Origin: Candidatus Buchananbacteria bacterium | Lineage (GTDB): Bacteria; Patescibacteriota; Patescibacteriia; Buchananbacterales; UBA6539 | Reading direction: 5' to 3' | Assembly (NCBI GenBank): GCA_041664165.1 | Contig: JBAYLH010000005.1 | Location: 344-64,343 of the forward strand | DNA: 64,000 nucleotides | Shown: piece after piece, positions 1-64,000 of the stretch | How positions within the stretch are numbered: the first letter of the stretch is position 1 | Layout: each line of letters opens with the position of its first letter | Program-made: the position numbers and the translations under genes | The notes under the pieces: generated by a model | What the model was told of the DNA's origin: nothing | The model's input: only the letters and a program-made list of their open reading frames with translations | Databases searched by the model: none

Positions 1-492
1 CTCCACTACCGACAAAGTATAATCGCTGCCGAAGGAATCACAAAGGAAGTGTGGGTTCCCGATAACTGCGAAGTCATTACGACTTGGGCAGCTTGGCAAG
101 AAAAGTTTTTCAGAGCCAGGCCGTTATTTCTTGGCGTTCCGCTTGAAACATATAAGCAGCTAGTAACAAGCGAAACCCAGAATTTCGTACTCATCACCCG
201 AGATGTGAGAATCATCTACTACAGATCTTACCAAGGCAAGGTTATCCTCGAGGCTTATGCCAAGATTAACTGGCCAGCCGGTTTCAATGATGCCATTGAT
301 CCTGTAGAATACCTTGGCAATGGCAAGATTCACATGATCGTCGAGAAAAGCATGTCCGGCCAAGTCGACGCCATTCTTATGGGTGCCTTTATCGGATTGC
401 TGGTAGATTCGGTTATAGCAATTCTTTTTGTGATTTTATTAGGCAACTGGGTCAAACGGCACCGAGAAAAACCACCTGTCACATTGCCTTAA
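1..492 (+). CDS. hypothetical protein, 5'-partial (the frame is open to the window edge); hydrophobic C-terminal helix
   Basis: The frame stays open from nt 1. The C-terminus (ILMGAFIGLLVDSVIAILFVILLG) is a transmembrane-like helix. No family recognised. Confidence 0.35.
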   Translation, partial: LHYRQSIIAAEGITKEVWVPDNCEVITTWAAWQEKFFRARPLFLGVPLETYKQLVTSETQNFVLITRDVRIIYYRSYQGKVILEAYAKINWPAGFNDAIDPVEYLGNGKIHMIVEKSMSGQVDAILMGAFIGLLVDSVIAILFVILLGNWVKRHREKPPVTLP

Positions 493-564
493 CAATGGTC
501 TGCACAAGTAACCTTAAATCGGGTAAAACTTTGTGCAGATCTTTTTTTATTTTTAAATATTTTT

Positions 565-846
565 TCAAAATTTTGGCAAGTGATTATTTTTCCGGTAAAA
601 ACGTTTTAACCAAATCTGCTTGAAATAAGGCATCGTTAAAGTGGAAATCATAAAAGCTACCGCCGGCACAATGGCGTTAATCCAAGGCCGGGGTAAATTT
701 ATCGCCCAAAGATAAACGCCGATTGCCAAATAAGTAAATAAAGACAAAAGCCCTCGCCGGTTCCAGCTGGTTTCCCAGGCCTTGTCAATTTCAACGCGTT
801 GATTTCGCTGTTCAATTTCTTTTAACTTTTCTTCAATGTTTTCCAT
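565..846 (-). CDS. small membrane protein, unknown function
   Basis: 93 aa with two hydrophobic helices (LLSLFTYLAIGVYLWAINL and IVPAVAFMISTL). Not recognisably similar to any family I can name. Confidence 0.35.
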   Translation of the reverse strand: MENIEEKLKEIEQRNQRVEIDKAWETSWNRRGLLSLFTYLAIGVYLWAINLPRPWINAIVPAVAFMISTLTMPYFKQIWLKRFYRKNNHLPKF

Positions 847-863
847 AAGCTAAAACTTAAATT

Positions 864-1760
864 CTAGCCAACAAACACCTGGTAAAAATGCTGGAATTTC
901 CGGCTGATTTGTTCGGCGGCTTCGGCTTGGCTGATTTTCCCGGCTTTGTAGTCAACCAGCGACTGCCAAAAAATTGTCCGACCCACGGCAAAACCAATAA
1001 CCCCGGAGACTTTAGCTCCGGCTTTCAACCATTTTTCTACCTGGGCATCATCGGCACCGCGGCCCAAAACAATGGCGTTGGCTTTCCGGCCACCAGCTTT
1101 AATTTGTTTAACTAACAACTCATAATCTTTAGTCTCGATAAACCCTTCAATTTTCCAAACATCCGGTTCTATGCCGTCCGCTTGCATTTCAACAATCATT
1201 TTAACCATCAAACCCGGCCGAAGTTCGCAATCATAGCGATTACCGTCATTATCAACACAACTTAATTGTTCAGTTGTTGCCGGCACTAACGGCTCAATAA
1301 TAAAACCATAGCCATTTTGGCGACAAAAGTCACTTAGTTCTTTTAACCGCGCTCTTTGCCGAACATTCAAATCTTGGTCGCCTTCGGGATTATAGCGCAC
1401 TAAAGCTTTGGCATAAGTCGGCTGGTATTTATTAATATGAACGCCAAAGTCAGCACCGTATTCAAAAGCATACTCGTCCTGGCCGCTTTTTTCCGTTGAA
1501 AGACAAGTAAGGTAACCCGCAGCTTTGGCGTCTTTTAAAATCGCATCGCCAAACTGCTCATCCACTAAAATTGCCGCCGAAGCCTTGGGCACGGCCCCGG
1601 ACTCAACGGCTAATTTAAAACCTTGATAAATTGTCTGCTTTAAATCTACTGCCTGGTTTAATTCCTCTGCCGTCAAATCCCGGCCATCAGATCCAAACAT
1701 CTTTTTTAAAAATGAAGACCGGTGGTCAAAAGGTAGAATGAATAGTGATTGTTTTTCCAT
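864..1760 (-). CDS. class I aldolase of the LacD/DUF2090 type (tagatose/fructose-1,6-bisphosphate aldolase family)
   Basis: The motifs ILPFDHRSSF, AILVDEQFG, LTCLSTEKSG and ALVRYNPEGDQD line up with the ALAFDQRG, SILLDPEYG, LAYEKTGYD and FLLYYDVDGDEQ blocks of LacD-type class I aldolases. The gene lies next to glpX. Confidence 0.5.
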   Translation of the reverse strand: MEKQSLFILPFDHRSSFLKKMFGSDGRDLTAEELNQAVDLKQTIYQGFKLAVESGAVPKASAAILVDEQFGDAILKDAKAAGYLTCLSTEKSGQDEYAFEYGADFGVHINKYQPTYAKALVRYNPEGDQDLNVRQRARLKELSDFCRQNGYGFIIEPLVPATTEQLSCVDNDGNRYDCELRPGLMVKMIVEMQADGIEPDVWKIEGFIETKDYELLVKQIKAGGRKANAIVLGRGADDAQVEKWLKAGAKVSGVIGFAVGRTIFWQSLVDYKAGKISQAEAAEQISRKFQHFYQVFVG

Positions 1761-1782
1761 AGATTTGGTTATTTATTATTAA

Positions 1783-2736
1783 CTAATCAATCCGATGATG
1801 GGTTGTAATATAGCGAACCGTGCCGGAAGTCGCGCGAATCACGACGGAATGAGTAACAATGCGGTCTTGGCTGAATAACACACCGTTAAGAAATGGCCCT
1901 TCAACAATACCGGTCGCCGTAAAAGTTAAACGATTGCCCTTCGCCAAATCCTTGGCATGAAAAGTATGATTAATATCTCTGATGCCGATTTTTTTTAAAT
2001 ATTTTGTAATTTCGGACTGATCTTTTTCGCTTCTGGGTTTAAATCGGCAGACAATACCGCCGCCAAAAATTTTAACAGCGACGGCGGCTAAAACTGCCTC
2101 CGTACTGCCGCCGGTGCCCATTAAAATATCAATACCCGATTCCGGCAAACAAGTCGCAATGGCCGCGGCGACATCGCCGTCAGTAATTAGCCGAACCCGC
2201 GCGCCGACCTGCCTGATTTCCTTAATCAATTGTTCATGGCGCGGCCGATCCAAGACTACAACCGTCACTTCGCCGATTTCTTTGCCTAATGCCTTAGCGA
2301 CTTTTTTTAAATTAACCTTTACCGGCGCATCCAAATCAATCACCGGCGCCGCAATCGGTCCGGCCGCAATTTTATCCATATAAGTATCCGGGGCATGAAG
2401 CAGGCTGCCTTTCGGTCCGGCGGCGATTACCGAGATAGCATTATACCGGCCCCAGGCGACGCTGTCAGTACATTCTAATGGGTCAATGGCTAAATCCATG
2501 ATTGGGGCTTTTCCCTTGCCGACGATTTCGCCGGTATAAAGCTGAGGGGCTTCGTCTTTTTCGCCTTCCCCGATCACGACTTTGCCCTTGAAATTAATTT
2601 GATTAAAGCGCGCTCGCATTTCCTTAACCGCGGCCGCATCAGCGGCATTTTTGTCGCCTTTACCTAGCCACTTGGCCGCGGCAATCGCCGCCGCTTCGGT
2701 AACCCGGACGAATTCTAAGGCTAAATTTCGATCCAT
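1783..2736 (-). CDS. glpX: fructose-1,6-bisphosphatase class II (GlpX)
   Basis: Full-length GlpX-like sequence (e.g. LAIDPLECT and the DGDVAAAI region). The probable start is the internal Met of MDRNLALE at 2736; the track ORF runs upstream to 2772. Confidence 0.85.
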   Translation of the reverse strand: MDRNLALEFVRVTEAAAIAAAKWLGKGDKNAADAAAVKEMRARFNQINFKGKVVIGEGEKDEAPQLYTGEIVGKGKAPIMDLAIDPLECTDSVAWGRYNAISVIAAGPKGSLLHAPDTYMDKIAAGPIAAPVIDLDAPVKVNLKKVAKALGKEIGEVTVVVLDRPRHEQLIKEIRQVGARVRLITDGDVAAAIATCLPESGIDILMGTGGSTEAVLAAVAVKIFGGGIVCRFKPRSEKDQSEITKYLKKIGIRDINHTFHAKDLAKGNRLTFTATGIVEGPFLNGVLFSQDRIVTHSVVIRATSGTVRYITTHHRID

Positions 2737-2753
2737 AATGTTTAAAGTAATTT

Positions 2754-3110
2754 TTAAGCTAATAAACCACAAGTTACTAAAATTCTTTCCAAGATTCCAT
2801 CAATATTGTCATCGACTTCATTATTCCAAAATCTTAAAACTTTATAACCCTGACTTTCAATATACTGCTGCTTCTTTTCATCTTTAACTACCTGGCTATC
2901 ATCGGCATGGTGACCGCCATCAAGCTCAATAACTAACTTTTTTTTCAAACAGCAAAAATCTGCTACATACTTGCCAATCTTGAATTGGCGCCTAAATTTT
3001 AAACTTCCTAATCGTCTGCCTCTAAGATTACGCCAGAGCTTTTGCTCGTGAGGAGTCTGATTTTTGCGCAATATTTTGGTAATGTGAGTTTTCATTGATT
3101 GCAACCTCAC
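2754..3110 (-). CDS. DUF559 (Vsr-like) endonuclease-domain protein
   Basis: Short protein with the DUF559 layout (LWRNLRGRRLGSLKFRRQ ... VIELDGGHH ... GYKVLRFWNNEV). A GC-rich nested inverted-repeat element sits immediately upstream. Confidence 0.6.
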   Translation of the reverse strand: MRLQSMKTHITKILRKNQTPHEQKLWRNLRGRRLGSLKFRRQFKIGKYVADFCCLKKKLVIELDGGHHADDSQVVKDEKKQQYIESQGYKVLRFWNNEVDDNIDGILERILVTCGLLA

Positions 3111-3258
3111 CCCTGCCTACCGGCAGGCAGGTCTGTCTCATCTCCCCAATGGGAGAGGAGGACTGAATTAATCTTTTGGCGTAGAATGAATGATGTTAAT
3201 AATATAGTTATTTTTTAGTTCCCCCTCTCCGAAGACGGAGAGGGCTGGGGTGAGGTGA
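3101..3258. repeat. GC-rich nested inverted-repeat element (REP-like) upstream of the DUF559 gene
   Basis: Outer inverted repeat cctcacccc (3105-3113) / ggggtgagg (3247-3255). It encloses three hairpins: cctgcc..gcagg (about 3111-3130), ctcccc aatg ggagag (3142-3157) and ccctctccg aaga cggagaggg (3223-3244). The GC content is far above the neighbouring DNA. Confidence 0.6.
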
Positions 3259-3339
3259 TAAAAATCTTTACTTTATTATTCACTTATCTATTAAAAAATA
3301 CTTTCCATGGCATTGTTTATATTTATTCCTTGAACCGCA

Positions 3340-3771
3340 TTAGTCTGAACATTTCTTTATGTAATTCTCCGCTTCTTTTTTTCCCAAAAATCGTCCCACT
3401 TTCACTGCCTTGCCAATTCGGTGATCGAAGACGTGTGATACAAATTCCATTAGCTTACTTTTTATTTTCTCATCAATCGTCGCTTTATCTCCGAACAACC
3501 TTGTCAAGATGTTGTGATCTTCCTTCCCATCTTCAATTTGTTCCATGATTCCAATCGGCTCACACTCTACTGTCTGCCCAGTCTTTAATTTTTGTTCGGT
3601 AATAACAAAGCAATCAAGTTTATCGCCATCTCCGCTTGTCGTTCCTAAAATAAAGCCATAAGGGAAAGGATATTTACGAGATACGGCAACAGTTTTCTTA
3701 TACTCCAAAGTTTTCTCGTTATACAGGTTTTTTTGGTCGGAACCAGCTTCGTTTTCAATAAATATCTTCAT
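3340..3771 (-). CDS. ppa: inorganic pyrophosphatase (family I)
   Basis: Soluble PPase-like sequence with DGDKLD (resembling the DGDPLD metal site) and YGFI..T. Its 143-aa length fits a family I PPase. Confidence 0.7.
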   Translation of the reverse strand: MKIFIENEAGSDQKNLYNEKTLEYKKTVAVSRKYPFPYGFILGTTSGDGDKLDCFVITEQKLKTGQTVECEPIGIMEQIEDGKEDHNILTRLFGDKATIDEKIKSKLMEFVSHVFDHRIGKAVKVGRFLGKKEAENYIKKCSD

Positions 3772-3796
3772 TTAATTTTTCACAGCACTTTTAAAT

Positions 3797-4468
3797 TTAG
3801 TCTTTGACTAAATGTTTATTATAGCCCGCCGCCACTAACTGCTTATATGCGGCCCAGACGTCAATAGGAATTTCTTGCGGGATTTGAAAACCTTTTTCGG
3901 GATAGATTTTGAGCCGCTGCAAATCGCCGACCATAAGATTGATTACTTCATCTTGAGATTTAAATCCTTTGGAATAATCTTCAAACGCGATTGGCGGCGA
4001 AGTAACAATAGCTTCCATTTCCGGCCAAAAATTTTTAAACGTAGCATCAGCCCGGCGTTCCATATAAGGTTTTTGAACCAAAATAATTTTTTTGGGCTTT
4101 AAACCCATTTTTTCCACTAACCTTTTGGTAAACAAAATATTTTCGCCGGTATTTTGCGATTCTTTTTCAATAATAATTTTGGCCTTTGGTACGCCCATTT
4201 CTTCGGCTTTCCGAGCAAAAACCTCGGCTTCGGCTTTTCCCCACGCCGACCAGCTGGTAGAAAGCAAATCAGCCCGATGGCCGAAGCCGGTTCCGGAAAA
4301 AATAATCAATGGCGCCCAATTAGCTAAAAATAATTTAGCGGCATATTCGGCGACCCGCAAATCATGGCTGCCCAAAACTAGCATCAAATCGCCATTTTCC
4401 AGCTTTTGATTCAAGTGGTGATAATCCCAAATTTTTTTGGCCAAAAAATTAATTTGATCTTTTTCCAT
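3797..4468 (-). CDS. YdcF/DUF218 (ElyC-like) family protein
   Basis: The LVLGSH ... IIFSGTG pattern followed by EAEVFA..A...GVP and a Q.TGEN segment matches the layout of the DUF218 fold. Confidence 0.55.
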   Translation of the reverse strand: MEKDQINFLAKKIWDYHHLNQKLENGDLMLVLGSHDLRVAEYAAKLFLANWAPLIIFSGTGFGHRADLLSTSWSAWGKAEAEVFARKAEEMGVPKAKIIIEKESQNTGENILFTKRLVEKMGLKPKKIILVQKPYMERRADATFKNFWPEMEAIVTSPPIAFEDYSKGFKSQDEVINLMVGDLQRLKIYPEKGFQIPQEIPIDVWAAYKQLVAAGYNKHLVKD

Positions 4469-4474
4469 AGTTAA

Positions 4475-4969
4475 TCATTGACAAAATATTTCTATCCACT
4501 TCCTTGTCGAATTTAAAAAATTATCAGGGTTTACCCGTATTGCCTGCAATAGTTCTTCTGTTTTGAACCATTTGATTTCTTCCACTTCATCCTTATTGAT
4601 AACAAATTCCGCTTCAGGCTTATTGATTTTAATCAAATACCGCTTTACAAAATAATTATACTTTCCCGATATTCTTTCTTTCGGTCCGGCTTGCGGCACA
4701 ATTCCTTTCAGCCCTATTTCTTCTTCAGCTTCTTTACAGATATTTGTTAAATAATCTTCTTCTTGCTCGACCGTTCCGGCAACTGCCGGCCCCCACTTTC
4801 CCGGGTCATGAGATTTTGTCAACGATCTTCGCGCTAGCAAAATATCGCCCTTATCGTTTGTGATCCATAGCGCCGACACCCGATAAATATCTTCTTGTTT
4901 CACCGCGTCTCTATCCTTATAGCCAATAACATTATCTTTTTCGTCCACGATTACAATTTTTGATTTCAT
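4475..4969 (-). CDS. NUDIX hydrolase
   Basis: Nudix box GPAVAGTVEQEEDYLTNICKEAEEEIGL (GX5EX7REUXEEXGU-like). Confidence 0.7.
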   Translation of the reverse strand: MKSKIVIVDEKDNVIGYKDRDAVKQEDIYRVSALWITNDKGDILLARRSLTKSHDPGKWGPAVAGTVEQEEDYLTNICKEAEEEIGLKGIVPQAGPKERISGKYNYFVKRYLIKINKPEAEFVINKDEVEEIKWFKTEELLQAIRVNPDNFLNSTRKWIEIFCQ

Positions 4970-5003
4970 ATTTCCACCGTATTTTTAAAATCTTTTTTAT
5001 TTA

Positions 5004-5654
5004 TCATCCGCGCTTGCGAATAATGATCAGATACGCCTCAGCTGTAAGCGTTACCGGGTCATGGTTTTCATTATACTCATAAACGTCAGCTTCCGGCGTT
5101 CTTATTTCTTCTATCTGGATATTGCCACCGGCTTTTAAATTCTCCAGCGCTTCATCAACACTTTGAGATGGCCGTTGTAATTTTGACTCTTTCCGTCTCA
5201 AAACCCGCGCCAGGCGAATTTCACCGCCAGGTCTTATCACTCTCACCATTTCAGCCAAACTATTCATTACTTTCTCTTTTGCGGTGTCACCATTTCCTTC
5301 GCCGGTATAGACATTCGGAATCGCGGCATTTGAAACGACCAAATCGAAAGATTCATCCGCAAACGGTATCGCCTCGGCTTGGGCCACCACACTTTTATCT
5401 TTTCCGGTCAGATTTTCTTTTCTGGGCTCTAAACTATAAATTTCAGTACTTACCCTATGTTCTTTTGCCCATTTTGCGAATTGAGCCGCCCCGGCGCCGA
5501 CATCAAGAATTTTCTTGCCAAAATCATCCGGCTCCAGCCGGAGATCTTCTATGTAGTCCTGAAAAACTTCCTCATTAGTTTTCTCGATTATTGATGGTTC
5601 TCGCTCAAAATTTTTCATAATTTTATCCGATCTTATTTCTGCTTCCTGCGACAC
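5004..5654 (-). CDS. class I SAM-dependent methyltransferase
   Basis: Motif I ILDVGAGAAQFA with a Rossmann-fold layout. An alternative start exists at the Met of MKNFEREP (5618). Confidence 0.7.
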   Translation of the reverse strand: MSQEAEIRSDKIMKNFEREPSIIEKTNEEVFQDYIEDLRLEPDDFGKKILDVGAGAAQFAKWAKEHRVSTEIYSLEPRKENLTGKDKSVVAQAEAIPFADESFDLVVSNAAIPNVYTGEGNGDTAKEKVMNSLAEMVRVIRPGGEIRLARVLRRKESKLQRPSQSVDEALENLKAGGNIQIEEIRTPEADVYEYNENHDPVTLTAEAYLIIIRKRG

Positions 5655-5737
5655 TTTTTAAACTTAATAGCGATACCACGCTGACTTAATTTTTAAAAAT
5701 GTAATGATTTTATATGGTAATTTTAGCATAAAATTGA

Positions 5738-5764
5738 GCCAAAATCAAAACTCCCCTTTCGAGG
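5738..5764 (-). terminator. Rho-independent terminator downstream of the hicBA pair
   Basis: On the minus strand: ctcctcgaaaggggag followed by ttttgattttg. Confidence 0.5.
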
Positions 5765-5792
5765 AGCTATATCTTCCATTCTTTATAATCTA

Positions 5793-6104
5793 TTACAACT
5801 TTGCTCTTATGTCATCCCAGGTGATTCCACTACAATTTTCTATCTCTTTTAGAAGATAATACAATACATCTTTTCTTAAATCAGCTTGTATGATAACACA
5901 TTTCTGAGTTCGCGGCCACGTCGCTTTATAATGGCTACCATCACCACCATCAGTATTTATATCAAATCCTAAACTACTTAACGCCCTAATAAATTTTTTC
6001 CTTCTTACATAACCTGGTAATTGACTAAGCGAGGGCATACTGCTTCTGAGTTTCATCAGTCCGCTGTATTTTAGCTTCTTGAGCGTATGACGACGGAACT
6101 TCAA
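5793..6104 (-). CDS. hicA: HicA-like toxin (YcfA family mRNA interferase)
   Basis: FIRALSSLGF ... GSHYKATWP ... DLRKDVLYYLLKEI resembles the HicA dsRBD-like fold. The true start is probably an internal Met (about 6056 or 6038). It overlaps the upstream antitoxin-like ORF. Confidence 0.5.
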   Translation of the reverse strand: MKFRRHTLKKLKYSGLMKLRSSMPSLSQLPGYVRRKKFIRALSSLGFDINTDGGDGSHYKATWPRTQKCVIIQADLRKDVLYYLLKEIENCSGITWDDIRAKL

Positions 6105-6348
6105 AGGAAGTTAAAATTGCATCTTTTATTTTTTTATCTAATTCTTTATAATTTTTACCAGAAGTAACTATTGATCCAAATTTAAAATTAGTACTTATAG
6201 CAACTATAGAATTATCACTTTTCTTATACTCAAAGTTAATAGATCCGTAATTTCTAAAATATTCACTTAAATCAAGCAAGCTTCGTGGAATTAATTCACC
6301 ACAAAAACACTTTAATATTAGATCTTTTGACTTCTTAATTATTGACAT
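6025..6348 (-). CDS. hicB: HicB-like antitoxin (UPF0150 family, N-terminal domain)
   Basis: The TSGKNYKELDKKIKDAILTSFE segment resembles the HicB N-terminal domain. It is paired and overlapping with the HicA-like gene inside a very AT-rich island. Confidence 0.4.
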   Translation of the reverse strand: MSIIKKSKDLILKCFCGELIPRSLLDLSEYFRNYGSINFEYKKSDNSIVAISTNFKFGSIVTSGKNYKELDKKIKDAILTSFEVPSSYAQEAKIQRTDETQKQYALA

Positions 6349-6562
6349 ATTGAGATAGATTATTTTAACTTAATTTGATTACCTTGTCAATAGATTGAAT
6401 AAAAATGTAAAGGCTAAGTTAAAATGTCATAGATTGAATAAAAACCACTATATTATTTACTATACTGGTAAGAAGTTAAGTCTTTATCAAAAATAAACTT
6501 ATCCACATTCTCTAATATAAGTATACCACTACCTCTGCTATAAATAAAACTTAAAAAATCCA

Positions 6563-9289
6563 TTATTTGCCGCAGCACTTCTTAAACTTTTTCCCGCTGC
6601 CACAAGGACACAAATCATTGCGGCTGACTTTTTGGCCTTGGTAATAATGCGTCGGGTCGTCAATTGGTTTTTGGGCATCGCGGCTGGCGGCTTCCTTTTC
6701 CTGCGGCGTGGCGGCCTGGGCAATTGCCGATTGGCCCTTAGCCATGGTTTTTGCCGGCGCGACAAAAGTTAAGTTGCCGGCCGCCGGCATGACCTGAGGC
6801 GCGATATTAGCCGCGACGCCGACTTTATAGATACTATAGACAACTTGTTTGCGAATGGTCAGTAGCAAATCTTTAAACAGCTGAAACGCTTCTCTTTTAT
6901 ACTCTACCAGCGGATCGCGCTGGCCGTAACCGCGCAAGCCGATACCGGTTCGCAGATGTTCCAATGATTCCAGATGCTCAATCCATAAAATATCCATGCT
7001 GCGAAGTAAAATTCCTTTTTCCACCTGATGCATCGCTCCTTCGTCATTTAACCGAGCGCCAATTTCTTTTTCCAGTTTGTTATAAGCTTCAACAGCTAAT
7101 TTGTATAAATAACCGATTAGCCGGCCGCGCGCGCTTTTGTCTTCAATGTAACTGCCGGCTTGTTCAGAAATATCCTGCAATTTCAATCGCGTGCCGGGCG
7201 GTACGGGAAATATCGTATTGATAACTTCGTAAATTTCTTCAATGTTCCAGGTTTTTTCATCAGCGGCCGCGGTATGGAAATCAACCGCTTCAACGATTTC
7301 ATCTTCTACCATTTCCAAAACTGTCGTTTTCAAATCGGAATTAGTTAAAACATCTTTGCGTTTTTTGTAAATCGTTTCGCGGTGCTTGTTCAAAACATCA
7401 TCATATTCAACCAAGTGTTTTCGGGTGTCAAAATGAAAACCTTCGACTTTTTTCTGCGCCGCTTCCAATGATTTGGAAATCAGATTATTTTCAATCGGCA
7501 TGTCGTCGGGAATTTTCAGGGTTTCCATGATTTTTTTAATCCGGTCGGAACCGAAAATCCGCATCAAGTCATCGTCCAAAGAAACATAAAACTGCGACTG
7601 CCCCGGGTCGCCTTGCCGGCCGCCGCGGCCGCGCAGCTGATTATCAATCCGCCTAGACTCGTGCCGCTCAGTGCCGATAATAATTAAACCGCCGGCTTCT
7701 TTAACTTTCCGTTCCTCTTCGGGATCAACCGGGTCGCCGCCAAGCTTGATATCAACGCCGCGACCGGCCATATTGGTAGCCACGGTTACCGCGCCGAACC
7801 GGCCGGCCTGAGAAATTATTTGGGCTTCTTTTTCGTGAAATTTAGCGTTCAAAACTTGAGCTTTTACTCCCTCGCGCTCCAACAGCTGAGCCAACAGCTC
7901 ATTTTTTTCAATGGAAATCGTGCCAATTAAAACCGGCTGGCCTTTTTGGCTTCTTTCCTTGACGTCTTTAGCCACCGCTAAAAACTTCGCTGCTTCGTTT
8001 TTGTATATTCGGTCGGCCAAATCAGCCCGAACCATCAGCTGGTTAGTCGGAATGACGGTAACGTCCAAATTATAAATTTTGGAAAATTCTTCCGCTTCCG
8101 TCGCGGCCGTGCCGGTCATGCCGGCCAATTTTTTGTAAAGCCGAAAATAATTTTGAAAAGTTACCGTCGCCAAAGTGCGGGACTCACGCTGAACCGTCAC
8201 ACCTTCCTTGGCTTCGATAGCCTGGTGCAAGCCTTCGCTGTAGCGCCGGCCAAACATCATCCGGCCGGTGAATTCATCGACAATGATTATTTCGCCGTCT
8301 TTAACGACGTAATCGCGGTCGAGCTTAAATAAAGCGTGAGCCCGCAACGCTTGTTCAATATGATGGACTTCGGAAACGCCGCCAGCGGTATAAATATTTT
8401 CCACCCCGAGCCACTTTTCCATTTTCGCCACCCCGGTTTCGGTCAGAGTCGCCGCCCGCATTTTTTCGTCAACGTTATAATCTTCGTTTTCTTTCAAATT
8501 AACCACCAACTTGGCAAACTGATGATATTTATCCGTTGACTCCATATCCGGCGCCGAAATAATCAAAGGCGTTCTGGCTTCATCGATTAAAATGCTATCG
8601 ACTTCATCGACAATGGCGTAGTGCAAATCGCGCTGAACCATCTGGCTTAAATCGGAAACCATATTGTCGCGCAGATAGTCAAAGCCGAATTCGTTATTGG
8701 TGCCATAAGTAATATCCGCCAAATATGCTTCCCGGCGCGAAATCGGTTTTAAGTTGACCAATCTTTCGTCGGTCGCATTTTCGTCGGTAAATTCCGGATC
8801 ATATAAATATGCCGCGTCGTGGATAATCACGCCGCAAGTTAACCCCAGCCGATGATAAACCGGACCCATCCAGCCGCAGTCACGGCGGGATAAATAATCG
8901 TTAACCGTAACCAAATGGCAGCCTTTGCCTGCCAAAGCGTTAAGGTAAACCGCTGTCGTCGCCGACAAAGTCTTGCCTTCGCCGGTCTTTTGCTCGGCAA
9001 TTTGGCCTGAATGTAAAACCATACCAGCCAAAAGCTGGACATCGTAATGCCGCTGGCCGATTGACCGCCTGGCCGCTTCTCGGACGCAGGCAAAAGTCTC
9101 CGGCAAAATATCGTCTAAAGTTTTTCCTTTTTCCAATTCGGCTTTGAATCTTTGAGTCTGGTCTTTAAGCTCTGAATCGGAAAAAGCCGAAAATTTAGAT
9201 TCCAGCTGATTAATTTGTTCGACTCTTGGCTGCAAAGTTTTTAAAAACTTCTCATTGGCATCACCGAAGATAAGATTAAGTAAATTCAT
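6563..9289 (-). CDS. secA: preprotein translocase ATPase SecA
   Basis: 908 aa with DEAD-like motor motifs, the preprotein cross-linking domain and a C-terminal zinc finger (CPCGSGKKFKKCCG). The match to SecA is unmistakable. Confidence 0.95.
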   Translation of the reverse strand: MNLLNLIFGDANEKFLKTLQPRVEQINQLESKFSAFSDSELKDQTQRFKAELEKGKTLDDILPETFACVREAARRSIGQRHYDVQLLAGMVLHSGQIAEQKTGEGKTLSATTAVYLNALAGKGCHLVTVNDYLSRRDCGWMGPVYHRLGLTCGVIIHDAAYLYDPEFTDENATDERLVNLKPISRREAYLADITYGTNNEFGFDYLRDNMVSDLSQMVQRDLHYAIVDEVDSILIDEARTPLIISAPDMESTDKYHQFAKLVVNLKENEDYNVDEKMRAATLTETGVAKMEKWLGVENIYTAGGVSEVHHIEQALRAHALFKLDRDYVVKDGEIIIVDEFTGRMMFGRRYSEGLHQAIEAKEGVTVQRESRTLATVTFQNYFRLYKKLAGMTGTAATEAEEFSKIYNLDVTVIPTNQLMVRADLADRIYKNEAAKFLAVAKDVKERSQKGQPVLIGTISIEKNELLAQLLEREGVKAQVLNAKFHEKEAQIISQAGRFGAVTVATNMAGRGVDIKLGGDPVDPEEERKVKEAGGLIIIGTERHESRRIDNQLRGRGGRQGDPGQSQFYVSLDDDLMRIFGSDRIKKIMETLKIPDDMPIENNLISKSLEAAQKKVEGFHFDTRKHLVEYDDVLNKHRETIYKKRKDVLTNSDLKTTVLEMVEDEIVEAVDFHTAAADEKTWNIEEIYEVINTIFPVPPGTRLKLQDISEQAGSYIEDKSARGRLIGYLYKLAVEAYNKLEKEIGARLNDEGAMHQVEKGILLRSMDILWIEHLESLEHLRTGIGLRGYGQRDPLVEYKREAFQLFKDLLLTIRKQVVYSIYKVGVAANIAPQVMPAAGNLTFVAPAKTMAKGQSAIAQAATPQEKEAASRDAQKPIDDPTHYYQGQKVSRNDLCPCGSGKKFKKCCGK

Positions 9290-9320
9290 AAGATAATAAG
9301 TTGAATTTAAATTTAAATTT

Positions 9321-9675
9321 GTAAAAACCTACCTCTCGCCCCCTCACCAAGCCTTTGATTAAACTTTGATATCCAACCGACTAAGCTGTTGGTTTAGCCC
9401 GGATAAGGTAGGCGGTTTCCGACGGGATAACACTTAATTTTTAGGATCACTCATTCGGGCTTGGTGGGGGTGGTCACCAAAAATTTTATTAAGTATGTTT
9501 ATAAGATATAAAAAATTTTAAAGTAAAAGTTAGTAAAAATTATCTTCTCGCCCCGTACTAAGTCGCAAATAAATATTTGAAATTGATCCAAGCCAGCCGC
9601 TAGGCGGTGTTCGCGCCAAAAAAACAAAATGTTAAATTGAAATGAACCGCGGACTTTAGTGCGGGGTCACCAGTT
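9321..9675. repeat. two tandem, diverged copies (9321-9480 and 9531-9675) of a ~150-nt GC-rich structured element; candidate ncRNA or leader structure
   Basis: Both copies start with gtaaaaa..ctctcgcccc and end with ..ggggtggtcacca / ..gcggggtcaccag. Each is closed by a 13-14 bp stem formed from its own ends: ccctcaccaagcc/ggcttggtggggg in copy 1, ccccgtactaag/cttagtgcgggg in copy 2. Both share an internal taggcggt-t-cg motif. GC content is well above the surrounding intergenic DNA. Confidence 0.5.
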
Positions 9676-9715
9676 TTTAAACTTAACTTTTTGCGAGATA
9701 AGGTTTAAATGCCAT

Positions 9716-9770
9716 CTTATTATACTAAATTTTTCTAGTCTTGACAAGAGTAAAACAAGAGGAGTAAGAT
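9716..9770. promoter_or_regulatory. divergent promoter pair with overlapping -35 hexamers
   Basis: Plus strand: TTGACA (9741-9746), an 18-nt spacer, then TAAGAT (9765-9770), upstream of the response-regulator gene. Minus strand: TTGTCA (reverse complement of 9742-9747), a 17-nt spacer, then TATAAT (reverse complement of 9719-9724). The minus-strand promoter would drive a long structured leader towards secA. Confidence 0.4.
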
Positions 9771-9822
9771 TAAAAGTCGTTGGTCGAAAATGACAAAAGC
9801 AACCCAACAAGGAGGGTTTGAG

Positions 9823-10560
9823 ATGGAGAGAATAAGAGTACTGCTCGTTGATGACGATCCTGAAATTGTGGATTGTCTTGCCGAAGCCTTAACTAGTCAA
9901 GGCTTCAATGTTTACGGCGTGACTAGTCTCGCTAAAGCCTTGGAGTGGCTGGAGCAAAATACCGTTGACCTGGTTATCACCGATAGCCAGGGGATGTTAA
10001 AGGATCGTAATGACCTCCTTCCGATGATGGAAGAAATCAGGAGAATTACCGCCGTGCCGGTAATTCTGATGACCGACGCCATTAAAGAAAATCAAATCCC
10101 AGAGTTTCTTCAGCAGGGATTTGCTGCCGTCTTAATCAAGGTGGCAACCCTGAAAGATCTCTACGAAGCTATCCGTAAGCCCTTTAGGACAAAGTTCACC
10201 GTCCTAGTGGTTAATGACTGCCAAACCGCATTAGAAACCACGGCCGAGCTTATTGAAACCTTCGGATACAGCGCAGCTACCGCCAAGGACGGTCAGGAAG
10301 CCTGGGAGATGGTCAAAAAAAATCCCCCAAATCTGGTCTTTACCAGTGATTCAATGCCAAGACTTTCCGGACCAGTGCTACTCGAAAAAATGAAAGCTTC
10401 GGCAGACGACACCATCAGCGACATCCCGGTAATCCTTTACGGAACCTGGGCTACCGTTAACGAAATTAGGCTGAGAGAGCAGGGTTTTGCCGTAGTGCTG
10501 CAAAAACCGGCCAAAGCCGAAACAATTAAAGACGCTCTAATAAGCGTCTTGGGCTGCTGA
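9823..10560 (+). CDS. orphan response regulator with two tandem receiver (REC) domains and no output domain
   Basis: REC1 has RVLLVDDD ... DLVITD; REC2 has TVLVVNDCQ ... LVFTSD ... K. The Shine-Dalgarno site AAGGAGGG (9809-9816) sits 7 nt before the ATG at 9823; an alternative in-frame ATG lies at 9790. GC content and codon use (CTG/CTC) are clearly richer than the neighbouring genes. Confidence 0.7.
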   Translation: MERIRVLLVDDDPEIVDCLAEALTSQGFNVYGVTSLAKALEWLEQNTVDLVITDSQGMLKDRNDLLPMMEEIRRITAVPVILMTDAIKENQIPEFLQQGFAAVLIKVATLKDLYEAIRKPFRTKFTVLVVNDCQTALETTAELIETFGYSAATAKDGQEAWEMVKKNPPNLVFTSDSMPRLSGPVLLEKMKASADDTISDIPVILYGTWATVNEIRLREQGFAVVLQKPAKAETIKDALISVLGC

Positions 10561-10577
10561 CACAGCAGCAGAGATTT

Positions 10578-10612
10578 CTCAAAGGTGACTTTTGACAGCC
10601 ACCTTTTTTCTT
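10578..10612. terminator. weak hairpin plus T-tract between the response regulator and murB (possibly bidirectional)
   Basis: aggtgacttttgacagccacct followed by tttttctttt. Confidence 0.3.
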
Positions 10613-10616
10613 TTGC

Positions 10617-11582
10617 CTAAAAACCTAAATATCGGATTTCTTCTTCCAGCTGAATTCCCAGCTGATTTCTGACTCGCATTTTAACGTCGGAAATAAGCAT
10701 AATCACGTGCTCGGCTTTGGCCGAACCGATATTAACAAAAAAATTTGAATGTTTTTCCGAAATTTGGCAGCCGCCGATAGTTTTTCCTCTTAAATCCAGC
10801 CGGTCAATCAAATAGCCTGCTGACAATTTTCCGTGCATCGTTACTTTTTGCCATTCGGCTTCATCGATATCCAGTTCTTTTTTCAGGCGCTCTTTGTCAA
10901 TTGCCGTTTTATCCAATTTGATATTTTTGAAAATACAGCCGGCCGACGGTTCAATCGGCAGCTTTTGATTTCTTTCCAAAATGAATTTAACCACCTGGCT
11001 TTGAATTGCTCTGGGATCGCCTTTTTCCAATTTAACCGTCACTGACAAAATTATTCCCGGCACTTTTTTTAAAATACTCCCCCGATACTCATAGGCCATT
11101 TCCGGCTGGCTTAACTTTTTTACTTCCCCGGCCTGGTAAATTTCAACTTCCTTGACAACTTTGCCGAAACTGACCCCGTAAGCGCCGGCATTGCCAAAAG
11201 CCGTACCGCCGACGGTTCCGGGAATTCCGGCCATGGTTTCCAAACCGGTTAGACCGGCCTGGCCGGCTAAACCGATTAAGCGGCTCAAATTCACCCCGGC
11301 TTCCACCCAGATTTCCTGGCCGTTAATCGTAAAATTATTACTGACTGTTTTGATAATTAACCCGGCAAAGCCATCGTCGGAAACTAGCATATTCGAACCC
11401 CAGCCTAAAATAAAAAACGGAATTTTCAGCTCTTCCGCCGTTTTTACCGCCGCTAAAAGCTCCTGGCTATTTTTCGCTTCATAAAAATACTTCGCCGGCC
11501 CGCCGATTTTAAAAGTGGTGTGGCTAGCCAAAGGCTCGTTTTCTTTGACACTGCCTAATTTTTCGATTAATTTATCTGACAT
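10617..11582 (-). CDS. murB: UDP-N-acetylenolpyruvoylglucosamine reductase (MurB)
   Basis: N-terminal FAD-binding segment (TTFKIGGPAKYF ... LGWGSNMLV) and the characteristic MurB C-terminal domain. Confidence 0.85.
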   Translation of the reverse strand: MSDKLIEKLGSVKENEPLASHTTFKIGGPAKYFYEAKNSQELLAAVKTAEELKIPFFILGWGSNMLVSDDGFAGLIIKTVSNNFTINGQEIWVEAGVNLSRLIGLAGQAGLTGLETMAGIPGTVGGTAFGNAGAYGVSFGKVVKEVEIYQAGEVKKLSQPEMAYEYRGSILKKVPGIILSVTVKLEKGDPRAIQSQVVKFILERNQKLPIEPSAGCIFKNIKLDKTAIDKERLKKELDIDEAEWQKVTMHGKLSAGYLIDRLDLRGKTIGGCQISEKHSNFFVNIGSAKAEHVIMLISDVKMRVRNQLGIQLEEEIRYLGF

Positions 11583-11590
11583 AAAAAATT

Positions 11591-12979
11591 CTAATTTATC
11601 AGTTTATCCCTGACCCGGTAAACATCCCCCGCACCCATGGTTACTAAAACCATGCCCGGCTTAATTTTATCTTTTAAATAATCAATGGCCTGGTTTAAAT
11701 CGCCGGCGTAAACCACATTGGGCTGGTACTTTTTTGTCGCTTCGGCTAAATCTTGGGAAGTAATATCTTGGGCGGTTTCCCGAGCCGAGGCGAAAATATC
11801 GGCGAAAATTACCAAGTTAACGTCGGCAAAACTAGCGGCAAAGTCGGCCAGCAGCGCTTTAGTCCGGGAAGCCATGTGCGGCTGAAAAACGCACCAAATC
11901 AGCTGATCCGGATAGCGGTGCCGGGCGGCGCTGAGCGTAGCTTTGATTTCGCTTGGATGATGGGCATAATCATCGATAAAAGTAACGCCGTTATTTTCCG
12001 AAACATCAAACCTTCTTTCAGTCCCTTGGAAATTTTTTAAAATATTTTTTATCAGTTCAACCGGCAAACCTTCGTTAATACCGACGATAATCGCCGCCAG
12101 CGCATTCAAAACGTTATGCTCACCAAACAGTTTAATCCGAAAATCTTTTAAGTCAAGGGTCTGGCTTTTTACGTCAAAAAGGGTCTGGTTGTATTCATGC
12201 CTGACATTACAAGCCTGCCATAAATTATCTTCGTTAAAGCCGTAAGTAATAACCTTTTTTTGAGTCTGACTGATAATTTTTCTGACACTTGGCCAATCAC
12301 CGCAAGCGACGACTAAATCTTTGGTTTTTTCAACTAATTGCTGAAAAGCTTTTTCGATCGCTTCCAAACTTTCAAAAACGTCAACGTGTTCCCATTCTAC
12401 GCTCGTAATCACCGAAATAGCCGGATCCAAATCTAAAAATTTCGGCATTTTTTCGGTTTTACTTCTGACATATTCATCGCCTTCAACAATGAAATGCCGA
12501 CCATCGCCCCAGCCGGCATTGCTTTTTAAATCCGGAACCGAGCCGGTGCCGATTAAAAAACTGGGTAACAATCCGGCCTGGGAAAAAAGATAGCTGATCA
12601 TCGCCGTTGTCGTGGTTTTGCCGTGAACTCCGGTAACGGCAATGGTTTTCTTTTCTCCGCTTAATAATCCGCGCATTTCAGAATCGGTTATCCAGGGCAA
12701 ATTTCTCTTTTTGGTTTCCGCCACTTCAATATTGTCATCCGACCAGGAAGCGCCGATAATTACCAAGTTCGGCTGGCAATTCAAATTTGCCGCTGAAAAA
12801 TTTTCAAAAACTTCAATTTCGTTGGCAATCAAAATTTTATCGGTAATAAATTTTTCCGAAACATCAGAACCGAAAACTTCAATTCCCCGCTGCTTGCAAA
12901 TCACCGCTAAACCCGACATCGCCACTCCCTTGATGCCGATGAAATATACTTTTTTTACTTTGGTTAAATCAACATTCAT
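11591..12979 (-). CDS. murC: UDP-N-acetylmuramate--L-alanine ligase (MurC)
   Basis: Mur ligase architecture: VYFIGIKGVAMSGLA N-domain and GVHGKTTTTAMI P-loop. It sits in the cell-wall cluster. Confidence 0.8.
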   Translation of the reverse strand: MNVDLTKVKKVYFIGIKGVAMSGLAVICKQRGIEVFGSDVSEKFITDKILIANEIEVFENFSAANLNCQPNLVIIGASWSDDNIEVAETKKRNLPWITDSEMRGLLSGEKKTIAVTGVHGKTTTTAMISYLFSQAGLLPSFLIGTGSVPDLKSNAGWGDGRHFIVEGDEYVRSKTEKMPKFLDLDPAISVITSVEWEHVDVFESLEAIEKAFQQLVEKTKDLVVACGDWPSVRKIISQTQKKVITYGFNEDNLWQACNVRHEYNQTLFDVKSQTLDLKDFRIKLFGEHNVLNALAAIIVGINEGLPVELIKNILKNFQGTERRFDVSENNGVTFIDDYAHHPSEIKATLSAARHRYPDQLIWCVFQPHMASRTKALLADFAASFADVNLVIFADIFASARETAQDITSQDLAEATKKYQPNVVYAGDLNQAIDYLKDKIKPGMVLVTMGAGDVYRVRDKLIN

Positions 12980-13066
12980 AAAGTTAAATACTAAATCCTA
13001 AATTCTAAATCCGAAACAAATTCCAATTTTTTAAATCACAAATTACAAACGGCTTGGAATTTATAT

Positions 13067-13951
13067 TTATAAGCCCAAATCCTGCTTAATCTGCGGCAAA
13101 GCCGCCATTGCCGCTTTTCGCCCTTCATTAATGCAATACTGAACCGAATTAACGTGATATCGCCTTACCCGGCTAATATCGGGTTTAATTAAAGCGTCAT
13201 AGCGATAGGCATGATGATATAAATTATTAATTTCGGTGGCTGACAGAACAAATACCCGCCACATTGTCTGAATTATATTCAAATTGCATAAACCGTTATT
13301 TTTCATCGAACAAATCGTCTCCCGGCTTTTTTTCACCCTTTTAAAGTTGGAAAAAAATCTGGTAACAAAGCTGGGATCTCTGGAAACATAAACCGCAATC
13401 ACGTAATCGGCGCCGCTGTCATAAAGCGGTTTGGAAGGAATCATATTAAAATTCCCGCCGTCAATGATAATTTTTCCAGCCCAATTCACCGGCACAAAAA
13501 TACCGGGAACGGCCGTGGCCGCCTGAATCGCTTTGCCGACCGGGCCTTCGGTAATCATCATTTCTTCCATACTGGCCAAATCAGTTACCGCCAAAATTAA
13601 TTTTTTATCCAAATCGGAAAACTTTTTATCGCCGACAAATTCTTCAAAAAATACCCGGTTTCGTTCGCCTTTAAGCAACCCGGCTTTCGGCATGGTCGGC
13701 TCAATAATCACATTCCAAAAATCACGCCTTCGGCCTTCAACCAGGCGTTTTTTGAGCTGAGGCAAAGTCCCGGCCGCATAAGCCGCGGCCACCGCCGAAC
13801 CGGAGCTGCAGCCGGCCAATAAGTCAATCGGGATATTATTTTCGGTCAAAACTTCAATGACGCCGATGGCCGCAGTCGCCCGAATAAAGCCGCCGGAAAT
13901 AGCCAAGCCTACTTTTATTTTAGGTATTTTAGGTTTTTGTTCTTCATTCAT
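13067..13951 (-). CDS. patatin-like phospholipase family protein
   Basis: GGFIRATAAIGV oxyanion region and GCSSG (GXSXG) nucleophile elbow. Confidence 0.7.
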   Translation of the reverse strand: MNEEQKPKIPKIKVGLAISGGFIRATAAIGVIEVLTENNIPIDLLAGCSSGSAVAAAYAAGTLPQLKKRLVEGRRRDFWNVIIEPTMPKAGLLKGERNRVFFEEFVGDKKFSDLDKKLILAVTDLASMEEMMITEGPVGKAIQAATAVPGIFVPVNWAGKIIIDGGNFNMIPSKPLYDSGADYVIAVYVSRDPSFVTRFFSNFKRVKKSRETICSMKNNGLCNLNIIQTMWRVFVLSATEINNLYHHAYRYDALIKPDISRVRRYHVNSVQYCINEGRKAAMAALPQIKQDLGL

Positions 13952-13954
13952 GGT

Positions 13955-15001
13955 TTATAAAATCATTTTGGCAATTTTTTCCGCCGCCTTGGCTGGCATA
14001 ATTTTTCCGATATTGCGGCTTAAATTTGCCAATTCCGCTTGGTCGAAAAGCAGCTGCTTAATCGCTTGGGCAAAATCTTTTGGCTCCAGTCCGGCTTCAT
14101 TGACGACGGCAATCGCGTTATGGCGAAAAAATTCCGTGGCATTTTCCTGCTGATGGCTTTGCGGCAAAGGAATAATTAAAGCGGGTTTGGCTAAGGCCGC
14201 CAGCTCAGTCAAAGTACCCATACCGGCTCGGGCAACAACCAAATCAGCCGCGGCATAAGCGTTTTTCAGCTGGTCGGTTAAAAAATCAAAATTTCGGTAG
14301 CGGGGGTCGGAAAAATTTTGGATCGGTTTGCCGCCGGTTAAATGAATCACCTGGCAAAACTTTACTAATTCAGCAATACTGCCGGCAACTAGCCGATTAA
14401 TGCTTAAAGCGCCGGTGCCGCCGCCCAAAATTAAAACCGTCGGCAGCTGCGGGTCAAAATTAAAAAATTTGTAGCCGGCTTCCCGGCTGCCGGTAAGGAT
14501 TTCCGGCCGAACCGGATTGCCGGTTAAAACTGTTTTCGGCCCGGGAAAATCAGCCAGCGATTTCGGGAAAGCCACGGCAATAATACTGGCAAACCGCGCC
14601 ATTAATTTATTGGCCAAACCGGGCCGAATATCCTGCTGTAAAATCAAAACCGGCCGGCGGCAAAGCCAGGCCGCCCAAGTTACCGGCACGGCAACAAACC
14701 CGCCGGCCGAAATTACCGCTTGGGGTTTAAATTTCAAAATTATTGCCAGCGCCTGAAAAAAACCGAAAATAATCAAAATTGGATCAAAAAAATTCTGCCA
14801 GGAAAAATAGCGGCGGAATTTACCGGCGAAAATTTTTTTCAGCGGAATTTGATAGCTGCCGATTAATTTATCCTCCGGCCCATCGGAAGTTGCCAGCCAC
14901 AAAAACTCAGCACCGGGATGCTGTTTTTTAATTTCTTCATAAACCGCAATCAAAGGGCTGACTGAACCGATCGTGCCGCCCCCGGAAAATAATATTTTCA
15001 T
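13955..15001 (-). CDS. murG: undecaprenyldiphospho-muramoylpentapeptide beta-N-acetylglucosaminyltransferase (MurG)
   Basis: GT-B MurG sequence (ILFSGGGTIGSVSP ... GGGTGALSIN). Confidence 0.85.
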   Translation of the reverse strand: MKILFSGGGTIGSVSPLIAVYEEIKKQHPGAEFLWLATSDGPEDKLIGSYQIPLKKIFAGKFRRYFSWQNFFDPILIIFGFFQALAIILKFKPQAVISAGGFVAVPVTWAAWLCRRPVLILQQDIRPGLANKLMARFASIIAVAFPKSLADFPGPKTVLTGNPVRPEILTGSREAGYKFFNFDPQLPTVLILGGGTGALSINRLVAGSIAELVKFCQVIHLTGGKPIQNFSDPRYRNFDFLTDQLKNAYAAADLVVARAGMGTLTELAALAKPALIIPLPQSHQQENATEFFRHNAIAVVNEAGLEPKDFAQAIKQLLFDQAELANLSRNIGKIMPAKAAEKIAKMIL

Positions 15002-15005
15002 AACT

Positions 15006-15037
15006 AAAAAATAGCAGATTTGGGCTTAAAAATCAAC
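15006..15037. repeat. 32-bp direct repeat, copy 1 (aaaaaatagcagatttgGgcttaaaaatcaac), flanking an inserted cassette
   Basis: Identical to 15964-15997 apart from one mismatch. It lies immediately upstream of the murG start codon. Confidence 0.8.
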
Positions 15038-15258
15038 AGCGGAAAAAAAATTTGTTGGATAATAAATCGGTAAAATAACTAATTCTAGCTATCCTTTCAT
15101 TTTGAATTTGCCGCGCAAAGACAACGCGTGAATATCGAAATCTTCCATTGGCGTCATCGCGAACGCTTCTTTTTCTCCCGACCCTTAAATAGTTTATCAT
15201 TAGCCAATATTTATCCCAAAAAGGTAACTTTAACTCTACGATTTTGGGGGCTACATTT

Positions 15259-15287
15259 TGACAGATAGCTTAAAATAAGCTATATTA
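15259..15287 (+). promoter_or_regulatory. sigma70-like promoter for the inserted antisense ORFs
   Basis: TTGACA, a 17-nt spacer, then TATATT. Confidence 0.45.
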
Positions 15288-15377
15288 CTATGTTGGTAGG
15301 GTTACCATCGCGCGTGCGGCGGTATTCCGACCGGTTACAATGCAACTTTACCCAACAAACAAGGGAGGAATTGGCGA

Positions 15378-15742
15378 TGACTATCGGCGAGTTTTTGTTT
15401 CGGAGTTTGGCAAAGGGGTTTGCAAGGTTCTGCGAATTTCTGTGGGACTACAAATCTTCCGCTGTCCTGGCCATGACGGGGTCGTTAGCATACTCATTGT
15501 TGTATGGCTTTCGAAATCCCCACCATGTTAAACGTGGATACTACAATTTCGTTCAACCTGGAGCCGATGTGACTTGGGACATGACAAGATATGTCTGGGG
15601 AGCATTATGGTCAGGAATAGACCAGTGGCTTGGTAATATCCATTGGGTAGCCGGTTTGATGGTTATAGCGGTTTTGATCCATTGGGCCGTCGTGAAATTG
15701 CTGACCTACAAACTGCCATCTCACCACGAAAAACAACGGTGA
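15378..15742 (+). CDS. hypothetical membrane protein encoded antisense to the dcw operon; GC-rich and SD-bearing
   Basis: Shine-Dalgarno AAGGGAGG 7 nt before ATG. Two hydrophobic helices plus a Trp-rich region. About 48-50% GC against roughly 40% background. The track ORF starts earlier, at 15290. Confidence 0.4.
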
Positions 15743-15758
15743 GAAAGGAGGAAAGGCA

Positions 15759-15878
15759 ATGTACTGTAGCTATTGCGGAAGCAGGGAGCATAATATTTCC
15801 CTGTGCCCCAAAACACATACCGGAAGTGCTGCTAGAGCATGGCACCCCGAAAGTATAGCCGATAATCGTATCGACTAA
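15759..15878 (+). CDS. 39-aa Cys-rich peptide (MYCSYCGSREHNISLCPKTHTGS...), SD-bearing
   Basis: Shine-Dalgarno AAAGGAGG 6 nt before ATG. CxxC...C spacing. Below the ORF-track cutoff and found by reading the sequence. Confidence 0.3.
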   Translation: MYCSYCGSREHNISLCPKTHTGSAARAWHPESIADNRID

Positions 15879-15963
15879 ACCTGTCGGCTTAAGCCGAGGG
15901 GTTTACTCCAAAAAAAAACACCGAAGCCTGGCGATAATTTCAAAGGGCTTCTTTTTCTTTTTC

Positions 15964-15997
15964 AAAAAAAATAGCAGATTTGAGCTTAAAAATCAAC
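15964..15997. repeat. 32-bp direct repeat, copy 2, at the 3' end of ftsW
   Basis: aaaaaaaatagcagatttgAgcttaaaaatcaac; it overlaps the ftsW stop codon. Confidence 0.8.
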
Positions 15998-17156
15998 TGA
16001 TTTCCCGCGAAATATTAGCTAAAATTCCGACGGCCGCTAACGAAGCGGCCAAAGCCGTGCCGCCATAACTGACAAAAGGTAAAGGAATACCGGTTAAAGG
16101 CATCAAACCAATCATCGCGGCAATATTGAAAAAGGCTTGCAAAACAAACCAGGAAGTTATGCCAATGATGACAAACCGGGCATAATCATCGCTAACGGCT
16201 TGAGCTAATTTTAATCCCCGCCAGGCTAAAAGGATAAATAGACCAATCAAAGCCACGGCAAAAATAAAGCCCAATTCTTCGGCAATGATGGCAAAAATTG
16301 AATCGCCCATGACTTCCGGCAGATAAGCAAATTTCTGGCGCGACTGGCCAAAACCTAAACCAAAAAATCCGCCGGAACCAATCGCCAAAAAAGCCTGGTT
16401 GATATGGTAACCGATTCCCTGCGGGTCAATTTTCGGATTCAAAAAAGTCAAAAGCCGCGCCGCCCGATATGGTGCCTGAATGACTAAAATGCCAAAAGCC
16501 GCTAGCCCACCCAAAATTAACCACAAAATATGGGTGAATCTGGCGCCGGCGGTAAAATAAACGGCCAAAGAAATACTAACGATTATGATCAAAGTGCCTA
16601 AATCCGGCTGCATTACCACTAAAAGCGAGATTAAACCCAAAATTACCGCAAACGGCACCAGACCATTCCAAAAATCATTATTTAGTTCCCGGCCGCGATA
16701 AGAAAACCAACCGGCCAAGCCTAAAATTAAAAACAGCTTGACGATTTCAGCCGGCTGAAACGAAAAAAGGCCAAAGACATTAATCCAGCTTTTAGCCGAA
16801 CTGCCATTATTGGAACCGATCCCCGGCAAAAAAACTAAAAGTAAAAGTATCAAAGAAATAATAAAAAACCAAACCGTGTATTTTTCCAGCCGCCGGTAAG
16901 GAATGGCGGCAAAAACAAAAAAGAAAGCCACCCCGGGGATAAAGCCGCTGACGACTTGGTGCCAAAAAAGGTAGTAGGTACTGCCAAAATTTCGATAAGA
17001 CTCAACCGCCGACGCCGAAGAAAGCATGATTAGGCCAAAAACCGTAATGAGGCCAAAAATACCCAGTAAAAAATAGTCTGGCTTGCCTAAAATTTTTTCT
17101 AAGTTCAGCCGGCTGGTTAGTTTTTTTTTACTTTGTTTAAAGTGAAACCGCTTCAT
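15993..17156 (-). CDS. ftsW: SEDS-family peptidoglycan glycosyltransferase FtsW
   Basis: Ten-TM SEDS protein with conserved QPDLGT, a PYRRLEK-region and SYGGT blocks. It overlaps murD by 4 nt. Confidence 0.85.
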   Translation of the reverse strand: MKRFHFKQSKKKLTSRLNLEKILGKPDYFLLGIFGLITVFGLIMLSSASAVESYRNFGSTYYLFWHQVVSGFIPGVAFFFVFAAIPYRRLEKYTVWFFIISLILLLLVFLPGIGSNNGSSAKSWINVFGLFSFQPAEIVKLFLILGLAGWFSYRGRELNNDFWNGLVPFAVILGLISLLVVMQPDLGTLIIIVSISLAVYFTAGARFTHILWLILGGLAAFGILVIQAPYRAARLLTFLNPKIDPQGIGYHINQAFLAIGSGGFFGLGFGQSRQKFAYLPEVMGDSIFAIIAEELGFIFAVALIGLFILLAWRGLKLAQAVSDDYARFVIIGITSWFVLQAFFNIAAMIGLMPLTGIPLPFVSYGGTALAASLAAVGILANISREIS

Positions 17157-18661
17157 TTTTTTAAGCCTAAAACAATTTGATTAAACTGATCGCCCCGGTC
17201 ATATTCATGGATAAATAAATTAAACGAGGCACAGGCCGGCGAGAGCAAAATAGTACTTCCTGATTTAGCAAAACTTTTAGCCAAACTAACGGCCGGTAAC
17301 ATTTCATTAACCCCAAAAACAAAATTCCGATAATTAACCTTTTTTAATTGCTTGGCAATCTGCTCGCTGCCTTCGCCGGAAAATAATACCACCGCTTTGC
17401 AAGTCTGTTTAATGATGCCGGCTAGCTCCCGATATTTGGCTTCGGGAATATTTTTAGTCGCGCCGCCGGCAATTAAAATAATGTTTTTAGCTTTTAGCTT
17501 ATAGCTTGTAGCTTGCAGAGTATTAAGGGCGGCGATAGTTCCATCGGGCGTGGTAGCAGTTGTATCATTGACATAATCAACCCCATCAACTTGTCTGATA
17601 AATTCAATCCGACCCGGCAAGCCGTTGAAGCTAGCCAAGGCTGATTTGATTTCTTTTGGTTTTACTCCAAAAATTCCCGCCACGGTCAAAGCGGCTAAAA
17701 TATTTTCTAAATTATGCTCGCCTTTCAGCTTGCAAGCGGACAAGCTGGCAAGCTGGCTAATTCTGCCATTGAACCGAAAATAAATTTTGCCATTTTTAAC
17801 GAAACTGCCGTTTTGCTCCTTAAACTCTTTTTTGGAAAACCAAAACCGCCGAGCCGCCACGCTTTGCCCCATTTTTCTAGTATCAGAATTATCTAAATTC
17901 AAAATCGCAAAATCACTTTCTTTCTGCCAAGAAATTATATTCTTTTTCGCCGCGATGTAATCAGCCATTCCCAAGTAACGATTCAAATGATCCGGATAAA
18001 TATTGGTAACCAAGGCGATATTTGGACTTAACTTTTGCTGGCCTAAAATTTCCAGCTGCCACGACGAAAGCTCTAAAACCGCCAAATCATCGGTTTTAAT
18101 TTGATCTAAAATTTCCAGCATTGGCTTTTGCGGCAATCCTGCCAGCCAAACCTTTCTTCCTGTTCTCTGATTTCTGTTCTCTGATTTCTGATTTCTGTTT
18201 TCTGTTTTCTGTAATAATTCATAAATTAAACTAGCCGTCGTTGATTTGCCGCGAGTGCCAGTCACGCCAATAATTTTAGCGGGGCCTGCCTCGCCTATTC
18301 TATTGCGAAGTAAGCGGCAAGGCGGGCAATTTTTAAAAAATAAACTGGCATCATTTTCCGTTAGAATCCCGGCTTTTTCGGCAATTTTCAGGTATTTTGA
18401 CTGCCGCGGAACACCCGGGTTTTGAATAATCAAATCAGCGTTTTTAAAATCAATTTCGCGGTGCCGACCTAAGATTAGTTTGCAAGTTGGTAAGTTGGTA
18501 AGTTTTCTGAGGGAAGGTTCTAATTCTTTTTTAGTTTTTAAATCAGTCACGGTCACTTTAGCTCCGTGTTTTACCAGCCATAAGACAACTGCGACTCCAC
18601 CGCCGTGAAGTCCCAAGCCCATGACTGTTACTTTTTTGCCTTGAAATAAATTTTTTACCAT
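17153..18661 (-). CDS. murD: UDP-N-acetylmuramoylalanine--D-glutamate ligase (MurD) with in-frame low-complexity insertions
   Basis: KVTVMGLGLHGGG N-domain, GVTGTRGKSTT P-loop and Mur ligase C-domain. About 50 aa longer than typical MurD because of repeat-encoded inserts. Confidence 0.85.
   Translation of the reverse strand: MVKNLFQGKKVTVMGLGLHGGGVAVVLWLVKHGAKVTVTDLKTKKELEPSLRKLTNLPTCKLILGRHREIDFKNADLIIQNPGVPRQSKYLKIAEKAGILTENDASLFFKNCPPCRLLRNRIGEAGPAKIIGVTGTRGKSTTASLIYELLQKTENRNQKSENRNQRTGRKVWLAGLPQKPMLEILDQIKTDDLAVLELSSWQLEILGQQKLSPNIALVTNIYPDHLNRYLGMADYIAAKKNIISWQKESDFAILNLDNSDTRKMGQSVAARRFWFSKKEFKEQNGSFVKNGKIYFRFNGRISQLASLSACKLKGEHNLENILAALTVAGIFGVKPKEIKSALASFNGLPGRIEFIRQVDGVDYVNDTTATTPDGTIAALNTLQATSYKLKAKNIILIAGGATKNIPEAKYRELAGIIKQTCKAVVLFSGEGSEQIAKQLKKVNYRNFVFGVNEMLPAVSLAKSFAKSGSTILLSPACASFNLFIHEYDRGDQFNQIVLGLKK
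18158..18212. repeat. in-frame tandem microsatellite (ttctctgatttctg / ttttctg units) inside murD, encoding ENRNQKSENRNQ
   Basis: Direct tandem repeats are visible in the sequence. A second short repeat, ttggtaag x2, lies at 18487-18502. A tagctt-rich repeat at 17475-17500 encodes KLQATSYKLKAKN. Confidence 0.75.
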
Positions 18662-18665
18662 TTTC

Positions 18666-19685
18666 TTATTTAGTATTTCCAGCTAATTTCTTGATTTGCT
18701 CAATTATTTTTTTATCAACTTCAAGCCAGCCTCGCCGCAAAGCTATTTCTTTATTTTGATAGGCTTTCTTACCGGGTATAACAATTTCTTTAATCCCCTT
18801 CTTTCTTTTTACTGATTTAATTTCTTTAATAAACTGGCTATTTTTTTGCTTAAATTTTTTTAAAGAAGTAAAAACTGACGGATTAATGGCAATAAATAAA
18901 GCCCCCCTATATTTTTTGCCATATTTATCTTTTGAGCTGCCAATATCTTTTTTCTTGTATCCGATTTCCGCGTTCACCAAAGACCCGGTCAAAATCTCAA
19001 ATAAAATACCCAAGTTAAATCCTTTATAATCGCCAAAAGGCAGAGCGGCAAAAAAAGAATCGGGATCTTTAATAATTTCACCTTTTTTGTCGACAAAAGA
19101 ATCTTCTGGCAAATCGCGGCCTAATAGTTTGGCTAATTTAACTTCACTGATGGCTTTTTTTGAAATTGCCATGTCGCAAACAATCGGTTTTCCAAAAGTT
19201 GGAATGGCAAAACCAATCGGATTGGTAGCAAGTATTGCATCTAAACCACCAGGCGGCACCACAGTTGGCCCACCGCCGTTGATCAAGACTAAACCGATCA
19301 AATCATTTTCGGCAATTTTTTCCGCTTGGCTGCCCGGGCGCAGGAAAGGCAATGAATCATAAACTCCAACCATGGCAATCCCGGTTTTTTTAGCCATTTT
19401 TATTACTGCTTTAGTTGCTACGCCAGCCACCAATTGGCCAATCTGACCATTGGCATTCAGCAACAAAAAATTATTACTTTTTCGACTAACCAATATTTTT
19501 TTAGCCTTAGTCTGCCCCGCTTTTTCTATTACTCCTGAAAAACTTATTAAGCCATGAGTTATTTTACCCAAGAGTTCACCTTCAAGATAATCAGCCACAA
19601 CTATTTTTGCTTCAGCGGGTTTTAGTCCCCGCTTAATTAAAATTACTTCGCAAAGCCGTCGAATTTCCTTAATTTTGACCTTCAT
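18666..19685 (-). CDS. Ldh_2 family (malate/L-lactate/sulfolactate dehydrogenase-like) oxidoreductase
   Basis: The N-terminus (EIRRLCEVILIKRGLKPAEAKIVVADYLEGELLGKITHGL) matches the Ldh_2 family pattern. Its ~340-aa length fits that family. Confidence 0.45.
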   Translation of the reverse strand: MKVKIKEIRRLCEVILIKRGLKPAEAKIVVADYLEGELLGKITHGLISFSGVIEKAGQTKAKKILVSRKSNNFLLLNANGQIGQLVAGVATKAVIKMAKKTGIAMVGVYDSLPFLRPGSQAEKIAENDLIGLVLINGGGPTVVPPGGLDAILATNPIGFAIPTFGKPIVCDMAISKKAISEVKLAKLLGRDLPEDSFVDKKGEIIKDPDSFFAALPFGDYKGFNLGILFEILTGSLVNAEIGYKKKDIGSSKDKYGKKYRGALFIAINPSVFTSLKKFKQKNSQFIKEIKSVKRKKGIKEIVIPGKKAYQNKEIALRRGWLEVDKKIIEQIKKLAGNTK

Positions 19686-19770
19686 ACGTGATCCAATTAA
19701 CTTTCTAAAATCTTTTCTTTAGTCTATCCACAATTCATAATTAATAATTTCTAATTAATAATTCTAACTC

Positions 19771-20811
19771 CTACCCCTTAGACACTAAAAACAAAATTAA
19801 CCCGATAATTGACGAAACCGCGGCCACGACCCAAAAGCGCATCACGATTTTCGGTTCCGGCCAGCCGATTGCTTCTAAATGATGATGCAAGGGCGAAGAA
19901 ATAAAAAACTTCCGGCCAAAAACTTTTTTCCAAAACATCTGGATTAAAACGGAAAATGTCTCCACCACAAAAATAAAACCGATAATCGGCAAAAACAAGG
20001 CGGCATTAGTCAGCATCGCAATAATTCCCAAAGTTACTCCCAAAGACGTTGAACCGGTATCGCCCATAAAAAATCGGGCCGGATTGATATTAAACCACAA
20101 AAAAGCCAAAAGCGCGCCCATAATCACCCCGCAAAAAGCCGCTAAGTTATACCGGCCCTGGGAAAAAGAAATAACGCCGTAAGCCGCAAAAGCCGCCAGT
20201 AAAGTGCCGCCGGCCAAACCATCAAGCCCGTCAGTTAGGTTAACGGCGTGCGCTGTGCCGATAATGACAAAAATGAAAAACGGAATATACCACCAGCCGA
20301 TATCGAAATAACCGGCAAATGGAATATACAGCGTTGTCCACCCCAATTTGTAGTAAAACCACCAGGCGCCGACAACGGCAATTAAGCCATAAATCAAAAA
20401 ACGATGGCGCATCCGCAAACCGCCGCCGTCTTTTCCCATCCGCCAAATATCAAACAAATCATCAACCAAACCGACCAGAGCCGAAGCGACTAAAGCACCA
20501 AGGGGCAATAAGGTTTCGCTGCGGGACAAAAAATCCAACTTGCCCAAAAAACCGCCGAAGAACTGGTTGAGATAAAAAAACAAAAGCATTAAAAATAAGG
20601 TTGTTCCCCAGACCAAAACGCCGCCCATCGTCGGCGTACCGGCTTTTTTTTGGTGCATACTGGCAAAAACCGGCGCGACTTTGGCGTCCCGAATTCCCTT
20701 GCCCAAATGATATTTGTATAAAAAATAAGTTAAAAACGGCGTCCAGGCCAAAGTCAGGATAAAAGACACCGTCGCCAAAAAAAAGACTTTTACAAGATAA
20801 AAATCAACCAT
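19771..20811 (-). CDS. mraY: phospho-N-acetylmuramoyl-pentapeptide transferase (MraY)
   Basis: Ten-TM MraY with the Asp-rich loop (VDDLFDIWR) and the NLTDGLDGLAGG and HHHLEA motifs. Confidence 0.9.
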   Translation of the reverse strand: MVDFYLVKVFFLATVSFILTLAWTPFLTYFLYKYHLGKGIRDAKVAPVFASMHQKKAGTPTMGGVLVWGTTLFLMLLFFYLNQFFGGFLGKLDFLSRSETLLPLGALVASALVGLVDDLFDIWRMGKDGGGLRMRHRFLIYGLIAVVGAWWFYYKLGWTTLYIPFAGYFDIGWWYIPFFIFVIIGTAHAVNLTDGLDGLAGGTLLAAFAAYGVISFSQGRYNLAAFCGVIMGALLAFLWFNINPARFFMGDTGSTSLGVTLGIIAMLTNAALFLPIIGFIFVVETFSVLIQMFWKKVFGRKFFISSPLHHHLEAIGWPEPKIVMRFWVVAAVSSIIGLILFLVSKG

Positions 20812-20814
20812 AGC

Positions 20815-21186
20815 TTAAAAATTGGCTAAAATGATTAAAAAAACCGCGATCCCCAAGATAACCTGGATAAAAGTAGTAACCGCCGCTAAAAGCTGACTCA
20901 AAATAATTTCTTTCTGATAAACCAGCCCGGCTAAAAGAAAATTTATAAAAATAAAGGCCAGCCCCAAACCCGGCAAAAAGAATATCTGGTACCAAGCTGC
21001 CAACAAATCAATGCCAAAATAAATATTGTAATGCAAAGCCAAAGATTCCGTAAAACTTCCGGCCTGACTAAAAATCCAAAGCCAGATGCTGAGATTAAAA
21101 AGCAGGCTTAAGAAAAAATTAATCCGGATGAACTTATTACGGGAATAATAATTGGCTAAAATCGGATTTTGCCGGCGGAAAAACAT
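20815..21186 (-). CDS. small polytopic membrane protein, unknown function
   Basis: Four hydrophobic segments. It ends 3 nt before mraY. Confidence 0.35.
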   Translation of the reverse strand: MFFRRQNPILANYYSRNKFIRINFFLSLLFNLSIWLWIFSQAGSFTESLALHYNIYFGIDLLAAWYQIFFLPGLGLAFIFINFLLAGLVYQKEIILSQLLAAVTTFIQVILGIAVFLIILANF

Positions 21187-21366
21187 TTTTTTGCTAATTT
21201 AATTACTACTACTAATAATAATAACTATTTGCCTTTTTGTCCACCTCCTCCTCCGTTAGAAATCTGGGTGTTTTCGGACAATATTAACTAGTATTAACTA
21301 AAAAACTAAACGAAGCGCTAGATGACAGGTTTAAGCTTAGCTCATAATTTCCGGCGCGATTCCCCT

Positions 21367-21393
21367 TTTGAAAAAATTAATTTTATGGTATAA
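21367..21393 (+). promoter_or_regulatory. promoter of the pilus operon with an extended -10 element
   Basis: TTGAAA (21367-21372), a 15-nt spacer, then TGgTATAAT (21385-21393). Confidence 0.5.
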
Positions 21394-21430
21394 TACGGCC
21401 AGGTAAACAACTATCCTTTCCACCAATTTT

Positions 21431-23158
21431 ATGTTTAATGACACCCAAATAAAAAAAATCCTGACTGAAACAAAAACAGTCGGCGAAAAAGAAATTGATA
21501 TCTGCATCGAAGAAGCCAAAAAAAGAAACCAAAAACTGGAAGAATACGTCATCAGCCAAAAAATTATCGGCGAAGAACAGCTCTACGAAGCCGCGGCAAA
21601 ATTTTTCGACTTGCCGTTTATTAATCTCAAAAATGAGACTATCCGCAAGGATATTCTTTTTTTAATCCCTGAAGCCATTGCCTCATCCCACAAAATCATT
21701 GCTTTTGACAAAAATGAGACTGAATTAAAAATTGCCACTTTGAACCCGGAAGATTTGGAAATATTTGAATTTTTGGGCAAAAAAACCGGTTTAGAAGTAA
21801 AAACTTTTCTTACCACGCCTGAAGGCATCGGCGAAGGAATAAAAAACTACCACAAAGGCTTAAAAGCTGAATTCCAGGACTTAACCAAAGAAGAAACCAA
21901 TACAGAGCTAGAAGGCAATACCAAATTGAAAGAATTAGCCCATGACCTGCCGGTGATCCGCATTGTCGATACCTTGCTCGAATATGCCATTTTTGAGAAT
22001 GCTTCGGATATTCACATTGAACCGACCGAAAAAGAAGTGGTTGTCCGCTACCGGATTGACGGCGTCTTGCGCAATGTGATGACCTTGCCCAAAACCATTC
22101 ATGCCGGAATCGTCGCCAGAATCAAAATTCTATCAAACCTCAAACTCGACGAGCACCGCCTGCCTCAGGACAGCCGCTTTAAGATTGAAACCAATGCCTA
22201 CAAAGTCTCTTTCCGGGTTTCGATTATCCCGGCCTACGACGGGGAAAAAATCGTTTTACGGGCCTTAAACGAAGCCACCAGCGTCATTACTTTGGAACAG
22301 CTTGGTTTCCAGCGGGAGCCACTGGAAAAAATGAGAAGAAATATTAAAAAACCCCACGGCCTAATTCTAGTCACCGGCCCGACCGGTTCGGGTAAAACTA
22401 CGACTCTTTATGCCGTTTTAAATATTTTAAACCGGCCGGAAGTTAATATTACCACCGTTGAAGACCCGATTGAATACCGCATGCCCGGCATTAACCAAAG
22501 CCAGGTCAACCCGAAAATCGGCTATACTTTTGCCGGCGCTCTCCGAGCCTTTTTGCGGCAAGACCCAAATATCATTATGGTCGGCGAAATCCGAGACCAG
22601 GAAACCGCCGAAATTGCCATTCACGCCGCTTTAACCGGCCATTTGGTTTTATCCACTCTGCATACTAACGACGCGCCGACTACTCTGCCCCGGTTAAGCG
22701 AAATGGGAATTCCGGCCTTTTTGGTCGCCTCAACCTGCAATTTAATCGTGGCCCAAAGGCTGGTCAGAAAAATCTGCCAGGATTGCCTGGAAAGCTATAC
22801 TTTAACCAAAATAGAAATTGACAAACTGGAAAAACAAATCAACTTGACTTCAATTTTAGAAACTTTGGAAAAAGAAAATTTAATCACCAAAAAACAGACT
22901 AAAGAATCACTGCTTTTTTACCGCGGCAAAGGCTGTAAAAAATGCGATAAAACCGGCTACAAAGGCCGGGTTGGCCTTTACGAAGTTTTAGAAATTACTT
23001 CGGAAATTTCCGATTTGATTTTACAAGGCGCGCCGGCCAAAGCGATTCAAAAAGCCGGCAAAGACCAGGGAATGTTAACCGTGATCGAAGACGGTTTTAT
23101 CAAAGCCAAAACCGGAATTACCACGATTGAAGAGGTTTTGAGAGTGACTAAAGATTAA
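21431..23158 (+). CDS. pilB: type IV pilus assembly ATPase PilB (GspE family)
   Basis: T2SSE N-domain, Walker A GPTGSGKTT, Asp box, His box, and a tetracysteine motif (CQDC ... CKKC). Confidence 0.9.
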   Translation: MFNDTQIKKILTETKTVGEKEIDICIEEAKKRNQKLEEYVISQKIIGEEQLYEAAAKFFDLPFINLKNETIRKDILFLIPEAIASSHKIIAFDKNETELKIATLNPEDLEIFEFLGKKTGLEVKTFLTTPEGIGEGIKNYHKGLKAEFQDLTKEETNTELEGNTKLKELAHDLPVIRIVDTLLEYAIFENASDIHIEPTEKEVVVRYRIDGVLRNVMTLPKTIHAGIVARIKILSNLKLDEHRLPQDSRFKIETNAYKVSFRVSIIPAYDGEKIVLRALNEATSVITLEQLGFQREPLEKMRRNIKKPHGLILVTGPTGSGKTTTLYAVLNILNRPEVNITTVEDPIEYRMPGINQSQVNPKIGYTFAGALRAFLRQDPNIIMVGEIRDQETAEIAIHAALTGHLVLSTLHTNDAPTTLPRLSEMGIPAFLVASTCNLIVAQRLVRKICQDCLESYTLTKIEIDKLEKQINLTSILETLEKENLITKKQTKESLLFYRGKGCKKCDKTGYKGRVGLYEVLEITSEISDLILQGAPAKAIQKAGKDQGMLTVIEDGFIKAKTGITTIEEVLRVTKD

Positions 23159-23176
23159 GCTTTTTAAAAAAACAAA

Positions 23177-24265
23177 ATGAACCTGACTGATTTTTTAGCC
23201 AAAATTACCGGTTTGATCAAAACTCCAAAAAAAGTCAACCTGGCCCAAAAGATATTTTTTGTCCAGCAGCTGGGCGTGATGCTCCGAGCCGGTATTTCTT
23301 TATCAATTGCTTTAAAAACTTTATCCGAACAGACTTCCGCCAAGGGCTTTCGGCTGATTCTCTCCGATTTGCAGCAAGGAGTCGAAAAAGGAAACCTCTT
23401 GTCCAAGGGTTTGGAAAAATACCAAAAAACTTTCGGCGAACTTTTTATCAATATGGTCAGAGCCGGCGAAGCTTCGGGCAAACTGGAAGATGTTTTAAAA
23501 CAGCTGTTTACTCAGATGAAAAAAGACCATGACATTATTGCCAAGGTTAAAGGCGCCATGATTTATCCGGCCATTGTCGTTACCATGATGATTGCCATCG
23601 GCATCTTGGTTTTGGTTTATGTCATTCCGACTATGTCGAGCGTCTTTACGGAAATGAATATCGAGTTGCCGCTACCCACCAGAATTTTAATCGGCAGCAG
23701 CGATTTTGCTCTAAAATATGGCATCTTCATTTTGGCCGCTCTTATTGTTCTGATCATTGTCTTTCAAAGACTAGCCAGTCTGCCGGCCGGCAAAAAAAAA
23801 TTCCATCAAGTTTTACTGAAAATTCCGGTTGCCGGCGGCATTATCCAAAAAATAAACTTGGCTCGGTTTTGCCGAACCTTGAGTTCGCTGCTAAAAACTG
23901 ACATTCCGATTGTCCAGTCGTTTGAAATCACTGCCCGGATTTTAGGCAATGTTGTTTACAAAAATGCTTTGTTTGAGGCCAAGGAAAAAATCAAAAAAGG
24001 CATCAGCATCCAGGAATCTTTGAAACCGCATATCAAGCTCTTTCCGCCGGTGGTTTTGCAAATGATCATGGTTGGCGAGGAAACCGGCGCGCTGGATAAT
24101 ATCTTGGAAGAATCGGCCAACTTCTACGAAGAAGAAGTCAACCAGGTTATGACCAACTTGCCTTCGATAATCGAGCCGCTGTTAATGGTTATTTTAGGCG
24201 TTGGCGTCGGCGGCATGGCCGTAGCCGTCATTATGCCGATGTATTCCCTAAGTCAGCAAATTTAA
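23177..24265 (+). CDS. pilC: type IV pilus platform protein PilC (GspF family)
   Basis: Two GspF repeats with three TM segments, typical of PilC. Confidence 0.9.
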   Translation: MNLTDFLAKITGLIKTPKKVNLAQKIFFVQQLGVMLRAGISLSIALKTLSEQTSAKGFRLILSDLQQGVEKGNLLSKGLEKYQKTFGELFINMVRAGEASGKLEDVLKQLFTQMKKDHDIIAKVKGAMIYPAIVVTMMIAIGILVLVYVIPTMSSVFTEMNIELPLPTRILIGSSDFALKYGIFILAALIVLIIVFQRLASLPAGKKKFHQVLLKIPVAGGIIQKINLARFCRTLSSLLKTDIPIVQSFEITARILGNVVYKNALFEAKEKIKKGISIQESLKPHIKLFPPVVLQMIMVGEETGALDNILEESANFYEEEVNQVMTNLPSIIEPLLMVILGVGVGGMAVAVIMPMYSLSQQI

Positions 24266-24268
24266 ATT

Positions 24269-24706
24269 ATGAGAAATAAAGGCTTTTCGATAGTTGAATT
24301 AATGATTGCCTTAACGGTAGTAGTTTTAATTTCCTTAATTTCTTTGCCGTTATTTATCACCTACCAAAAAACTACCAAGCTAAAAAGTGAATCCAGAATT
24401 TTAGTGTCTAACTTAAGATTAGCTCAGCAGCTAGCTATTACCGAACAAAATATTTATGACCTCAAACTTTTCCCCGACACTAAAACTTACCAAATAATCA
24501 ATGAGAAAGACAGCAGCATAAAAAAAACCGTGGTTTTAAACCCGGAAGTTTCAATTGCCGAAGTTACCGGTTTTACGGCTAATACCATCCGCTTTGTGGC
24601 TACCGGCGCCGTCATCGAAACCGGTACCATCCTGCTGTCAAACACTAATAATAACACTACGACTTTACAAATTAAACCTTCCGGTTATGTTGAGCTTTCC
24701 GAATAA
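24269..24706 (+). CDS. prepilin-type minor pilin, GspH/FimU-like
   Basis: Prepilin signal KGFSIVELMIAL (the G|F cleavage site, Glu at +5). The C-terminal pattern TIRFVATGAV ... TLQIKPSGYVEL resembles GspH/FimT. Confidence 0.6.
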   Translation: MRNKGFSIVELMIALTVVVLISLISLPLFITYQKTTKLKSESRILVSNLRLAQQLAITEQNIYDLKLFPDTKTYQIINEKDSSIKKTVVLNPEVSIAEVTGFTANTIRFVATGAVIETGTILLSNTNNNTTTLQIKPSGYVELSE

Positions 24707-25121
24707 AAACAAGGGTTTTTCTATCATCGAAGGCACCCTGGCAATTGCCGTCTTGATCATCGGTTTGATGGCAATAATGCAAGTTTTTCCTTTTGGCTTA
24801 AAAGTGATCGGCGATTCCCAAAATACCACCATTGCCTCAAGCGTGGCTTTGGAAAAAATTGAAGAATTAAGATCGGTTCAATATGACAGCTTGGCAACTG
24901 GAACAATTGAAGCCAAGCATCATTTGTCAGCTGATGCCGGAAACTATTTATATAGCTATCAGCGGCAAACCATTGTCGAATTAGTTGATGCTAATTTCAA
25001 TCAAAGCGGGACTGACATCGGTTTAAAAAAAATTACCGTCACGGTTTTTTGGGTTTCGCCGGTCGGCTTTGCCGAAAAGTCAATTCAGTTAAATTCAATC
25101 GTCGCTAAAACTGCTGATTAA
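24687..25121 (+). CDS. prepilin-type minor pilin, PilV-like
   Basis: KGFSIIEGTLAIAVLIIGLMA followed by a PilV-like segment (..VALEKIEELRS). The start is trimmed to the internal ATG at 24687; the track ORF began at 24555. It overlaps the preceding gene by 20 nt. Confidence 0.55.
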   Translation: MLSFPNKNKGFSIIEGTLAIAVLIIGLMAIMQVFPFGLKVIGDSQNTTIASSVALEKIEELRSVQYDSLATGTIEAKHHLSADAGNYLYSYQRQTIVELVDANFNQSGTDIGLKKITVTVFWVSPVGFAEKSIQLNSIVAKTAD

Positions 25122-25128
25122 CTTCATA

Positions 25129-25698
25129 ATGAATAAGCTGCTAAAAAACCAAAAAGGATTTACCTTGGCCGAATTGATAATATCGGTCATGATTATTTTG
25201 CTGATTTTAATAATCATTGCCAGCGTTTTTTCCTTAAACCAAAAAGTCTTCCGAAAAAGCAATCTCAAAGCCGAGTTGGATCAAAATGCCAGAATCACCC
25301 TTGATTTAATGGCTCGGGAAATCAGGCAGGCCAAAGCTTTAGTCACTGCTCTGCCGGCCGATAATTCCAACCCGGCTTTGGTTCCCCATGAAATTCAATT
25401 TGAAGACGGCCACAACACAACACAAATCCAATACATCAGATATTATTTAGACGGCGGCAATTTGAACCGGCAAACCATTGTTTATTATTTTGATACCAGC
25501 CCCGGTGTTTATGTCCGCTACAATGACGTCGATGCTTTTGGCGCTCCCGAATCAAATATTTTAGAAGATAAAGTCATCAGTGAAAATTTTTCGGCCCTTG
25601 ATTTTTACGGCACTGAAAACATTACTATTGATTTAACTTTAACCAAGCGCGGAGAACAAGTACAAATCAGATCGATTATCAACCCGCGGAATATTTAA
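25129..25698 (+). CDS. prepilin-type minor pilin, PilW-like
   Basis: KGFTLAELIISVMII signal, then ELDQNARITLDLMAREIRQA, which matches the PilW signature region. Confidence 0.55.
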   Translation: MNKLLKNQKGFTLAELIISVMIILLILIIIASVFSLNQKVFRKSNLKAELDQNARITLDLMAREIRQAKALVTALPADNSNPALVPHEIQFEDGHNTTQIQYIRYYLDGGNLNRQTIVYYFDTSPGVYVRYNDVDAFGAPESNILEDKVISENFSALDFYGTENITIDLTLTKRGEQVQIRSIINPRNI

Positions 25699-25710
25699 CC
25701 ATAAAAAAAT

Positions 25711-26910
25711 ATGAATTTAAAGAAAAGAAAAGGCTTTATTTTAATCATGTCAGTTTTGGTTTTATCAACCTTGCTAATGGTCGGAACTTATCTGCTGTCC
25801 AATGCCAATTCGGAAAGCAAAATCTCCAAAGTCCAGTTTCTGGCGACAAAAAATTATTACCTGGCGGAAACCGGCATCCACGATATGATTTGGAAAATTC
25901 AAAATGATGCCGCAACCAGACAGGCTTTTTTGAACGGCACTTTGAGCAGCAGCAATAATATCACTAAAACTAATATCTTCGGCGATGCCGCGGCCAGCTA
26001 CCAAGTCACTGCCGCTAATACCACCACTTCCGAAGCCTGGATTATTGCCACTTCCACTTATCAAATCGGCAATAATATCTCTCAGCGAGTAGTGAAATCA
26101 TACATCAGCAAGGCAACCGGCAGCACTGCCGACTGGGAATTCACCGTTTTCGCCGGCGGGCGAGGCTCCCAGCAAAATGGCAATTTTAATTTTACCGGAT
26201 CAGGAGTAATCCTGACGTCAACCGGTGGCCGGCTTCATGCCAACCAGCTTCTAAAAATTAAAGGCGGCGAATTAAAAATTAATAACGGCGGCATCACTGC
26301 CAGCAATAACATTATCGTCAACGCCGGCGGCAAATTAACCTTAAATAATAGCTATCAAGAGGCTCCCACTAGCACCATTGATACACTGCAAATTGATTTT
26401 GACTCCGCCTTGCCAACCTCTTGGAAAAACCGCGCCGACACAACCTATACCTCGGCTCAATTTTCCAATTTGGCCAATAACACCACTTTAAACGGCATTA
26501 TTTATGTTACCGGCGCCGCCAGCATCACTGGTAAAAATATGACCATTAATGGCGTATTGGTCGCCAGCGGTAATCTTTCCATCACTAACGCCGGCAATAC
26601 TTTTGTAATTAATGCCGATCCGGTCAAAGGCGGCGGGCTTTTATCCAAGGGTAATATCTCAATTACCACTTCGGGCGGCAGCGTAACAGTTAATGGCCTG
26701 ATTTATTCGGGCAATAAACTGAGCATGACCAGCGCCGGAACTAATTTTACTATCAACGGCAGTATGAGCGGTTTTGACGCCGATGTTACCGCCAGCGGCG
26801 GCTCAATAATTTTAAACTATACCCCGGCTAACTTTCAGCCGGTAATAGACCCTACGTATAATTCCACCTCGCCGATAATTCAAATCAACCACTGGGAAGA
26901 ACAATACTAA
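25711..26910 (+). CDS. PilX-like minor pilin (no Glu at +5) with a ~270-aa C-terminal beta-helix-like repeat domain; candidate pilus-tip protein
   Basis: The N-terminus (KGFILIMSVLVLSTLLMVGTYLL ... YYLAETGI) fits a PilX N-terminal domain. The C-terminus is rich in repeated N/G/T/S beta-strand motifs (GKLTLNNSY, NMTINGVLVASGNLSITNAGNTFVINAD, GNISITTSGGSVTVNG ...). Confidence 0.5.
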   Translation: MNLKKRKGFILIMSVLVLSTLLMVGTYLLSNANSESKISKVQFLATKNYYLAETGIHDMIWKIQNDAATRQAFLNGTLSSSNNITKTNIFGDAAASYQVTAANTTTSEAWIIATSTYQIGNNISQRVVKSYISKATGSTADWEFTVFAGGRGSQQNGNFNFTGSGVILTSTGGRLHANQLLKIKGGELKINNGGITASNNIIVNAGGKLTLNNSYQEAPTSTIDTLQIDFDSALPTSWKNRADTTYTSAQFSNLANNTTLNGIIYVTGAASITGKNMTINGVLVASGNLSITNAGNTFVINADPVKGGGLLSKGNISITTSGGSVTVNGLIYSGNKLSMTSAGTNFTINGSMSGFDADVTASGGSIILNYTPANFQPVIDPTYNSTSPIIQINHWEEQY

Positions 26911-26951
26911 ATTTAATTGTTTAATTATTTCATCACTGATATAATAGATAT

Positions 26952-28010
26952 ATGATTTTTGATGTCAATAAAAATATTTTCGGCCTTGATATTAGCGATC
27001 GGGCCTTACGGCTTGTCCAGCTCAAAAAATCGGGAAATAAAATAATCCTGGCTTCTTATAATGCCTTAGAAATACCGGCTGATGTTATCGCCGGCGGCGA
27101 AATCAAGCAAGAAGAAAAACTAGCTGAACTAATCAAAAAATTAGTTAAGACAGCTAACGGTAAAAAAATTAAGACAAAAAATACGGTAACCGTCTTGCCG
27201 GAAACTAAAACTTTTATTAAAGTAATCGATGTTCCTTCGGTTGGCAACGATGAAGAGCTGGCCGAAATTATCAAAGAAGAAATTAAAAATCATATTCCGC
27301 TGAGCTCAGACGAAATCTACTTGGATTGGCAAATTTTAGCAAAACAATCAGGATCAACAAAAGTGCTAATTGGCGCCGCTCCGAAATACATCGTTGATTC
27401 TTATTTCTCCGTGATCGAAAAAAGCGGCCTCGTGCCTTATGCTTTGGAGATCGAATCAGCGGCAATTGTCCGCAGCTTATTTGCCAAAGATGATAAAACC
27501 GCCAAAATTATTGTTGATTTCGGCGCCGTCCGGACCGGTTTAATTATTTATAGCCAAAAGGCAATCCCTTTCACTATCACTCTGCCGATTTCCGGCAATA
27601 AAATTACGGATACCATTGCTACAACTTTAAAGCTAGACCCGCTAAAAGCCGAGAAAGCTAAAATTGTCTGCGGTCTTGATCCAAAAAAATGCGAAGGCGC
27701 ATTGCTGAAAATTCTGCTTAAACCGATCCAAAGTATCGCTGACCAGATCAAAAAAGCGATAATTTTTTATAAAAGTAATTTCTCAATCAATAATGAAATT
27801 TCCGAAGTCATCCTTTGCGGCGGCGGCGCTAATTTTTCTAATATCGACAAAATTCTGGCCGAAAAATTAAATCTGACAGTAAAAATCGGCAATCCCCTGA
27901 CTAATATTGCAAAAACTAAAAAAATCAAAATCCCGCCAGATAAAATTTTATCCTATACTACGGCAATCGGCCTGGCCCTGAGGGCTTTTCAAAAAAAAGA
28001 CGTAATATGA
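26952..28010 (+). CDS. pilM: type IV pilus assembly protein PilM (actin-like ATPase fold)
   Basis: FGLDISDRALRLVQL N-terminus, an actin/FtsA-like fold, and the CGGGAN segment. Confidence 0.8.
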   Translation: MIFDVNKNIFGLDISDRALRLVQLKKSGNKIILASYNALEIPADVIAGGEIKQEEKLAELIKKLVKTANGKKIKTKNTVTVLPETKTFIKVIDVPSVGNDEELAEIIKEEIKNHIPLSSDEIYLDWQILAKQSGSTKVLIGAAPKYIVDSYFSVIEKSGLVPYALEIESAAIVRSLFAKDDKTAKIIVDFGAVRTGLIIYSQKAIPFTITLPISGNKITDTIATTLKLDPLKAEKAKIVCGLDPKKCEGALLKILLKPIQSIADQIKKAIIFYKSNFSINNEISEVILCGGGANFSNIDKILAEKLNLTVKIGNPLTNIAKTKKIKIPPDKILSYTTAIGLALRAFQKKDVI

Positions 28011-28549
28011 TTACCCTTAACTTAATTTCACCGGAAAAAAAGCAGGAGCTCCGCTTGACCCAGCTTTATTTAGTGATCAAAAATTTAATTATTTTAGTTC
28101 TGCTTTTAACTATCATGATCGGCATCGTTCTTTTAGTCACCAAGGCAATACTGCAAAATTATTTTAATGACGTAATAAATGAAACGACGCTGACCACCAA
28201 GTACGCTTCGATTTTTAATAAGGAGCTTAAAGAATTCAATAAACAGATCCGATCGGTGGAAAGCATCCAGAAAAATTATATTTCCTGGCCTAATTTCTTT
28301 ATTGATTTCGCCAAACTGATACCAACCGATGTTAAAATTAATGATTTTACCATTAATAACAACAAAATATTAATCACTGGCGACGCCAAAACCAGGGAAA
28401 AACTCTTAGAGTTTAAAGGCAATTTGGAAAAATCAAACCTTTTGAGCAACGTGGCGATTCCTTTGGAAAATTTGCTTAAAAAAGTTGATGTTGTTTTCAA
28501 TGTTAAGGCTGATATTAATTTGGACAAAATAAAAAACTATGAAAATTAA
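28007..28549 (+). CDS. pilN: PilN-like pilus assembly protein
   Basis: A single N-terminal TM segment and a position and size typical of PilN. It overlaps pilM by 4 nt. Confidence 0.55.
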   Translation: MITLNLISPEKKQELRLTQLYLVIKNLIILVLLLTIMIGIVLLVTKAILQNYFNDVINETTLTTKYASIFNKELKEFNKQIRSVESIQKNYISWPNFFIDFAKLIPTDVKINDFTINNNKILITGDAKTREKLLEFKGNLEKSNLLSNVAIPLENLLKKVDVVFNVKADINLDKIKNYEN

Positions 28550-29081
28550 ACAAAAAATCATTATATTTTTAGCCATAGTTTTGTTTATTACCGGCTTAGT
28601 TATTTATTTCGTAATTTTACCAACCGTTAATGACATAAAAAAAATCAGCAGCGATATTTATGCCGAAAGAATCGACTTGGAAAAAAAATACCAGCGAGGC
28701 CAGCTGCTCAAAAAAACTATCGCCGATTTTGAAAAAATTAAACCCCAAAAAGACAGATTATCCAGTATTTTTATCGTTAGCGGCAATGAATTAAAATTTA
28801 TTACCGACTTGGAAGAAATCGCCGCTTTGCATAAATTGACCCAAAATCTCAATTTACAGCCGATAAAAAATTTAGAAGACGGGAGCTTCTACTCTTCGCC
28901 TTTGGAAATCAAAACTTTAGGCGGGTTTACCGAAACCCTGAAATACCTTAAAGACTTAGAAAAATTAACTTACTATTTCAATATTTCTTCTCTGGAGTTC
29001 AGATCCGACGACCAGACTGGCTTAATCAGTAACACTGTCTCAGGAAAAATTTATTTTACAGAAGATCAAACGAAACAATAA
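28539..29081 (+). CDS. pilO: PilO-like pilus assembly protein
   Basis: Single TM segment, coiled-coil, then an alpha/beta domain. The gene order matches pilMNO. Confidence 0.5.
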   Translation: MKIKQKIIIFLAIVLFITGLVIYFVILPTVNDIKKISSDIYAERIDLEKKYQRGQLLKKTIADFEKIKPQKDRLSSIFIVSGNELKFITDLEEIAALHKLTQNLNLQPIKNLEDGSFYSSPLEIKTLGGFTETLKYLKDLEKLTYYFNISSLEFRSDDQTGLISNTVSGKIYFTEDQTKQ

Positions 29082-29082
29082 T

Positions 29083-29439
29083 ATGACATTTAAACTGCCA
29101 AAAATAAAAATATTTAATGTCTTGCTTTCTTTGAAATATTTTTATTTCCTGATGCTTCTCTTGGTAATTGCCGTATTAATTTTTGTCGGTCTGTTCCTCT
29201 ACAAAAATTTTTACCAGACCATCACTCAGTCGCAAGAAATTATCCTCCTCAGGCAAGAAGTGGCTCCTGACGTGATAAATATGGATAAGGTTGAAAAAAT
29301 TCTGAAACTTTTAGATCAGAAAGCTACTACCACTGAAGAAATAAACTGGCAAGACGTCAAAAACCCTTTTATTTTTCAAACCGCGCCAAAAATTGAATCT
29401 CCGGAAATATCAGCTAACCCGCCAGCGGTTAAAAACTAA
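29083..29439 (+). CDS. small bitopic membrane protein at the end of the pilus operon (PilP-like position)
   Basis: One TM helix and no recognisable family. Confidence 0.35.
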   Translation: MTFKLPKIKIFNVLLSLKYFYFLMLLLVIAVLIFVGLFLYKNFYQTITQSQEIILLRQEVAPDVINMDKVEKILKLLDQKATTTEEINWQDVKNPFIFQTAPKIESPEISANPPAVKN

Positions 29440-29457
29440 AAAAATAAACATCAAAAA

Positions 29458-29489
29458 ACACCCCCGGCAAAAGCCGAGGTGTTTTTTTA
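29458..29489. terminator. Rho-independent terminator between the pilus operon and iscS (bidirectional context)
   Basis: acacccccggc aaaa gccgaggtgt followed by ttttttt. Confidence 0.6.
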
Positions 29490-29511
29490 TTGCTCCCAAT
29501 GCAATACTTCT

Positions 29512-30669
29512 TTATTTTATTGGCGATATTTTTCTTAATTTTTCTACAATTCCAGGCAAAACCTTTAGCAGCTGGTCAATATCTTTTTCCGGATTAAATT
29601 TACCCAGGGTAATTCTTAAACTGCCGTGAGCCAACAGCGGCTCCAGCCCCAGGCTCATTAAAACGTGAGACGGCTTAAGCGAACCGGAAGAACAGGCCGA
29701 ACCGGTCGAAACCGCAATTCCCGCCTGGTCTAAAAGCAAAAGCAGGCTTTCTCCTTCAACGCCCCTGAAACTGAAATGAGCATTGCCGGGTACTCGCTTT
29801 TTCAAATCACCATTGACTTGAGCATTAGGCACCGCCTTGATAATGCCGTCAATTAATTTATCTCTGAGTTTCTTAATTTTTTCATTATTCTCTTTTTCTA
29901 AAGCGACTAGCTCAATCGCCTTGCCTAAGCCGATAATCCCGGTAACATTCAAAGTTCCCGGCCGAATGCCGGACTCATGATGGCCGCCAAATTGAATCGG
30001 CCGTAGTGGCACCACGGTTTTTTTGTATAAAGCGCCGATGCCCTTGGGGGCGTAAATTTTATGGCCGGATAGAGAAAGCAAATCAACTCCAAGTTTATCA
30101 ACATTCATCTCGCAATAGTTAACCGCTTGGACAGCATCGGTGTGAAAATAAATTTTTTCTTTTCTTTGCTGATTCAACTCCTTAATCATTTGGCCGATTT
30201 CGGCAATTGGCTGAATCGTGCCGATTTCATTATTAACGTACATAATTGAAACCAGCCTGGTATTTTCTTTAATCGCTTTTCTGACGGCTTCAACTGAAAC
30301 TAAGCCTTCGCGGGAAACGCCGAGATAAGTTACTTCCACCCCTCTTTTTTCCATTTCCCGGCAAGGTTCCAAAATCGCCGGATGCTCAATTTCGGCAGTG
30401 ATAATATGTTCTCCGGATTTAGCCAGGCCCAAAATAACTAAGTTATCGCTTTCCGTCGCTCCGGAGGTAAAAATCACTTCATTGGTTTTGCCGCCTAAAA
30501 AATCAGCAATCTTTTCCCTGGCCTCATCAACGGCGGCCATTGCTTTTTGGCCGAAAAGATGAATCGAAGAAGCATTACCGAAATCCTCGCTAAAATACGG
30601 CAGTATCGCCGCCAATACTTTTGGATCAACTGGCGTTGTCGCTGAATGATCAAAATAAACCCTAGCCAT
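29512..30669 (-). CDS. iscS: cysteine desulfurase (IscS/NifS)
   Basis: PLP fold with SGHK lysine and C-terminal SSGSACSSGS active-site Cys loop. The start is taken at the Met of MARVYFDHS; the track ORF extends to 30687. Confidence 0.85.
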   Translation of the reverse strand: MARVYFDHSATTPVDPKVLAAILPYFSEDFGNASSIHLFGQKAMAAVDEAREKIADFLGGKTNEVIFTSGATESDNLVILGLAKSGEHIITAEIEHPAILEPCREMEKRGVEVTYLGVSREGLVSVEAVRKAIKENTRLVSIMYVNNEIGTIQPIAEIGQMIKELNQQRKEKIYFHTDAVQAVNYCEMNVDKLGVDLLSLSGHKIYAPKGIGALYKKTVVPLRPIQFGGHHESGIRPGTLNVTGIIGLGKAIELVALEKENNEKIKKLRDKLIDGIIKAVPNAQVNGDLKKRVPGNAHFSFRGVEGESLLLLLDQAGIAVSTGSACSSGSLKPSHVLMSLGLEPLLAHGSLRITLGKFNPEKDIDQLLKVLPGIVEKLRKISPIK

Positions 30670-30673
30670 ACAA

Positions 30674-30898
30674 TTAAACTGATTCAATTTCTTTAACCCC
30701 TTTGACTTTGCTTTTTAAAGCCCGGCCGATGCCTTCCTGCAAAGTCATTTGCGACATCGGGCAGCAAGAACAGGCGCCTTGCAGCTTGAGTTTAACCACG
30801 CCGCTCTTTTCGTCAAAATCAATAAATTCAACGTCCCCGCCGTCGGCCTGCAAACTCGGCCTGATTTCGTCTAAAACTTTTTTAATTTCGTCTTTCAT
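30674..30898 (-). CDS. nfu: NifU C-terminal domain Fe-S protein (Nfu)
   Basis: LQGACSCCPMS CxxC motif inside a Nfu fold, 74 aa. Confidence 0.8.
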   Translation of the reverse strand: MKDEIKKVLDEIRPSLQADGGDVEFIDFDEKSGVVKLKLQGACSCCPMSQMTLQEGIGRALKSKVKGVKEIESV

Positions 30899-30918
30899 AA
30901 TTTTTTAGCTTTTAGCTA

Positions 30919-30964
30919 TTAGCTTATAGCATGTAGAACCCTCGCTCTAAAAACTATAAGCTAA
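30919..30964. promoter_or_regulatory. perfect 11-bp inverted repeat hairpin (ttagcttatag ... ctataagctaa) inside the isc operon, between iscU and nfu
   Basis: Read directly from the sequence. The loop is 24 nt. The motif TAGCTTATAGC recurs at 17475-17500 and 58700-58745. Confidence 0.6.
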
Positions 30965-30967
30965 CAG

Positions 30968-31417
30968 CTAATGCAATTCCTCCGCAACTTTAAAATTCTT
31001 AATTTCCGGATAGTTATCTAAAACTCCCTGGTCGCGCAAATAATTTTCTATCGCTACTTTTAAGGCGTCAGAAGCTAAAACCGAACAATGGAGCTTAACC
31101 GGCGGCAATTCGCCTAAGCCTTTGACAATATCGGCTTTCTCCAAACCAAAAGCCTGTTTTAGACTTTGACCTTTGACCATGTCAGTTGAAACCGAAGAAC
31201 AGGCAATGGCCGCGGCGCAACCCAAGGTTTCAAATTTAACATCACTAATTTTGTCTTGTAGCCGATCACCAGAATCGGCCTTAGTAATTTTTAAATAAAT
31301 TTTCATCATGTCGCCGCAAAGCGGATTACCGACTTCGCCGACGGCGTCGGCACCGGGTATTTGACCCTGGTTATGCGGATTTTGAAAATGGTCCATGACC
31401 AATTTGGAATAAGCCAT
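30968..31417 (-). CDS. iscU: Fe-S cluster scaffold protein IscU/SufU
   Basis: The three conserved cysteines lie in GNPLCGD, ETLGCAAAIA and KLHCSVLA. Confidence 0.85.
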   Translation of the reverse strand: MAYSKLVMDHFQNPHNQGQIPGADAVGEVGNPLCGDMMKIYLKITKADSGDRLQDKISDVKFETLGCAAAIACSSVSTDMVKGQSLKQAFGLEKADIVKGLGELPPVKLHCSVLASDALKVAIENYLRDQGVLDNYPEIKNFKVAEELH

Positions 31418-31421
31418 ATAA

Positions 31422-31844
31422 TTAAATTAAATCTTTTAAACTTATCTTTCTAAGTGAATCAGCAATCGCCTTTTGTACCTTTTGATAAACTTGGGCTGAA
31501 GGGCAGGCTTTAACCCCGCAAACAACCTTACCCTTAGAATTAACGCAATGAAAGACCGAAATTGACCCCTCTAGGGTCGAAATTACGTCAAAAATGGCGA
31601 TTTGCGCCGGGTCTTTAGTCAATTGATAGCCACCGGCCATTCCTTTTGAACTCATCACCAAACCAGCCCTTTTTAACTGCGCAAAAAGGCGTTCCAAATA
31701 AGCTTGCGAGATTTTTTCTTCCCGGGCGATTTTGGCTAAAGAGTATGGCTTTTTGGCCGCCTGGCCTCGGCGAGGCTGGTTGTAATTTTTGGCTAAATGG
31801 CTTAAAGCCCTCAGTCCGTAGGAAGAACGGGTGGAAAATTTCAT
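31422..31844 (-). CDS. iscR: Rrf2-family transcriptional regulator (IscR-like)
   Basis: Rrf2 HTH (YGLRAL ... ISQAYLERLFAQLKRAGLV) plus a three-Cys cluster CVNSKGKVVCGVKACP. It is the first gene of the isc operon. Confidence 0.75.
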   Translation of the reverse strand: MKFSTRSSYGLRALSHLAKNYNQPRRGQAAKKPYSLAKIAREEKISQAYLERLFAQLKRAGLVMSSKGMAGGYQLTKDPAQIAIFDVISTLEGSISVFHCVNSKGKVVCGVKACPSAQVYQKVQKAIADSLRKISLKDLI

Positions 31845-31857
31845 AAATAAACTTTAA

Positions 31858-31911
31858 CACCAACTAAAATGGTTGGTATTTACATTTTAGCATAAAAAAA
31901 AATCCTGTCAA
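31858..31911 (-). promoter_or_regulatory. isc operon promoter (TTGACA, 16 nt, TGcTAAAAT extended -10) with a palindromic operator (ACCAAC TAAAATG GTTGGT) downstream of the -10
   Basis: The -35 and -10 elements were read as reverse complements at 31906-31911 and 31884-31892. The palindrome at 31858-31876 is a candidate autoregulatory site for the Rrf2 regulator. Confidence 0.45.
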
Positions 31912-31933
31912 GCCTCTGATTGTAAATAAGCAA

Positions 31934-32743
31934 TTATTTGCTGACTATAATTACCACCTTTCTCCCCTGCGCCATTTCGGCGTCAGTCATGCCGCCGCTA
32001 GCCAGCTCGTGATTCCAATCGTGAACCGCGTTAATCAGGGTTTGATATTTATAACGATAACCGGCTCCGTTTCTGGTACCGGGGTCATTAGTGATAAACT
32101 CGCCCCTGGCTTCGTCATAACCGCGGGCAACTAGCATGTGGTAAATCGGGCCTGGCGGTTTAAAATTGGGATTGCCCAAAAGCCGGCCGGCGGCGGGAAT
32201 AATAATCAAATTCCCGGCCAGTAACTCCTTTTTAATTCTGGCAACCGTCACTTCGCTTGTTACTTCGGCTTTTAAGCTAAAATAACTTTTCAAAATTACC
32301 GTCGCTTCACTGGCCGTCACGTCAACTTGATAGCCATTTTGTTCTTCCCATTTTACCAAATTTAAAATCCCCTGTTCCATCAAATGGGCGCTCAGCGGCT
32401 CGCCCTTGAAATACTTTGCCGTCATAATCATGGCGGCTTCTTCGCAGGCTTCTTCGTGCAACGCATCCCAATTGGCAAGCGGCGCTTGAGACGCAAAAGC
32501 TACCGGATAATCCAAAAATTTCGACGGTTCGCTATTGGTTTCTGGCTTGGGTTTTTCTGCCTCAACTTTCGCGGTGGAAGTGGCTTTGACTGGCTCAACT
32601 GTTTCCGGCGGCAAAGCCGGCGTTGAAGTTACCGATGAATCTTTATCTTGACTGACCAACTTACCAGCTTTATCTTGACTGGCCGTCTGGCAGCCAGCCA
32701 AAAGCAAAATAGGCAAAATTAACCATAAATACTTGATTTTCAT
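31934..32743 (-). CDS. lipoprotein with a putative C39-like/papain-fold peptidase domain
   Basis: Lipobox LLLAGC. A Pro/Thr/Glu/Lys-rich linker is followed by a ~190-aa domain with Cys and His residues arranged like YvpB/C39_2. The similarity is weak. Confidence 0.3.
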   Translation of the reverse strand: MKIKYLWLILPILLLAGCQTASQDKAGKLVSQDKDSSVTSTPALPPETVEPVKATSTAKVEAEKPKPETNSEPSKFLDYPVAFASQAPLANWDALHEEACEEAAMIMTAKYFKGEPLSAHLMEQGILNLVKWEEQNGYQVDVTASEATVILKSYFSLKAEVTSEVTVARIKKELLAGNLIIIPAAGRLLGNPNFKPPGPIYHMLVARGYDEARGEFITNDPGTRNGAGYRYKYQTLINAVHDWNHELASGGMTDAEMAQGRKVVIIVSK

Positions 32744-32773
32744 ACTATAATAGTATATACCAATTAGCCTGGC

Positions 32774-32802
32774 TTGACAATTCGCCTTTGATAAGTTATA
32801 TT
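32774..32802 (+). promoter_or_regulatory. rpmA promoter
   Basis: TTGACA, a 17-nt spacer, then TATATT. Confidence 0.45.
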
Positions 32803-32851
32803 ACTTTCATCCCTAATTTTTAATTTCCTATTTTCTAAAACCTAAAACAAT

Positions 32852-33133
32852 ATGGCACATAAGAAAGCCGGTGGTTCCACTAGTTTGGGCCGCGATTCCC
32901 AGTCTAAAAGATTAGGCGTAAAAATTTACGAAGGTCAGCATACCAATGCCGGCAATATTTTGATCAGACAAAGAGGCACTAAAATTCGGCCGGGACAAAA
33001 TGTCAGACGAGGCGAAGACGACACGCTCTACGCCGCAATTGCCGGTTTCGTTAAATTCAGCCGGAAAAAAGTAAAAAAATTCACCGGCAAATTGGAATGG
33101 GTGAAATTAATCAATGTCTTTCCGAAAAAATAA
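32852..33133 (+). CDS. rpmA: 50S ribosomal protein L27
   Basis: [16 protein letters not shown] ... a canonical bL27 N-terminus, with a C-terminal extension. Confidence 0.9.
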
Positions 33134-33162
33134 CCTTTTCTTCAAAATCTACCAACAAATAG

Positions 33163-33188
33163 ACCCGCGAAAGCGGGCTATTTTTTTA
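33163..33188 (+). terminator. rpmA Rho-independent terminator
   Basis: gacccgc gaaa gcgggc followed by tattttttt. Confidence 0.65.
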
Positions 33189-33214
33189 GGACTAAAAGCA
33201 CTGATTTTTTAAAC

Positions 33215-33249
33215 AAAAAAAAGACGACCTCTTTTGTAGGTGGGTCGTC
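33215..33249 (-). terminator. terminator of the small minus-strand gene
   Basis: Minus strand: gacgaccc acctacaaaagag gtcgtc followed by tttttttt. Confidence 0.6.
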
Positions 33250-33270
33250 GTAGCTTTCGTGAAAGCAACC

Positions 33271-33462
33271 TTATCCGAATAGGACGTCGTAGGCTTTACG
33301 CGCCTGTTTCCTTCTCCGCCAAAAAGCGGCTTCAAAAACACTTCCATTCCAACCGTCAGGCGTCCACCACTCAGCATCATGATTCTGGCCGCCCCTTTGA
33401 ATCATGTAGCCGGCTGCGACTTTTTTAGTCACAAATGGCTTCCTATCATTCGTCGCTTCCAT
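33271..33462 (-). CDS. 63-aa Trp/Arg-rich protein of unknown function with its own promoter, strong Shine-Dalgarno site and terminator
   Basis: Shine-Dalgarno AAGGAGGT 7 nt before ATG. Promoter TTGACA (17 nt) TAGAGT at 33529-33557 (minus strand). Terminator at 33215-33249. About 50% GC. Confidence 0.5.
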   Translation of the reverse strand: MEATNDRKPFVTKKVAAGYMIQRGGQNHDAEWWTPDGWNGSVFEAAFWRRRKQARKAYDVLFG

Positions 33463-33528
33463 CGCTCTCTACCTCCTTATTGAAGCCGATTTTGGCCTCA
33501 GACGTTAACTACTGGACCGAAACATCTT

Positions 33529-33557
33529 ACTCTATCATAAATCAGACTACTTGTCAA
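33529..33557 (-). promoter_or_regulatory. promoter of the 63-aa gene
   Basis: Reverse complement reads TTGACA agtagtctgatttatga TAGAGT. Confidence 0.45.
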
Positions 33558-33600
33558 CACGCTGTAGCCTAAGTTCAATGAGTAAGTGCAACACTAACCG

Positions 33601-33676
33601 AAAAGAAGCCAAGCCGGCTTCTCTAGGTTGAAAACTAGGCACTACCCGCAGCATTGCTTCGCGGGTAGTTTTTTTT
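33601..33676. terminator. two hairpins; the plus-strand hairpin+T8 (33642-33676) terminates plus-strand transcription, the minus-strand hairpin+TTTT (33604-33622) is a candidate terminator for the DUF1846 gene
   Basis: Plus strand: ctacccgc agcattgcttc gcgggtag followed by tttttttt. Minus strand: gaagcc ggctt ggcttc followed by tttt. Confidence 0.45.
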
Positions 33677-33678
33677 CG

Positions 33679-35193
33679 CTACAAAACTAATTCCGCGTCA
33701 GTTGTAAAATTCAGGCGCAGCCTGATCAAAGCGGCTTCATTATTTTGGCTGGGCAAATAGGTTGAATGCAGTTCGCAATTTTTCAGCTGGTCTAGCATTT
33801 TCAAAGCCTTTTCCGCCATCGGATTGGTCGCGGCCGAAATCGCCAAAGAGATTAGAGTTTCTTCCAAATTAAGCGACCCACTGAGACTGCCTAAATACTC
33901 TTTTTTGAAGGCAATAATTTTTTGAATAACCTGCTCGCTGAGCAGATGAATTTCATCGGGAATATTGGCTAATTTTTTAATCGCATTCAAAATTACGGCC
34001 GACTCCGCGTGGAGCAAAGCCGAGTTTTTACCGGTTATTATCTCGCCATTGGCTAATTCCAGAGCCGCGCCGCAAAAAATATCACCAAAACCATTGCCCT
34101 TAATTTTAGCGGCCGCTTTGGCTTGGCGCGCCGGTTTAACCACCGGCCGGTCAATACTTTCAACGCCGGCTTTGGCCATAATTTTTTTCATCCAGTCAAC
34201 CGTGGTCTGAGTTTCAATGCCTTCCATTCTTTCCTGGTAATAGCGGAAATAACGCCGGATAATTTCCTGCTTGGCCGCGGCGCTGACGACCTTATCATCA
34301 ATAATTCCGACTTTGGCGGTATTGACTCCCATATCAGTTGGCGACTGGTATTGCGTCGCATAATTGCTTTCGCCGACAATCCGGCTGATCATTTCTTTCA
34401 TGATTTTAAAATTTTCAATGTCGCGGTTATAATTAATGGCCGTTACGCCGTAAGCTTTTTGATGGAAAGGATCGATCAAATTGACGTCGCGCAAATCAAC
34501 CGTGGCCGCTTCGTAAGCGGTATTGACCGGATGGCCAAGCGGCAGATTCCAGATCGGAAAAGTTTCAAATTTAGCAAAACCGGAATTGATCTGATTTTGT
34601 TTGTCGTGGTACATTTGCGCCAGACAAAAAGACATTTTCCCCGAACCGCCGCCCGCGCCGGTTACGACAACAATTGATTTTTTGGTTTTAACGTAGGGCT
34701 GTTGGCCATAACCGTCGCGGCTGACGACTTTGTCTAAATCATCAGGATAACCGGAAAGTTCAGCATGAATATAAGTTTCAATTCCCCTGACTTCAAGTTT
34801 TTCTTTCAACCGCTTGGCCAAGCTTTCGCCTTCGAAGCGGCAAATCACCACGGCTCGGACATTCAAACCAAAAGACTTGAAGTCGGCAATATCCTTCAAA
34901 GTCTGGTTATCGTAAGTCAAACCGAAATCCCGGCGCACCCGGCCTTTTTGGATGTCTTTGGCGCTGACGCAATAAATTATCTCAACGTCCTTTAGTTCCT
35001 TCAAAAGCTGAACTTTGGCCGTCGGTTCGTAACCGGGCAAGACTCTGGCCGCGTGTAAATCATAACAAAGCTTGCCGCCGAATTCCAAGTAAAGCTTGCC
35101 ATCAAACTTTTTAACTCTTTCTAAAATGGCTTTAGTTTGGGCTTTAAGGTATTTTGCCGTGTCAAAGCCTTTCTGTTTGTAGAGCGGAATCAT
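33679..35193 (-). CDS. DUF1846 / UPF0371 family protein
   Basis: Collinear match along its ~500-aa length to the recalled UPF0371 pattern: YL..Q...ILERV..FDGKLYLEFGGK...D.HAARVLPGYEP, KFETFPIWNLPLGHPVN, NYNRDIE, GNGFGD..CGAALELANGEIITGKNS. Confidence 0.7.
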   Translation of the reverse strand: MIPLYKQKGFDTAKYLKAQTKAILERVKKFDGKLYLEFGGKLCYDLHAARVLPGYEPTAKVQLLKELKDVEIIYCVSAKDIQKGRVRRDFGLTYDNQTLKDIADFKSFGLNVRAVVICRFEGESLAKRLKEKLEVRGIETYIHAELSGYPDDLDKVVSRDGYGQQPYVKTKKSIVVVTGAGGGSGKMSFCLAQMYHDKQNQINSGFAKFETFPIWNLPLGHPVNTAYEAATVDLRDVNLIDPFHQKAYGVTAINYNRDIENFKIMKEMISRIVGESNYATQYQSPTDMGVNTAKVGIIDDKVVSAAAKQEIIRRYFRYYQERMEGIETQTTVDWMKKIMAKAGVESIDRPVVKPARQAKAAAKIKGNGFGDIFCGAALELANGEIITGKNSALLHAESAVILNAIKKLANIPDEIHLLSEQVIQKIIAFKKEYLGSLSGSLNLEETLISLAISAATNPMAEKALKMLDQLKNCELHSTYLPSQNNEAALIRLRLNFTTDAELVL

Positions 35194-35209
35194 AATATTT
35201 TCTATTCTA

Positions 35210-36838
35210 TCACTTTTTATTTTTCTTTAAAGCGGCATTAATAAACCCAAGAAATAGAGGATGCGGTTTTAACGGCCGGGATTTGAATTCCGGATGAAAC
35301 TGGGTGCCGACAAAATAAGGATGGTTGGGAATTTCAATAATCTCAACCAGCTTTTTGTCCGGCGAAAGACCGGCTAAGACCAGGCCTTTTTTGGTCAATT
35401 TATCGCGATATTCGTTATTAAACTCATAGCGATGGCGGTGGCGCTCAGAAATCCGGCGCGCGCCGTAAAGCTTGGAAGCCTTGGAATTCTTAGCCAAAAT
35501 ACAAGGATAAGCCCCCAGCCTCATGCTATTGCCATATTGCTTTTTGGCCAATTTTTCCGCTTGGTCAGGCATAATATGAATCACCGGATATTTGGTTTTA
35601 GGATCAATCTCAGTCGTGTTTGCCCCTTTGAGACCGGCGACATGGCGGGCAAATTCAATCGTCGCCAGCTGCATCCCATAGCAGAGGCCGAGGTAAGGGA
35701 TATTATTTTCCCGCGCATATTTAATGGCTAAAATTTTGCCTTCAATCCCCCGCTTGCCGAAACCGCCAGGCACGATAATGCCGTCATAATTTTTTAGTTC
35801 TTTGGCCAAACCAGGGTTAGTTTCGTAGCTATCGGAATTAATCCAGTCAATTTTGGCTTTGACGCCATTGGCGGTGGCCGCGTGCTTAATCGACTCAATT
35901 ACCGAAATATAAGCATCCGGCAGGATAAAATCACCGGTGGCAAAATACTTGCCAACCATGCCGATTCTGACTTCTTTTTTGAGATTTTTAATTTTGCGCA
36001 CCATTTTCTCCCAATCCTTCAAATTCTTTTTTCTCGGGCGGAGGCTTAATTTTTTAATAATTTTGTCGCTCAAGCGTTCCTTTTCTAAAATCAAAGGCAC
36101 TTCATAAATTGAATCAACGTCAGGATTGGCAATCACGGCGTCTTTGTCAACACTGCAGAAAACCTGAAGTTTTTTCTTCCGCGGTTCGTCAACCGGCTTT
36201 TCCGAGCGGCAAATAATAAAATCCGGCTGAATCCCAACGGCATTAAGCTGCTGGGTGGCGTATTGAGTCGGCTTGGTTTTCATTTCGCCAAGTTTGCTCG
36301 GAATCGGCAGATAACTGACCAAAACGAATAAAACATCCTTAGGGTTTTGGTAATGCATCAGCCTGGCCGCTTCCAAAAACATCACGTTCTGGAATTCACC
36401 GACGGTCCCGCCGATTTCCACGATGGTAACGTCGGCCTTGGCTTTCAGGGCGGCGGTTTTAATCCGGCGGATTGCCTCTTGCGGAATATGAGGCACGGCC
36501 TCAACACATTTGCCGCCATACTCAAAATTTCTTTCCCGGGAAATCACTGACTGATAAACCCGGCCGGAAGTCATATAGTTAGTCCGGTAAATATTAATTT
36601 CTAAAAATCTTTCATAATTACCGACGTCCTGATCGGTTTCATCGCCGTCTTCGGTTACAAAAACTTCGCCGTGTTCGGTCGGATTCATGGTTCCGGCGTC
36701 AACATTGATGTAAGGATCGATTTTTAGGGCAGTAACTTTAAATCCCCGCGCTTGCAAAATCAGACCGATTGAAGCGGAAGTAATCCCCTTGCCTACTCCT
36801 GACATTACTCCGCCGATGACAAAGATGTATTTTGACAT
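35210..36838 (-). CDS. pyrG: CTP synthase
   Basis: N-terminal synthetase domain (KYIFVIGGVMSGVGKGI) and C-terminal glutamine amidotransferase domain (GLCYGMQ, HPEF). Confidence 0.95.
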   Translation of the reverse strand: MSKYIFVIGGVMSGVGKGITSASIGLILQARGFKVTALKIDPYINVDAGTMNPTEHGEVFVTEDGDETDQDVGNYERFLEINIYRTNYMTSGRVYQSVISRERNFEYGGKCVEAVPHIPQEAIRRIKTAALKAKADVTIVEIGGTVGEFQNVMFLEAARLMHYQNPKDVLFVLVSYLPIPSKLGEMKTKPTQYATQQLNAVGIQPDFIICRSEKPVDEPRKKKLQVFCSVDKDAVIANPDVDSIYEVPLILEKERLSDKIIKKLSLRPRKKNLKDWEKMVRKIKNLKKEVRIGMVGKYFATGDFILPDAYISVIESIKHAATANGVKAKIDWINSDSYETNPGLAKELKNYDGIIVPGGFGKRGIEGKILAIKYARENNIPYLGLCYGMQLATIEFARHVAGLKGANTTEIDPKTKYPVIHIMPDQAEKLAKKQYGNSMRLGAYPCILAKNSKASKLYGARRISERHRHRYEFNNEYRDKLTKKGLVLAGLSPDKKLVEIIEIPNHPYFVGTQFHPEFKSRPLKPHPLFLGFINAALKKNKK

Positions 36839-36922
36839 AATATTAAAGCGATAAACCCCGCATCCCGCGGGGTTTTTTAGTTATTATTGAAATTAAATTT
36901 TTTGAAAACGATGCTGGCCATT

Positions 36923-37363
36923 TTATTCCGGACTAATGATTAAGGTAATCCTGGCTTCCAAGCCATGAGCCAGGCTGATAACTATTTCATGTTCGCCGAT
37001 CTCTTTGATTTGGCCGGCCTTAATTTGATCTTTGGCAACGTTAAAGCCCTTTTCCTTCAAAGCCGCCGCAATTTTAGCCACCGATACCGCCGCATACAAA
37101 GATCCCTGTTCGCTAGCCTTGGCGTTAATCTCTACTGTCTGGCCTTCCAGTCTTTGAGCCAAACTTTCCACTTTCACCAAATCAGTTTCCGCCTCTTGGG
37201 CTTCTTTGGCCTTCTTGATTTCCACTTCTTTAATGGCTTGATCCGTTGCTTCTTTGGCTAAACCTTTGGGAATTAAAAAATTCCGAGCGTAACCGAGGGC
37301 CACGTCTTTAATGTCATAAGCTTCGCCCAAGGTTGGTACTTTTTTCAGTAGAATTACTTTCAT
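36923..37363 (-). CDS. rplI: 50S ribosomal protein L9
   Basis: MKVILLKKVPTLGEAYDIKDVALGYARNFLIPKGLA ... a canonical bL9. Confidence 0.85.
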   Translation of the reverse strand: MKVILLKKVPTLGEAYDIKDVALGYARNFLIPKGLAKEATDQAIKEVEIKKAKEAQEAETDLVKVESLAQRLEGQTVEINAKASEQGSLYAAVSVAKIAAALKEKGFNVAKDQIKAGQIKEIGEHEIVISLAHGLEARITLIISPE

Positions 37364-37421
37364 GAAGGTTAGTTTAGCGCGCCAGGTTGATTAACTTGAT
37401 CTCTTAATTAACTCAATTCAC

Positions 37422-37697
37422 TTATCTTATCTTAAAATCAGAAAACTGGCTAGTCGGATCTGACCAGTTTTGTTCAATTTTTGAGACTTGAGCAGTCCCA
37501 ACTCCATTATAGCACCAATTTAAAAAATCTTTCAAGTCCGTTTCTGCCCCTTCGAGCACCAATTTAACCGTTCCATCAGACTCGTTTATCGCGTAGCCGG
37601 TGAAACCTCTCTTTTTAGCTTCTTTTTGGCTTAGATAGCGAAAGCCAACGCCCTGAACCAGGCCATGGATTTTCAGTGTTAGCTGCTTTTTCTGCAT
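37422..37697 (-). CDS. acyP: acylphosphatase
   Basis: VQGVGFR motif and GYA/V.N motif; 91 aa. Confidence 0.85.
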   Translation of the reverse strand: MQKKQLTLKIHGLVQGVGFRYLSQKEAKKRGFTGYAINESDGTVKLVLEGAETDLKDFLNWCYNGVGTAQVSKIEQNWSDPTSQFSDFKIR

Positions 37698-37791
37698 AGT
37701 AATTAAAGGCGACCCCGCTTTTTTACCAATCCGCCGCTGGCGGAAGTGGGCTATTCAAGCCAGCTAAAACCGGGTTATCTAAATTTATATT

Positions 37792-39228
37792 TTATATTTT
37801 TCTCACCACGCCATTATCCGCATCGACTTCCACTTTGTCACCGTCTTTTAAAATTTTGGTTGAGATCTTAGTCCCAACAATACAAGGTATCTTTAATTCT
37901 CTGGCAACAATCGCCGCATGACAAGTCAAACCGCCTTCATCGGTAACTATTGCCGCCGCCTTTTTCATAATCGGCAGCATCTCCGGCCGGGTCATACCGG
38001 TAACCAAAATATCGCCTGATTTCATTTTGTAAAAGCCGCTTTCGCCAAATATCACCTTAACTTCACCTGAAACTTTGCCGCCCGAAGCGACTGTCCCGGA
38101 AATTTTATCAAGCCGGCCATGAATTTTTTTGAACTCTTTTGGGATTCGTTTTTTCGCGTCATTGCCGCTGTAAACTTTAAAAAATTTCTTTTGGTAATCC
38201 ACGTCCAAAATCATAAACTCTTTTCTTTTTTTCAATTCCGCTAAGTTAAAACTTTTTCCATTTTTTAAAACCAGGAGCTCTTCAAGCGTAAAAAATTGAA
38301 GATCCGATAAGCGATAGCCGAATCTTTTTGCCAATTCTTCGCGAATGTCGTCGGCATAAAATATTGACTTGACAAAAATTTCTTTCCGCCGGTCACGCAA
38401 TGGCCCGATTTCATCAACAATATCAATCAACTGCCGGGTTTTTTTATCAAACTTGTACTTTTTAATGATCTGTTTTTTCCGTTTCTCCAAATTTTTCTTA
38501 AAATCCGCCAGGTGTTTTAATTCTTCAGTCAAATTTTTATGCTGTTTGATCAATTCATTGATTCTTTTTGCAAAATAATCGGCATCGACTAGCTTTTTGC
38601 CGCTATGGCCGGTTGCCAGCCATTCATATTTTTTAAGATGGTTGTCTAAATCCTTTTGAATTTTTCGGCCGCTTCTTTTTTTAATCGCTAACCTGATTAA
38701 CTTTTGGGCTTCCAAATTTAAGTAACTGATGTCGGGAATTGCCGCTGAATCGGAAAATTCATCGCTGGAAAGTTTATATTTCATTAATTCTTTTTCAAAA
38801 ATCCGGGGCAAAACGTAATCAAAAGCTTCGGCAAAAAAACCGTAGCTAAACATTTCTTTGTAGCATTTCGTAAAGAAGTCCAAATGACCAAATAAGGCAT
38901 CAACCGACATCGCTGACGGGTTTTTTTGCCGGTACTCCAAGATTTTTTTATCCAATTTTGACTTTAATCCGGCTAATCCTATTTTGATTTTAGCCCTGAA
39001 CTTTTTAGCTTTAAATTTGTTATAGCATTTATTGCCAATTACGATATTGTCTTTAATTAGAGTACTCCATCTAAACGGCTGATTTTTTTCCAAAATTACC
39101 AAATTGCGATCAAAGCCAAACCCGTAAATTTTTCGCATGCCGACAGTCATCGCCCAGGCCGCTTCCGGACAAATCCAATAAATCGCCTCGGCTTCGTCAA
39201 TATCCCATTTCGGATTTGTTTTTTTCAT
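37792..39228 (-). CDS. PEP-utilizer paralog 1: divergent N-terminal domain plus C-terminal phospho-histidine swivel domain (rifampicin-phosphotransferase-like C-terminal half)
   Basis: The C-terminal ~100 aa (GDILVTGMTRPEMLPIMKKAAAIVTDEGGLTCHAAIVARELKIPCIVGT) is a PEP-utilizer mobile domain with the catalytic His. It begins 10-14 nt after the stop codon of the PPDK_N gene. Confidence 0.7.
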   Translation of the reverse strand: MKKTNPKWDIDEAEAIYWICPEAAWAMTVGMRKIYGFGFDRNLVILEKNQPFRWSTLIKDNIVIGNKCYNKFKAKKFRAKIKIGLAGLKSKLDKKILEYRQKNPSAMSVDALFGHLDFFTKCYKEMFSYGFFAEAFDYVLPRIFEKELMKYKLSSDEFSDSAAIPDISYLNLEAQKLIRLAIKKRSGRKIQKDLDNHLKKYEWLATGHSGKKLVDADYFAKRINELIKQHKNLTEELKHLADFKKNLEKRKKQIIKKYKFDKKTRQLIDIVDEIGPLRDRRKEIFVKSIFYADDIREELAKRFGYRLSDLQFFTLEELLVLKNGKSFNLAELKKRKEFMILDVDYQKKFFKVYSGNDAKKRIPKEFKKIHGRLDKISGTVASGGKVSGEVKVIFGESGFYKMKSGDILVTGMTRPEMLPIMKKAAAIVTDEGGLTCHAAIVARELKIPCIVGTKISTKILKDGDKVEVDADNGVVRKI

Positions 39229-39242
39229 ACTTATTTATAACC

Positions 39243-40235
39243 TTATAATGTCGTTATTGGCCGGCTTTGAGTAATGTAAAATTTGCCCTTGGCAAAAGCC
39301 CACTCAATATCCTGCGGCTTTTTATAATGTTTTTCAATCGCCAGACAAATTTTGGCCAGCTCAATTATTTGTCTGCCGGACAGCACTTGAGTTTCCTGTT
39401 TGTTTTTCGGCACCGGCCGCCAAATATTGCCGCCGTTAATTCCTTTTTTTACCAGCATTCTTTTTTGCTCAGAGACATTAATATCAATACTGCTGAAATC
39501 CCGTTTGTCAATCACGTAGCTGTCAGGCGTAATTTGGCCGGAAACAATCGCTTCGCCCAAGCCAAAACCCGCTTCAATAATCATCTGATTTTTATCTTTG
39601 GTAACAGGGTGAACCGTAAAAGTAATCCCGGAAATTTCCGAATCAACCATTTGCTGAACCACGACGGCGACTGAAACTTTCTGGTCGCTTAATTTTTTTT
39701 CATAGCGGTAAAAAATCGCCCGCGGCGTGAAAAGCGACGACCAGCAGAGTCCGACATTTTTTAGCAATGTTTTTTCGGTTGTGTTTAAATAAGTTTCCAG
39801 TTCCCCGGCCCAGGAAGCCACGCTTGAATCTTCCGCCGTCGCCGAAGACCTGACGGCGACATACTTGGTTTTAAGTTTTTTAAATTCCTGTTTTATTTCT
39901 TCGGCTAAAACTTTGGGAATTTTGGTATCAACCATAATATCCCGGATGATATTGGAAGCCTGGTCAATTGAATTGGTGTCTTTAAAATTAACTTTTTTCA
40001 AATTGGCAGCGACTTCCAAACCCACCTCGGCCACTTCTTTTCTGGTTTTCAGGCTCAAAAAATACTCAAAAGCCTCGGCTAAAATCACAAACCCCGGCGG
40101 CACCGGAATTTTGGCTTTAGTCATTTCGCCAAGCGAAGCGCCTTTGCCGCCGGCGATGCCAACGTCAATTTTGGAAATTTGCGAAAATGGCTTGATGAAT
40201 TTAGACATAGATTTAATATCCTTGAGGTTTCCCAT
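39243..40235 (-). CDS. stand-alone PEP-utilizer ATP-binding domain (PPDK_N-like ATP-grasp), 330 aa
   Basis: GGKGASLGEM nucleotide-binding start. The size and ordering of the QQMVDSE.SG..F and IEWA blocks match the N-terminal domain of PEP synthase / pyruvate phosphate dikinase / rifampicin phosphotransferase. Confidence 0.7.
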   Translation of the reverse strand: MGNLKDIKSMSKFIKPFSQISKIDVGIAGGKGASLGEMTKAKIPVPPGFVILAEAFEYFLSLKTRKEVAEVGLEVAANLKKVNFKDTNSIDQASNIIRDIMVDTKIPKVLAEEIKQEFKKLKTKYVAVRSSATAEDSSVASWAGELETYLNTTEKTLLKNVGLCWSSLFTPRAIFYRYEKKLSDQKVSVAVVVQQMVDSEISGITFTVHPVTKDKNQMIIEAGFGLGEAIVSGQITPDSYVIDKRDFSSIDINVSEQKRMLVKKGINGGNIWRPVPKNKQETQVLSGRQIIELAKICLAIEKHYKKPQDIEWAFAKGKFYITQSRPITTL

Positions 40236-41514
40236 CTTTAATCAAAAAGAATCTACTGCCATCATCTTTTTCGCACTCAACGTTCACTTCGCCCATCAAT
40301 ATCATGTCGCAATGGACTTTAGCTCTATTAAAACTAGGGTGGCTTTTGGGAACTCCCATTGAGCCGTTACTGCCAACGGCAATATGAACCGTGCCATACA
40401 TCTTTTCGCCTTCGCTTGACCCGACGTCTTTGGCTTCTTTTCCCCGGCAAGCCATAGTGTTTGTTCCAATACCCAATTCCGCCAAGCGATAAGCATCATT
40501 ATGGCCATTATTACCGGCATTCAAATATGCTTTTACCGATTCAACTAAAGGATTGCCGGTATCATCGCTAATCGGCCGGTTATTGATTTCAGTTACCTCT
40601 CCATTTGCAATAGTCAGCCTTACCGGTCCGTGCTCGTTAACCGCATCAAGCATGTGCTCGCCGCCAATCGGGCCGTTAATCACTAAACTCCCGCTGCTGC
40701 CTTCCCAATTTGGCGAGCAGGCCCATTCGCCGATTGGATAATTACCCATCGAACCCGGCTTGGTAAAATCTTCACTCTCATAGCCCTTGGTCTCCTTAAT
40801 GATTGGCAGCCAAAGGTCGGTGCCGGCCAATGAAGTGAGATGAACTCTTTCAACATTTTTCATCAACTCATTGACTTTATCATCTCTTTCTAAAATTGCT
40901 TCCGCTGACTCCTCCACTGCGCCCTCGGTTAAAATCTCATGGGGATTCTTTCCTTTGGTAATTGAAATGATCCGACAGGCATTCTGGCGGGCAAATTGTT
41001 CCAATTTTTCCCATTGCTCATCAGATAATTTATCTTCCAGACCGGCTAGCTGGCTCTTACTTCTGGCGGCTGACAAAGTGGCGTCTAATTTTTCCCGGTC
41101 AGCAATACTGCGGATTGCCGCCCCGGTTTCTTTTGAGTGCGACCGCGACATGGAAGTAATAATTAATATTGGCGCCTGGCGCTGACTTTCCATTTCTGCC
41201 TCTACATAATCACCCATATCTTCAGCTGATCTTTCCGATTCGGTCAAAACTCTGATTCTAAAATTACCCCTAGCTTTATGTCCAGCCGTCATTGCTTCTA
41301 ATTCGCCTTGAATAGCGGCAATTAATTCCGGCTGAGACTCCATAACGCCGGTATCGGTAATTACCGTCATAGTTTCTTTTTTTGGATCAAAACCGAAGGA
41401 TCCAATAATATTTTTAGCAACCACTGCCATTCTTTCTAATCTTTCCTTTTGTTCAGGGTTTAACTCTTGGGCTGGTAAAAAATTTTCGGCAATCCCCTTC
41501 AAACTTCTTTTCAT
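40213..41514 (-). CDS. putative M29-family aminopeptidase (AmpS/aminopeptidase T-like)
   Basis: About 430 aa with a C-terminal GTVHIAVGSN ... HCDMIL metal-site-like pattern. Start taken at the Met of MKRSLKG (41514); the track ORF extends to 41586. The similarity is recalled, not searched. Confidence 0.4.
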   Translation of the reverse strand: MKRSLKGIAENFLPAQELNPEQKERLERMAVVAKNIIGSFGFDPKKETMTVITDTGVMESQPELIAAIQGELEAMTAGHKARGNFRIRVLTESERSAEDMGDYVEAEMESQRQAPILIITSMSRSHSKETGAAIRSIADREKLDATLSAARSKSQLAGLEDKLSDEQWEKLEQFARQNACRIISITKGKNPHEILTEGAVEESAEAILERDDKVNELMKNVERVHLTSLAGTDLWLPIIKETKGYESEDFTKPGSMGNYPIGEWACSPNWEGSSGSLVINGPIGGEHMLDAVNEHGPVRLTIANGEVTEINNRPISDDTGNPLVESVKAYLNAGNNGHNDAYRLAELGIGTNTMACRGKEAKDVGSSEGEKMYGTVHIAVGSNGSMGVPKSHPSFNRAKVHCDMILMGEVNVECEKDDGSRFFLIKDGKPQGY

Positions 41515-41524
41515 ATTATTATTT

Positions 41525-42349
41525 TTATTTTTTAGAGTTGCATAAAGCCACGGCATGGACGATATGCCAAAAAAAATCTTTTTCATTTCTCGTACCGTCT
41601 TCGTAAACTACGCCCAAATCCAAGTAGTTAGCTGACAACATATTCCAACCCCCCAAATAGAGCAGAGCTTTGATCCAGGAATTGCCAACCAGACCGGTGG
41701 AAGGAACAATTAGATTCCTGCCTTCCCAAACAGCGGTTTCGTACTCCATGTAATATTCTTTGGCATCATAACCTTTGTTGGTTAAATATTCATAAAATTG
41801 AGTGCATTGTTCGCTGATGTTATCCAAAATTTGGTATTCGCCGTGGTGGCTGGACGGCCGCAAAATCCCCATAACTGCAATTTTTGGTTCAATGCCGAAA
41901 TCTTCCTTCATGTGCCTAATCGTTCTTTCAACTTCATAAATTTTATCTTCTAAGTTCAAACCTTGATAAACCGAGCAGGTAGACAGAAAAAAATTATAAT
42001 CGCCTTTCTGCATTATGCCGCCAAACACCTTGCGATTGCTGGGAATGGGCTCAATTCCGAATTCTTTATAAAATACACTCAAGGTAGTTGAGTCTTTTAC
42101 TTGTCCCCTGACAATTCCTTCAACTTTGCCGTCTTTTAACAATTTAATTAAGATTTCACTTGATTTATCTTGATCCGGTTCGACAATATTTTCAAAGCCT
42201 TTTACTTTCGCGCCGACCACGACTAAATCGGCAAATTTTGAGGCCTTTTTTAGGCTTTTGATCGTTTCCGGAATCGGCCGCATAATTGCAATACCAATTT
42301 TTCTTTTTTGTTTTTTAGCTTGGGTTAAAAAAATTTTGGTAAAGTCCAT
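41525..42349 (-). CDS. phosphate acyltransferase (Pta/Ptb-like) family protein
   Basis: KRKIGIAIMRPIPETIKSLKKA ... VVVG ... KIAVMGIL resembles the PTA_PTB fold organisation. Start trimmed to the Met of MDFTKIF. Confidence 0.3.
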   Translation of the reverse strand: MDFTKIFLTQAKKQKRKIGIAIMRPIPETIKSLKKASKFADLVVVGAKVKGFENIVEPDQDKSSEILIKLLKDGKVEGIVRGQVKDSTTLSVFYKEFGIEPIPSNRKVFGGIMQKGDYNFFLSTCSVYQGLNLEDKIYEVERTIRHMKEDFGIEPKIAVMGILRPSSHHGEYQILDNISEQCTQFYEYLTNKGYDAKEYYMEYETAVWEGRNLIVPSTGLVGNSWIKALLYLGGWNMLSANYLDLGVVYEDGTRNEKDFFWHIVHAVALCNSKK

Positions 42350-42359
42350 ACATTTTAAG

Positions 42360-43133
42360 TTAATCATTAAAGATAAAAATTGGCTCCTGATAATGCCTGA
42401 TTTTATTTTCTTCAAACCTTTTTTTAATCAAGTTTTGCAGCTGCTGATTTTTCCAAGTTAAGCCCTTACTGCTTTTCAAAATAACTATCGGCAAATCAAT
42501 TCGTAAAGCCCGGCCGGAAACAAGATGGCGCGTAATCCCCGAGGGCACCTTGAGGTTTTTTTCCGCTACCAAAATGATATCTTGCGGCGTAAACTTAGGA
42601 AAAACAATTAAAGTTTTATTTTCGCCGTTAACCGAAAAATCGCTGGCATTATCCAAGCGATAAAATTTATAACGCTTGGCGTATAAATCAACAATTTTAT
42701 TTAAAGCTTCAATCTGCGTAAAAAAATCTTTCTTTTTAATCGGCCGGCAAACAATTTTATTGCCTCGCAATTTAAATTTCTTAGCCATCGGCTTGCTGAC
42801 CATTTTTTTGATCTGGCTAAAAAAATCTCTGGCCTTGATGCCGGCAACTAAATGATTCCAAGTTTTTAATTCCAGCCCCGGTTGCTGGTAATCAATGACT
42901 TGCACTAAAATATCTTTAAATCCCAATTGACGAAAAACTGTGGTCCGGTTTGCTCCGTCTAAAACGACAAATTTCCCCGACTTGCTGATTGGTGCTACGA
43001 CGGGCGGATTGGTAAAAATATCGTCTTTTTTTATTTTGGCCGCCAACCTTTTGACCCGGTTGGGATCAACATCTTCATGCAAAACCAAATTCGATAAACT
43101 GACAATTTTTAAATTAGGTAAATTTTTGGTCAT
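42360..43133 (-). CDS. ParB/sulfiredoxin-like nuclease-domain protein
   Basis: LVLHEDVDPNRVKRL ... PPVVA ... FVVLDGANRTTVFRQLG matches the ParB N-terminal (ParBc) core. Confidence 0.4.
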   Translation of the reverse strand: MTKNLPNLKIVSLSNLVLHEDVDPNRVKRLAAKIKKDDIFTNPPVVAPISKSGKFVVLDGANRTTVFRQLGFKDILVQVIDYQQPGLELKTWNHLVAGIKARDFFSQIKKMVSKPMAKKFKLRGNKIVCRPIKKKDFFTQIEALNKIVDLYAKRYKFYRLDNASDFSVNGENKTLIVFPKFTPQDIILVAEKNLKVPSGITRHLVSGRALRIDLPIVILKSSKGLTWKNQQLQNLIKKRFEENKIRHYQEPIFIFND

Positions 43134-43139
43134 ACTTAA

Positions 43140-43772
43140 TTACTTAAACTTTTTTTCATTAGCCAGCAAATCTTTTAAGTTGCCAATCTGCCACCAGTCA
43201 GCTTTTTTAGCTAACCCTGAATTATTATTCAAAATATGGTAAATTCGCCGGGAAAAACCAAGATATTTTTTCTGCACTAATTTTACCGCTTCAATAAACA
43301 TTTGGCAATTTGTCAATTTATCATCGGTATAAACGACCGTTTTATAGCCTTGCTGATATTTCTTTTGCAAATAACCAACTAGCATCTCTTCGGTCTTTTT
43401 GTTGGTCTCGCCGTAGTCAAAAGTGGTATTGATTTTTTGAAAATATTTCCGAAAATCAAAGCCAGTTTTTGGCACCAAATACGCCGCTCGCCAATCCATC
43501 TGCTCCGGCACGCCCGTGGTAAAGGCTTCGTTATGCTTTGCCAAAATTAATGCTTCTTTTGCCCCCGGCTGCAGTTTGAGCTGAAAATACCAGCCTTTTT
43601 CATAAGGAATTTGATACGTCTCTTCATATTCACGGTCAGAAACTTCAGAAATTTTTTTACCCAGTTGAGCCGCCACCCAGGCATCGTAATTTGGCCAGCC
43701 GGTTTTTTCTTTATCCCAAACCTCATAAAAAATCGTGCCCGCCAAATCCCAAAGATAAAGAGTCTTATTCAT
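43140..43772 (-). CDS. hypothetical protein (possible degenerate HAD-like fold)
   Basis: LYLWDLAGTIF resembles HAD motif I, but the second Asp is Ala. No other motif recognised. Confidence 0.25.
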   Translation of the reverse strand: MNKTLYLWDLAGTIFYEVWDKEKTGWPNYDAWVAAQLGKKISEVSDREYEETYQIPYEKGWYFQLKLQPGAKEALILAKHNEAFTTGVPEQMDWRAAYLVPKTGFDFRKYFQKINTTFDYGETNKKTEEMLVGYLQKKYQQGYKTVVYTDDKLTNCQMFIEAVKLVQKKYLGFSRRIYHILNNNSGLAKKADWWQIGNLKDLLANEKKFK

Positions 43773-43864
43773 ATTTTAATTTATCTCAATTTTTTCTGAA
43801 TCTATTATTTTGCCATCATTATCAAATTTAAATTGCTCACAGAAATGCGGCACTTCTTCCGCTG

Positions 43865-44554
43865 TTATCCCCCCCCCCTATCTTCATAAAGTGCCTGCCC
43901 CAATGACCCGGAATGGCCGACGGCAAACAAAACAATGGGTGACTGCCGTCGATTTGAATCACTATCTTTCGACTGCTTTATACTGTCATGAACCAATTTG
44001 ACGAATTGTCGATATCTTTCCGCTGATTCCTTGGGCAATATTTCAGGAGCTATATCATTATTTGGATTATTCATGTCGTTCAGCCACCTGTATGTCGCTT
44101 CTTCTTCACTAATACCCTCCTCTTTTATCATCCTATCATAAGGATCCCAGGTATCAGGGCTTGAATCAGCTAACATGCTTACGATCTCTTTTCCATCAAT
44201 TTCCAACATATCAATTATTTTATCCTTTCCCTCACGCTGGCTTAAACGTTCATTAACCAAGTGACGACATAATTTAGCCCTGTCTTTACCGCTATCAAGC
44301 GTTACTAAAATTGACTGCACCGGCAATTTATCATAAAGATTATCAGCTAATTTGAGACTGCGCTGAATTCCTTCAAGCTTAAGAGGTGTTTCACCGGCCT
44401 CAAGCATTTCCGGAAACTCATTTTTTAAAACTCCCATTACCAAGCTTATTTGCTCAGCTGGAAAAACTCGTGACAATGATTCTTCGCTTATTTGCCATGA
44501 TCCCTTATCTGCATGACGAGTAATAATAGAGTCACCATTTCTTAATTTGTCCAT
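43865..44554 (-). CDS. histidine-phosphatase-superfamily-like protein ending in a G10/C10 homopolymer
   Basis: IITRHADKGSW (RHG-like) and LFAVGHSGSLG (second His). The last codons, GGG GGG GGG, are encoded by a 10-C run at 43869-43878. Confidence 0.3.
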   Translation of the reverse strand: MDKLRNGDSIITRHADKGSWQISEESLSRVFPAEQISLVMGVLKNEFPEMLEAGETPLKLEGIQRSLKLADNLYDKLPVQSILVTLDSGKDRAKLCRHLVNERLSQREGKDKIIDMLEIDGKEIVSMLADSSPDTWDPYDRMIKEEGISEEEATYRWLNDMNNPNNDIAPEILPKESAERYRQFVKLVHDSIKQSKDSDSNRRQSPIVLFAVGHSGSLGQALYEDRGGG

Positions 44555-44570
44555 ATTTTTTTATTATTAA

Positions 44571-46157
44571 TTATTTTCTTTTTAAAATCGTTACCACTCC
44601 GTGATTGCCGTTAACCTCGACTAGATCCCCGTCTTTGAGAACTTCCGTGGCAATTTTCGTGGCAATCACGCAGGGAATGCCCAGCTCTCGGGCAATGATG
44701 GCGGCGTGACAAGTAACTCCACCTTCGTTAGTAACAATCGCCGCGGCTTTTTTAATCCCCATGATATAATCCGGCCGCGTCATCACGGCTACCAAAATAT
44801 CGCCCGAATTAACTTTGCCGACTTCATGAGCGCTTTTGACGATTTTAACCATGCCCCGCACTTTGCCACTGGAAGCGCTTAAGCCGCGAAAATCATTAAT
44901 ATTTTTTTTGATGCCGGTTTTAAATATCGCCTTCTGCAGCTGACGAGCTTCTTTCCCGGCGACTATTTCATAAGTCTGTTTATGATCATAATGAAAACTG
45001 AATTCCCTTCGTTTTCTGGCTTCGTTTCGGGAAACATAATGCCCTTGGCCGGTAAACAAAGTTATGACTTCGAAATAAAACAGACATTTCATTTCCACCA
45101 AGGAATAACCAAAGCGTTTACCGATTTCCGCCAAAAAAACTGAGCCGCAATGAGTCGCCAGAAAAGTACATTTTTTTCGCTCGTCTTGCCAATAAGTAAA
45201 AGTTTCGGAAATTTCAATTAGATTAACCAAAAATTTGGGCAGCTTTAATTTTTTTATTAATTTCTGCTTGTTAATTTTGCTTTTTCGGGGTGAGCCTTCA
45301 ATCCTTTTAATTTGCCCGGCCAAATCAATTTCATTTTTTAACAATTCCTTGATTTCCTTGATAAAAAAAGAAATGTTTAGAATATGGCTGTCAACATAGT
45401 TATTTTTACCCCAAAAATAATTTTGCCGGTGTTTTTGCAAAATTTGATATTCGGCCGAAAAATTCCTTATTTTTTTTAAAATTAGACTCAAATTATCAGC
45501 GATAAAAATTTTTCTTAATTTCTGGTTTTGATAAATTTTCAAAGCGACTTTCAATAAAGCAATTTCCGCTTCATTGATGAATGATTGGCTGGTCGGCGCC
45601 GTCAGAACGGAAAAAATTATTCCCCGGCCTTTAATGATTTTTTTACTGTCCAAAAATTTATTTAACTCCGTTTGAATATACTCATCGCTGCCCAAGGCGA
45701 AACCATCAATAACTGAACTCATTGTTGTCCAGCCAAAATATGACCTGAAAAAATCTTGATATAAATTTTTTAATTCCTCGTCAGATAGCCTGGTTAAATT
45801 TATTTTATCCAATTCATCGCATTTTTTTATAAAAGCAATTTTATCTTTATCCCATTTCTGCATAATTTTTTTGCCGATGCCAAAGGGCTCGCAAAAACTT
45901 TTTTTAATAAAAATACTACAAACACGGCGAATATCGGCTAAATCAATATACCAATCAACCCGATTATCATTAAAAATTATCAAATGATTCGTAAATTCCC
46001 CGCCTTTTTCTTTTCTTGGTTCCGGCTTAAGCTCCATCTGGCCAATTAAATAAATAAGATTCGGACAACCGTCAAACCTTTGGTGATACCATTCTTTTTT
46101 CTTTAATTTTTTTAGGTCTTTTTTAATTAAGCCTTTTTTAAACTGCATGCAAGACAT
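44571..46157 (-). CDS. PEP-utilizer paralog 2 (divergent N-terminal domain plus His swivel domain)
   Basis: C-terminus GDILVAVMTRPDYIMGIKKAAAIVTNEGGVTCHAAIIARELGIPCVIAT. Confidence 0.7.
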   Translation of the reverse strand: MSCMQFKKGLIKKDLKKLKKKEWYHQRFDGCPNLIYLIGQMELKPEPRKEKGGEFTNHLIIFNDNRVDWYIDLADIRRVCSIFIKKSFCEPFGIGKKIMQKWDKDKIAFIKKCDELDKINLTRLSDEELKNLYQDFFRSYFGWTTMSSVIDGFALGSDEYIQTELNKFLDSKKIIKGRGIIFSVLTAPTSQSFINEAEIALLKVALKIYQNQKLRKIFIADNLSLILKKIRNFSAEYQILQKHRQNYFWGKNNYVDSHILNISFFIKEIKELLKNEIDLAGQIKRIEGSPRKSKINKQKLIKKLKLPKFLVNLIEISETFTYWQDERKKCTFLATHCGSVFLAEIGKRFGYSLVEMKCLFYFEVITLFTGQGHYVSRNEARKRREFSFHYDHKQTYEIVAGKEARQLQKAIFKTGIKKNINDFRGLSASSGKVRGMVKIVKSAHEVGKVNSGDILVAVMTRPDYIMGIKKAAAIVTNEGGVTCHAAIIARELGIPCVIATKIATEVLKDGDLVEVNGNHGVVTILKRK

Positions 46158-46160
46158 ATA

Positions 46161-46230
46161 CTATTTTATTTTTTTAACCACGCCTTTATCAGCATCTACC
46201 TCAATTCTGTCGCCTGTCTGAAAAACCAAG
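46161..46230 (-). pseudogene. remnant of the last ~20 codons of a PEP-utilizer paralog (..FQTGDRIEVDADKGVVKKIK*), fused to REP sequence
   Basis: The tail matches the DRIEVDAD.G..KKI C-termini of the intact paralogs. The upstream part of the 64-aa track ORF is a translation of hairpin repeats. A second, ~8-codon tail remnant (AERVVKKI*) lies at about 46893-46920. Confidence 0.55.
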
Positions 46231-46242
46231 GCCGTGGTCTTT

Positions 46243-46350
46243 AAAAAAAATGGCGACCCGACTTTTCCGCCCGAGGCGGATGCGCCCTGACTGCCGTCAG
46301 GGCGGCGATAGGCAGGCTTTGGCGCAAGTCGGCATTCATTTAAATAATTT
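46243..46350. repeat. REP/BIME-like hairpin block, left flank of the RAYT gene
   Basis: The aaaaaaaatggcgacccgactt ... gtcggcattcatttaaataattt unit recurs at 46942-46996. Internal perfect hairpins: cgccctgac tgcc gtcagggcg (46283-46303) and ccgcc cga ggcgg. Confidence 0.65.
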
Positions 46351-46863
46351 ATCAAAGTTAGTTCTATCTTCCAAATTTAAGGCATTAACTGATAAAATCA
46401 GATCCTGAATCGTCTGCTCTCCATATTGAGCCGCCCCTTGCTTGCAGCTGGTAAAGGGACTGCTATTCAATTCATCAAAATTCTTGGCTTCTCCATGTTT
46501 TAAAAGATTACCTAAGATATAGCCTAAAACCTTTTTTAATTTTTCCTCGTCCACCACTTTTTCCCAATACTCGCCCCAGACGCTCCGCTTGATATTATTT
46601 AAAACATTTAATTCATGGGAACTGCCGCCGGCGATAAATTGTTCTAATTTTGGCAAAACCTCGCCTTTTGGTAAATAAATCAGGTAATGGTAATGATTGG
46701 AAATAATACTGAAGGCATGGAGCGAAAAATTAAATTTTTTTTGAGCGGCCATCAAACGATTTAAAATGATTTTCTTCTTATCAGCGGTGTCAAACAGCTT
46801 TTCATGGTTATTGGTTGAGCGAGTGACAAAATAATAGCAATCATCAAAGTATAAATGAATCAT
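46336..46863 (-). mobile_element. REP-associated tyrosine transposase (RAYT; IS200/IS605 TnpA-like, HUH Y1)
   Basis: HUH motif SNHYHYLIY, an N-terminal YYFVTRSTNNHEKLF block typical of RAYT/IS200 TnpA, and ~175 aa length. It is flanked on both sides by hairpin-rich repeats. Confidence 0.65.
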
Positions 46864-47008
46864 ATAATCTGTTATAGCCGACTAAAGTCGGGTTACCTAA
46901 TTTATTATATTTTTTTAACTACTCTCTCGGCAAAAATGAACTTTAAAAAAATGGCGACCCGACTTTAGTCGGCATTCATTTAAATAATTTCTCGTCGGGT
47001 TACCTAAT
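46864..47008. repeat. REP/BIME-like hairpin block, right flank of RAYT
   Basis: Contains gccgactaaagtcgg hairpins, two copies of gggttacctaatttatt, and a direct copy of the aaaaaaatggcgacccgactttagtcggcattcatttaaataattt unit. Confidence 0.65.
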
Positions 47009-48334
47009 TTATTTTATTTTTCTAATTATTCCTTCATCGGCATCAACCTCAATTCTGTCACCGTCTTTAAAGACTTTCGTTGCTATTTCGGTACCAACCA
47101 CACAGGGAATTTTCAGCTCCCGGGCGACAATGGCCGAATGCGAAGTAAAGCCTCCGATATCGGCCACAATGGCTGAAACTTTATGCAAAACCGGCATATA
47201 ATCTGGCATGGTAATTTCACAAACAATAATATCACCTTTTTTTACCTTGTTGAACTCGGCCGTTGAAAGCACAACTTTTGCGATTCCTCGGACAATGCCG
47301 GCAGAAACGCCTTTGCCAGAAACTTGATCTTTTTTTTCGAAAACTCGGTTAAAAAGTTGGTAAATTTTGGCCGCCGGCTCGCCGGTATAAATATTATTTT
47401 TAATGTTGACATACCGCTTCTGTCGCAAAGTCAAATCAACTGGAATTTTTTTAGCCATAACTTCTTGGGGTTTGAGATGAATTAATTCGTCACAACTCAA
47501 ACCCAGCCGCCGGCCCAGCTCTTTGAACAAAGGATAAAAATTATAAATGCCGCGCAGAAATTGTTCAAACCGAAAATCTCGAATGTAAAGCAATCTCTGT
47601 GAAATCTCAGCTTGTTTTTTTAGTCCGGCCGGCAATTTTTTATATATCTGAAAATAACGTTTTTCGGAATTTTGATGCTGCTTTTCCATTTCCGCCAATT
47701 CCTTTTTGGGATTTTTGATGGCGGCTAGCTGTTCTTTGAGGTAAAAATCATCGACAGTTTTAAAAGCCGCCAATTCAATATTGCTCCAAGCCCATTTGGT
47801 TTTAAACTCGCTTTTTTTTATTTGGCCAGACCTGAGAAGCAATAAATCCTTTTTTCGGCGCTGGTTGTAAGTGTTGGATAAAGGGTAGGTTAAAGCGTCA
47901 AATTCTTTATTGGTTAAACCGAATCGCAAAAGCGAATTGATTAATTTTTTCTCAAAATGATATGAGGCATAAACAGAAATATCAATGATCCTTAAATAAT
48001 TGCCCCAAAGCCGATAACACTCCTTAAACGATTTAACTAGGCTGGGCCAACTAGCCTCGACAAAACTTCTCCTATATTTTTTTGAGGCGGCGACATATTC
48101 CCGCGCTCGCTTGTCAATTAAATTTATAACCTTTACGATTTCTTGATCCGATAAATAATATTTGGCTAAATCTTTTTTACTAAAAAACCATTGACCGTCA
48201 AGATAAATTAGTTCGACATTGCTAAAGCCGTCTTTAGCCATTCTTTGCCTTTCCCTAATTTCGGCCGATGACAAAAAAACTGATTCTTTGCCATAAAAAA
48301 GTTTAATGTAATTTTTCGGGTTAAGCTTAATCAT
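47009..48334 (-). CDS. PEP-utilizer paralog 3 (divergent N-terminal domain plus His swivel domain)
   Basis: C-terminus GDIIVCEITMPDYMPVLHKVSAIVADIGGFTSHSAIVARELKIPCVVGT. Confidence 0.7.
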   Translation of the reverse strand: MIKLNPKNYIKLFYGKESVFLSSAEIRERQRMAKDGFSNVELIYLDGQWFFSKKDLAKYYLSDQEIVKVINLIDKRAREYVAASKKYRRSFVEASWPSLVKSFKECYRLWGNYLRIIDISVYASYHFEKKLINSLLRFGLTNKEFDALTYPLSNTYNQRRKKDLLLLRSGQIKKSEFKTKWAWSNIELAAFKTVDDFYLKEQLAAIKNPKKELAEMEKQHQNSEKRYFQIYKKLPAGLKKQAEISQRLLYIRDFRFEQFLRGIYNFYPLFKELGRRLGLSCDELIHLKPQEVMAKKIPVDLTLRQKRYVNIKNNIYTGEPAAKIYQLFNRVFEKKDQVSGKGVSAGIVRGIAKVVLSTAEFNKVKKGDIIVCEITMPDYMPVLHKVSAIVADIGGFTSHSAIVARELKIPCVVGTEIATKVFKDGDRIEVDADEGIIRKIK

Positions 48335-49791
48335 TATATTTTTTTAACTATTCCCTCATTGGCATCAACTTCAATCCTATCCCCTGTCTTAAAAACTTGA
48401 GTGGCAATTTTAGTTCCGACAATGCACGGGATACCAAGCTCGCGCGAGACAATGGCCGCGTGACAAGTAATACCGCCATCATCCGTAACAATGGCGGCGG
48501 CTTGGCGCATGGCCGGCAAATAGTCAATGGTAGTCATTGACGCCACTAAAACACCGCCCTTTTTGACGATTTTTAAAGCTTCTCTGGCTCCTTTTACCAC
48601 AAAAGCTTGCCCTACCACCTTGCCTCGGCTAGCTGAAACACCGGTAACCTGAGAAGTTTTACTGGCCTTAATTTCTGAAAGAACCAATTTATCTAAAATT
48701 TTCTTTGCTTCCAAGCCTAAATATTCTTTGATTTTTCCTCGTTTAATCACCCAGGTTAAACCCTGCTGGCGTTCAGCAATCAGCGATTTATCAACTTTAA
48801 TATTTTTTAAACACAAATTTTTAATCTCCGAATTATCATAAAATACCAAATCTCGATATTTAAGTTTAAACCTTTTTGCCATCATTCGCAAAGCCGGAAA
48901 AATAATCTGGTTAGAACGCATTTGCGTTTCCTTTCGCCAGTCATGAAACATGGCAAAAGCATCCAAGAGATGAAAATATGGCTTTAGTTTTCCAAAAGAC
49001 AAATGATATTTATTTACCAAATCATTTCTTCCGGCTTCAACTGATTTAATAAAATTATTAATTCGTTTCAATTCCTCGCTTCTTAAATCAAAACTTTTTA
49101 TTTTCAATTTTTTTATGTCTTTTTCAATGCGGCCGACAGTCAGTTCATTGCTGCCGTCCCAGCCCATCATAATCCAGCCAAAACGCTTAGCCATTTTTTT
49201 CAAATCAGCCTGACTAACAATTTTATTCAGGGAAAATTGCAAAAGATTTTTTTTATAAAGCAAACTTTCGGAAATATAGGCGGGTTCCATCAATTGGCCT
49301 AAATCGGTTTGATTAATTTTGTTTTTGGCCATTAATTGCAGCTTTTCGCTAAAAATTTTACCAAAAAAATCATCAAATAAATCGGTAGTATATTCGGAAA
49401 AACTAATGCTTTTTAAAAACACCTGCTGGGCTTGGCGATACAAATTATACAGTTCCTGATCGGTTATATTTTTTAATTCGGCATCTCTCAAAGGCAGTAA
49501 AATTGTTTTGACCTCGCATTGGGATTTCCGGTATAAAGAAAAAATTTTATTGAATTCGGTTTTATCGGTTAGCCATTTTTTTAACCAGCGGCGCAGGGTT
49601 TTTTCCAAATAATCAGCATCGCGCGACCAGTAAAAATAATCCTGGCAATAAGCCATGACTTCATAATGATTGGCCAAATAAGGATATTTTTTCGAAGGCG
49701 AAAGCTTAATCAAATCCAAATAAGCCGACATACCTTGCGGATAAAGCCGATCCCGCTCGTAAACCCGCCAATTGATTTTTTTAGTAGGCAT
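48334..49791 (-). CDS. PEP-utilizer paralog 4
   Basis: C-terminus VLVASMTTIDYLPAMRQAAAIVTDDGGITCHAAIVSRELGIPCIVGT. Its stop overlaps the start of paralog 3 by 1 nt. Confidence 0.7.
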   Translation of the reverse strand: MPTKKINWRVYERDRLYPQGMSAYLDLIKLSPSKKYPYLANHYEVMAYCQDYFYWSRDADYLEKTLRRWLKKWLTDKTEFNKIFSLYRKSQCEVKTILLPLRDAELKNITDQELYNLYRQAQQVFLKSISFSEYTTDLFDDFFGKIFSEKLQLMAKNKINQTDLGQLMEPAYISESLLYKKNLLQFSLNKIVSQADLKKMAKRFGWIMMGWDGSNELTVGRIEKDIKKLKIKSFDLRSEELKRINNFIKSVEAGRNDLVNKYHLSFGKLKPYFHLLDAFAMFHDWRKETQMRSNQIIFPALRMMAKRFKLKYRDLVFYDNSEIKNLCLKNIKVDKSLIAERQQGLTWVIKRGKIKEYLGLEAKKILDKLVLSEIKASKTSQVTGVSASRGKVVGQAFVVKGAREALKIVKKGGVLVASMTTIDYLPAMRQAAAIVTDDGGITCHAAIVSRELGIPCIVGTKIATQVFKTGDRIEVDANEGIVKKI

Positions 49792-49792
49792 A

Positions 49793-51346
49793 TTATTTAA
49801 TTTTTTTCACTGTGCCGTTATTCATATCCATTTCAATCAAATCGTTGTTTTTTAAAATTCTAGTTGCTGTTTTTGTCCCAATAATACAGGGAACCCCAAG
49901 CTCCCGAGACACAATCGCTGCGTGGCACGTCAAACCGCCTTCGTCAGTGACAATGGCTTTGACCCGGCGCAACAAAGGCAAAAATTCCGGCCGCGTCATA
50001 GTAGTAACTAAGATATTTCCAGCTTTAAAATTCTGCCGATTAACGTCCAAAATAACCTGTGCCTTACCGCTGATTTTTTCAACCGGCGCACAAGCCACTT
50101 GGCCTTTTATTTCCGTACCGTTTAAAATTTTTGAAAACAAATTATAAATTGATTTAGCCTGGCCGCCATAAAAAATTTTTTCTTCACAGCGCCAGTTTTT
50201 TGACCGAATCACAACTTGGGCTGAAAATTTCCGCCTTGATTCTAACAAAGCAGTAAGCACTTTTTTGTTGTTTATAAGCAAATCATGAAATTCCTCTGAC
50301 GTATAGTATTTGACCAAGCCGACATCTTGTTTAAATCGTTTAGCAACTTGCTGACAAAAAATTTCGTTATAATGATCAGCTATTGTCATAAATTTTTTCC
50401 GGTCATCTATCCATTCTGCCATATAAGCTACGATTAAAAAATGCCGTTTTAAATTTTTAGAAAAATTATATTGTTTTAGGTATTTTTTCTTGGCTTGTTT
50501 GAGTCGGGAAACTTTTGTTGAAAAATTATTAAATATTGCCAATAATTCATTTTTAGTTTTCTCTAATGCCAAAATTTTCATCCGATCTAAAAAATACTGC
50601 TCATCTAATATCTGAGCTTTTTGAAAATTATTACCAATCCAAAAATAGCTTTTAACTAATTTTTTAAGTATTATTCGTAAAGTCGGCAGTTTTAAAATAA
50701 TTTTTTCAGATTCAATTTTGTTTTTGTCTGATAAAATTTTGTAGGCCAAAATTGCTCCCTTGAAAATTAGATACTCTTCTTTTTCTAAAAATGACAACTT
50801 TACCGGCGCGGAAAAAGTTATGGCAATATCCAAAGCTTTATTTTCAGATAAGCCGGAAGTTTCTTTTTTAATTAACCCAATCAATTTTTCGCTGGAAAAA
50901 ATATCAGTACACTCTAAAGCCATGCCATAGCGAATAAAATCCATATAAGCTTTTTCACCATAAAAATTTTGATAAAACTTCCATAATTGTTTATTATTGA
51001 CATTGGAAATATTTTTTTCCAATATTTTGCCAGCCGCTAGAAAATGACTGACAAATTTTTCACTGGCCTTTCTCAAATTTTTTAAATAATTTTTATTTTT
51101 TAAAACCTGATCATAAATATAATAATAAACCTTTAATTTCTCATCGGCTGGAGTCAATTCGGAAAAAAAATCATTGCGATAGATAAAAACAGACAAGGTT
51201 AGATATTTTGGATGAAAATATTTAGCTTGCTCAATAAAAGCTCTAAGTGGCCATCCAACGAAAGCGTAAACCCCTGGCGCTTCTTCCAACCACCAAGTAT
51301 GATTATTAATCTCTTCTAATACTGATGACAAATTAATATTTTTCAT
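49793..51346 (-). CDS. PEP-utilizer paralog 5
   Basis: C-terminus GNILVTTMTRPEFLPLLRRVKAIVTDEGGLTCHAAIVSRELGVPCIIGT. Confidence 0.7.
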   Translation of the reverse strand: MKNINLSSVLEEINNHTWWLEEAPGVYAFVGWPLRAFIEQAKYFHPKYLTLSVFIYRNDFFSELTPADEKLKVYYYIYDQVLKNKNYLKNLRKASEKFVSHFLAAGKILEKNISNVNNKQLWKFYQNFYGEKAYMDFIRYGMALECTDIFSSEKLIGLIKKETSGLSENKALDIAITFSAPVKLSFLEKEEYLIFKGAILAYKILSDKNKIESEKIILKLPTLRIILKKLVKSYFWIGNNFQKAQILDEQYFLDRMKILALEKTKNELLAIFNNFSTKVSRLKQAKKKYLKQYNFSKNLKRHFLIVAYMAEWIDDRKKFMTIADHYNEIFCQQVAKRFKQDVGLVKYYTSEEFHDLLINNKKVLTALLESRRKFSAQVVIRSKNWRCEEKIFYGGQAKSIYNLFSKILNGTEIKGQVACAPVEKISGKAQVILDVNRQNFKAGNILVTTMTRPEFLPLLRRVKAIVTDEGGLTCHAAIVSRELGVPCIIGTKTATRILKNNDLIEMDMNNGTVKKIK

Positions 51347-52809
51347 ATTTTTTTAACTGTCCCCTTGCCAGTATCAACTTCTACCAAGTCCCCGTCTTTC
51401 AAAACCTTGGTGGCAATTTTGGTGCCGACAATGCACGGTATGCCAAGCTCGCGCGAAACAATGGCCGCGTGGCTAGTCATCCCGCCTTCGTCAGTGATAA
51501 TGGCGGCGGCCTTTTTAATCACGACAATATAATCGGGCGAAGTCATCGGGGTGACTAAAATTTCGCCTTTTTCCATGGTTTTGAAATCAGCGGCGGAATT
51601 TATAATCCTGACTTTCGCCGCAACTTTTTTGCCGCGGCTGACCACCAAACCCTTAAATTCACTGATTTTTTTATTGGCGGCCTTTGCCGCGGGCGGAATA
51701 AATTGAGCGATAATCTTTTTTGCCGGCGCGCCGGAAACATATTTCAAAGAATTGCTATTCTGCGAATAATGAACGACTAAATAATTCTGCCGACTTTTGA
51801 TTTCTTCGGCGGAAATTTTTTTACCCTTCTCGGCCAAATCCAAAGTCTCATAAACATTGTAAAAATGCAGATCATTAAAACTCAGGCCGTATCGTCTGGC
51901 AAATTCAGCCAAAAATAAGTCAATATAATGATTGGCCAAAAAAATGTAATATTTCCTTAAATCTTGCCACCAAACGCAAAAACTCAAACGGCTGGCGATT
52001 TTTTTAATTACCGGCGTAATTTTATATTTCCTGGCCAATTCGTCTTTTTCCTTTTTCACCCGCCGACTGAAAAATTCTAATTCTTTAATTTTAGCTTGGG
52101 CTTTTTTCAAGCTATAACCGGCCAGTTCATTTTCAAAATATTTTCTATCTAAAATTTTAGTATGATGATAGCTGTTTAAAAGCCAAAAATGGTTTTTTTG
52201 ATAATTAACTAATTTACTTTCGAATAAGGCCTGACGCTTTTCATATTTTTTTAATTTTAGCAGCTCCAAATCCGCCTTTTGATAAAAAGATAAATTTTCC
52301 GGAGCCGACAACCTTTCAAAAACAAAAATAAAATCTTTTGGCTGAATTATTTTTTCCAAAATTTTTTTTAAAATATCCTCCGCTCCCCAATTCGCGACTT
52401 CCGGCAATAAACCGAATTTCCAGAAATTGACATAAGCTTTGACCCAATTTTTATAAAATTTCGCCAGCTGCCGGTCGGTTAAATTCCTCAGCCGATCTTT
52501 TGTTATATCTTTTTGCAAATCCAACAAAAGATTAACGCTATTATGCCATAGCCCATAATACCGTTTTAAATTTTTACCAGCCAAAACAAACCGATTAAAA
52601 TTATTCCGCCCGCTTTTTCTTAAATTGGCAAAATCGACTATGGCAATCATTTTGTCCGGATAATATTCCAGCCATAAAACATCGGGCCAGCTATAAAAAG
52701 TTTTTTGGTACTGCGTGAAAGCTACATTAAAAAAATCGGGGTAAATCAACTTGCCGTCAATCGGACCCCAACGAAATAATTCCGCCTTCGGGTTGATATC
52801 AATCTTCAT
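51343..52809 (-). CDS. PEP-utilizer paralog 6
   Basis: C-terminus GEILVTPMTSPDYIVVIKKAAAIITDEGGMTSHAAIVSRELGIPCIVGT. It overlaps paralog 5 by 4 nt. Confidence 0.7.
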   Translation of the reverse strand: MKIDINPKAELFRWGPIDGKLIYPDFFNVAFTQYQKTFYSWPDVLWLEYYPDKMIAIVDFANLRKSGRNNFNRFVLAGKNLKRYYGLWHNSVNLLLDLQKDITKDRLRNLTDRQLAKFYKNWVKAYVNFWKFGLLPEVANWGAEDILKKILEKIIQPKDFIFVFERLSAPENLSFYQKADLELLKLKKYEKRQALFESKLVNYQKNHFWLLNSYHHTKILDRKYFENELAGYSLKKAQAKIKELEFFSRRVKKEKDELARKYKITPVIKKIASRLSFCVWWQDLRKYYIFLANHYIDLFLAEFARRYGLSFNDLHFYNVYETLDLAEKGKKISAEEIKSRQNYLVVHYSQNSNSLKYVSGAPAKKIIAQFIPPAAKAANKKISEFKGLVVSRGKKVAAKVRIINSAADFKTMEKGEILVTPMTSPDYIVVIKKAAAIITDEGGMTSHAAIVSRELGIPCIVGTKIATKVLKDGDLVEVDTGKGTVKKI

Positions 52810-52857
52810 ATTTTAGCAAAAAAAGTGACTAAAACTTGCCCTGGAGTTAAACGCTAT

Positions 52858-53184
52858 TTATTTCCTCGCTACCGTCGCATACTCAAAAAACATTTTCTCC
52901 AAATCAGGCAAAGCCACCGAATAATTCCCGGCGGCGGAATAAATATCGGCCAAAACTTCTTTCAGCCGGCCGATTTCACCGCTATGCCCGACATTTTTTC
53001 TGTCTGCCAAAGTCAAATCAAGCAAATCAAAAGACCTCTCTAGCGAAGAATTACGCTTTTTAATCTCGCCTTTATCCTCAAAATATCTTGCCCGAGAGAC
53101 TTCGCTGCCGATATTTCCCAGTTGCTCAAAAATATTCAATTTTTGCCATTTCTCCAGCTCCATACTAAATAACCAAGTTATCAA
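52858..53184 (-). CDS. putative HEPN-domain toxin-like protein
   Basis: An R-x4-H motif (ADRKNVGHSGE) in a small all-alpha-looking protein. It overlaps the upstream 114-aa partner by 20 nt. Confidence 0.25.
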   Translation of the reverse strand: MITWLFSMELEKWQKLNIFEQLGNIGSEVSRARYFEDKGEIKKRNSSLERSFDLLDLTLADRKNVGHSGEIGRLKEVLADIYSAAGNYSVALPDLEKMFFEYATVARK

Positions 53185-53509
53185 TTATCTTTCTAATTTT
53201 TTCCTTTACTTCCGGAATTTCAATCATCATTGATCGATTCTCCCTTTTTGGACTGATGTTAATCAGCGAAGAAAAAATAATCAAATCTTGCCGGGAGTTT
53301 TCCGGATAAAGATTTATCCCCCATAAATCATGCTGGTCCGAACCCGCTTGCAATAAAATCTCTTCCGCATCGGCATGCAGATCGCCGCCTAAAGCAAAAA
53401 TTTCTTTTTTGATGTCAACTACGGCTTTAACCATGTCACCATAGCTCTCCTCGGCTGCCTGCTTTACCTCTGACAAAGAAATTTTTTCCTTAATAATCTT
53501 AATTTCCAT
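53165..53509 (-). CDS. putative cognate partner (degenerate minimal-nucleotidyltransferase-like antitoxin, or a DUF)
   Basis: The GSDQHDL segment weakly resembles the MNT GS...D.D motif. Assignment is by pairing and overlap only. Confidence 0.2.
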   Translation of the reverse strand: MEIKIIKEKISLSEVKQAAEESYGDMVKAVVDIKKEIFALGGDLHADAEEILLQAGSDQHDLWGINLYPENSRQDLIIFSSLINISPKRENRSMMIEIPEVKEKIRKIIDNLVI

Positions 53510-53513
53510 AGAG

Positions 53514-54824
53514 TTATTTTTGTTTAAAACGCAAGACTTCCAAAGCCTTGTCTAGCTGTGGGTCTTTATCCGCGTCATAATCTTCTTTGGTCAATTTGAC
53601 TTCAATATTGGGTTTAGTGCCGGCTTCGTTGATATTTTTGCCGTTGGGCGTCAGCCATTCGGCAATGGTCAATTTCACGGCTGAACCATCCGGGAAATTC
53701 TTTAAGTCCTGAACCGAACCTTTGCCGAAAGTCGTTTCGCCGATCAAAGTCGCCACGCCGTAATCCTGCAAAGCGCCGGCCACAATTTCCGAACCGGAAG
53801 CGCTGCCTTTATTAACCAAGACCACGGTGGGAATGCCTTCAAACCGAGGCTGCCGATTGCCGCTGTGGGCGATTTTATCGCCGTTGCGCAAACGCTCAAA
53901 AACCACGGTTTTACCATTGATCCATTCGCCGGCCACTTCAATGGCCGTATTCAAATAGCCGCCCGGATTATTGCGCAAATCCAAAATTATGCCCTTAGGA
54001 TTGGCGGCTAAAACGTCCTGAACGGTTTTATTCCAGTCCGCCAAGGTATTTTCATTAAAGTAAAGTAATTCAATATCGGCAATATCCCCTGCTTTCAGTT
54101 CAAAGCTTTTGTCGGCCGCCGCCACGGTTTTACCGCTGCTGTCTTTGCGGGAAAATTTAACGCTGTCAATTTCAATTTTACCCCGAGTGATTTTTACTTC
54201 CCGCGGCTCTTTATCGCCGTTACTGACCACCGTTAAAGTTACGGCTGTCCCCTGTTCGCCCCGGATCAGGTTGACCGCGTAGTCAAGGGCGATACCGGCA
54301 GTATCTTTGCCATCAATAGCCAAAACCTTATCACCGGCTTTTAAACCGGCTTTATCGGCCGGCGTGCCTGGCAGCGGCGCGATGATTGTCAGTTGGTTGT
54401 CTTTTAAACCGATTTCCGCGCCAATCCCCTCAAAACTGCCGGACAGCTCCTGTTCGAATTTTTTTGAAATTTCGGGGTCTAAAAACACCGAGTACGGATC
54501 TTTAAGCGAGGCCACGATTCCGGCTAGCGCGCCATAAAACATCTGGGATTCGGAAACATCGGCTTTGACATAATTATTTTTGACATAACTCCAAATTTGC
54601 CAAAATTCCTGAAAGTCGACATCTTTGCTTAGATATTCCGGCGCGGGCTGCTCCGTATTTAAAACTTTACCTTTGGCTGAATTAGCTTGTTTAATTTCCG
54701 GTAAACGACCAAAAATAAAACCAGCTCCGAAAATCAAGCCAACCAAAATAATTAGAGAATAAATTTTCAGAATTGCGCTAAATGATTTTTTTCGCGGTTT
54801 TTCGGGATTTAAGATTGATGGCAT
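53514..54824 (-). CDS. ctpA: S41-family C-terminal processing (tail-specific) peptidase
   Basis: N-terminal TM segment, PDZ domain (GLKAGDKVLAIDG), and S41 catalytic region (VVLVNKGSASGSEIVAGALQD ... TFGKGSVQ). Confidence 0.85.
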   Translation of the reverse strand: MPSILNPEKPRKKSFSAILKIYSLIILVGLIFGAGFIFGRLPEIKQANSAKGKVLNTEQPAPEYLSKDVDFQEFWQIWSYVKNNYVKADVSESQMFYGALAGIVASLKDPYSVFLDPEISKKFEQELSGSFEGIGAEIGLKDNQLTIIAPLPGTPADKAGLKAGDKVLAIDGKDTAGIALDYAVNLIRGEQGTAVTLTVVSNGDKEPREVKITRGKIEIDSVKFSRKDSSGKTVAAADKSFELKAGDIADIELLYFNENTLADWNKTVQDVLAANPKGIILDLRNNPGGYLNTAIEVAGEWINGKTVVFERLRNGDKIAHSGNRQPRFEGIPTVVLVNKGSASGSEIVAGALQDYGVATLIGETTFGKGSVQDLKNFPDGSAVKLTIAEWLTPNGKNINEAGTKPNIEVKLTKEDYDADKDPQLDKALEVLRFKQK

Positions 54825-54841
54825 TTATTTTTATTTAAAAA

Positions 54842-56146
54842 TTAATCAATTTTTTCAATTTTCGCCCCGACTTCGCTCAAACGGCTGCATAAATCTTGGT
54901 AGCCTCTTTCAATCGAATAAATATTTCGCAGGATTGATTTGCCCGAAGCCGCCAGCATGGCAACTAAAATTATCGTTGACGGCCGCAACGCCGGCGGACA
55001 CATGACTTCAGCCGCTTTCAATTTTGTCGGGCCGGTAACGTAAGCCCGGTGAGGATCAGCCAATTCAATGTTAGCGCCCAGCCGATTTAACTCGGTATAA
55101 TAAATCGCCCGATTTTCATAGACCCAGTCAAAAATCAAAGTCCGCCCTTTGGCTTGAGTCGCAATGGGGACAAAAAACGGCAAGTTATCGATATTTAAGC
55201 CAGGATACGGCCGGGCGTAAATTTTTTCTTCCAGGGCGACTAATTTTGACGGCAGAGTTTTAATGTCAACTAGCAAAGTTTTGCCATTTTTAGCTTTATA
55301 GATTTTTGAAACACTGAACTTAAACCCCATTCTTTTTAGTTTAAGCAATTCCAGCTGTAAAAATTCAATCGGGCAGCGTTTAATAGTTAAAGCGGAATTA
55401 GTCGTGGCGGCAATGGCCAAGAAAAGCATTGACTCAATCGGATCTTCGCTCAAATAATAAGTTACATTTTTATTGATATTTTTCTGGCCGCTGATTTCTA
55501 GTGTTGAATTGCCGATGCCGGTTACTTTGACGCCCAATTTCTGTAAAAAGTAGCAAAGATCCTGAACCTGATAATTGGCCGAGGCAAAATTAATTTTGGT
55601 TTTACCCGGAATTTTGGCGGCGGCTAGCATCGCATTTTCCGTGACGGTATCGCCTGATTCATATAAAACAAATTCGCCGCCGGCCTTTAACTTTGCCGCG
55701 CTGACTTTGTAATATTTAGCCAGGGTATCAATTTTAATGCCAAAATTTTCCAAAGCGTCTAAATGAGGCCGGACGGTCCTTTTGCCGAGCCGGCAACCGC
55801 CCGGCTGCGGCACTAAAAAAGTCTTTTGCCAATTCGGCATGATTGCCAATAAAAACAAAACGCTTCTGGTCTTAACCGCTGACTCATAATTAATTTTTGC
55901 CAAATCTATTTTTTTCGGCGGAATAATGACAATATTTTTACCGGCTTGCCATTTGACAGCCACGCCGATACTCTGTAATACTTCAATAATCCGATTAACC
56001 TCTTCGATTTTTGGCACATTCATTAGCGTTGTTTTGCCTTTGTTCAGCAAAGCGGCAAAAAGCAAAACCACGGCGGCATTTTTGGAAGTATTAGTTGTTA
56101 AGACTCCCTGAAGTTTTTTACCGCCGGTGATTAGATAATTTGGCAT
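54842..56146 (-). CDS. murA: UDP-N-acetylglucosamine 1-carboxyvinyltransferase (MurA)
   Basis: EPT fold with a MurA-type catalytic Cys loop (CRLGKRTVRPHLDAL) and LITGGKKLQG N-terminus. Confidence 0.8.
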   Translation of the reverse strand: MPNYLITGGKKLQGVLTTNTSKNAAVVLLFAALLNKGKTTLMNVPKIEEVNRIIEVLQSIGVAVKWQAGKNIVIIPPKKIDLAKINYESAVKTRSVLFLLAIMPNWQKTFLVPQPGGCRLGKRTVRPHLDALENFGIKIDTLAKYYKVSAAKLKAGGEFVLYESGDTVTENAMLAAAKIPGKTKINFASANYQVQDLCYFLQKLGVKVTGIGNSTLEISGQKNINKNVTYYLSEDPIESMLFLAIAATTNSALTIKRCPIEFLQLELLKLKRMGFKFSVSKIYKAKNGKTLLVDIKTLPSKLVALEEKIYARPYPGLNIDNLPFFVPIATQAKGRTLIFDWVYENRAIYYTELNRLGANIELADPHRAYVTGPTKLKAAEVMCPPALRPSTIILVAMLAASGKSILRNIYSIERGYQDLCSRLSEVGAKIEKID

Positions 56147-56238
56147 ATTTGAGTAGAAATAAAATTAAAAATCTGGTAAGATTTAATTAGGTTTACTTCC
56201 CAATTTTACAATTTTTTAAGCCTTTTTACAAGTGCCTT

Positions 56239-57615
56239 ATGAATTTACGCTATCGCCGATTAATTTATCTTTCCTTTTTTGCCATCTTTTTTATTGTCAC
56301 GCCAATCGCCATCCTTTACACGACCGGCTATCGTTATAATTTTAAAAAGCATAAAATCGAAAAAACCGGCATTTTATACGTCGATTCAAAACCCAAGGGA
56401 GCTTTGGTTTATCTTAATGATCAATATGTGAATAAAACTCCGAGCCGGTTTACCGAACTACTCCCGGATGTCTATCGAGTCCGAGTCGAAAAAGAAGGTT
56501 ATTACCCCTGGCAAAAAAATTTGGAAGTCAAAAGCAATTTAACGACTTTCAGCAAAAACATCATCTTGTTTAAAAAAAGTCTGCCAACAAACATCATCGT
56601 CGGAAAAATTAACATTTTTAATATTTCGCCGTCGCAGGATAAATTATTTTATTCAACTATAGACAAAAATAATGAGGAGTTAAAAATTTATAATTTAAAT
56701 AATAAAACTGAATTTCTAATCAAATCTTTGGACAAAAAAACCTACAGCCAGATTGAGCTGGTCGGTTGGGCGCCCGACAGCAATAAAGCGTTGCTTAAAG
56801 AAACAATCGGCGACTTTAATAAATTTATCATTACCGACGTTGATAATCTTAAAACCAAAGAGTTGTTTGATATTACCAAACTGAATTTTGACAAAGTTAT
56901 CTGGGATGAAACCAATGAAAATTATCTGTACGGCTTGAGAAAAACCGCTTTATACCAAATCGATTTAGTAAATAACTCGGCCAAAAATATTATGGCCGGC
57001 AATATTTCCGATTTCAAGGCTTCGGGCAAGAATATTTACTACATTACCAAATTGGGAAAAGAATCATTTTTGAATAAAGCAACTTTATTGGAACAAAAAT
57101 TCACGTTCGACAGTAAAATTAAACTGCCGGCTTTTTCGTCATTTACTCTTCAGCCTTCAAGCCAAGACTATTTAGTTTTGCTTGATCCAAAAAACCAAAA
57201 TTTATTTATTATTACTCCCAACGCTTTTACCACTGATGAAGATATAAATAATGACATAGTTTTACAGGACAAAGCAAAAAAAATTATCTGGTCTAAAGAC
57301 TACAAGACTTTGCTTTGTTACACTGACTTGGAAATTTGGACTTTTGACCTAACCACTTTTCAAAAAAATTTAATCACTCGCTACGGCAAACCGATTGATC
57401 AGTTGCTTTGGTATCCGGACAATAAATACGCCATTTACCAGACTCAAAACACAATTCATGCCATTGAAGCCGATTATTTAGAAGCTAAAAATGATACCCA
57501 GCTGGCTGAAATGCCGCAACTGGGCTTGATTATCGTTGACGAAGCCGGCAAAAATCTTTTCTTTGTCGGTCAAGCCGGAACGGTTGAAGGAATTTACCAG
57601 CTCGAAATCCTTTAA
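56239..57615 (+). CDS. PEGA-domain membrane-anchored protein with a C-terminal beta-rich (propeller-like) region
   Basis: N-terminal TM segment, then ILYVDSKPKGALVYLNDQYVNKTP ... YRVRVEKEGY, which is the PEGA pattern. Confidence 0.55.
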   Translation: MNLRYRRLIYLSFFAIFFIVTPIAILYTTGYRYNFKKHKIEKTGILYVDSKPKGALVYLNDQYVNKTPSRFTELLPDVYRVRVEKEGYYPWQKNLEVKSNLTTFSKNIILFKKSLPTNIIVGKINIFNISPSQDKLFYSTIDKNNEELKIYNLNNKTEFLIKSLDKKTYSQIELVGWAPDSNKALLKETIGDFNKFIITDVDNLKTKELFDITKLNFDKVIWDETNENYLYGLRKTALYQIDLVNNSAKNIMAGNISDFKASGKNIYYITKLGKESFLNKATLLEQKFTFDSKIKLPAFSSFTLQPSSQDYLVLLDPKNQNLFIITPNAFTTDEDINNDIVLQDKAKKIIWSKDYKTLLCYTDLEIWTFDLTTFQKNLITRYGKPIDQLLWYPDNKYAIYQTQNTIHAIEADYLEAKNDTQLAEMPQLGLIIVDEAGKNLFFVGQAGTVEGIYQLEIL

Positions 57616-57642
57616 AAAAATTACACAATTTAAACTTCCTCC

Positions 57643-57671
57643 CCCCAGCTAAACCGCTGGGGTTTAGTTTT
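57643..57671 (+). terminator. terminator of the PEGA-domain gene
   Basis: ccccagc taaacc gctgggg followed by tttagtttt. Confidence 0.55.
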
Positions 57672-57689
57672 AGCTGCTGATAATTTAAA

Positions 57690-57900
57690 TCACTTTAGAT
57701 GTTCCGTGGGTGGGGGCTTGGGGGCAACATTAAGCCCCCGGCGAAACAGAATTAGTTAAATTGGCGAATCAGGCGCATTGTTGCCCCCAAAACTTTTGGT
57801 TACAAAAGTAACCCCGGCCGGAGGCTAAAAACATCACTAGGATAATTAAATGCTTAATCGACCTAGGTGATGGGAAGAGAGATATAGTTTTTAGAACTTA
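57690..57900. other. GC-rich cluster of nested hairpins; candidate structured ncRNA of unknown family
   Basis: A 12-bp stem, ttgggggcaaca ... tgttgcccccaa, encloses about 50 nt. Also present: gggggc aacattaa gccccc, ggttac aaaa gtaacc, and catcactagg ... cctaggtgatg. The ~200-nt region has GC far above the surrounding intergenic DNA. Confidence 0.3.
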
Positions 57901-57904
57901 AAAT

Positions 57905-57940
57905 TTGTAATACTAAAAGGCCAGGCGTCAGAGCCTGGCC
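57905..57940 (-). terminator. rmlA terminator
   Basis: Minus strand: ggccaggc tctgac gcctggcc followed by ttttag. Confidence 0.6.
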
Positions 57941-57971
57941 TTGGTAATACTATTTTGATTTGCTAATTTAA

Positions 57972-58697
57972 TTAACTCTTAACCAATTTCTGAGTTTCAA
58001 TATTGGCATTCATCAAATCATCAAAATCACCGGCATCAAGCCATTTGCCGGAAAGTTTGCTTGCTTTCAAGGTCTTGCGCTTTAAATATTCCCGGTTGAC
58101 TTCGGTAATTTCCGTTTCACCCCGAGCCGAAGGCTTTAAGGTTTTAATAATTTCAAAAACGCTTGGCGTATACATATAAATGCCGATGGAAATTAAATTG
58201 CTCGGCGGATCTTTCGGTTTTTCAATTAAATCCGTCACTTCGTCACCGGCTAAAACCGCCACGCCGGATTTTTTCGCTTCTTCAATAGTTCCTTCGTAAA
58301 GCAGGATTCTGGCTTCTTCTTTACCCTTGGCAAATTCTTTGGCGAAAGTCGATAACGATTCAAAAATAATATTATCGCCGTTAATTGAAATAAATTTATC
58401 ATCACCAATAAAACCTTCGGCCAGCGAAATGGCACTAGGAATACCACCAGCCATATCCTGGACCCGATAGGTAAATTCAACCCCGTAATCCTTACCGCTG
58501 CCTAGAAGGCTAAAAATGGCCCCGGCGTGATGTGTGCCCGTAACCACCATAATCTTTTCAATCCCAGCACTTTTTAAGGCTTCCAAGGGATAATAAATCA
58601 TCGGTTTGTTATAAACCGGCAATAAATGCTTATTAGTAACTTTGGTTAAAGGCGACAACCGCGAACCAGTGCCACCGGCTAAAATTATACCTTTCAT
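57972..58697 (-). CDS. rmlA: glucose-1-phosphate thymidylyltransferase-like sugar nucleotidyltransferase (short RmlA type)
   Basis: GIILAGGTGSRLSPLT signature. It clusters with rmlB, rmlC and rmlD. Confidence 0.8.
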   Translation of the reverse strand: MKGIILAGGTGSRLSPLTKVTNKHLLPVYNKPMIYYPLEALKSAGIEKIMVVTGTHHAGAIFSLLGSGKDYGVEFTYRVQDMAGGIPSAISLAEGFIGDDKFISINGDNIIFESLSTFAKEFAKGKEEARILLYEGTIEEAKKSGVAVLAGDEVTDLIEKPKDPPSNLISIGIYMYTPSVFEIIKTLKPSARGETEITEVNREYLKRKTLKASKLSGKWLDAGDFDDLMNANIETQKLVKS

Positions 58698-58769
58698 AAG
58701 GTTAGCTTATAGGTTAGTAGCTTATAGCTGATAGGGATAGCTAAGCTTAAATAATAAAATTAGATAAAA

Positions 58770-58860
58770 AAATTTTTCACCTGGCTACCGACAAAACAGG
58801 TAGGTGAAAAATCCAGGTTTGACACGGATTAACCCTGGATGCCGGCTCGCTGGCCGGCAT
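58770..58860 (-). terminator. three consecutive hairpins downstream of rmlD (tandem terminators)
   Basis: gccggc tcgctg gccggc; then atccagg..cctggat followed by tttt on the minus strand; then cacctacc..ggtagccaggtg followed by aaaaattttttt. Confidence 0.45.
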
Positions 58861-58891
58861 GACAAGTAAAATACTTCTAAAAGCCAAACGG

Positions 58892-59734
58892 CTAAAAGCT
58901 ACCAGCTAGATACTCTCTCAACGCTTCTTCCCAGCTTTGCAATGGTTCGGTCTTAGTATTATTCAAAGCAGCAAACTGTGGCCGCTTGGCCGGCTGGGGA
59001 AATTCCGTTGAGCTGCAGGGCACGACTTTAGTTTTCAAACCTCTTAACTCAACTGCCTTTTTGGCAAAATCATACCAAGTGATGCCGCCGGGTTTAGTTG
59101 AATTAGTAAAATGATAAATGCCACAAGGTAATTGCTGGTCAATAATTTCTCTGGTTTTTTTTGCCAAATCTTTGGCATAAGTCGGCCGGCCAAAATGGTC
59201 ATTCACCACTTTTAACTTACGCTCCTTTTCGGCTTTTGTCAAAATCCGATTAACAAAATTTTTCGGCCCGAATTCGCCGAAAAGCCAGGACGAACGGATT
59301 AAATAGTACATTTCGCCGTTTTGCTGTAAAAGCCTTTCGCCTAAAAGTTTTGACCGGCCGTAAGCGCTGATCGGATTAGGCAAATCAGTTTCGTTATAGC
59401 CTTCTTTTTTTGAGCCGTCAAAAACATAATCCGTACCGTAATGGACTAAAACTGCGCCAAGTTCTTTGGCGGCTTTGGCTAAATAACCAATAGCCAAACC
59501 ATTGATTGAATTGGCTAACTCTATATTTTTTTCGGCGCAATCAACGTCGGTATAAGCCGCGGCGTTGATGATTAAAGTCGGTTTCAAGGCAGTTAATTTT
59601 TCCTTGACTTGCATTTCATCGGTAATATCCAAATCAGCCCTGTCCCACAAAACCGGATTTTTATCGGCAAAAGCTTGAGCCAGTTGCTGGCCTAACATGC
59701 CTTTAGCGCCTAAAATTAAGATTTTTTGTTCCAT
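58892..59734 (-). CDS. rmlD: dTDP-4-dehydrorhamnose reductase (RmlD)
   Basis: ILILGAKGMLG Rossmann start; RmlD length and layout. Confidence 0.85.
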   Translation of the reverse strand: MEQKILILGAKGMLGQQLAQAFADKNPVLWDRADLDITDEMQVKEKLTALKPTLIINAAAYTDVDCAEKNIELANSINGLAIGYLAKAAKELGAVLVHYGTDYVFDGSKKEGYNETDLPNPISAYGRSKLLGERLLQQNGEMYYLIRSSWLFGEFGPKNFVNRILTKAEKERKLKVVNDHFGRPTYAKDLAKKTREIIDQQLPCGIYHFTNSTKPGGITWYDFAKKAVELRGLKTKVVPCSSTEFPQPAKRPQFAALNNTKTEPLQSWEEALREYLAGSF

Positions 59735-60408
59735 TGTTTTGCTAAAAGTTTAGCCAAATATTTTCTAAATTTAAGCTGCTCGGGAATCGGATTTGTCAAT
59801 TCTAAATTAATATAGCGGGAAAAATAAAATTTAGGAATATTAGCGACATACGCCAAATCAGAAGCTTTACTGGCGCGATGCCAGCTTTTGCCGCCGGGTA
59901 AAACCGCGCTTAAATGATTGCAGCCGACTTTGTAAGTCCTGGCTGCCCGCTCCGAAATTTCATAATAATTTTTGGCCGTTAAACGAAATTCTTCTAAGTG
60001 CGCTAAATCAATGCAAGCGCCGCCGGCTTGGCCTAAAACCTTCAAATCTTTAATCCGATGCTGGCCGTTATTATTTTCAATAAAAATCTTTTTCCGATGT
60101 TTTGACTTGGCGAAACTTTTAAAATATTGACAATGCGTGGTAAAAACTTTGGATTTAAAAGTCTTAACCAAAAAATCAAGCTCTGCTTCCCTAAAATCAT
60201 GGCGGATATGGACATGGGGAATTCTTTTGACTTTGGTTTTTTGCAGCGCCTGATAAATTCCTTGTCTTTCGCGAAAGCCAGCCTTTGTCAAAAACAAAGA
60301 AATATCTTCCAGTCCCAGCCGGTCGACAGCTTTAACCATTAACCGCCAGTCGGCATAACAAGTCACCACTGAAGGATAAATTCGTTTTAAAATTTCTTTT
60401 TCAGTCAT
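59716..60408 (-). CDS. hypothetical protein inside the rml cluster
   Basis: No family recognised. It overlaps rmlD by 19 nt. Confidence 0.3.
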   Translation of the reverse strand: MTEKEILKRIYPSVVTCYADWRLMVKAVDRLGLEDISLFLTKAGFRERQGIYQALQKTKVKRIPHVHIRHDFREAELDFLVKTFKSKVFTTHCQYFKSFAKSKHRKKIFIENNNGQHRIKDLKVLGQAGGACIDLAHLEEFRLTAKNYYEISERAARTYKVGCNHLSAVLPGGKSWHRASKASDLAYVANIPKFYFSRYINLELTNPIPEQLKFRKYLAKLLAKQWNKKS

Positions 60409-60537
60409 CAGTTACTTTTTCCCTCATACCCGGTAGTGATCCCTCACTTTAATTAGAAAAAACTATCGGCCGAAATTTCTTAATTTTAATAATAAATTAT
60501 CGATTCACTTTTAAAAATTATGAAAAGTGAGGGACTA

Positions 60538-61548
60538 CTACCGGGTGTACTGCTTTTGATAATACTCTTGATATTGGCCGGATTTTACTTTCTGCCACCA
60601 GTCTTGATTTTGCTCGTACCATTTTACTGTTGCCTCAAGCCAATCTTCAAAATTATGCTCGGGTTTGTAACCCAGCTCCTTTTTCGCTTTTGACCAGTCA
60701 ATCGCATAACGGCGGTCATGACCCGGCCGGTCTTTGACAAACTCAATCGCGGCTTCGGTTTTACCTAAAATTTTGATGATTCTTTTGGCCACTTCCAAAT
60801 TACTGACATCATCGGCCATCCCGCCCAGACAATAAGTCTCACCGATTTTTCCCTTCTCTAAAATCAAATCAATCCCCCGGCAGTGGTCGGTAACATAAAT
60901 CCAGTCGCGAATATTTAAGCCGTCGCCATAGACTGGAATTTTTTTGCCTTCAATCAGGTTAGTGACGGCTAAAGGAATAAACTTTTCCGGAAATTGATAC
61001 GGCCCGAAATTATTGGAACAATTTGAAATCGTAATTGGCAGTTGATAGGTATGGAAATAAGAACGAACCAAATGGTCAGAAGCCGCCTTGGAAGCCGAAT
61101 AAGGGTTGGAAGGATTATAAATGGTATTTTCGTTAAATTTTGCTTTGGACTTTAAATCCAAAGAACCGAAAACTTCATCGGTTGAGACGTGATGAAATCT
61201 TTTGTTAAATTCTTTGGCTGCCTCTAAAAGTATCTGGGTACCCAAAACATTTGTTTTGACAAATTCACCTGAGTCAAGAATTGACCGGTCAACGTGGGAT
61301 TCGGCGGCAAAATGGACAATCAAATCACAATCCTTAACCAAGTCTCGGACTAATTCGGGGTTACAAATATCCCCCAAAACAAACCGATAATTAGGGTTAG
61401 CTTCAATTGCTTTGAGATTTTCTAAATTGCCGGCGTAGGTTAATTTATCTAGATTGGTAATTTCATCGCTCCCATGAGCTTTGAGCCAATAATGGATAAA
61501 ATTGGAACCAATAAACCCGGCACCACCTGTTACCAATATTTTACTCAT
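60538..61548 (-). CDS. rmlB: dTDP-glucose 4,6-dehydratase (RmlB)
   Basis: ILVTGGAGFIGSNF, a catalytic YSASKA region, and the extended-SDR fold. Confidence 0.9.
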   Translation of the reverse strand: MSKILVTGGAGFIGSNFIHYWLKAHGSDEITNLDKLTYAGNLENLKAIEANPNYRFVLGDICNPELVRDLVKDCDLIVHFAAESHVDRSILDSGEFVKTNVLGTQILLEAAKEFNKRFHHVSTDEVFGSLDLKSKAKFNENTIYNPSNPYSASKAASDHLVRSYFHTYQLPITISNCSNNFGPYQFPEKFIPLAVTNLIEGKKIPVYGDGLNIRDWIYVTDHCRGIDLILEKGKIGETYCLGGMADDVSNLEVAKRIIKILGKTEAAIEFVKDRPGHDRRYAIDWSKAKKELGYKPEHNFEDWLEATVKWYEQNQDWWQKVKSGQYQEYYQKQYTR

Positions 61549-61614
61549 ATAATAATTTTAAAGTAGTAAAAAATAATTAGCTAATAATCATTCATTAATC
61601 CAACAAGTGTGCGG

Positions 61615-61650
61615 GTAAACCCGGCACCACCTGTTACCAATATTTTACTC
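61615..61650. repeat. 36-bp direct duplicate of the rmlB start region (aaacccggcaccacctgttaccaatattttactcat), a second copy of 61513-61548
   Basis: Exact repeat visible in the sequence. The copy would encode MSKILVTGGAGF followed by unrelated residues and a stop. Confidence 0.8.
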
Positions 61651-61665
61651 ATAAACAAAAAGGTG

Positions 61666-62088
61666 TTAGGTATTAGGTATTAGGTATTTTTTAATTTTTT
61701 CAGCAACCGCTTCGCCTTCACCGGCTCCGTATTTCCGCTGCGGCCAAAGCTTTAAACCGTCGCCTTCTGACCGGGGAACCAGATGAAAATGAAGATGAGG
61801 AATGATTTGACCGGCGACCGGATCATTATTAACGCTTAAATTATAGCCAGCCGTGCCTAAACCGGTTTTAATAGCTAAACCGACTTTTTTAACCGCTTTG
61901 ATTAATTCGCAAAGTTCGGCTTCGTTAATTTCTTCCAAATTAGCGTAGTGTTTTTTTGAAACCACTAAAACATGGCCGGGACTAACCGGATTAATATCCA
62001 AAAAAGCAAAAGCGCAGTCATTTTCATAAATTTTAAAACTCGGAATCTCACCGGCAATAATTTTGCAAAAGATACAATTGTCAACCAT
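61666..62088 (-). CDS. HIT-family (histidine triad) nucleotide hydrolase
   Basis: HLHFHLV histidine triad. Confidence 0.85.
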   Translation of the reverse strand: MVDNCIFCKIIAGEIPSFKIYENDCAFAFLDINPVSPGHVLVVSKKHYANLEEINEAELCELIKAVKKVGLAIKTGLGTAGYNLSVNNDPVAGQIIPHLHFHLVPRSEGDGLKLWPQRKYGAGEGEAVAEKIKKYLIPNT

Positions 62089-62092
62089 ATAA

Positions 62093-62416
62093 TTATTTTT
62101 TACTACTGACTAAAAAATATTTTTTATCAAAGCTGCCGCGTTTTTGATTCTTTTGCTTCCGATAAGTTTCAACTTCCGACCATTTTATCTTAAAAATCTT
62201 GGCAATATTTAACAAAACTTCATAGACGTCGGCAATTTTATTTTTTATTTCGGCCAAAGGCGCCCGCTCCACCTCTTTGGCTTCCTCAACTAATTTCCTT
62301 TTTAATTCATTTTTAAACTTTGACTGGCTGCAAGTATAATATTCCGGAACTTCGCCGTCGTCTTCGCAAATTTGAAGAATTTTATCCCGCACCAGCTTGT
62401 TATAAATTTTTTTCAT
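62093..62416 (-). CDS. small all-alpha NTP pyrophosphohydrolase-like (MazG/HisE-like) protein
   Basis: KLVRDKI ... E..E..KL.EEA.E helical pattern. Confidence 0.3.
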   Translation of the reverse strand: MKKIYNKLVRDKILQICEDDGEVPEYYTCSQSKFKNELKRKLVEEAKEVERAPLAEIKNKIADVYEVLLNIAKIFKIKWSEVETYRKQKNQKRGSFDKKYFLVSSKK

Positions 62417-62419
62417 AAA

Positions 62420-62896
62420 TTATCCTCCAGTAGCCACCTCTTTTGGCCAGACATAGGGCACTTCCGGCGAATTCCAGGCGACCCGGTATTCGTCCGGTTT
62501 TTCATAATTATATTTTTCCGTCGGGATATTAATAATTCTGGCTTCTTCGCAATCAGTTGCCGTAAAGCCGTGAAAAACTCCGACGGGAATTTTAAGCAAA
62601 ATTTGGCTGCCAGCCGTTTCCGGTTCGCTCAAAATAAATTCCTGGACTTCACCTTTAGTCTTTGAATTTTCCCGCGCATCATACAAAACCACCAAGGCCT
62701 TGCCGCCCACGCAGATAAAATGGTCGGTTTGAATTTTATGGTAATGCCAGCCTTTGGCCACGCCGCGTTTGACACCGGTCATATAAATTTGCCCGAATTT
62801 ATCAAAAACCTCGTCATCAGACCGCAGCATTTCCATTAAAAATCCCCTGTCATCGGGAATCACTTTTAATTTTTTGACAATTACGCCTTCAATCAT
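62420..62896 (-). CDS. rmlC: dTDP-4-dehydrorhamnose 3,5-epimerase-like cupin (RmlC)
   Basis: DDRGFLMEM ... WHYHK ... cupin motifs. It sits in the rml cluster. Confidence 0.75.
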   Translation of the reverse strand: MIEGVIVKKLKVIPDDRGFLMEMLRSDDEVFDKFGQIYMTGVKRGVAKGWHYHKIQTDHFICVGGKALVVLYDARENSKTKGEVQEFILSEPETAGSQILLKIPVGVFHGFTATDCEEARIINIPTEKYNYEKPDEYRVAWNSPEVPYVWPKEVATGG

Positions 62897-62904
62897 AAAA
62901 AAAA

Positions 62905-63111
62905 TTAATCGTTAGTATTAGCTATTATACCCGAAATCAGCGCTAAAATCAAGAGCCAAATCGGACTAAACCAATTAGTAATAAAGCCGGGCAAAAAATA
63001 ATCAATGGCATAAAAAATTACAAAAGCCATAAAGGCAATCTCAAAAATTTCCTGAACAATTTCGACCCAAAGCCGGGTTTTTCTTTTAAAAAAGTTTAAT
63101 TTAATTTTCAT
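62905..63111 (-). CDS. small two-TM membrane protein
   Basis: 68 aa, hydrophobic. Its start lies 3 nt inside the stop region of the upstream gene. Confidence 0.3.
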   Translation of the reverse strand: MKIKLNFFKRKTRLWVEIVQEIFEIAFMAFVIFYAIDYFLPGFITNWFSPIWLLILALISGIIANTND

Positions 63112-63629
63112 CGAATTAAGCTTATTTCTAATGACTTGATTATTAATTCACCCGGAATATTGGGATCAATTTGAGAACTGGAAATTAAAAACCGCCGGAC
63201 ATTTTTTTGCTGATAAATTTTGGCGGCGGAAAAATCAAAAATCGCTTCCTGCCAGTTTCCAGACACGTCCGTAATTAAAAGCGGTTTTTTTAAATCATAC
63301 TGAAAACCCGGTCCGGTTTGGCCGCCGATGCCGTCAAGTTTCCGGCCGGCTGGCCGAAAAATTAACTTGATTCTGATCTTTTCAAACCAGGGCAGCGAGC
63401 GCAAATCAAAATAAACCTGATTGTCTAAAACAATTTGGTAATCTTTGACTAGTTTAATCCGCGGATCAGGACCTAAACGCGAAAGCATCGGCAAATCTTT
63501 GCCGGGCTGGCCGGTAATTTCTAATTGGCCGGATAACGGAAAATTTTTGTTAACCAGCCAAAGCAATAAACCAATGAAAAAAACAACCAGGATAAAACTG
63601 ATAATTTTTGGCCAAAAAAATCTTTTCAT
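63108..63629 (-). CDS. membrane-anchored hypothetical protein
   Basis: N-terminal TM anchor; no family recognised. Confidence 0.35.
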   Translation of the reverse strand: MKRFFWPKIISFILVVFFIGLLLWLVNKNFPLSGQLEITGQPGKDLPMLSRLGPDPRIKLVKDYQIVLDNQVYFDLRSLPWFEKIRIKLIFRPAGRKLDGIGGQTGPGFQYDLKKPLLITDVSGNWQEAIFDFSAAKIYQQKNVRRFLISSSQIDPNIPGELIIKSLEISLIR

Positions 63630-63631
63630 AA

Positions 63632-63982
63632 TTAAAGCTGGCTAAATTTAACCTGGTATAAAATTTCCGCCCCAATTTCTTTGACTGGCTCTAATTTTAA
63701 GCCATTAGTAAACTCCAAAATCGGCTCCTGCCCCAAAGCATAATAATAAACCGGCGCGATTTTTACCAAGCCGGGCAAAGTATCGGTTAATTCTTGGTTT
63801 AGCGACAAGGCATCAAAAGTATGAATGACTTTTCGCTCCGGAAAAAATACTTTATCTTTGCGCACCGTAACAATGACTGAATCGGTCGGCGTCAGCTTCA
63901 TCACTTCCAAAGCATTCAGCTTGTAAGCTAAAATCCGCTCGCGAACTGGCAAAATACTGTCGGGCTTGTCTTTTAAAACCAA
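63632..63982 (-). CDS. hypothetical protein
   Basis: 116-aa ORF immediately upstream of, and co-directional with, the previous two genes. Confidence 0.3.
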   Translation of the reverse strand: MVLKDKPDSILPVRERILAYKLNALEVMKLTPTDSVIVTVRKDKVFFPERKVIHTFDALSLNQELTDTLPGLVKIAPVYYYALGQEPILEFTNGLKLEPVKEIGAEILYQVKFSQL

Positions 63983-64000
63983 ATTGGCCGACTGATAAAA

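What the first reader, a model, noticed from the sequence alone, without database searches (positions are those of the whole stretch)
37792..52809. One ATP-grasp domain, six His-swivel paralogs: a split and multiplied rifampicin-phosphotransferase-like or PEP-synthase-like system
Seen in the sequence:
- a 330-aa ORF (39243-40235) that is only the PPDK_N-type ATP-binding domain
- 10-14 nt downstream of it, an ORF (37792-39228) made of a ~350-aa domain plus a C-terminal phospho-histidine mobile domain (GGLTCHAAIVARELKIPCIVGT)
- five further paralogs (44571-46157, 47009-48334, 48334-49791, 49793-51346, 51343-52809) with the same layout: the last ~100 aa are conserved, including the catalytic His and the DRIEVDAD.G..KKI tail; the N-terminal domains are strongly divergent and share only short blocks (W.D.RK..; ..RFGY/L..DL.F)
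- none of the five carries its own ATP-grasp domain

Established knowledge: rifampicin phosphotransferase is ordered ATP-grasp, then substrate-binding domain, then C-terminal His swivel domain. PEP synthase has the same N-terminal domain. In these enzymes the swivel His carries phosphate from the nucleotide site to the substrate site.

Inference: this could be a modular phosphotransferase system. One shared ATP-binding domain would charge a family of diversified substrate-binding plus swivel proteins acting on different targets. This arrangement has not, to my knowledge, been described as a system. The 1-4 nt overlaps between paralogs 3-6 point to translational coupling in a single operon.
Basis: partly seen in the sequence, partly recalled or inferred. 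Interest (0 to 1): 0.9.

Follow-up and report, generated by a model that had tools for sequence, protein, structure and literature searches.

The report
One ATP domain, many phosphate-carrier kinases
A tiny-genome (CPR/Patescibacteria) bacterium encodes one stand-alone ATP-binding kinase subunit next to six diverged partner proteins that each carry a substrate pocket and a phosphate-shuttling histidine domain. This one-to-many layout is widespread in ultra-small bacteria and archaea, is sometimes fused into giant proteins, and I found no description of it.

Summary
On the minus strand there is one ATP-grasp-only gene (39243-40208/40235) and six intact genes made of a ~335-420-aa helical domain plus a C-terminal His-swivel domain.

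What the parts are:
- Catalytic residues are kept in the ATP-grasp, the swivel and the substrate domain.

Evidence that the split and the multiplicity are real:
- The split is not a frameshift. In 29 metagenome loci anchored on the ATP-grasp gene there is always one ATP-grasp and 0-7 (median 4) same-strand swivel genes.
- Each of five window paralogs has a 52-72% ortholog in related genomes, against ~30% between paralogs.
- Other CPR/DPANN genomes fuse one ATP-grasp with 2-9 modules in a single protein of up to 3,761 aa.

What is already known: the split itself, in the two-component dikinases PpsAB, CreHI and HpeHI. The one-to-many arrays and the megafusions were not described in any paper I could search.

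What remains open: the substrates are unknown, and sharing of the ATP-grasp is inferred, not shown. I rate it a new variant of a known kind, interest about 0.68.

The parts
39243..40235 (-). G: stand-alone ATP-grasp (PPDK_N) subunit. The likely true start is Met10 at 40208 (321 aa). It ends exactly at the RPH ATP-grasp domain boundary (...SRPITTL*).
   Evidence: Pfam PF01326 E 3e-93. PDB hits: PEP synthase 8a8e E 3e-71, RPH 5hv6/5fbs E 4e-63, HpeI 9goj E 3e-49. K31, R129 and T148 align with RPH K22, R117 and T136. The top 120 homologues are all stand-alone, 258-369 aa (all but two 310-369), 64-87% identical.
37792..39228 (-). S1: substrate-domain + His-swivel subunit (478 aa), 14 nt downstream of G. 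Catalytic His437; motif D279-R-R281-K282.
44571..46157 (-). S2: paralogous substrate+swivel subunit (528 aa; a 525-aa start is also called). His484; motif DERK.
   Evidence: PF00391 E 2e-25. Independent N-domain profile E 1e-77. Orthologue 68% in L003 and 64% in L086.
47009..48334 (-). S3: the most divergent paralog (441 aa). His399; motif DFRF (Lys replaced by Phe).
48334..49791 (-). S4: paralog (485 aa). His444; motif DWRK. Overlaps the S3 start by 1 nt.
   Evidence: PF00391 E 4e-25. Independent profile E 1e-49. Orthologue 61% in L003 and 72% in L086.
49793..51346 (-). S5: paralog (517 aa). His475; motif DDRK. No close orthologue in the loci fetched.
   Evidence: PF00391 E 1e-24. Independent profile E 5e-45. 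Best outside hits are ~30% identical.
51343..52809 (-). S6: paralog (488 aa). His447; motif DLRK. Overlaps the S5 start by 4 nt.
   Evidence: PF00391 E 6e-28. Independent profile E 4e-56. Orthologue 52% in L001. 42-45% identical to DPANN archaeal proteins.
40213..43772 (-). Conserved embedded gene set between the S array and G. Members: M29/NicX-like (40213-41586), Mmp4/MtxX-like with a Pta-like fold (41525-42349), SbnI/SerK-like kinase (42360-43133), and a 210-aa ORF I call HAD-like from its motif alone (43140-43772). Any functional link to the dikinase is unproven.
   Evidence: NCBIfam: SbnI E 2e-29, SerK E 7e-14, methanogenesis marker 4 E 5e-15. Precomputed Pfam NicX/Peptidase_M29 on orthologues. 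Syntenic at 60-80% identity in L001, L003 and L086. Present in 7 of 29 surveyed loci.
46162..47062 (-). Insertion that interrupts the array. It holds a REP-associated tyrosine-transposase-like gene (46336-46863) flanked by repeats and by a duplicated S3 3' end (remnant 46167-46241).
   Evidence: PF01797 E 1e-6 and NF047646 E 6e-17. Direct repeat 46162-46214 / 47010-47062 at 83% identity, plus REP-like repeats. tblastn remnant. Absent from the syntenic L003, where the S3 and S2 orthologues abut.

Best explanation
The locus encodes a hub-and-spoke version of the RPH/PpsAB-type dikinase.

Proposed mechanism:
- One ATP-grasp subunit (G) binds ATP.
- The mobile His domain of any of six partner proteins (S1-S6) docks on G and takes the beta-phosphate, giving AMP + Pi.
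- The His domain swings back onto its own helical, RPH-like substrate domain. There the conserved Asp/Arg/Lys motif helps pass the phosphate to a bound acceptor.
- Each S protein has a different substrate domain, so each is expected to phosphorylate or activate a different small molecule.

What is shown: the domain identities, the folds, retention of catalytic residues, conservation of the split, long-term retention of each paralog, 1:many gene stoichiometry across many genomes, and natural fusions of one ATP-grasp with many modules.

What is inferred: that G charges all six S proteins, that the chemistry is ATP -> AMP + Pi + phospho-acceptor, and that the acceptors differ.

The acceptors are unknown. 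Dikinase chemistry is normally used to make high-energy aryl, enol or similar phosphates.
For: Domain identity:
- Pfam and NCBIfam assignments.

Fold:
- RPH is the only PDB structure that covers the N-domain, for both S1 and the most divergent paralog S3. This mirrors what was reported for HpeH.

Catalytic residues:
- G keeps the equivalents of RPH K22, R117 and T136.
- All six S proteins keep the catalytic His.
- D279 and K282 align with RPH E667 and K670. The R666-E667 pair is essential for the second phosphotransfer.

The split is real:
- 120 closest G homologues are stand-alone.
- Synteny holds in L001, L003 and L086.

Stoichiometry:
- 29 metagenome loci of at least 12 kb, anchored on G, always have 1 G. 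S genes within +-10 kb on the same strand number 0-7, median 4, and 22 of 29 loci have 3 or more.
- A Nealsonbacteria locus has 8 full S genes, fragments, and 1 G.

Fusions:
- One ATP-grasp plus 9 swivels in a 3,761-aa ORF (L016). Also 1+4, 1+3 and 1+2 in L031, L027, L015 and L017, and 1+3 and 1+2 in P0248 and P0334.
- No fusion protein has more than one ATP-grasp.
- The fused ATP-grasp is 55-62% identical to the window's G, against 37-46% for true PEP synthases.

Selection:
- S orthologues are 52-72% identical across genomes in which L9 is 58-68% and PyrG 78-79%. Paralogs within the window are ~30% identical.

Precedent for trans charging:
- PpsAB, CreHI and HpeHI work as two separate proteins without forming a stable complex.
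Against: - No biochemical or expression data exist.
- Only 64 kb of the genome is visible, so another ATP-grasp or a full PEP synthase could lie elsewhere.
- S3 lacks the Lys of the DxRK motif.
- The Arg of the motif is offset by three positions from RPH R666 in the profile alignment.
- Three of 29 G loci have no S gene within 10 kb, and some S arrays have no G within the fetched flank.
- No neighbouring gene is conserved across all arrays that would point to a substrate or pathway.
- Repertoires differ between related genomes. That fits accessory roles but does not identify them.
Confidence: 0.6

Rival explanations
1. Only S1, the gene immediately downstream of G, is G's partner, giving an ordinary 1:1 two-component dikinase. 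S2-S6 would work without G. They could be phosphotransferases that move phosphate between a phospho-donor and an acceptor, or they could use a charger encoded elsewhere in the genome.
For: - HpeH alone catalyses phosphotransfer from 4-phosphoacetophenone to acetovanillone (abstract).
- S1-type genes sit directly next to G in several genomes.
- Some arrays have no G in the fetched flank.
- Only 64 kb of the genome is visible.
Against: - Fusion proteins put one ATP-grasp in the same chain as 2-9 modules.
- In many loci G follows an array with no S gene after it. In L086 the S gene next to G is not an S1 orthologue.
- No second ATP-grasp was found in any of the 29 loci.
- All S swivel domains are equally conserved at the surface motif around the His.
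Confidence: 0.2
2. The modules are activating or ligating enzymes like the prodigiosin ligases PigC/RedH/HapC, not end-point kinases. The phospho-His would activate a carbonyl or carboxyl oxygen as a phosphate leaving group for condensation. The arrays, and especially the megaproteins, would then form a biosynthetic pathway or assembly line.
For: - The N-domains of S2, S5 and S1 align with PigC over 240-410 residues in NCBIfam.
- PigC-type enzymes have the same ATP-grasp / substrate / swivel order (model NF052631).
- Megaproteins with up to 9 modules resemble assembly lines.
- A Pta-like (MtxX-like) gene and an acylphosphatase lie in the locus.
Against: - PigC scores are 65-83 bits against a cutoff of 1300.
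- No other biosynthetic genes (carrier proteins, PKS/NRPS, tailoring enzymes) are conserved around the arrays.
- The module repertoire varies between close relatives. That fits independent functions better than a fixed pathway.
Confidence: 0.15
3. Artefact or decay. Under this reading the G/S1 pair is one RPH-like gene broken by a frameshift, and the other paralogs are decaying duplicates or fragments of PEP synthase.
For: - Databases name these proteins 'pyruvate, water dikinase' or 'PEP-utilizing enzyme'.
- One real remnant of a swivel tail exists at 46167-46241.
Against: - The split falls at the same domain boundary in every related locus.
- All six S ORFs are intact and keep invariant catalytic residues.
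- Orthologues are retained at 52-72% identity.
- There is no TIM-barrel domain (PF02896) and no ATP-grasp remnant.
- The models are confident, pLDDT 88-94.
Confidence: 0.02

Closest known systems
Two-component small-molecule dikinases: phenylphosphate synthase PpsAB, CreHI, HpeHI (PMC12167813)
   Same: - A separate ATP-grasp subunit, plus a subunit made of an RPH-like substrate domain and a C-terminal His swivel, encoded side by side.
- A catalytic His that is essential in HpeH.
- Trans charging without a stable complex.
- An ATP -> AMP + Pi dikinase mechanism.
   Different: - Here one ATP-grasp gene accompanies six partner genes (elsewhere up to about 8-10), not one.
- The partners are ~440-530 aa rather than ~640 aa. 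They match the PRK08296 models only over the swivel.
- The swivel motif is PEP-synthase-type (GGxT[CS]H, with the regulatory-type Thr), not the Met-containing motif of HpeH/RPH.
- The window's G is closer to PEP synthase and RPH than to HpeI (244 and 213-217 bits against 172 bits).
- There are no aromatic-catabolism genes nearby.
- The hosts are CPR bacteria and DPANN archaea.
Rifampicin phosphotransferase RPH (PDB 5FBS/5HV1; PMC4844700)
   Same: - The same three domains in the same order: ATP-grasp, helical substrate domain, C-terminal swivel.
- ATP-site residues K22, R117 and T136 are kept.
- The E667/K670 positions are matched by a conserved Asp and Lys.
   Different: - RPH is a single 860-aa chain with a single module.
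- Only 18-19% identity over the aligned structure.
- NCBIfam RPH models score 45-80 bits against cutoffs of 999-1700.
- The substrate pocket regions are not conserved, so there is no evidence that rifamycins are substrates.
PEP synthase / pyruvate phosphate dikinase
   Same: - The ATP-grasp and swivel domains are most similar in sequence to archaeal-type PEP synthase (8a8e).
- The consensus around the His is identical.
   Different: - There is no PEP/pyruvate-binding TIM barrel.
- The domain order differs: the swivel is C-terminal to a helical domain.
- Scores are far below the PEP synthase cutoffs (130 against 598 bits).
- Annotating these genes as PEP synthase is wrong.
Prodigiosin ligases PigC/RedH/HapC
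   Same: - The same architecture as RPH.
- Weak profile alignments reach across the N-domains of several paralogs.
   Different: - They are single-chain, single-module enzymes inside pigment gene clusters.
- Scores are far below the family cutoffs.

Membership tests
RPH/PigC-type dikinases (ATP-grasp, helical substrate domain, C-terminal His swivel) | PPDK_N ATP-grasp domain with the phosphate-binding Lys, Arg and Thr (RPH K22, R117, T136) | tested here: met
   PF01326 E 3e-93. K31, R129 and T148 align with K22, R117 and T136.
RPH/PigC-type dikinases (ATP-grasp, helical substrate domain, C-terminal His swivel) | Helical substrate-binding domain of the RIF-binding-domain fold, placed N-terminal to the swivel | tested here: met
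RPH/PigC-type dikinases (ATP-grasp, helical substrate domain, C-terminal His swivel) | Catalytic His in a swivel domain within ~50 residues of the C-terminus | tested here: met
   The His is invariant in all six paralogs, 41-45 residues from the C-terminus.
RPH/PigC-type dikinases (ATP-grasp, helical substrate domain, C-terminal His swivel) | Arg666-Glu667...Lys670 phosphotransfer motif in the substrate domain | tested here: inconclusive
   The conserved D-x-R-K aligns as D=E667 and K=K670. The Arg is offset from R666, and S3 has Phe in place of Lys.
RPH/PigC-type dikinases (ATP-grasp, helical substrate domain, C-terminal His swivel) | All three domains in one polypeptide | tested here: not met
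   G and S are separate genes with a 14-nt gap in different frames. The split is conserved in relatives.
Rifamycin-inactivating phosphotransferase (functional equivalog) | Score above the NCBIfam RPH cutoffs; rifamycin as substrate | tested here: not met
   NF041857 scores 58-80 bits against a cutoff of 999. NF000283 scores 43-70 bits against 1700. Substrate use cannot be tested here.
Two-component small-molecule dikinases (PpsAB/CreHI/HpeHI) | Separate ATP-grasp subunit and substrate+swivel subunit encoded adjacently | tested here: met
   The precedent is described in PMC12167813.
Two-component small-molecule dikinases (PpsAB/CreHI/HpeHI) | One ATP-grasp gene paired with one substrate+swivel gene | tested here: not met
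   1:6 in the window. 1:0-7 (median 4) in 29 loci.
Two-component small-molecule dikinases (PpsAB/CreHI/HpeHI) | Sequence membership in the ~600-640-aa PpsA/HpeH-like subunit family. I used the PRK08296-type models as a stand-in for that family; this is my assumption, not a verified equivalence. | tested here: not met
   The PRK08296 models match only the ~100-aa swivel, at 43-115 bits against cutoffs of 578-730. G scores lower against HpeI (9goj, 172 bits) than against RPH or PEP synthase. HpeH, PpsA and CreH sequences were not compared directly.
Two-component small-molecule dikinases (PpsAB/CreHI/HpeHI) | Phenolic substrate, and a gene context of aromatic catabolism | tested here: not met
   The neighbours are housekeeping genes and the SbnI-like, MtxX-like and M29-like genes. 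No carboxylase or aromatic-pathway genes are present. Substrate use cannot be tested here.
Two-component small-molecule dikinases (PpsAB/CreHI/HpeHI) | ATP-dependent phosphorylation of the swivel His in trans, with AMP + Pi as products | not testable with these tools
   This needs purified proteins and labelled ATP.
PEP synthase (pyruvate, water dikinase) | C-terminal PEP/pyruvate-binding TIM-barrel domain, with the order ATP-grasp, swivel, TIM barrel | tested here: not met
   None of the seven proteins has a PF02896 hit. The models show a helical N-domain. NF005057 scores 110-323 bits against a cutoff of 598.

The most novel reading that the evidence does not exclude
The modules may not be independent kinases. 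They could be stations of a phosphoryl-driven assembly line fed by a single ATP-grasp 'charger'. Separate genes in this window, and up to nine modules fused behind one ATP-grasp in DPANN/CPR megaproteins, would act in sequence or in parallel on one complex target. Candidate targets are a host-derived or cell-surface polymer, or a multi-step natural product. That would be a previously unknown enzyme logic, comparable in organisation to NRPS/PKS lines.
Probability: 0.15. Interest if true: 0.9.

Novelty: new variant of a known kind. Interest (0 to 1): 0.68.

Why it matters
- **Scale in a small genome.** CPR bacteria and DPANN archaea have genomes of roughly 1 Mb and little biosynthetic capacity. 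Here about 9.8 kb goes to one ATP-grasp plus six partner genes. Relatives carry up to 8 or more partners, or megaproteins of up to 3,761 aa.
- **Size of the family.** The N-domain family has about 4,200 clusters at 50% identity in 1.84 billion representative proteins. It has no characterised member.
- **If the hub-and-spoke reading is right.** It would be a new way to organise swivelling-domain kinases, with one nucleotide site and many interchangeable acceptor modules. It may bear on how episymbionts capture, activate or detoxify host-derived molecules.
- **Annotation error.** Sources label these genes 'pyruvate, water dikinase' or 'PEP-utilizing enzyme'. That label can wrongly imply gluconeogenic PEP synthesis in CPR metabolic reconstructions. 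One CPR survey already noted that PEP synthase HMM hits needed extra domain checks (PMC7304191).
- **Use in biocatalysis.** The modular design is attractive, given current interest in HpeHI-type kinases.

Tried and rejected
Explanations tested and rejected:
- **PEP-synthase fragments or a TIM barrel.** There is no PF02896 hit, and the models are helical and RPH-like.
- **Frameshift artefact.** The split is conserved everywhere I looked.
- **Pseudogene decay.** The ORFs are intact, the motifs are invariant, and orthologues are retained.
- **Anti-phage defence system.** PADLOC gave no hits for nine proteins of the locus.

Searches that led nowhere:
- **A conserved accessory gene that would reveal the substrate.** Clustering ORFs from 34 loci found nothing shared beyond the dikinase parts. 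The exception is an M29-like gene in 4 loci. The SbnI-like, MtxX-like, M29-like and HAD-like set is confined to the syntenic subgroup and 7 of 29 surveyed loci.
- **Direct PDB sequence searches for two neighbours.** The 229-aa ORF gave nothing. The M29-like ORF gave only NicX at E 0.69.
- **Literature.** Six searches found no description of CPR/DPANN arrays or of multi-swivel proteins. MarK turned out to be an unrelated kinase type.

- Pairwise N-domain searches were too insensitive for S3 and S4. I replaced them with an independent profile.

Full report
**1. Observation**

All genes lie on the minus strand.

- ORF 39243-40235 is only a PPDK_N ATP-grasp domain (PF01326, E 3e-93). It probably starts at Met10 (40208), giving 321 aa, as in every database homologue.
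- Fourteen nt downstream starts S1 (37792-39228, 478 aa).
- Five more ORFs share S1's layout: S2 44571-46157, S3 47009-48334, S4 48334-49791, S5 49793-51346 and S6 51343-52809.
- In each of the six, the only Pfam hit is the PEP-utilizers mobile domain at the C-terminus (E 1e-24 to 6e-28).

The six-way alignment shows the invariant catalytic His in GG.T[CS]H[AS]AI. The swivel parts are 43-60% identical and the N-domains 20-29%.

Pairwise searches do not connect the N-domains of S3 and S4 to the others. I therefore built a profile from 50 homologues, none from this window. It finds all six N-domains, with E from 1e-137 down to 2e-20.

tblastn finds only one ATP-grasp in the 64 kb and no remnant upstream of any paralog.

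**2. What the parts are**

- A sequence profile of the family reaches RPH residues 626-866, about 130 residues into the RIF-binding domain.
- That alignment puts the family's near-invariant Asp and Lys (D279 and K282 in S1) on RPH Glu667 and Lys670. In RPH, Arg666 and Glu667 are essential for the second phosphotransfer (PMC4844700). The family's Arg is offset from R666, and S3 has Phe in place of the Lys.
- The stand-alone ATP-grasp keeps the equivalents of RPH Lys22, Arg117 and Thr136. It ends exactly at the RPH domain boundary.

The N-domains are therefore RPH-type substrate domains, not PEP-synthase TIM barrels. By sequence, the ATP-grasp and swivel are closest to archaeal-type PEP synthase. 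That similarity includes the Thr two residues before the His, which is a Met in HpeH and RPH.

**3. The split and the multiplicity are real and general**

*Source.* The window comes from a Patescibacteria MAG (GCA_041662345.1; ENA contig of 72.7 kb).

*Synteny.* Related genomes share the locus between MurA/S41 peptidase and L9/CTP synthase, but with different numbers of S genes.
- L001 has three.
- The Buchananbacteria locus L003 has at least five.
- L086, on a 922-kb contig, has at least six.

*Orthology.* S1, S2, S3, S4 and S6 each have a specific orthologue at 52-72% identity. In L003 the order of the four orthologues present (S4, S3, S2, S1) is preserved. Paralogs within the window are only ~30% identical. 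For comparison, L9 is 58-68%, PyrG 78-79% and the ATP-grasp 70-73% identical across the same genomes. The duplications are therefore old, and each copy has been kept under selection.

*The ATP-grasp is stand-alone in its clade.* Its 120 closest database homologues are all stand-alone proteins of 258-369 aa, all but two of them 310-369 aa.

*Survey anchored on the ATP-grasp gene* (80 metagenome loci, of which 29 are at least 12 kb):
- Every locus has exactly one ATP-grasp.
- Same-strand swivel genes within +-10 kb: 0 (3 loci), 1 (2), 2 (2), 3 (5), 4 (6), 5 (7), 6 (3), 7 (1).
- The median is 4. These counts are lower bounds, because many loci are cut at contig ends.

*Scan anchored on the swivel subunit.* It found arrays in Nealsonbacteria (8 full genes plus fragments and one ATP-grasp), Falkowbacteria, Woesearchaeota, Nanoarchaeia and others.

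*Family size.* The N-domain family has 4,247 clusters at E <= 1e-3 and 2,737 at E <= 1e-10, among 1.84 billion representative proteins.

**4. Fusion evidence for one-to-many**

Several genomes encode single proteins with one ATP-grasp followed by several modules:

| Protein | Length | Architecture |
|---|---|---|
| L016 (Woesearchaeota; ORF confirmed) | 3,761 aa | one ATP-grasp, nine swivels |
| L031 | 1,994 aa | 1+4 |
| L027 | 1,399 aa | 1+3, then four separate swivel-subunit genes |
| L015 | 1,311 aa | 1+2 |
| L017 | 1,233 aa | 1+2 |
| P0248 | 1,836 aa | 1+3 |
| P0334 | 1,341 aa | 1+2 |
| P0249 | 2,309 aa | three modules, ATP-grasp, one module |
| P0353 | 2,648 aa | 1+6 |

- No fusion protein has two ATP-grasp domains.
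- Many homologues of 580-1,500 aa are two- or three-module proteins without an ATP-grasp.
- The fused ATP-grasp domains are mostly 55-62% identical to the window's stand-alone one (P0249 and P0353, with atypical architectures, are ~36-41%), against 37-46% for genuine PEP synthases.

This is strong guilt-by-fusion evidence that one ATP site serves many modules.

**5. Mechanism**

The best-supported model combines two precedents.
- The RPH mechanism: ATP-grasp, swivel His, then substrate domain (PMC4844700).
- The trans-acting two-component dikinases PpsAB, CreHI and HpeHI. In these, the ATP-grasp protein presents ATP and the partner's His takes the beta-phosphate. AMP + Pi are released, and the phospho-His passes the phosphate to a substrate bound on the same partner. 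No stable complex is needed (PMC12167813).

Here, one G would charge six S proteins, each with its own acceptor.

- **Shown:** domains, folds, catalytic residues, stoichiometry, fusions, and purifying selection.
- **Inferred:** trans-charging of all six, the dikinase stoichiometry, and distinct acceptors.
- **Unknown:** the acceptors.

Context gives only weak hints.
- A conserved set lies between the array and G: an SbnI/SerK-like kinase, an Mmp4/MtxX-like protein with a Pta-like fold, an M29/NicX-like protein, and a protein I call HAD-like from its motif alone.
- An acylphosphatase lies downstream.
- This set is confined to a subgroup (7 of 29 loci). No accessory gene is shared by arrays in general.

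**6. Rivals**

- **(a) Only S1 pairs with G and the others work without it.** This is possible, because HpeH alone can exchange phosphate. The fusions, and loci where G follows an array with no S gene after it, argue against it.
- **(b) PigC-like activating ligases or an assembly line.** Weak PigC alignments and the megaproteins allow this. No biosynthetic context supports it.
- **(c) Artefact or decay.** Rejected on the evidence in section 3.

**7. Comparison and novelty**

- The system works like RPH and HpeHI. It is not an RPH equivalog, because its scores are far below the cutoffs.
- It is not a sequence member of the PpsA/HpeH-like subunit family as far as the PRK08296 models can represent that family (only the swivel matches). 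Using those models as a stand-in is my assumption.
- It is not a PEP synthase.
- The split is known. I could not find the one-to-many arrays or the multi-swivel megaproteins of CPR/DPANN described in the searchable literature.
- My rating is 'new variant of a known kind'.

**8. Limits**

- There are no wet-lab data, and only part of the genome is visible.
- Several loci carry the MAG label 'uncultured Gammaproteobacteria'. I did not check those labels.

Noticed in passing
window 46162-47062 (gene 46336-46863, minus strand): A REP-associated tyrosine-transposase-like gene (PF01797, NF047646) sits between S3 and S2. It is flanked by REP-like repeats and by an 83%-identical duplicate of the last ~53 nt of S3. 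The duplicate leaves a 25-aa swivel-tail remnant (FQTGDRIEVDADKGVVKKIK*) at 46167-46241. The syntenic Buchananbacteria locus has no insertion.
   Followed up: partly
window 40213-43772 (minus strand): A conserved gene set is embedded between the swivel array and the ATP-grasp gene. It holds an M29/NicX-like protein, an Mmp4/MtxX-like protein (methanogenesis marker 4, Pta-like fold), an SbnI/SerK-like free-serine-kinase homologue, and a 210-aa protein with a DLAGT motif that I call HAD-like from the motif alone. The genes are 60-80% identical in related CPR genomes. Their function is unknown, as is any link to the dikinase.
   Followed up: partly
window 43865-44554 (minus strand): A 229-aa ORF with no Pfam, NCBIfam, PDB or PADLOC hit. 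It has RHADKG and GHSGS motifs that recall histidine phosphatases (my reading only). It is present in this lineage but absent from the syntenic L003 and L086.
   Followed up: partly
window 37422-37697 (minus strand): An acylphosphatase gene lies directly downstream of S1. The same arrangement occurs in L001 and L086 but not in L003. Together with the Pta-like MtxX homologue, it could hint at acyl-phosphate chemistry.
   Followed up: no
window 47009-48334 (S3): S3 has DFRF where the other paralogs, and 90% or more of family members, have D-x-R-K. The Lys that aligns with RPH Lys670 is replaced by Phe. The S3 orthologue is still conserved at 56-61%.
   Followed up: partly
L016 6386-17671; L034 1-8814; L031 6935-12919; P0353, P0249, P0241: Giant proteins of 1,800-3,761 aa are built from tandem N-domain+swivel modules, with at most one ATP-grasp domain. 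The first three modules of L016 are a short form of ~340-350 aa. Stand-alone short forms of ~345-360 aa also occur (e.g. L084 8119-9156).
   Followed up: partly
P0067, P0068, P0081, P0094, P0098, P0101, P0102, P0105, P0108: A recurrent architecture has an N-domain followed by two swivel domains directly in tandem (~600-680 aa). This might indicate a His-to-His relay. I know of no described equivalent.
   Followed up: no
L010, L012, L018, L023, L024, L028, L035 (genome contigs): Several loci with arrays, including one with at least 8 swivel genes, come from MAGs labelled 'uncultured Gammaproteobacteria'. The family is otherwise CPR/DPANN, so these labels may reflect mis-binning, or else real spread outside those groups.
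   Followed up: no
window 51343-52809 (S6) and 37792-39228 (S1) versus L008, P0016, P0022, P0025, P0120: Individual paralog classes are 41-45% identical between this bacterium and DPANN archaea (Woesearchaeota, Nanoarchaeota). That is higher than the ~30% between paralogs within the genome. It suggests ancient paralog classes and transfer between the two domains.
   Followed up: partly
window 52858-53509 (minus strand): A DUF5674 gene (53165-53509) and an overlapping 108-aa ORF with a weak TPR-like hit lie directly upstream of S6. They are absent from the syntenic L001, where the S41 peptidase abuts the array.
   Followed up: no

Follow-up and report, generated by a model that had tools for sequence, protein, structure and literature searches.

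The junction studied here lies within a 64-kb window, by which we mean the whole stretch of DNA that was analysed, and it separates two open reading frames on the minus strand. All features concerned (P, the spacer and six S genes) are on this strand (Table 1). The first of the two reading frames encodes P, a protein of 330 amino acids when counted from the first ATG. The true start of P is likely to be M10 at position 40208, giving 321 aa, because the databases call P there and the N-termini of its homologues begin there. P ends in ...FYITQSRPITTL and a TAA stop codon (39245-39243), this is followed by a spacer too small to hold a promoter or a terminator and then by the ATG of paralog 1, a protein of 478 aa. 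The sequence-only reading of this stretch had put the gap at 10-14 nt; counted from 39242 to 39229 it is 14 nt, and the lower figure can be dropped. The same reading had described a PPDK_N reading frame and paralog 1 that together make about 808 aa, separated by a stop codon and a short spacer, and the count bears this out (330+478 = 808 aa; counted from M10 it is 799 aa).

The reading frames of P and paralog 1 differ. Translation of the junction shows that the frame of P runs into TAA, TAA and TGA, and that the frame of paralog 1 is closed by a TAA 9 nt 5' of its own ATG. A stop also lies directly upstream in the third frame, hence all three frames are closed at the junction, which agrees with the earlier remark that no frame continuity could be seen. 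In this three-frame translation no one substitution and no one indel was found that could fuse the two reading frames.

Table 1. Positions in the 64-kb window of P, the spacer, the six S genes and two motifs of paralog 1.
Feature	Position	Strand	Evidence or remark
P, stand-alone ATP-grasp (PPDK_N) component	39243..40235	(-)	PF01326 E=3e-93
Intergenic spacer, P stop to paralog 1 ATG	39229..39242	(-)	14 nt, ggttataaataagt
S1 (paralog 1), substrate-binding (RIF-binding-domain-like) domain, predicted, and C-terminal swivel	37792..39228	(-)	PF00391 E=5e-27
His437 codon in paralog 1, predicted to be the phosphocarrier histidine, in motif GGLTCHAAI	37918..37920	(-)	invariant
Codons D279-R280-R281-K282 of paralog 1, D-x-R-K motif	38383..38394	(-)	conserved, aligns with RPH R666-E667-x-x-K670 (arginine offset)
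S2 (paralog 2), 528 aa, X domain and swivel	44571..46157	(-)	PF00391 E=2e-25
S3 (paralog 3), 441 aa, X domain and swivel	47009..48334	(-)	PF00391 E=4e-25
S4 (paralog 4), 485 aa, X domain and swivel	48334..49791	(-)	PF00391 E=4e-25
S5 (paralog 5), 517 aa, X domain and swivel	49793..51346	(-)	PF00391 E=1e-24
S6 (paralog 6), 488 aa, X domain and swivel	51343..52809	(-)	PF00391 E=6e-28

The PPDK_N domain (PF01326) of P covers profile positions 3-311 of 328. P aligns from end to end with the ATP-grasp domain in the Listeria rifampin phosphotransferase RPH-Lm (5fbs residues 3-316, E about 4e-62 to 4e-63) and also to 5hv6, a crystallised construct that consists of the ATP-grasp only. The match to an archaeal PEP synthase (PEPS, 8a8e) has E=3e-71, and that to the HpeI structure (9GOJ) has E=2.5e-49. 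The last motif aligned is QSRPITT(L) in the RPH, 5hv6 and 8a8e matches alike. P itself ends in QSRPITTL, this corresponds to residues 309-316 of RPH-Lm and to the end of the 5hv6 construct. RPH's ATP-grasp domain comprises residues 1-314 (PMC4844700). The stop codon of P is therefore at the domain boundary, and the claim that the enzyme is split exactly there stands. Three residues of the RPH ATP site, K22, R117 and T136, were established by mutagenesis (PMC4844700); they align with K31, R129 and T148 of P, which are invariant in 15 orthologs. A tblastn search found no second PPDK_N within the 64-kb window, where P is the sole one.

Paralog 1 contains a phosphohistidine swivel domain (PF00391, the PEP-utilizers mobile domain) at amino acids 403-473, and the Pfam assignments of P and paralog 1 are far beyond chance. 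Each of the six S proteins of the window has the swivel (E=1e-24 to 6e-28), and each has the motif GGxT[CS]H with the catalytic histidine. In paralog 1 this is His437, which aligns with the catalytic histidine of PEPS and RPH and is invariant in a 41-sequence alignment (A2). Ahead of the swivel, S2 to S6 have an N-terminal region of about 330-440 aa to which Pfam assigns no domain, we refer to this region as the X domain. In the Pfam scan none of the seven proteins (P and the six S) has the PEP/pyruvate-binding TIM-barrel (PF02896), and no ATP- or PEP-binding domain was found in the S proteins in Pfam and NCBIfam scans. Pairwise identity among the six paralogs has a median of 54% in the swivel and of 21% in the X domain; higher conservation of the swivel than of the X domain is expected in any member of this family, and alone it is no sign of a shared partner.

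By sequence, solved structures match paralog 1 through the swivel domain only, and between the X domain and the RIF-binding pocket no sequence-detectable similarity was found outside the apex region. A profile built from 41 homologues of paralog 1 reaches RPH residues 647-866 (E=3e-28). In this profile alignment RPH E667 is opposite D279 and RPH K670 is opposite K282, these residues belong to a D-x-R-K motif of paralog 1. The arginines, RPH R666 and the invariant R281, are offset by three positions and do not align exactly. Conservation in the 41 sequences is 90% or more at D279 and K282. The motif is kept in five of the six paralogs, paralog 3 has DFRF, in which phenylalanine replaces the lysine. 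An AlphaFold2 model of paralog 1 (pLDDT 93.8, pTM 0.92) has its best Foldseek matches in the PDB to RPH-Lm (5fbt, 5fbu and 5hv1; E~1e-13, TM 0.57-0.58) over the whole chain. According to this predicted model, the central domain of paralog 1 has the RIF-binding-domain fold and is followed by the swivel.

The locus is present in four independent assemblies (JGI 3300037810, ENA ERZ27249449, Logan SRR6484324 and Logan SRR18595301), which derive from different samples and pipelines, and 101 nt at the junction are identical base for base in all of them. One of the four is a strain variant (99.45% identity, 41 SNPs over 7.4 kb). Both P and paralog 1 are unchanged in the 99.45%-identical strain (L084), which makes it uninformative on selection.

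P is widespread as a protein of its own. The 120 best homologues listed are 64-100% identical to P and 258-369 aa long (most 310-345 aa), and PPDK_N is the sole Pfam domain in each; their sources are Falkowbacteria, Buchananbacteria and other Patescibacteria. When one genome was scanned for each species, 80 loci were obtained, which reach 10 kb either side, and ORF and domain maps were made for 81 non-redundant loci from different species of Patescibacteria and DPANN archaea. In 74 of the 81 loci P stands alone and has 290 aa or more. P occurs solely as a fused P-X-swivel protein in five loci (L070, 672 aa; L072, 714 aa; L078, 1246 aa; L079, 836 aa; L082, 811 aa), and two loci (L006 and L015) contain fragments of P only, in L015 as ORFs of 156 aa and 190 aa. 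A comparison of fused and split forms in related genomes had been suggested from the sequence alone, and its outcome is that the split form is by far the more common. Two loci (L049 and L054) contain extra copies, which are genuine PEP synthases with PF02896.

Buchananbacteria contigs keep a common gene order, in which the S array is followed by small ORFs, a NicX/M29-like gene, P, an S gene and ribosomal protein L9; beyond L9 there are CTP synthase and DUF1846 in variable order. In the syntenic contigs the P and S genes are 1 nt apart or overlap by 4 nt. Over the relatives, the spacers from P to S are -4, 1, 2, 3, 3, 5, 12 and 33 nt. Taken together, the sequences compared here indicate that the break between the P and paralog 1 genes is genuine, old, conserved and under selection.

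The origin of the split and fused forms was assessed with a neighbour-joining tree of ATP-grasp domains with 200 bootstraps, a simple distance tree that is indicative only. The P of the window falls inside a large clade that consists of split forms only. The true PEP synthases (L049 and L054) are a distant outgroup with 100% support. Five RPH-type fused forms and three split forms make up one subclade with 99% support, and the fused forms alone are monophyletic in 0 of 200 bootstraps. It follows from this topology that the split state is old and widespread, and that fusion or fission recurred in one subclade.

The window contains one P gene and six S genes. S genes are also associated with P in other species, and of the 175 S genes in the related loci that encode 300 aa or more, 173 share the strand of P. 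Among the 74 loci with a stand-alone P, at least one S gene is present in 60, at least two in 42 and at least four in 24. The 35 loci of at least 18 kb have a median of three S genes per P within 10 kb (range 0-7). Clustering is not universal, since four of these 35 large loci have a P without any S gene within 10 kb. The position of the S gene also varies, it is the next gene downstream of P in 17 loci and the next one upstream in 15. A second P is found within the 81 loci solely as a true PEP synthase, in two loci.

In the nearest relatives, L013 and L088, the gene that follows P encodes another S protein, of 495 aa, and the ortholog of paralog 1 (74% identical) is three genes beyond it. It would thus be wrong to see in paralog 1 no more than the missing half of P. 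The idea of one 808-aa enzyme that has been cut in two at this point is too simple, as these two relatives place a different S protein after P and as S genes adjoin P upstream about as often as downstream across species.

P and the S proteins also differ in how far they are conserved. The identity of P across species is about 60-87%. The paralogs of the window have one-to-one orthologs in close relatives only, with 52-79% identity: S2 in L001 and L013 (68-79%), S3 in L001 (61%), S4 in L001 and L013 (53-61%) and S6 in L003 and L013 (52-56%). In the remaining CPR lineages, S proteins share only about 30-35% identity with any paralog of the window, while P keeps about 60-75%. Fusions are found as well. 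L078, from Woesearchaeota, encodes a P-X-swivel-X-swivel protein with swivels at 547-654 and 1133-1238, and many homologues of about 800 aa are tandem S-S fusions with two swivels and without an ATP-grasp. A single P that is shared by several S proteins appears, on these sequence comparisons, somewhat better than an even proposition. A shared ATP-grasp module is what we infer as the best-supported reading of the one-to-many ratios, the variable gene order and the P-S-S and S-S fusions. The sequence-only reading had proposed that the split may let this module serve the five other paralogs, and the whole of the comparative evidence is in keeping with that idea.

Three rival explanations concern the split itself. 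If it were a sequencing or assembly artefact, a one-base error would have produced an apparent stop or frameshift. The identity of the 101-nt junction in four assemblies, one of them from a strain with 41 SNPs, argues against this, as does the finding that no one-base change joins the frames; nothing speaks for it beyond the general possibility of such errors in metagenome assemblies. An artefact is thus exceedingly improbable, and the single-base error that might have hidden one continuous ORF can be set aside. Programmed recoding, in which ribosomal frameshifting or readthrough would yield a fused P-S1 protein, might be suspected from the short spacer and the different frames of the two ORFs. 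It has next to no chance of being correct, given that stops close all three frames at the junction, that the spacer varies in sequence and in length in relatives (from a 4-nt overlap to 33 nt), and that a different S gene is downstream of P in the nearest relatives. The sequence-only reading had also proposed a recent disruption. A nonsense mutation or frameshift would then have broken an RPH-like gene that was once fused, with about 808 aa, and the ORFs would be decaying. P is a stand-alone protein in 74 of 81 loci, as it is in each of the 120 best homologues listed, it ends exactly at the domain boundary, paralog 1 has its own ATG, and all three frames are closed by stops. The catalytic residues, including those of the ATP site, are invariant, the orthologs are 52-87% identical with conserved synteny, and the junction is identical in four assemblies. 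The summed length does resemble that of fused relatives (672-836 aa), and the broken P of L015 shows that such breaks happen, but against the evidence above a recent disruption is hardly credible at this locus.

The split is in itself ordinary, this architecture has already been characterised in the catabolism of aromatic compounds. Known two-component dikinases include HpeHI from Rhodococcus, CreHI from Corynebacterium and the phenylphosphate synthase PpsAB (PMC12167813). In enzymes of this type both components are needed to phosphorylate a phenolic substrate with ATP, a stable complex is absent and the histidine mutant is inactive (PMC12167813). HpeI (PDB 9GOJ) is a homologue of RPH's ATP-grasp and HpeH of the RIF-binding and swivel domains (PMC12167813). 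These enzymes are split at the same place as the proteins described here, into an ATP-grasp protein of about 40 kDa and a protein with the substrate domain and the swivel histidine (PMC12167813). Their genes are also adjacent and co-oriented, as are P and paralog 1 with their 14-nt spacer. The known enzymes act through a transient complex and a swivelling histidine (PMC12167813). Those characterised are all 1:1 pairs (PMC12167813), unlike the one P and six divergent S proteins of the window (0-7 in relatives). They occur in aromatic-catabolism clusters of Actinobacteria and Proteobacteria, whereas P and S are found in Patescibacteria and DPANN, and no aromatic-catabolism families were found among the neighbouring genes that were scanned. 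The S proteins (441-528 aa) are smaller than HpeH, which is 71 kDa. Two residues before the swivel histidine the S proteins have a threonine, as in PEPS, in contrast to the methionine of HpeH and RPH (PMC12167813). The split proteins of CPR are probably a lineage separate from HpeHI, as judged by sequence, because P is nearer to fused PEPS (3e-71) and RPH than to HpeI (2.5e-49) and because the swivel keeps the PEPS-type threonine.

RPH-Lm (5FBS/5FBT/5HV1) has an ATP-grasp, a central substrate-binding domain and a C-terminal swivel with the histidine, in the same order as P followed by S, and the residues of its ATP site and the acidic and lysine residues of its second site are kept in P and paralog 1. 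In RPH-Lm all of these modules are on one polypeptide, here they are divided over P and S. Scores against the curated family NF041857 are 274.6 bits for P and 62.8 bits for paralog 1 (cut-off 999), and those against NF000283 are 190 and 49 bits (cut-off 1700). Rifamycin as a substrate of P and S is not supported by the evidence here.

PEPS (8A8E; TIGR01418) gives the best sequence matches both for the ATP-grasp (E=3e-71) and for the swivel (E=4e-27; profile E=9e-51), and the motif GGxT[S/C]HAAI including its threonine is common to PEPS and S. Unlike S, PEPS has PF02896, the swivel of S is instead C-terminal to a different substrate domain. P scores 314-323 bits and the six S proteins 101-130 bits against TIGR01418 and NF005057, for which the cut-offs are 598-740. 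PigC and RedH are prodigiosin ligases, ATP-dependent condensing enzymes with RPH architecture, and they belong to the same three-module family. Their NCBIfam models match P (E=2e-70) and the S proteins (about 1e-18 to 1e-23, partly reaching the X domain). These ligases are fused, in contrast to P and S, which score far below the cut-offs and lack a pigment-biosynthesis context. All proteins of the set fall short of the curated NCBIfam cut-offs for RPH, PEPS and PigC/RedH. Labelling P and S as 'PEP synthase', 'pyruvate, water dikinase' or 'rifampin phosphotransferase' is unjustified.

The bacterial PTS consists of Enzyme I and several sugar-specific components. P and S would resemble it in logic only, as one general phosphoryl-charging part with several specific acceptors, if the one-to-many relation suggested here holds. 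The swivel of S is homologous to that of Enzyme I. The PTS differs in its donor, which is PEP, where that of P and S would be ATP bound by an ATP-grasp, and there are no HPr or EII proteins here. VadK (Rv1127c) of M. tuberculosis was also considered as an analogue and rejected, it has the ATP-binding and histidine domains in one protein and thus a different architecture.

P and paralog 1 very probably are a genuine, conserved two-component dikinase. By homology with RPH, HpeHI and PpsAB, the chemistry may be pictured as follows. The P and paralog 1 genes would be co-transcribed. P would be a free-standing ATP-grasp subunit that binds ATP, and each S protein would combine a substrate pocket like the rifampin-binding domain with a C-terminal swivel that carries the phosphocarrier histidine. 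The swivel of S would dock transiently on P, its histidine (H437 in paralog 1) would take the beta-phosphate, and AMP and Pi would be released. The swivel would then swing back to its own X domain and pass the phosphate to a small-molecule substrate, aided by D-x-R-K. As P is a separate, diffusible protein, a single P could supply phosphate to each of the six divergent S proteins and would thus be a general ATP-driven component with substrate-specific partners. It is likely that the junction is the normal gene boundary of such a two-component RPH-like dikinase, with a P that may be shared by all six S proteins.

Alternatively, P might be part of a dedicated 1:1 enzyme that works with paralog 1 only, like HpeI with HpeH, which we regard as unlikely. 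The five other S proteins would then depend on an ATP-grasp encoded elsewhere, on another phosphodonor or on phosphotransfer alone, from phosphorylated to unphosphorylated substrates, and this too is a doubtful arrangement. The precedents are on its side, since every two-component dikinase that has been characterised is a 1:1 pair and HpeH by itself is able to transfer phosphate between product and substrate (PMC12167813). The tightest linkage here, at 14 nt, is moreover that of P with paralog 1, and the genome was inspected over 64 kb. Within those 64 kb, though, P is the only PPDK_N protein, and the only second P proteins in the 81 related loci are the two true PEP synthases. A dedicated pair is also difficult to reconcile with the many species in which S is only upstream of P or in which a non-orthologous S follows it, with the P-S-S and S-S fusions, and with S proteins that themselves lack any ATP- or PEP-binding domain. 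The shared P remains the preferred reading.

Extended to Patescibacteria and DPANN as a whole, the shared P becomes an ATP-driven hub-and-spoke system, in which one highly conserved, stand-alone P may charge up to seven or more S proteins; for this wider proposal we see the case as evenly poised. The S battery in this proposal would be variable, fast-evolving and substrate-specific, with members that are at times fused as S-S or P-S-S. The layout of a dikinase in two parts has been described before, in phenol-degrading bacteria, and the one-to-many arrangement appears to be undescribed. No description of a one-to-many arrangement of ATP-grasp and S proteins was found in the searchable literature, where searches for these CPR clusters turned up only a survey of the CPR resistome that counts 'rph' hits in passing.

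The possible importance of the locus lies in the combination of one conserved ATP-grasp gene with several fast-diversifying S genes in many Patescibacteria and some DPANN. If P is indeed shared, this would be a compact route for genome-reduced organisms to phosphorylate many small molecules, candidate substrates being scavenged nutrients, antibiotics or signals. Ultra-small scavenging cells would gain modular small-molecule kinases for the cost of one ATP-binding module, and the family of RPH-like small-molecule dikinases would extend to a one-to-many system. It would also call for caution with the labels 'PEP synthase' and 'pyruvate, water dikinase', and with rifampicin-resistance labels in CPR resistome surveys.

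Co-occurrence across species is limited to P and S, all other neighbours are kept in close relatives only. The neighbouring genes (NicX/M29-like, orf296, orf257, orf210, orf229 and acylphosphatase) were considered as a clue to function and rejected, they are kept in just 1-7 of the 81 loci. A scan for promoters and terminators found terminator-like sites at chance level over 36.8-53.6 kb, which is indecisive on operon structure; the sole terminator-like site near the junction is inside the coding sequence of P. An apparent fusion with UDP-GlcNAc 2-epimerase (PF02350) on homologues of about 800 aa was likewise rejected, as the matches are below threshold (19-29 bits against a cut-off of 30.6). 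These spurious matches fall on the swivel domain itself, and the proteins are S-S tandems.

An ATP-grasp gene in two pieces is found in one related genome (L015, positions 1070-2173 of that locus), where it is represented by ORFs of 156 aa and 190 aa. This is how a genuine recent disruption or an assembly error appears in this ATP-grasp family, and the junction in the window between P, the stand-alone ATP-grasp gene, and paralog 1 contrasts with it.

Domains of the two-component dikinase are also found fused. The Woesearchaeota locus L078 encodes a fusion protein whose two swivel domains span residues 547-654 and 1133-1238, and its gene overlaps by 4 nt with the next gene, which encodes a 365-aa swivel protein. 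Tandem fusions of two S proteins (X, or substrate, domain plus swivel domain) are about 700-830 aa long and contain two swivel domains; the ATP-grasp domain is absent from these proteins (P0028, P0030, P0035, P0039, P0041, P0044, P0062 and P0066). Some of them carry precomputed 'Epimerase_2' and PF01989 labels, which fell short of the Pfam thresholds when the proteins were scanned directly.

The same clusters also contain a class of shorter swivel proteins, of about 340-380 aa (L033 12496-13569, L083 10962-11990, L059 10015-13297 and others). The alignment of those from L033 and L083 with the window paralogs covers only the swivel domain of about 105 aa, the short proteins therefore presumably carry a different N-terminal domain. 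The swivel domains of paralogs 1-6 share the motif GGxT[CS]H, in which a threonine lies two residues before the catalytic histidine.

The ATP-grasp genes of two DPANN archaea, Iainarchaeum and Woesearchaeota (L070 and L078), are nested among Patescibacteria (CPR) sequences in a clade with 99% support. This nesting suggests that the gene has passed between DPANN archaea and CPR bacteria.

Within the paralog array, an IS200-like Y1 transposase ORF is flanked by paralogs 3 and 2. A Buchananbacteria relative (L001) has the orthologs of paralogs 3 and 2 directly adjoining or overlapping, and a tblastn search of the 81 related loci gave no match to the transposase ORF. The ORF looks like a lineage-specific insertion.

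An acylphosphatase gene follows the paralog-1 ortholog in L003, L013 and L088, as it does in the window, and in L004, L015 and L017 it is located just downstream of P.

Three further ORFs lie upstream of P. The 257-aa ORF belongs to the same-strand cluster of P and the paralogs and is conserved in two close relatives only. SbnI, which it resembles, is an O-phospho-L-serine synthase (free serine kinase); the ORF also matches SerK, an ADP-dependent serine kinase of archaea (E=7e-14, below cut-off). The 296-aa and 457-aa ORFs are syntenic with P in close relatives only. The 457-aa ORF had no match in the Pfam copy searched; in the precomputed Pfam matches of a public collection, it and its orthologs are assigned to PF26233 (NicX), and the orthologs match Peptidase_M29 too.

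Features in and around the predicted dikinase cluster (window positions, except for the L078 locus)
Feature	Position	Strand	Description
Acylphosphatase gene	37422-37697	-	PF00708, E=4e-23; directly downstream of paralog 1
Thr-x-His of paralog 1 swivel domain	37918-37926	-	equivalent positions in paralogs 2-6
457-aa ORF	40213-41586	-	just upstream of P
296-aa ORF	41525-42415	-	matches Mmp4/MtxX, a methanogenesis marker protein (E=5e-15, below cut-off)
257-aa ORF	42360-43133	-	resembles SbnI, NCBIfam E=2e-29, below cut-off
IS200-like Y1 transposase ORF	46336-46863	-	PF01797, E=1e-6
P-X-swivel-X-swivel fusion, 1246 aa	L078 4303-8043		Woesearchaeota contig CAZYZS010000033.1; one ATP-grasp domain, then two X+swivel modules

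Follow-up and report, generated by a model that had tools for sequence, protein, structure and literature searches.

A predicted RAYT gene with its apparent cognate REP hairpins, probably inserted into the 3' end of one paralog of a Patescibacteria gene array

The region between the paralogs P3 and P2 of a Patescibacteria gene array is best explained as a REPtron that probably entered the 3' end of P3, accompanied by a duplication of the gene's tail and a partial tandem duplication of the cassette. We place the probability of this reading at roughly 0.7. The locus is an ordinary REPtron, i.e., a RAYT gene with cognate REPs, and adds a member to a known kind from a phylum that has been little studied. 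The reading is anchored in the identity of the gene and its repeats, the ancestral adjacency of P3 and P2, the duplicated tail and the other array slot that the cassette occupies in a relative.

By the window we mean the whole 64-kb stretch of DNA that was analysed. It comes from a 72.7-kb contig (ENA ERZ27249449 k141_394303) belonging to a Patescibacteria MAG, and a second sample yielded a contig that differs from this one by a single mismatch. The genes that make up the array, together with a sixth paralog at some distance, are as follows.

51343-52809, minus strand: paralog P6, with a C-terminal PEP-utilizers 'swivel' domain
49793-51346, minus strand: paralog P5, with a C-terminal PEP-utilizers 'swivel' domain
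48334-49791, minus strand: paralog P4, with a C-terminal PEP-utilizers 'swivel' domain
47009-48334, minus strand: paralog P3, with a C-terminal PEP-utilizers 'swivel' domain
44571-46157, minus strand: paralog P2, with a C-terminal PEP-utilizers 'swivel' domain
37792-39228: sixth paralog P1, following a stand-alone PPDK_N ATP-grasp gene

The mutual identity of the paralogs is 27-41% at the amino acid level, and the family is therefore old rather than recently amplified. On the minus strand, the order from the end of P3 is X1, a truncated REP, the trinucleotide gag, U1, X2, REP_L, RAYT, U2, X3 and P2. These features, and a related doublet elsewhere in the window, are listed below.

47009-47073, minus strand: X1, the tail that P3 uses now, with 53 of 65 nt identical to X3
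46994-47008, minus strand: truncated copy of REP_L, limited to the foot and 5' arm (ATTAGGTAACCCGAC) and adjoining the P3 stop
46941-46993, minus strand: U1, read as the relic of a second cassette: the final 18 nt of a RAYT ORF, stop included, then a short intact REP_R, foot and T-run (covariance model R1, 36.9 bits, E=1e-13)
46902-46940, minus strand: X2, a short paralog-tail fragment (..AERVVKKI and two stops) between U1 and REP_L, with an 18-mer equal to the P4 tail
46877-46901, plus strand: REP_L, hairpin GCCGACTAAAGTCGGGT and foot TACCTAAT (covariance model R1, 34.2 bits, E=2e-12)
46336-46863, minus strand: intact gene for a predicted RAYT / TnpA_REP-like Y1 HUH protein of 175 aa (ORF list, HMMs, structure model)
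46241-46353, minus strand: U2, the last 18 nt of the RAYT ORF and REP_R, with foot GTCGCC and T-run (repeats from self-comparison)
46266-46326, no strand assigned: 61-nt GC-rich insert in the REP_R loop, with hairpins GCGCCCTGAC..GTCAGGGCGC and TCCGCC..GGCGGA (sequence and folding)
46161-46240, minus strand: X3, read as the displaced original 3' end of P3, with clear homology over 46161-46224 (20 codons and a stop)
37708-37778, minus strand: degenerate REP doublet without a RAYT, after the stop of paralog P1 (covariance model R1, 12.0 and 7.7 bits)

The preliminary description recognised a RAYT-like HUH/Y1 gene of 175 aa with the motif SNHYHYLIY between P3 and P2, and this identification holds. 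The protein scores 29.1 bits against Pfam Y1_Tnp, above the gathering cut-off of 23, and its best NCBIfam model is REP_Tyr_transpos (61.8 bits, under the curated cut-off of 80). The residues H57-Y-H59, Y115, N119, K122 and H123 are invariant in an alignment with 13 homologs of 40-82% identity, and in HMMER the HUH, Tyr and Asn residues fall on the motifs HMH and YIYIN in E. coli TnpA_REP (4ER8). A phmmer search of the PDB gave only a weak match to 4ER8 (E=0.05), and the fold was decided through structure prediction. An AlphaFold (AF2) model built from an 11-sequence alignment has a pLDDT of 91.5, and its best PDB match in Foldseek is 4er8_A, the E. coli TnpA_REP bound to a REP hairpin (E=4.8e-10, TM 0.70/0.74, rmsd 2.6 Å). 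The TnpA proteins of IS608, ISDra2 and IS200 fall clearly behind, with TMq of about 0.50. Pairwise dN/dS against relatives is 0.07-0.11, and the gene is therefore kept by selection. Only one RAYT copy was found within the 64-kb window, and each relative locus likewise holds one. An identical protein carries the JGI label 'REP element-mobilizing transposase RayT'. Sequence and model together indicate that 46336-46863 on the minus strand encodes a genuine RAYT-type HUH/Y1 protein.

The gene is flanked by inverted copies of a hairpin, ACCCGACTTTAGTCGGC, plus foot. REP_L lies 13 nt before the RAYT start codon, in inverted orientation relative to REP_R, and the same hairpin is found upstream of RAYT in L005, L049 and L051 (L numbers denote loci in other genomes or contigs). 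The inverted cores are at 46877-46893 and, within U1, at 46957-46973, where the RAYT stop (TGA) is followed by the hairpin GCCGACTAAAGTCGGGTCGCC and a T-run. A third copy, spanning 46256-46333 in U2, is interrupted: its arms are at 46327-46333 and 46256-46262, its loop carries the 61-nt insert, and U2 folds as an outer REP stem around two or three inner hairpins (z=-3.3). The 15-nt foot ATTAGGTAACCCGAC occurs in two exact copies in the window (46887-46901 and 46994-47008) versus 0.03 expected. One forms the truncated REP_L copy (47008-46994), separated from U1 by gag; the second, after the short remnant X2, is completed to the hairpin ACCCGACTTTAGTCGGC and forms REP_L.

U1 and U2 agree at 96% both between 46241-46265 and 46942-46966 and between 46327-46353 and 46967-46993, and a match of this type appeared in 0 of 100 shuffled sequences. 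The flanking repeat unit of about 45 nt described earlier is thus real, but it is about 52 nt long (46942-46993) and one of its copies is split. Its first 18 nt are the end of the RAYT ORF, stop included, and the upstream copy is therefore a relic of the RAYT 3' end rather than a REP alone. A 40-nt 'REPIN-like' inverted repeat (46877-46916/46934-46973) was also considered and rejected as a long hairpin: by hand count, only 13 of 24 positions are complementary in the AT-rich sequence outside the two 16-nt REP cores.

The REP consensus can be written GCC-NN-CT-R-AAG-NN-GGGT, with a 5-bp stem, a 4-nt loop and a foot. In classical RAYT systems the canonical REP has a hairpin foot with a 5' GT[AG]G tetranucleotide (PMC6006769). 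That foot is absent from this locus, which has GGTAAC and GGCGAC as its feet. The 3' side carries GGGTAG, GGGTGG or GGGTAA in other genomes; the conserved foot is GGGT, on the 3' side. The hairpin belongs to a non-canonical REP class. Rfam, applied to the whole window at gathering thresholds and to 46100-47100 with permissive settings, gave only sub-threshold, miRNA-like palindrome matches.

Beyond the window, this hairpin is found on the flanks of RAYT homologs (40-82% identity) in L004, L005, L009, L033, L035/L048, L047, L049, L051 and L054, and REPs are inverted around the RAYT, feet outwards, both here and at 9 homolog loci. Several REP copies are often present at such loci, and the RAYT stop codon often lies inside the hairpin loop (both in L004, L005, L047, L048, L049, L051 and L054). 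An exact scan for the REP 17-mer in one genome per GTDB species, a set that does not include the source MAG, found 38 loci, and a metagenome scan found only 3. Several other Patescibacteria MAGs contain the repeat in multiple, dispersed copies. For instance, KR13_S3.mb.1 holds 23 copies on 7 contigs in 63-67-nt arrays, often at contig ends; the Buchananbacteria genome MHIE01 has the 17-mer on 3 contigs; and a single Parcubacteria contig contains 3 distinct loci with it. In three of these genomes (L035, L033, L009) a RAYT homolog directly adjoins a REP copy.

Pairing in the stem is maintained by compensatory change. Among matches to GCC-NN-CT-R-AAG-NN-GGG, collected without requiring complementarity, the two free, central stem positions are complementary in 90 of 93, with five pair types. 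The GA/TC class is inflated, as most such loci were fetched by that exact sequence; with this class left out, 24 stem pairs are complementary and 3 are not, far above the 1 in 16 expected. Run over the window, the covariance model R1 gives strong scores only for the two intact copies at the RAYT, and elsewhere in the 64 kb there is one degenerate doublet (37708-37778), whose second REP carries a TCCGCC..GGCGGA loop insert, and a doubtful relic near 9640. The comparative evidence supports the flanking hairpins as the cognate REPs of the RAYT.

Not every hairpin at the locus is part of this set. The earlier view of the repeats as hairpins of the RAYT is right for the REPs, but the GCCCTGAC hairpin that it included belongs to the 61-nt insert and is unique in the window; within the same insert, the hairpin GCCCTGACTGCCGTCAGGGC lies at 46284-46303. 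Related modules of the form TCCGCC-N3-5-GGCGGA adjoin REPs at window position 37730, at L055 position 4040 and in L025 and L015; those of L029 and L036 do not adjoin REP cores. Four other loci have inserts at this position of the REP loop.

The two paralog 3' end fragments reported earlier are likewise real. X3 encodes ..VFQTGDRIEVDADKGVVKKIK followed by a stop; it matches the P3 tail at 51 of 62 nt and the P4 tail at 49 of 63, and lies directly upstream of the P2 start, with a gap of 3 or 12 nt depending on the in-frame ATG chosen. P3 itself now ends in X1, with its stop at 47009-47011. X1 (47010-47062) and X3 (46162-46214) form an 83% direct repeat around an insertion of ~785 nt. X2 carries an 18-mer, TAGTTAAAAAAATATAAT, identical to the P4 tail at 48333-48350 (0.09 chance matches expected), and these last 18 nt are closer to the P4 tail than to X1 or X3. 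Two kinds of junction are present twice: the X-REP_L junction (38 nt, 89% identity) and the REP_R-X, or U-X, junction (shared CTTTAAAAAAA). Tails look homogenised within the genome (X1 and the P4 tail agree at 52 of 62 nt), and similarity was discarded as an arbiter of the original P3 tail: X1 and X3 both score 46/63 to the L059 tail, and only position discriminates.

Position can be read from relatives, three of which, recovered through orthologs of P3, have syntenic arrays. L056-58 (Buchananbacteria) and L059/L060, one of the latter pair on a 922-kb contig, carry orthologs of P6, P4, P3 and P2 at 56-72% amino acid identity, with gene order and neighbours unchanged. In L056 and L059/L060 the arrays consist of the same five orthologous genes, in the order P6-P5-P4-P3-P2, and P3 overlaps or abuts P2. 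No RAYT or REP is present in the L056-58 and L059/L060 arrays. From about GTTTTT onward, X3 and the start of P2 are collinear base for base with the P3/P2 junction of L059/L060; for example, attgaggtNgatgctgataaaggc matches the L059 junction at 24 of 25 positions. X3 is thus in the place of P3's own 3' end. These alignments indicate that no gene is missing between P3 and P2 and that X3 is, by position, the displaced end of P3 itself. The preliminary description had taken the tails as a sign that family members were deleted or rearranged and proposed aligning them to the intact paralogs to name the one lost; by position, X3 is P3's own end, and there is no evidence for the loss of a member. The simplest reading of the sequence is that the tails arose when the cassette entered the 3' end of P3 and the surrounding sequence was duplicated.

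Other relatives place the cassette elsewhere. In L005-L007, a RAYT of 82% amino acid identity sits between orthologs of P5 (71-81%) and P4 (78%), with one REP per side and no tail fragments; in the window the P5/P4 junction is seamless (TAA-T-ATG). In L055, which has a P3 ortholog of 76% identity, the P5/P4 slot holds REP_L, 175 nt and REP_R without a RAYT, and no RAYT remnant is detectable between these REPs. The RAYT homolog in L049 lies between unrelated genes; the one in L003, which has lgt and trbC as its neighbours, carries hairpins of another family on its flanks. Three further homologs (66-78% identity) lie upstream of uvrA; no uvrA was found in the 64-kb window. Between the window and L005, dS is 0.77 for the RAYT and 1.42 for the adjacent P4, values that are near saturation, noisy and of little weight. 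The different slots and contexts among relatives imply that the cassette relocates on a scale of ~20% protein divergence. RAYTs have been described as positionally stable (PMC6006769, PMC5581495), and relocation at this time scale, as read from the compared sequences, would be unusual for them.

The copy number of the array also varies among relatives, from 5 to at least 9 paralogs in L055, where an extra one lies between P3 and a gene with a P2-type tail. An array in active diversification, as first proposed, thus finds indirect support in L055 and in the other slot of the cassette in L005, but nothing ties the copy-number variation to the REP-RAYT element.

A history of the locus can be proposed on this basis. 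By analogy with E. coli TnpA_REP, the RAYT would bind a folded REP on single-stranded DNA and would cleave and rejoin beside it. The cassette would have inserted within the last ~64 nt of P3, inside the P6-P5-P4-P3-P2 array, such that P3's original end, X3, stays beside P2 and the duplicate tail, X1, completes P3 across the insertion. Y1 transposition creates no target duplication; the ~64-nt tail duplication fits one crossover, or a switch of template, within the conserved tails. The duplicated X-REP_L and REP_R-X junctions, and the RAYT coding sequence in U1, fit a subsequent tandem duplication of [tail-REP_L-RAYT-REP_R], which would yield U1, X2 and the second REP foot; the direct tail repeats could have eased it through unequal crossing-over. 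The upstream cassette copy would then have lost its RAYT in a ~560-nt deletion from the REP_L loop to codon ~169, possibly through GA microhomology, and its tail, X2, would have been shortened. The P4-like 18 nt of X2 could be explained only by invoking gene conversion or homogenisation among tails. We infer that homologous or illegitimate recombination, rather than RAYT catalysis, probably made the junctions, and that the events probably followed this order. Counted against the best explanation are the NCBIfam score under its cut-off, the missing canonical foot, the scarcity of intact REPs in the 64-kb window, the P4-like end of X2, a history of about five steps and the fact that no cleavage site could be mapped at the locus.

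A bolder reading, which we regard as unlikely, is that the REP-RAYT cassette may still be moving in this clade, targeting the A-rich 3' ends of paralogs (…AAAATAA) and leaving long tail duplications, and that the GC-rich pair of hairpins GCGCC..GGCGCA-TCCGCC..GGCGGA may represent a mini-element of its own, inserting into REP loops. Classical REPtrons are considered immobile.

Less probable again is that [REP_L-RAYT-REP_R] is a still autonomous IS200-like mobile element whose Y1 integration and excision made the junctions. RAYT homologs of 81-82% in four contexts (P3/P2 here, P5/P4 in L005, L049 and L003) can be cited for this, as can the homologs of 66-78% upstream of uvrA, the A-rich ...AAATAA that always precedes the REPs and the seamless P5/P4 junction of the window, which is what precise excision would leave. 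The lower dS of the RAYT relative to P4 points the same way, but the values are near saturation. Against such an element stand the single copy in the 64 kb and at each relative locus, the strong purifying selection and a fold nearer to TnpA_REP than to the TnpA of IS608 or ISDra2. Its flanking hairpins are moreover inverted, feet outwards, whereas IS200/IS605 end hairpins lie on the same strand, and the ~64-nt tail duplication is foreign to Y1 transposition.

We consider it improbable, and a little more so than an autonomous element, that X2 and X3 are what is left of one or two further paralogs, deleted by REP/RAYT-mediated recombination. Both remnants do follow a REP_R unit at the same boundary, the end of X2 is identical to the tail of P4 and not that of P3, and the extra paralog after P3 among the nine or more of L055 shows that copy number varies in the group. 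However, the arrays of L056 and L059/L060 contain precisely this set of five orthologs, P3 directly adjoins P2 in them, and the collinearity of X3/P2 with the L059/L060 junction marks X3 as the position of P3's end. The RAYT coding sequence held in U1 makes the upstream repeat a cassette duplication and not a paralog deletion, and the paralogs, at 27-41% identity, are ancient. Finally, the idea that the hairpins are ordinary intrinsic terminators or chance palindromes beside an unrelated small gene is already refuted: U1 is flagged as terminator-like, with a 5-bp stem and then a T-run, but the terminator-like count is 2 versus 1.7 in shuffles with only weak 5-bp stems, the catalytic Tyr and HUH that the protein might have lacked are present, and the hairpin recurs elsewhere, conserved with compensatory stem changes, in both orientations, in arrays in other genomes and beside RAYT homologs down to 40% identity.

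Returning to the REPtron as the preferred reading, the closest known system is that of E. coli. The RAYT resembles E. coli TnpA_REP in its HUH motif and single catalytic Tyr, with an Asn four residues later, and in its predicted monomer-type fold, which gave the best structural match (TM 0.70/0.74). As in E. coli, a single gene lies between inverted cognate REP hairpins, and REPs occur elsewhere as doublets. The differences are that sequence identity is only about 17%; that the REP here is much shorter (5-bp stem, 4-nt loop), without the 5' GTAG foot and with a GGGT-type foot on the 3' side; that the RAYT stop is in or beside the REP in many homologs; and that the host is a small-genome Patescibacteria MAG with few REPs visible in 64 kb.

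The REPIN-RAYT systems known from Pseudomonas and Enterobacteria (Bertels & Rainey; PMC3116915, PMC5581495) have features in common with the locus as well: a vertically maintained RAYT that purifying selection keeps as a single copy (here, one copy within the 64-kb window), inverted REP doublets that occur beside the RAYT and also where none is present (37708-37778 in the window; L008 and L015) and, in some genomes, tandem REP arrays (KR13_S3.mb.1). They differ in their high genome-wide REPIN abundance, whereas in the 64-kb window intact REPs are seen only at the RAYT, and in that classical RAYTs keep their position, whereas this cassette occupies different slots among close genomes. With the TnpA of IS200/IS605 elements (IS608, ISDra2) the locus shares the HUH/Y1 superfamily, a hairpin-flanked gene and an apparent relocation between related genomes. 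It differs from them in the weaker structural match to the RAYT model (TMq about 0.50), in end hairpins that are inverted and not same-strand, in its single copy in the window and in having no tnpB.

REP-RAYT systems have, to our knowledge, been studied almost only in Proteobacteria, and a full-text literature search returned no relevant paper naming RAYT or REPIN together with Patescibacteria, Parcubacteria or 'candidate phyla radiation'. The locus and its relatives show that streamlined Patescibacteria genomes contain a compact class of REP without the GTAG foot, together with its RAYT. The presence of the cassette in different slots of one orthologous array bears on whether REPtrons are truly immobile. 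For annotation, the REPtron reading accounts for a spurious 64-aa ORF and for the 'orphan tails', and advises caution before such tails are read as lost genes.

The Logan contig L002 stops within REP_R, consistent with an assembly break caused by a repeat. A promoter-like site, TTGCCG-18-TATAAT, lies in X2 upstream of the RAYT and matches the -35/-10 consensus at 10 of 12 positions.

Among sigma-70-like sites in the region, the one with the closest match (TTGCCG-18 nt-TATAAT, agreeing at 10 of 12 positions) lies at window 46904-46933 on the minus strand, inside X2, one of the two fragments of paralog tails that sit on either side of the RAYT gene. The start codon of RAYT follows ~40 nt downstream, and the X2 remnant may now act as the RAYT promoter. 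A 64-aa ORF at window 46161-46355 (minus strand) spans the other tail fragment, X3, and U2, the stretch that holds the end of the RAYT ORF and the right-hand REP. It is an artefact made up of a REP, the GC-rich insert and the displaced tail of a gene, and no gene should be annotated here.

One relic of the repeat and a possible second one lie elsewhere in the window, and the GC-rich insert recurs in other genomes. The features concerned are the following:

Window 37708-37778: degenerate REP doublet without a RAYT, immediately 3' of the stop codon of the swivel-domain paralog P1
Window ~9590-9672: intergenic; small GC hairpin GCCGCTAGGCGG and degenerate REP-like sequence GGACTTTAGTGCGGGGTCACC with a GGGTCACC foot
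Window 46266-46326: GC-rich module
L055 4040, L025 3064, L015 2478, L029 3633 and L036 485: GC-rich module in loci from other genomes

The tail-REP arrangement after P1 is the same as that at the RAYT locus, and the loop of the second REP of this doublet holds a TCCGCCAGCGGCGGA insert. The REP-like stretch at ~9590-9672 may be an eroded REP. The GC-rich module, (GCGCC..GGCGCA)-TCCGCC-N3-5-GGCGGA(-TGC/TCTGCC..), is found in MAGs of different phyla, often within or adjoining REP hairpins. Other inserts occupy the same position in the REP loop, namely gcctgcctgccggcaggcaggc in L051 and inserts of 24 and ~48 nt in L047. The module may be a separate mini-element, or the REP loop may be an insertion hotspot.

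Homologs of the RAYT differ in their surroundings and in their called length. The RAYT at L003 9700-10800, 81% identical to that of the window, has hairpin arrays on its flanks that consist not of the ACCCGAC REP but of two quite dissimilar hairpins, GAGGTTAAAACCTC and GCCGGTTTCAACCGGC; the REP partner may have switched here while protein identity stayed high. The homolog at L054 338-664, upstream of uvrA, is called at only 108 aa, which looks like a start-site artefact, since the reading frame of the called TTG start continues immediately upstream of it and there still encodes residues ~30-68, including the HUH motif. As the first ~28 codons are absent, this copy appears to be N-terminally truncated.

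The same 17-nt REP core is present on five contigs (L014, L016, L023, L030 and L043) of JALSGI01, a MAG labelled Planctomycetota, where it carries a conserved GC-rich flank (gctaaacacgtACCCGACTTTAGTCGGCgga). Unless this bin is a mixture, the hairpin core is therefore also common to families of repeats beyond Patescibacteria. In KR13_S3.mb.1, a genome that also has a RAYT gene (L009, 42% identity), ACCCGACTTTAGTCGGC and GCGGGCTGAAGCCCGG hairpins alternate in tandem arrays with a period of 63-67 nt (L017, L020, L021, L022, L037 and L039). Many of these arrays lie at contig ends and are therefore likely to be assembly breakpoints.

The window also contains a split dikinase-like system (37792-52809, with 39243-40235), made up of a stand-alone PPDK_N ATP-grasp gene, then P1, and a tandem array of five further proteins. 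Each paralog combines a divergent N-terminal part of ~400 aa, in which Pfam matched nothing, with a conserved phosphohistidine swivel domain, and one homolog is labelled rifampicin phosphotransferase in JGI. Synteny of the system is kept in Buchananbacteria and other Patescibacteria. The relative L055 has at least nine members of the family, including a gene in which a P2-type tail is joined to a body that shares just 32% identity with P2.
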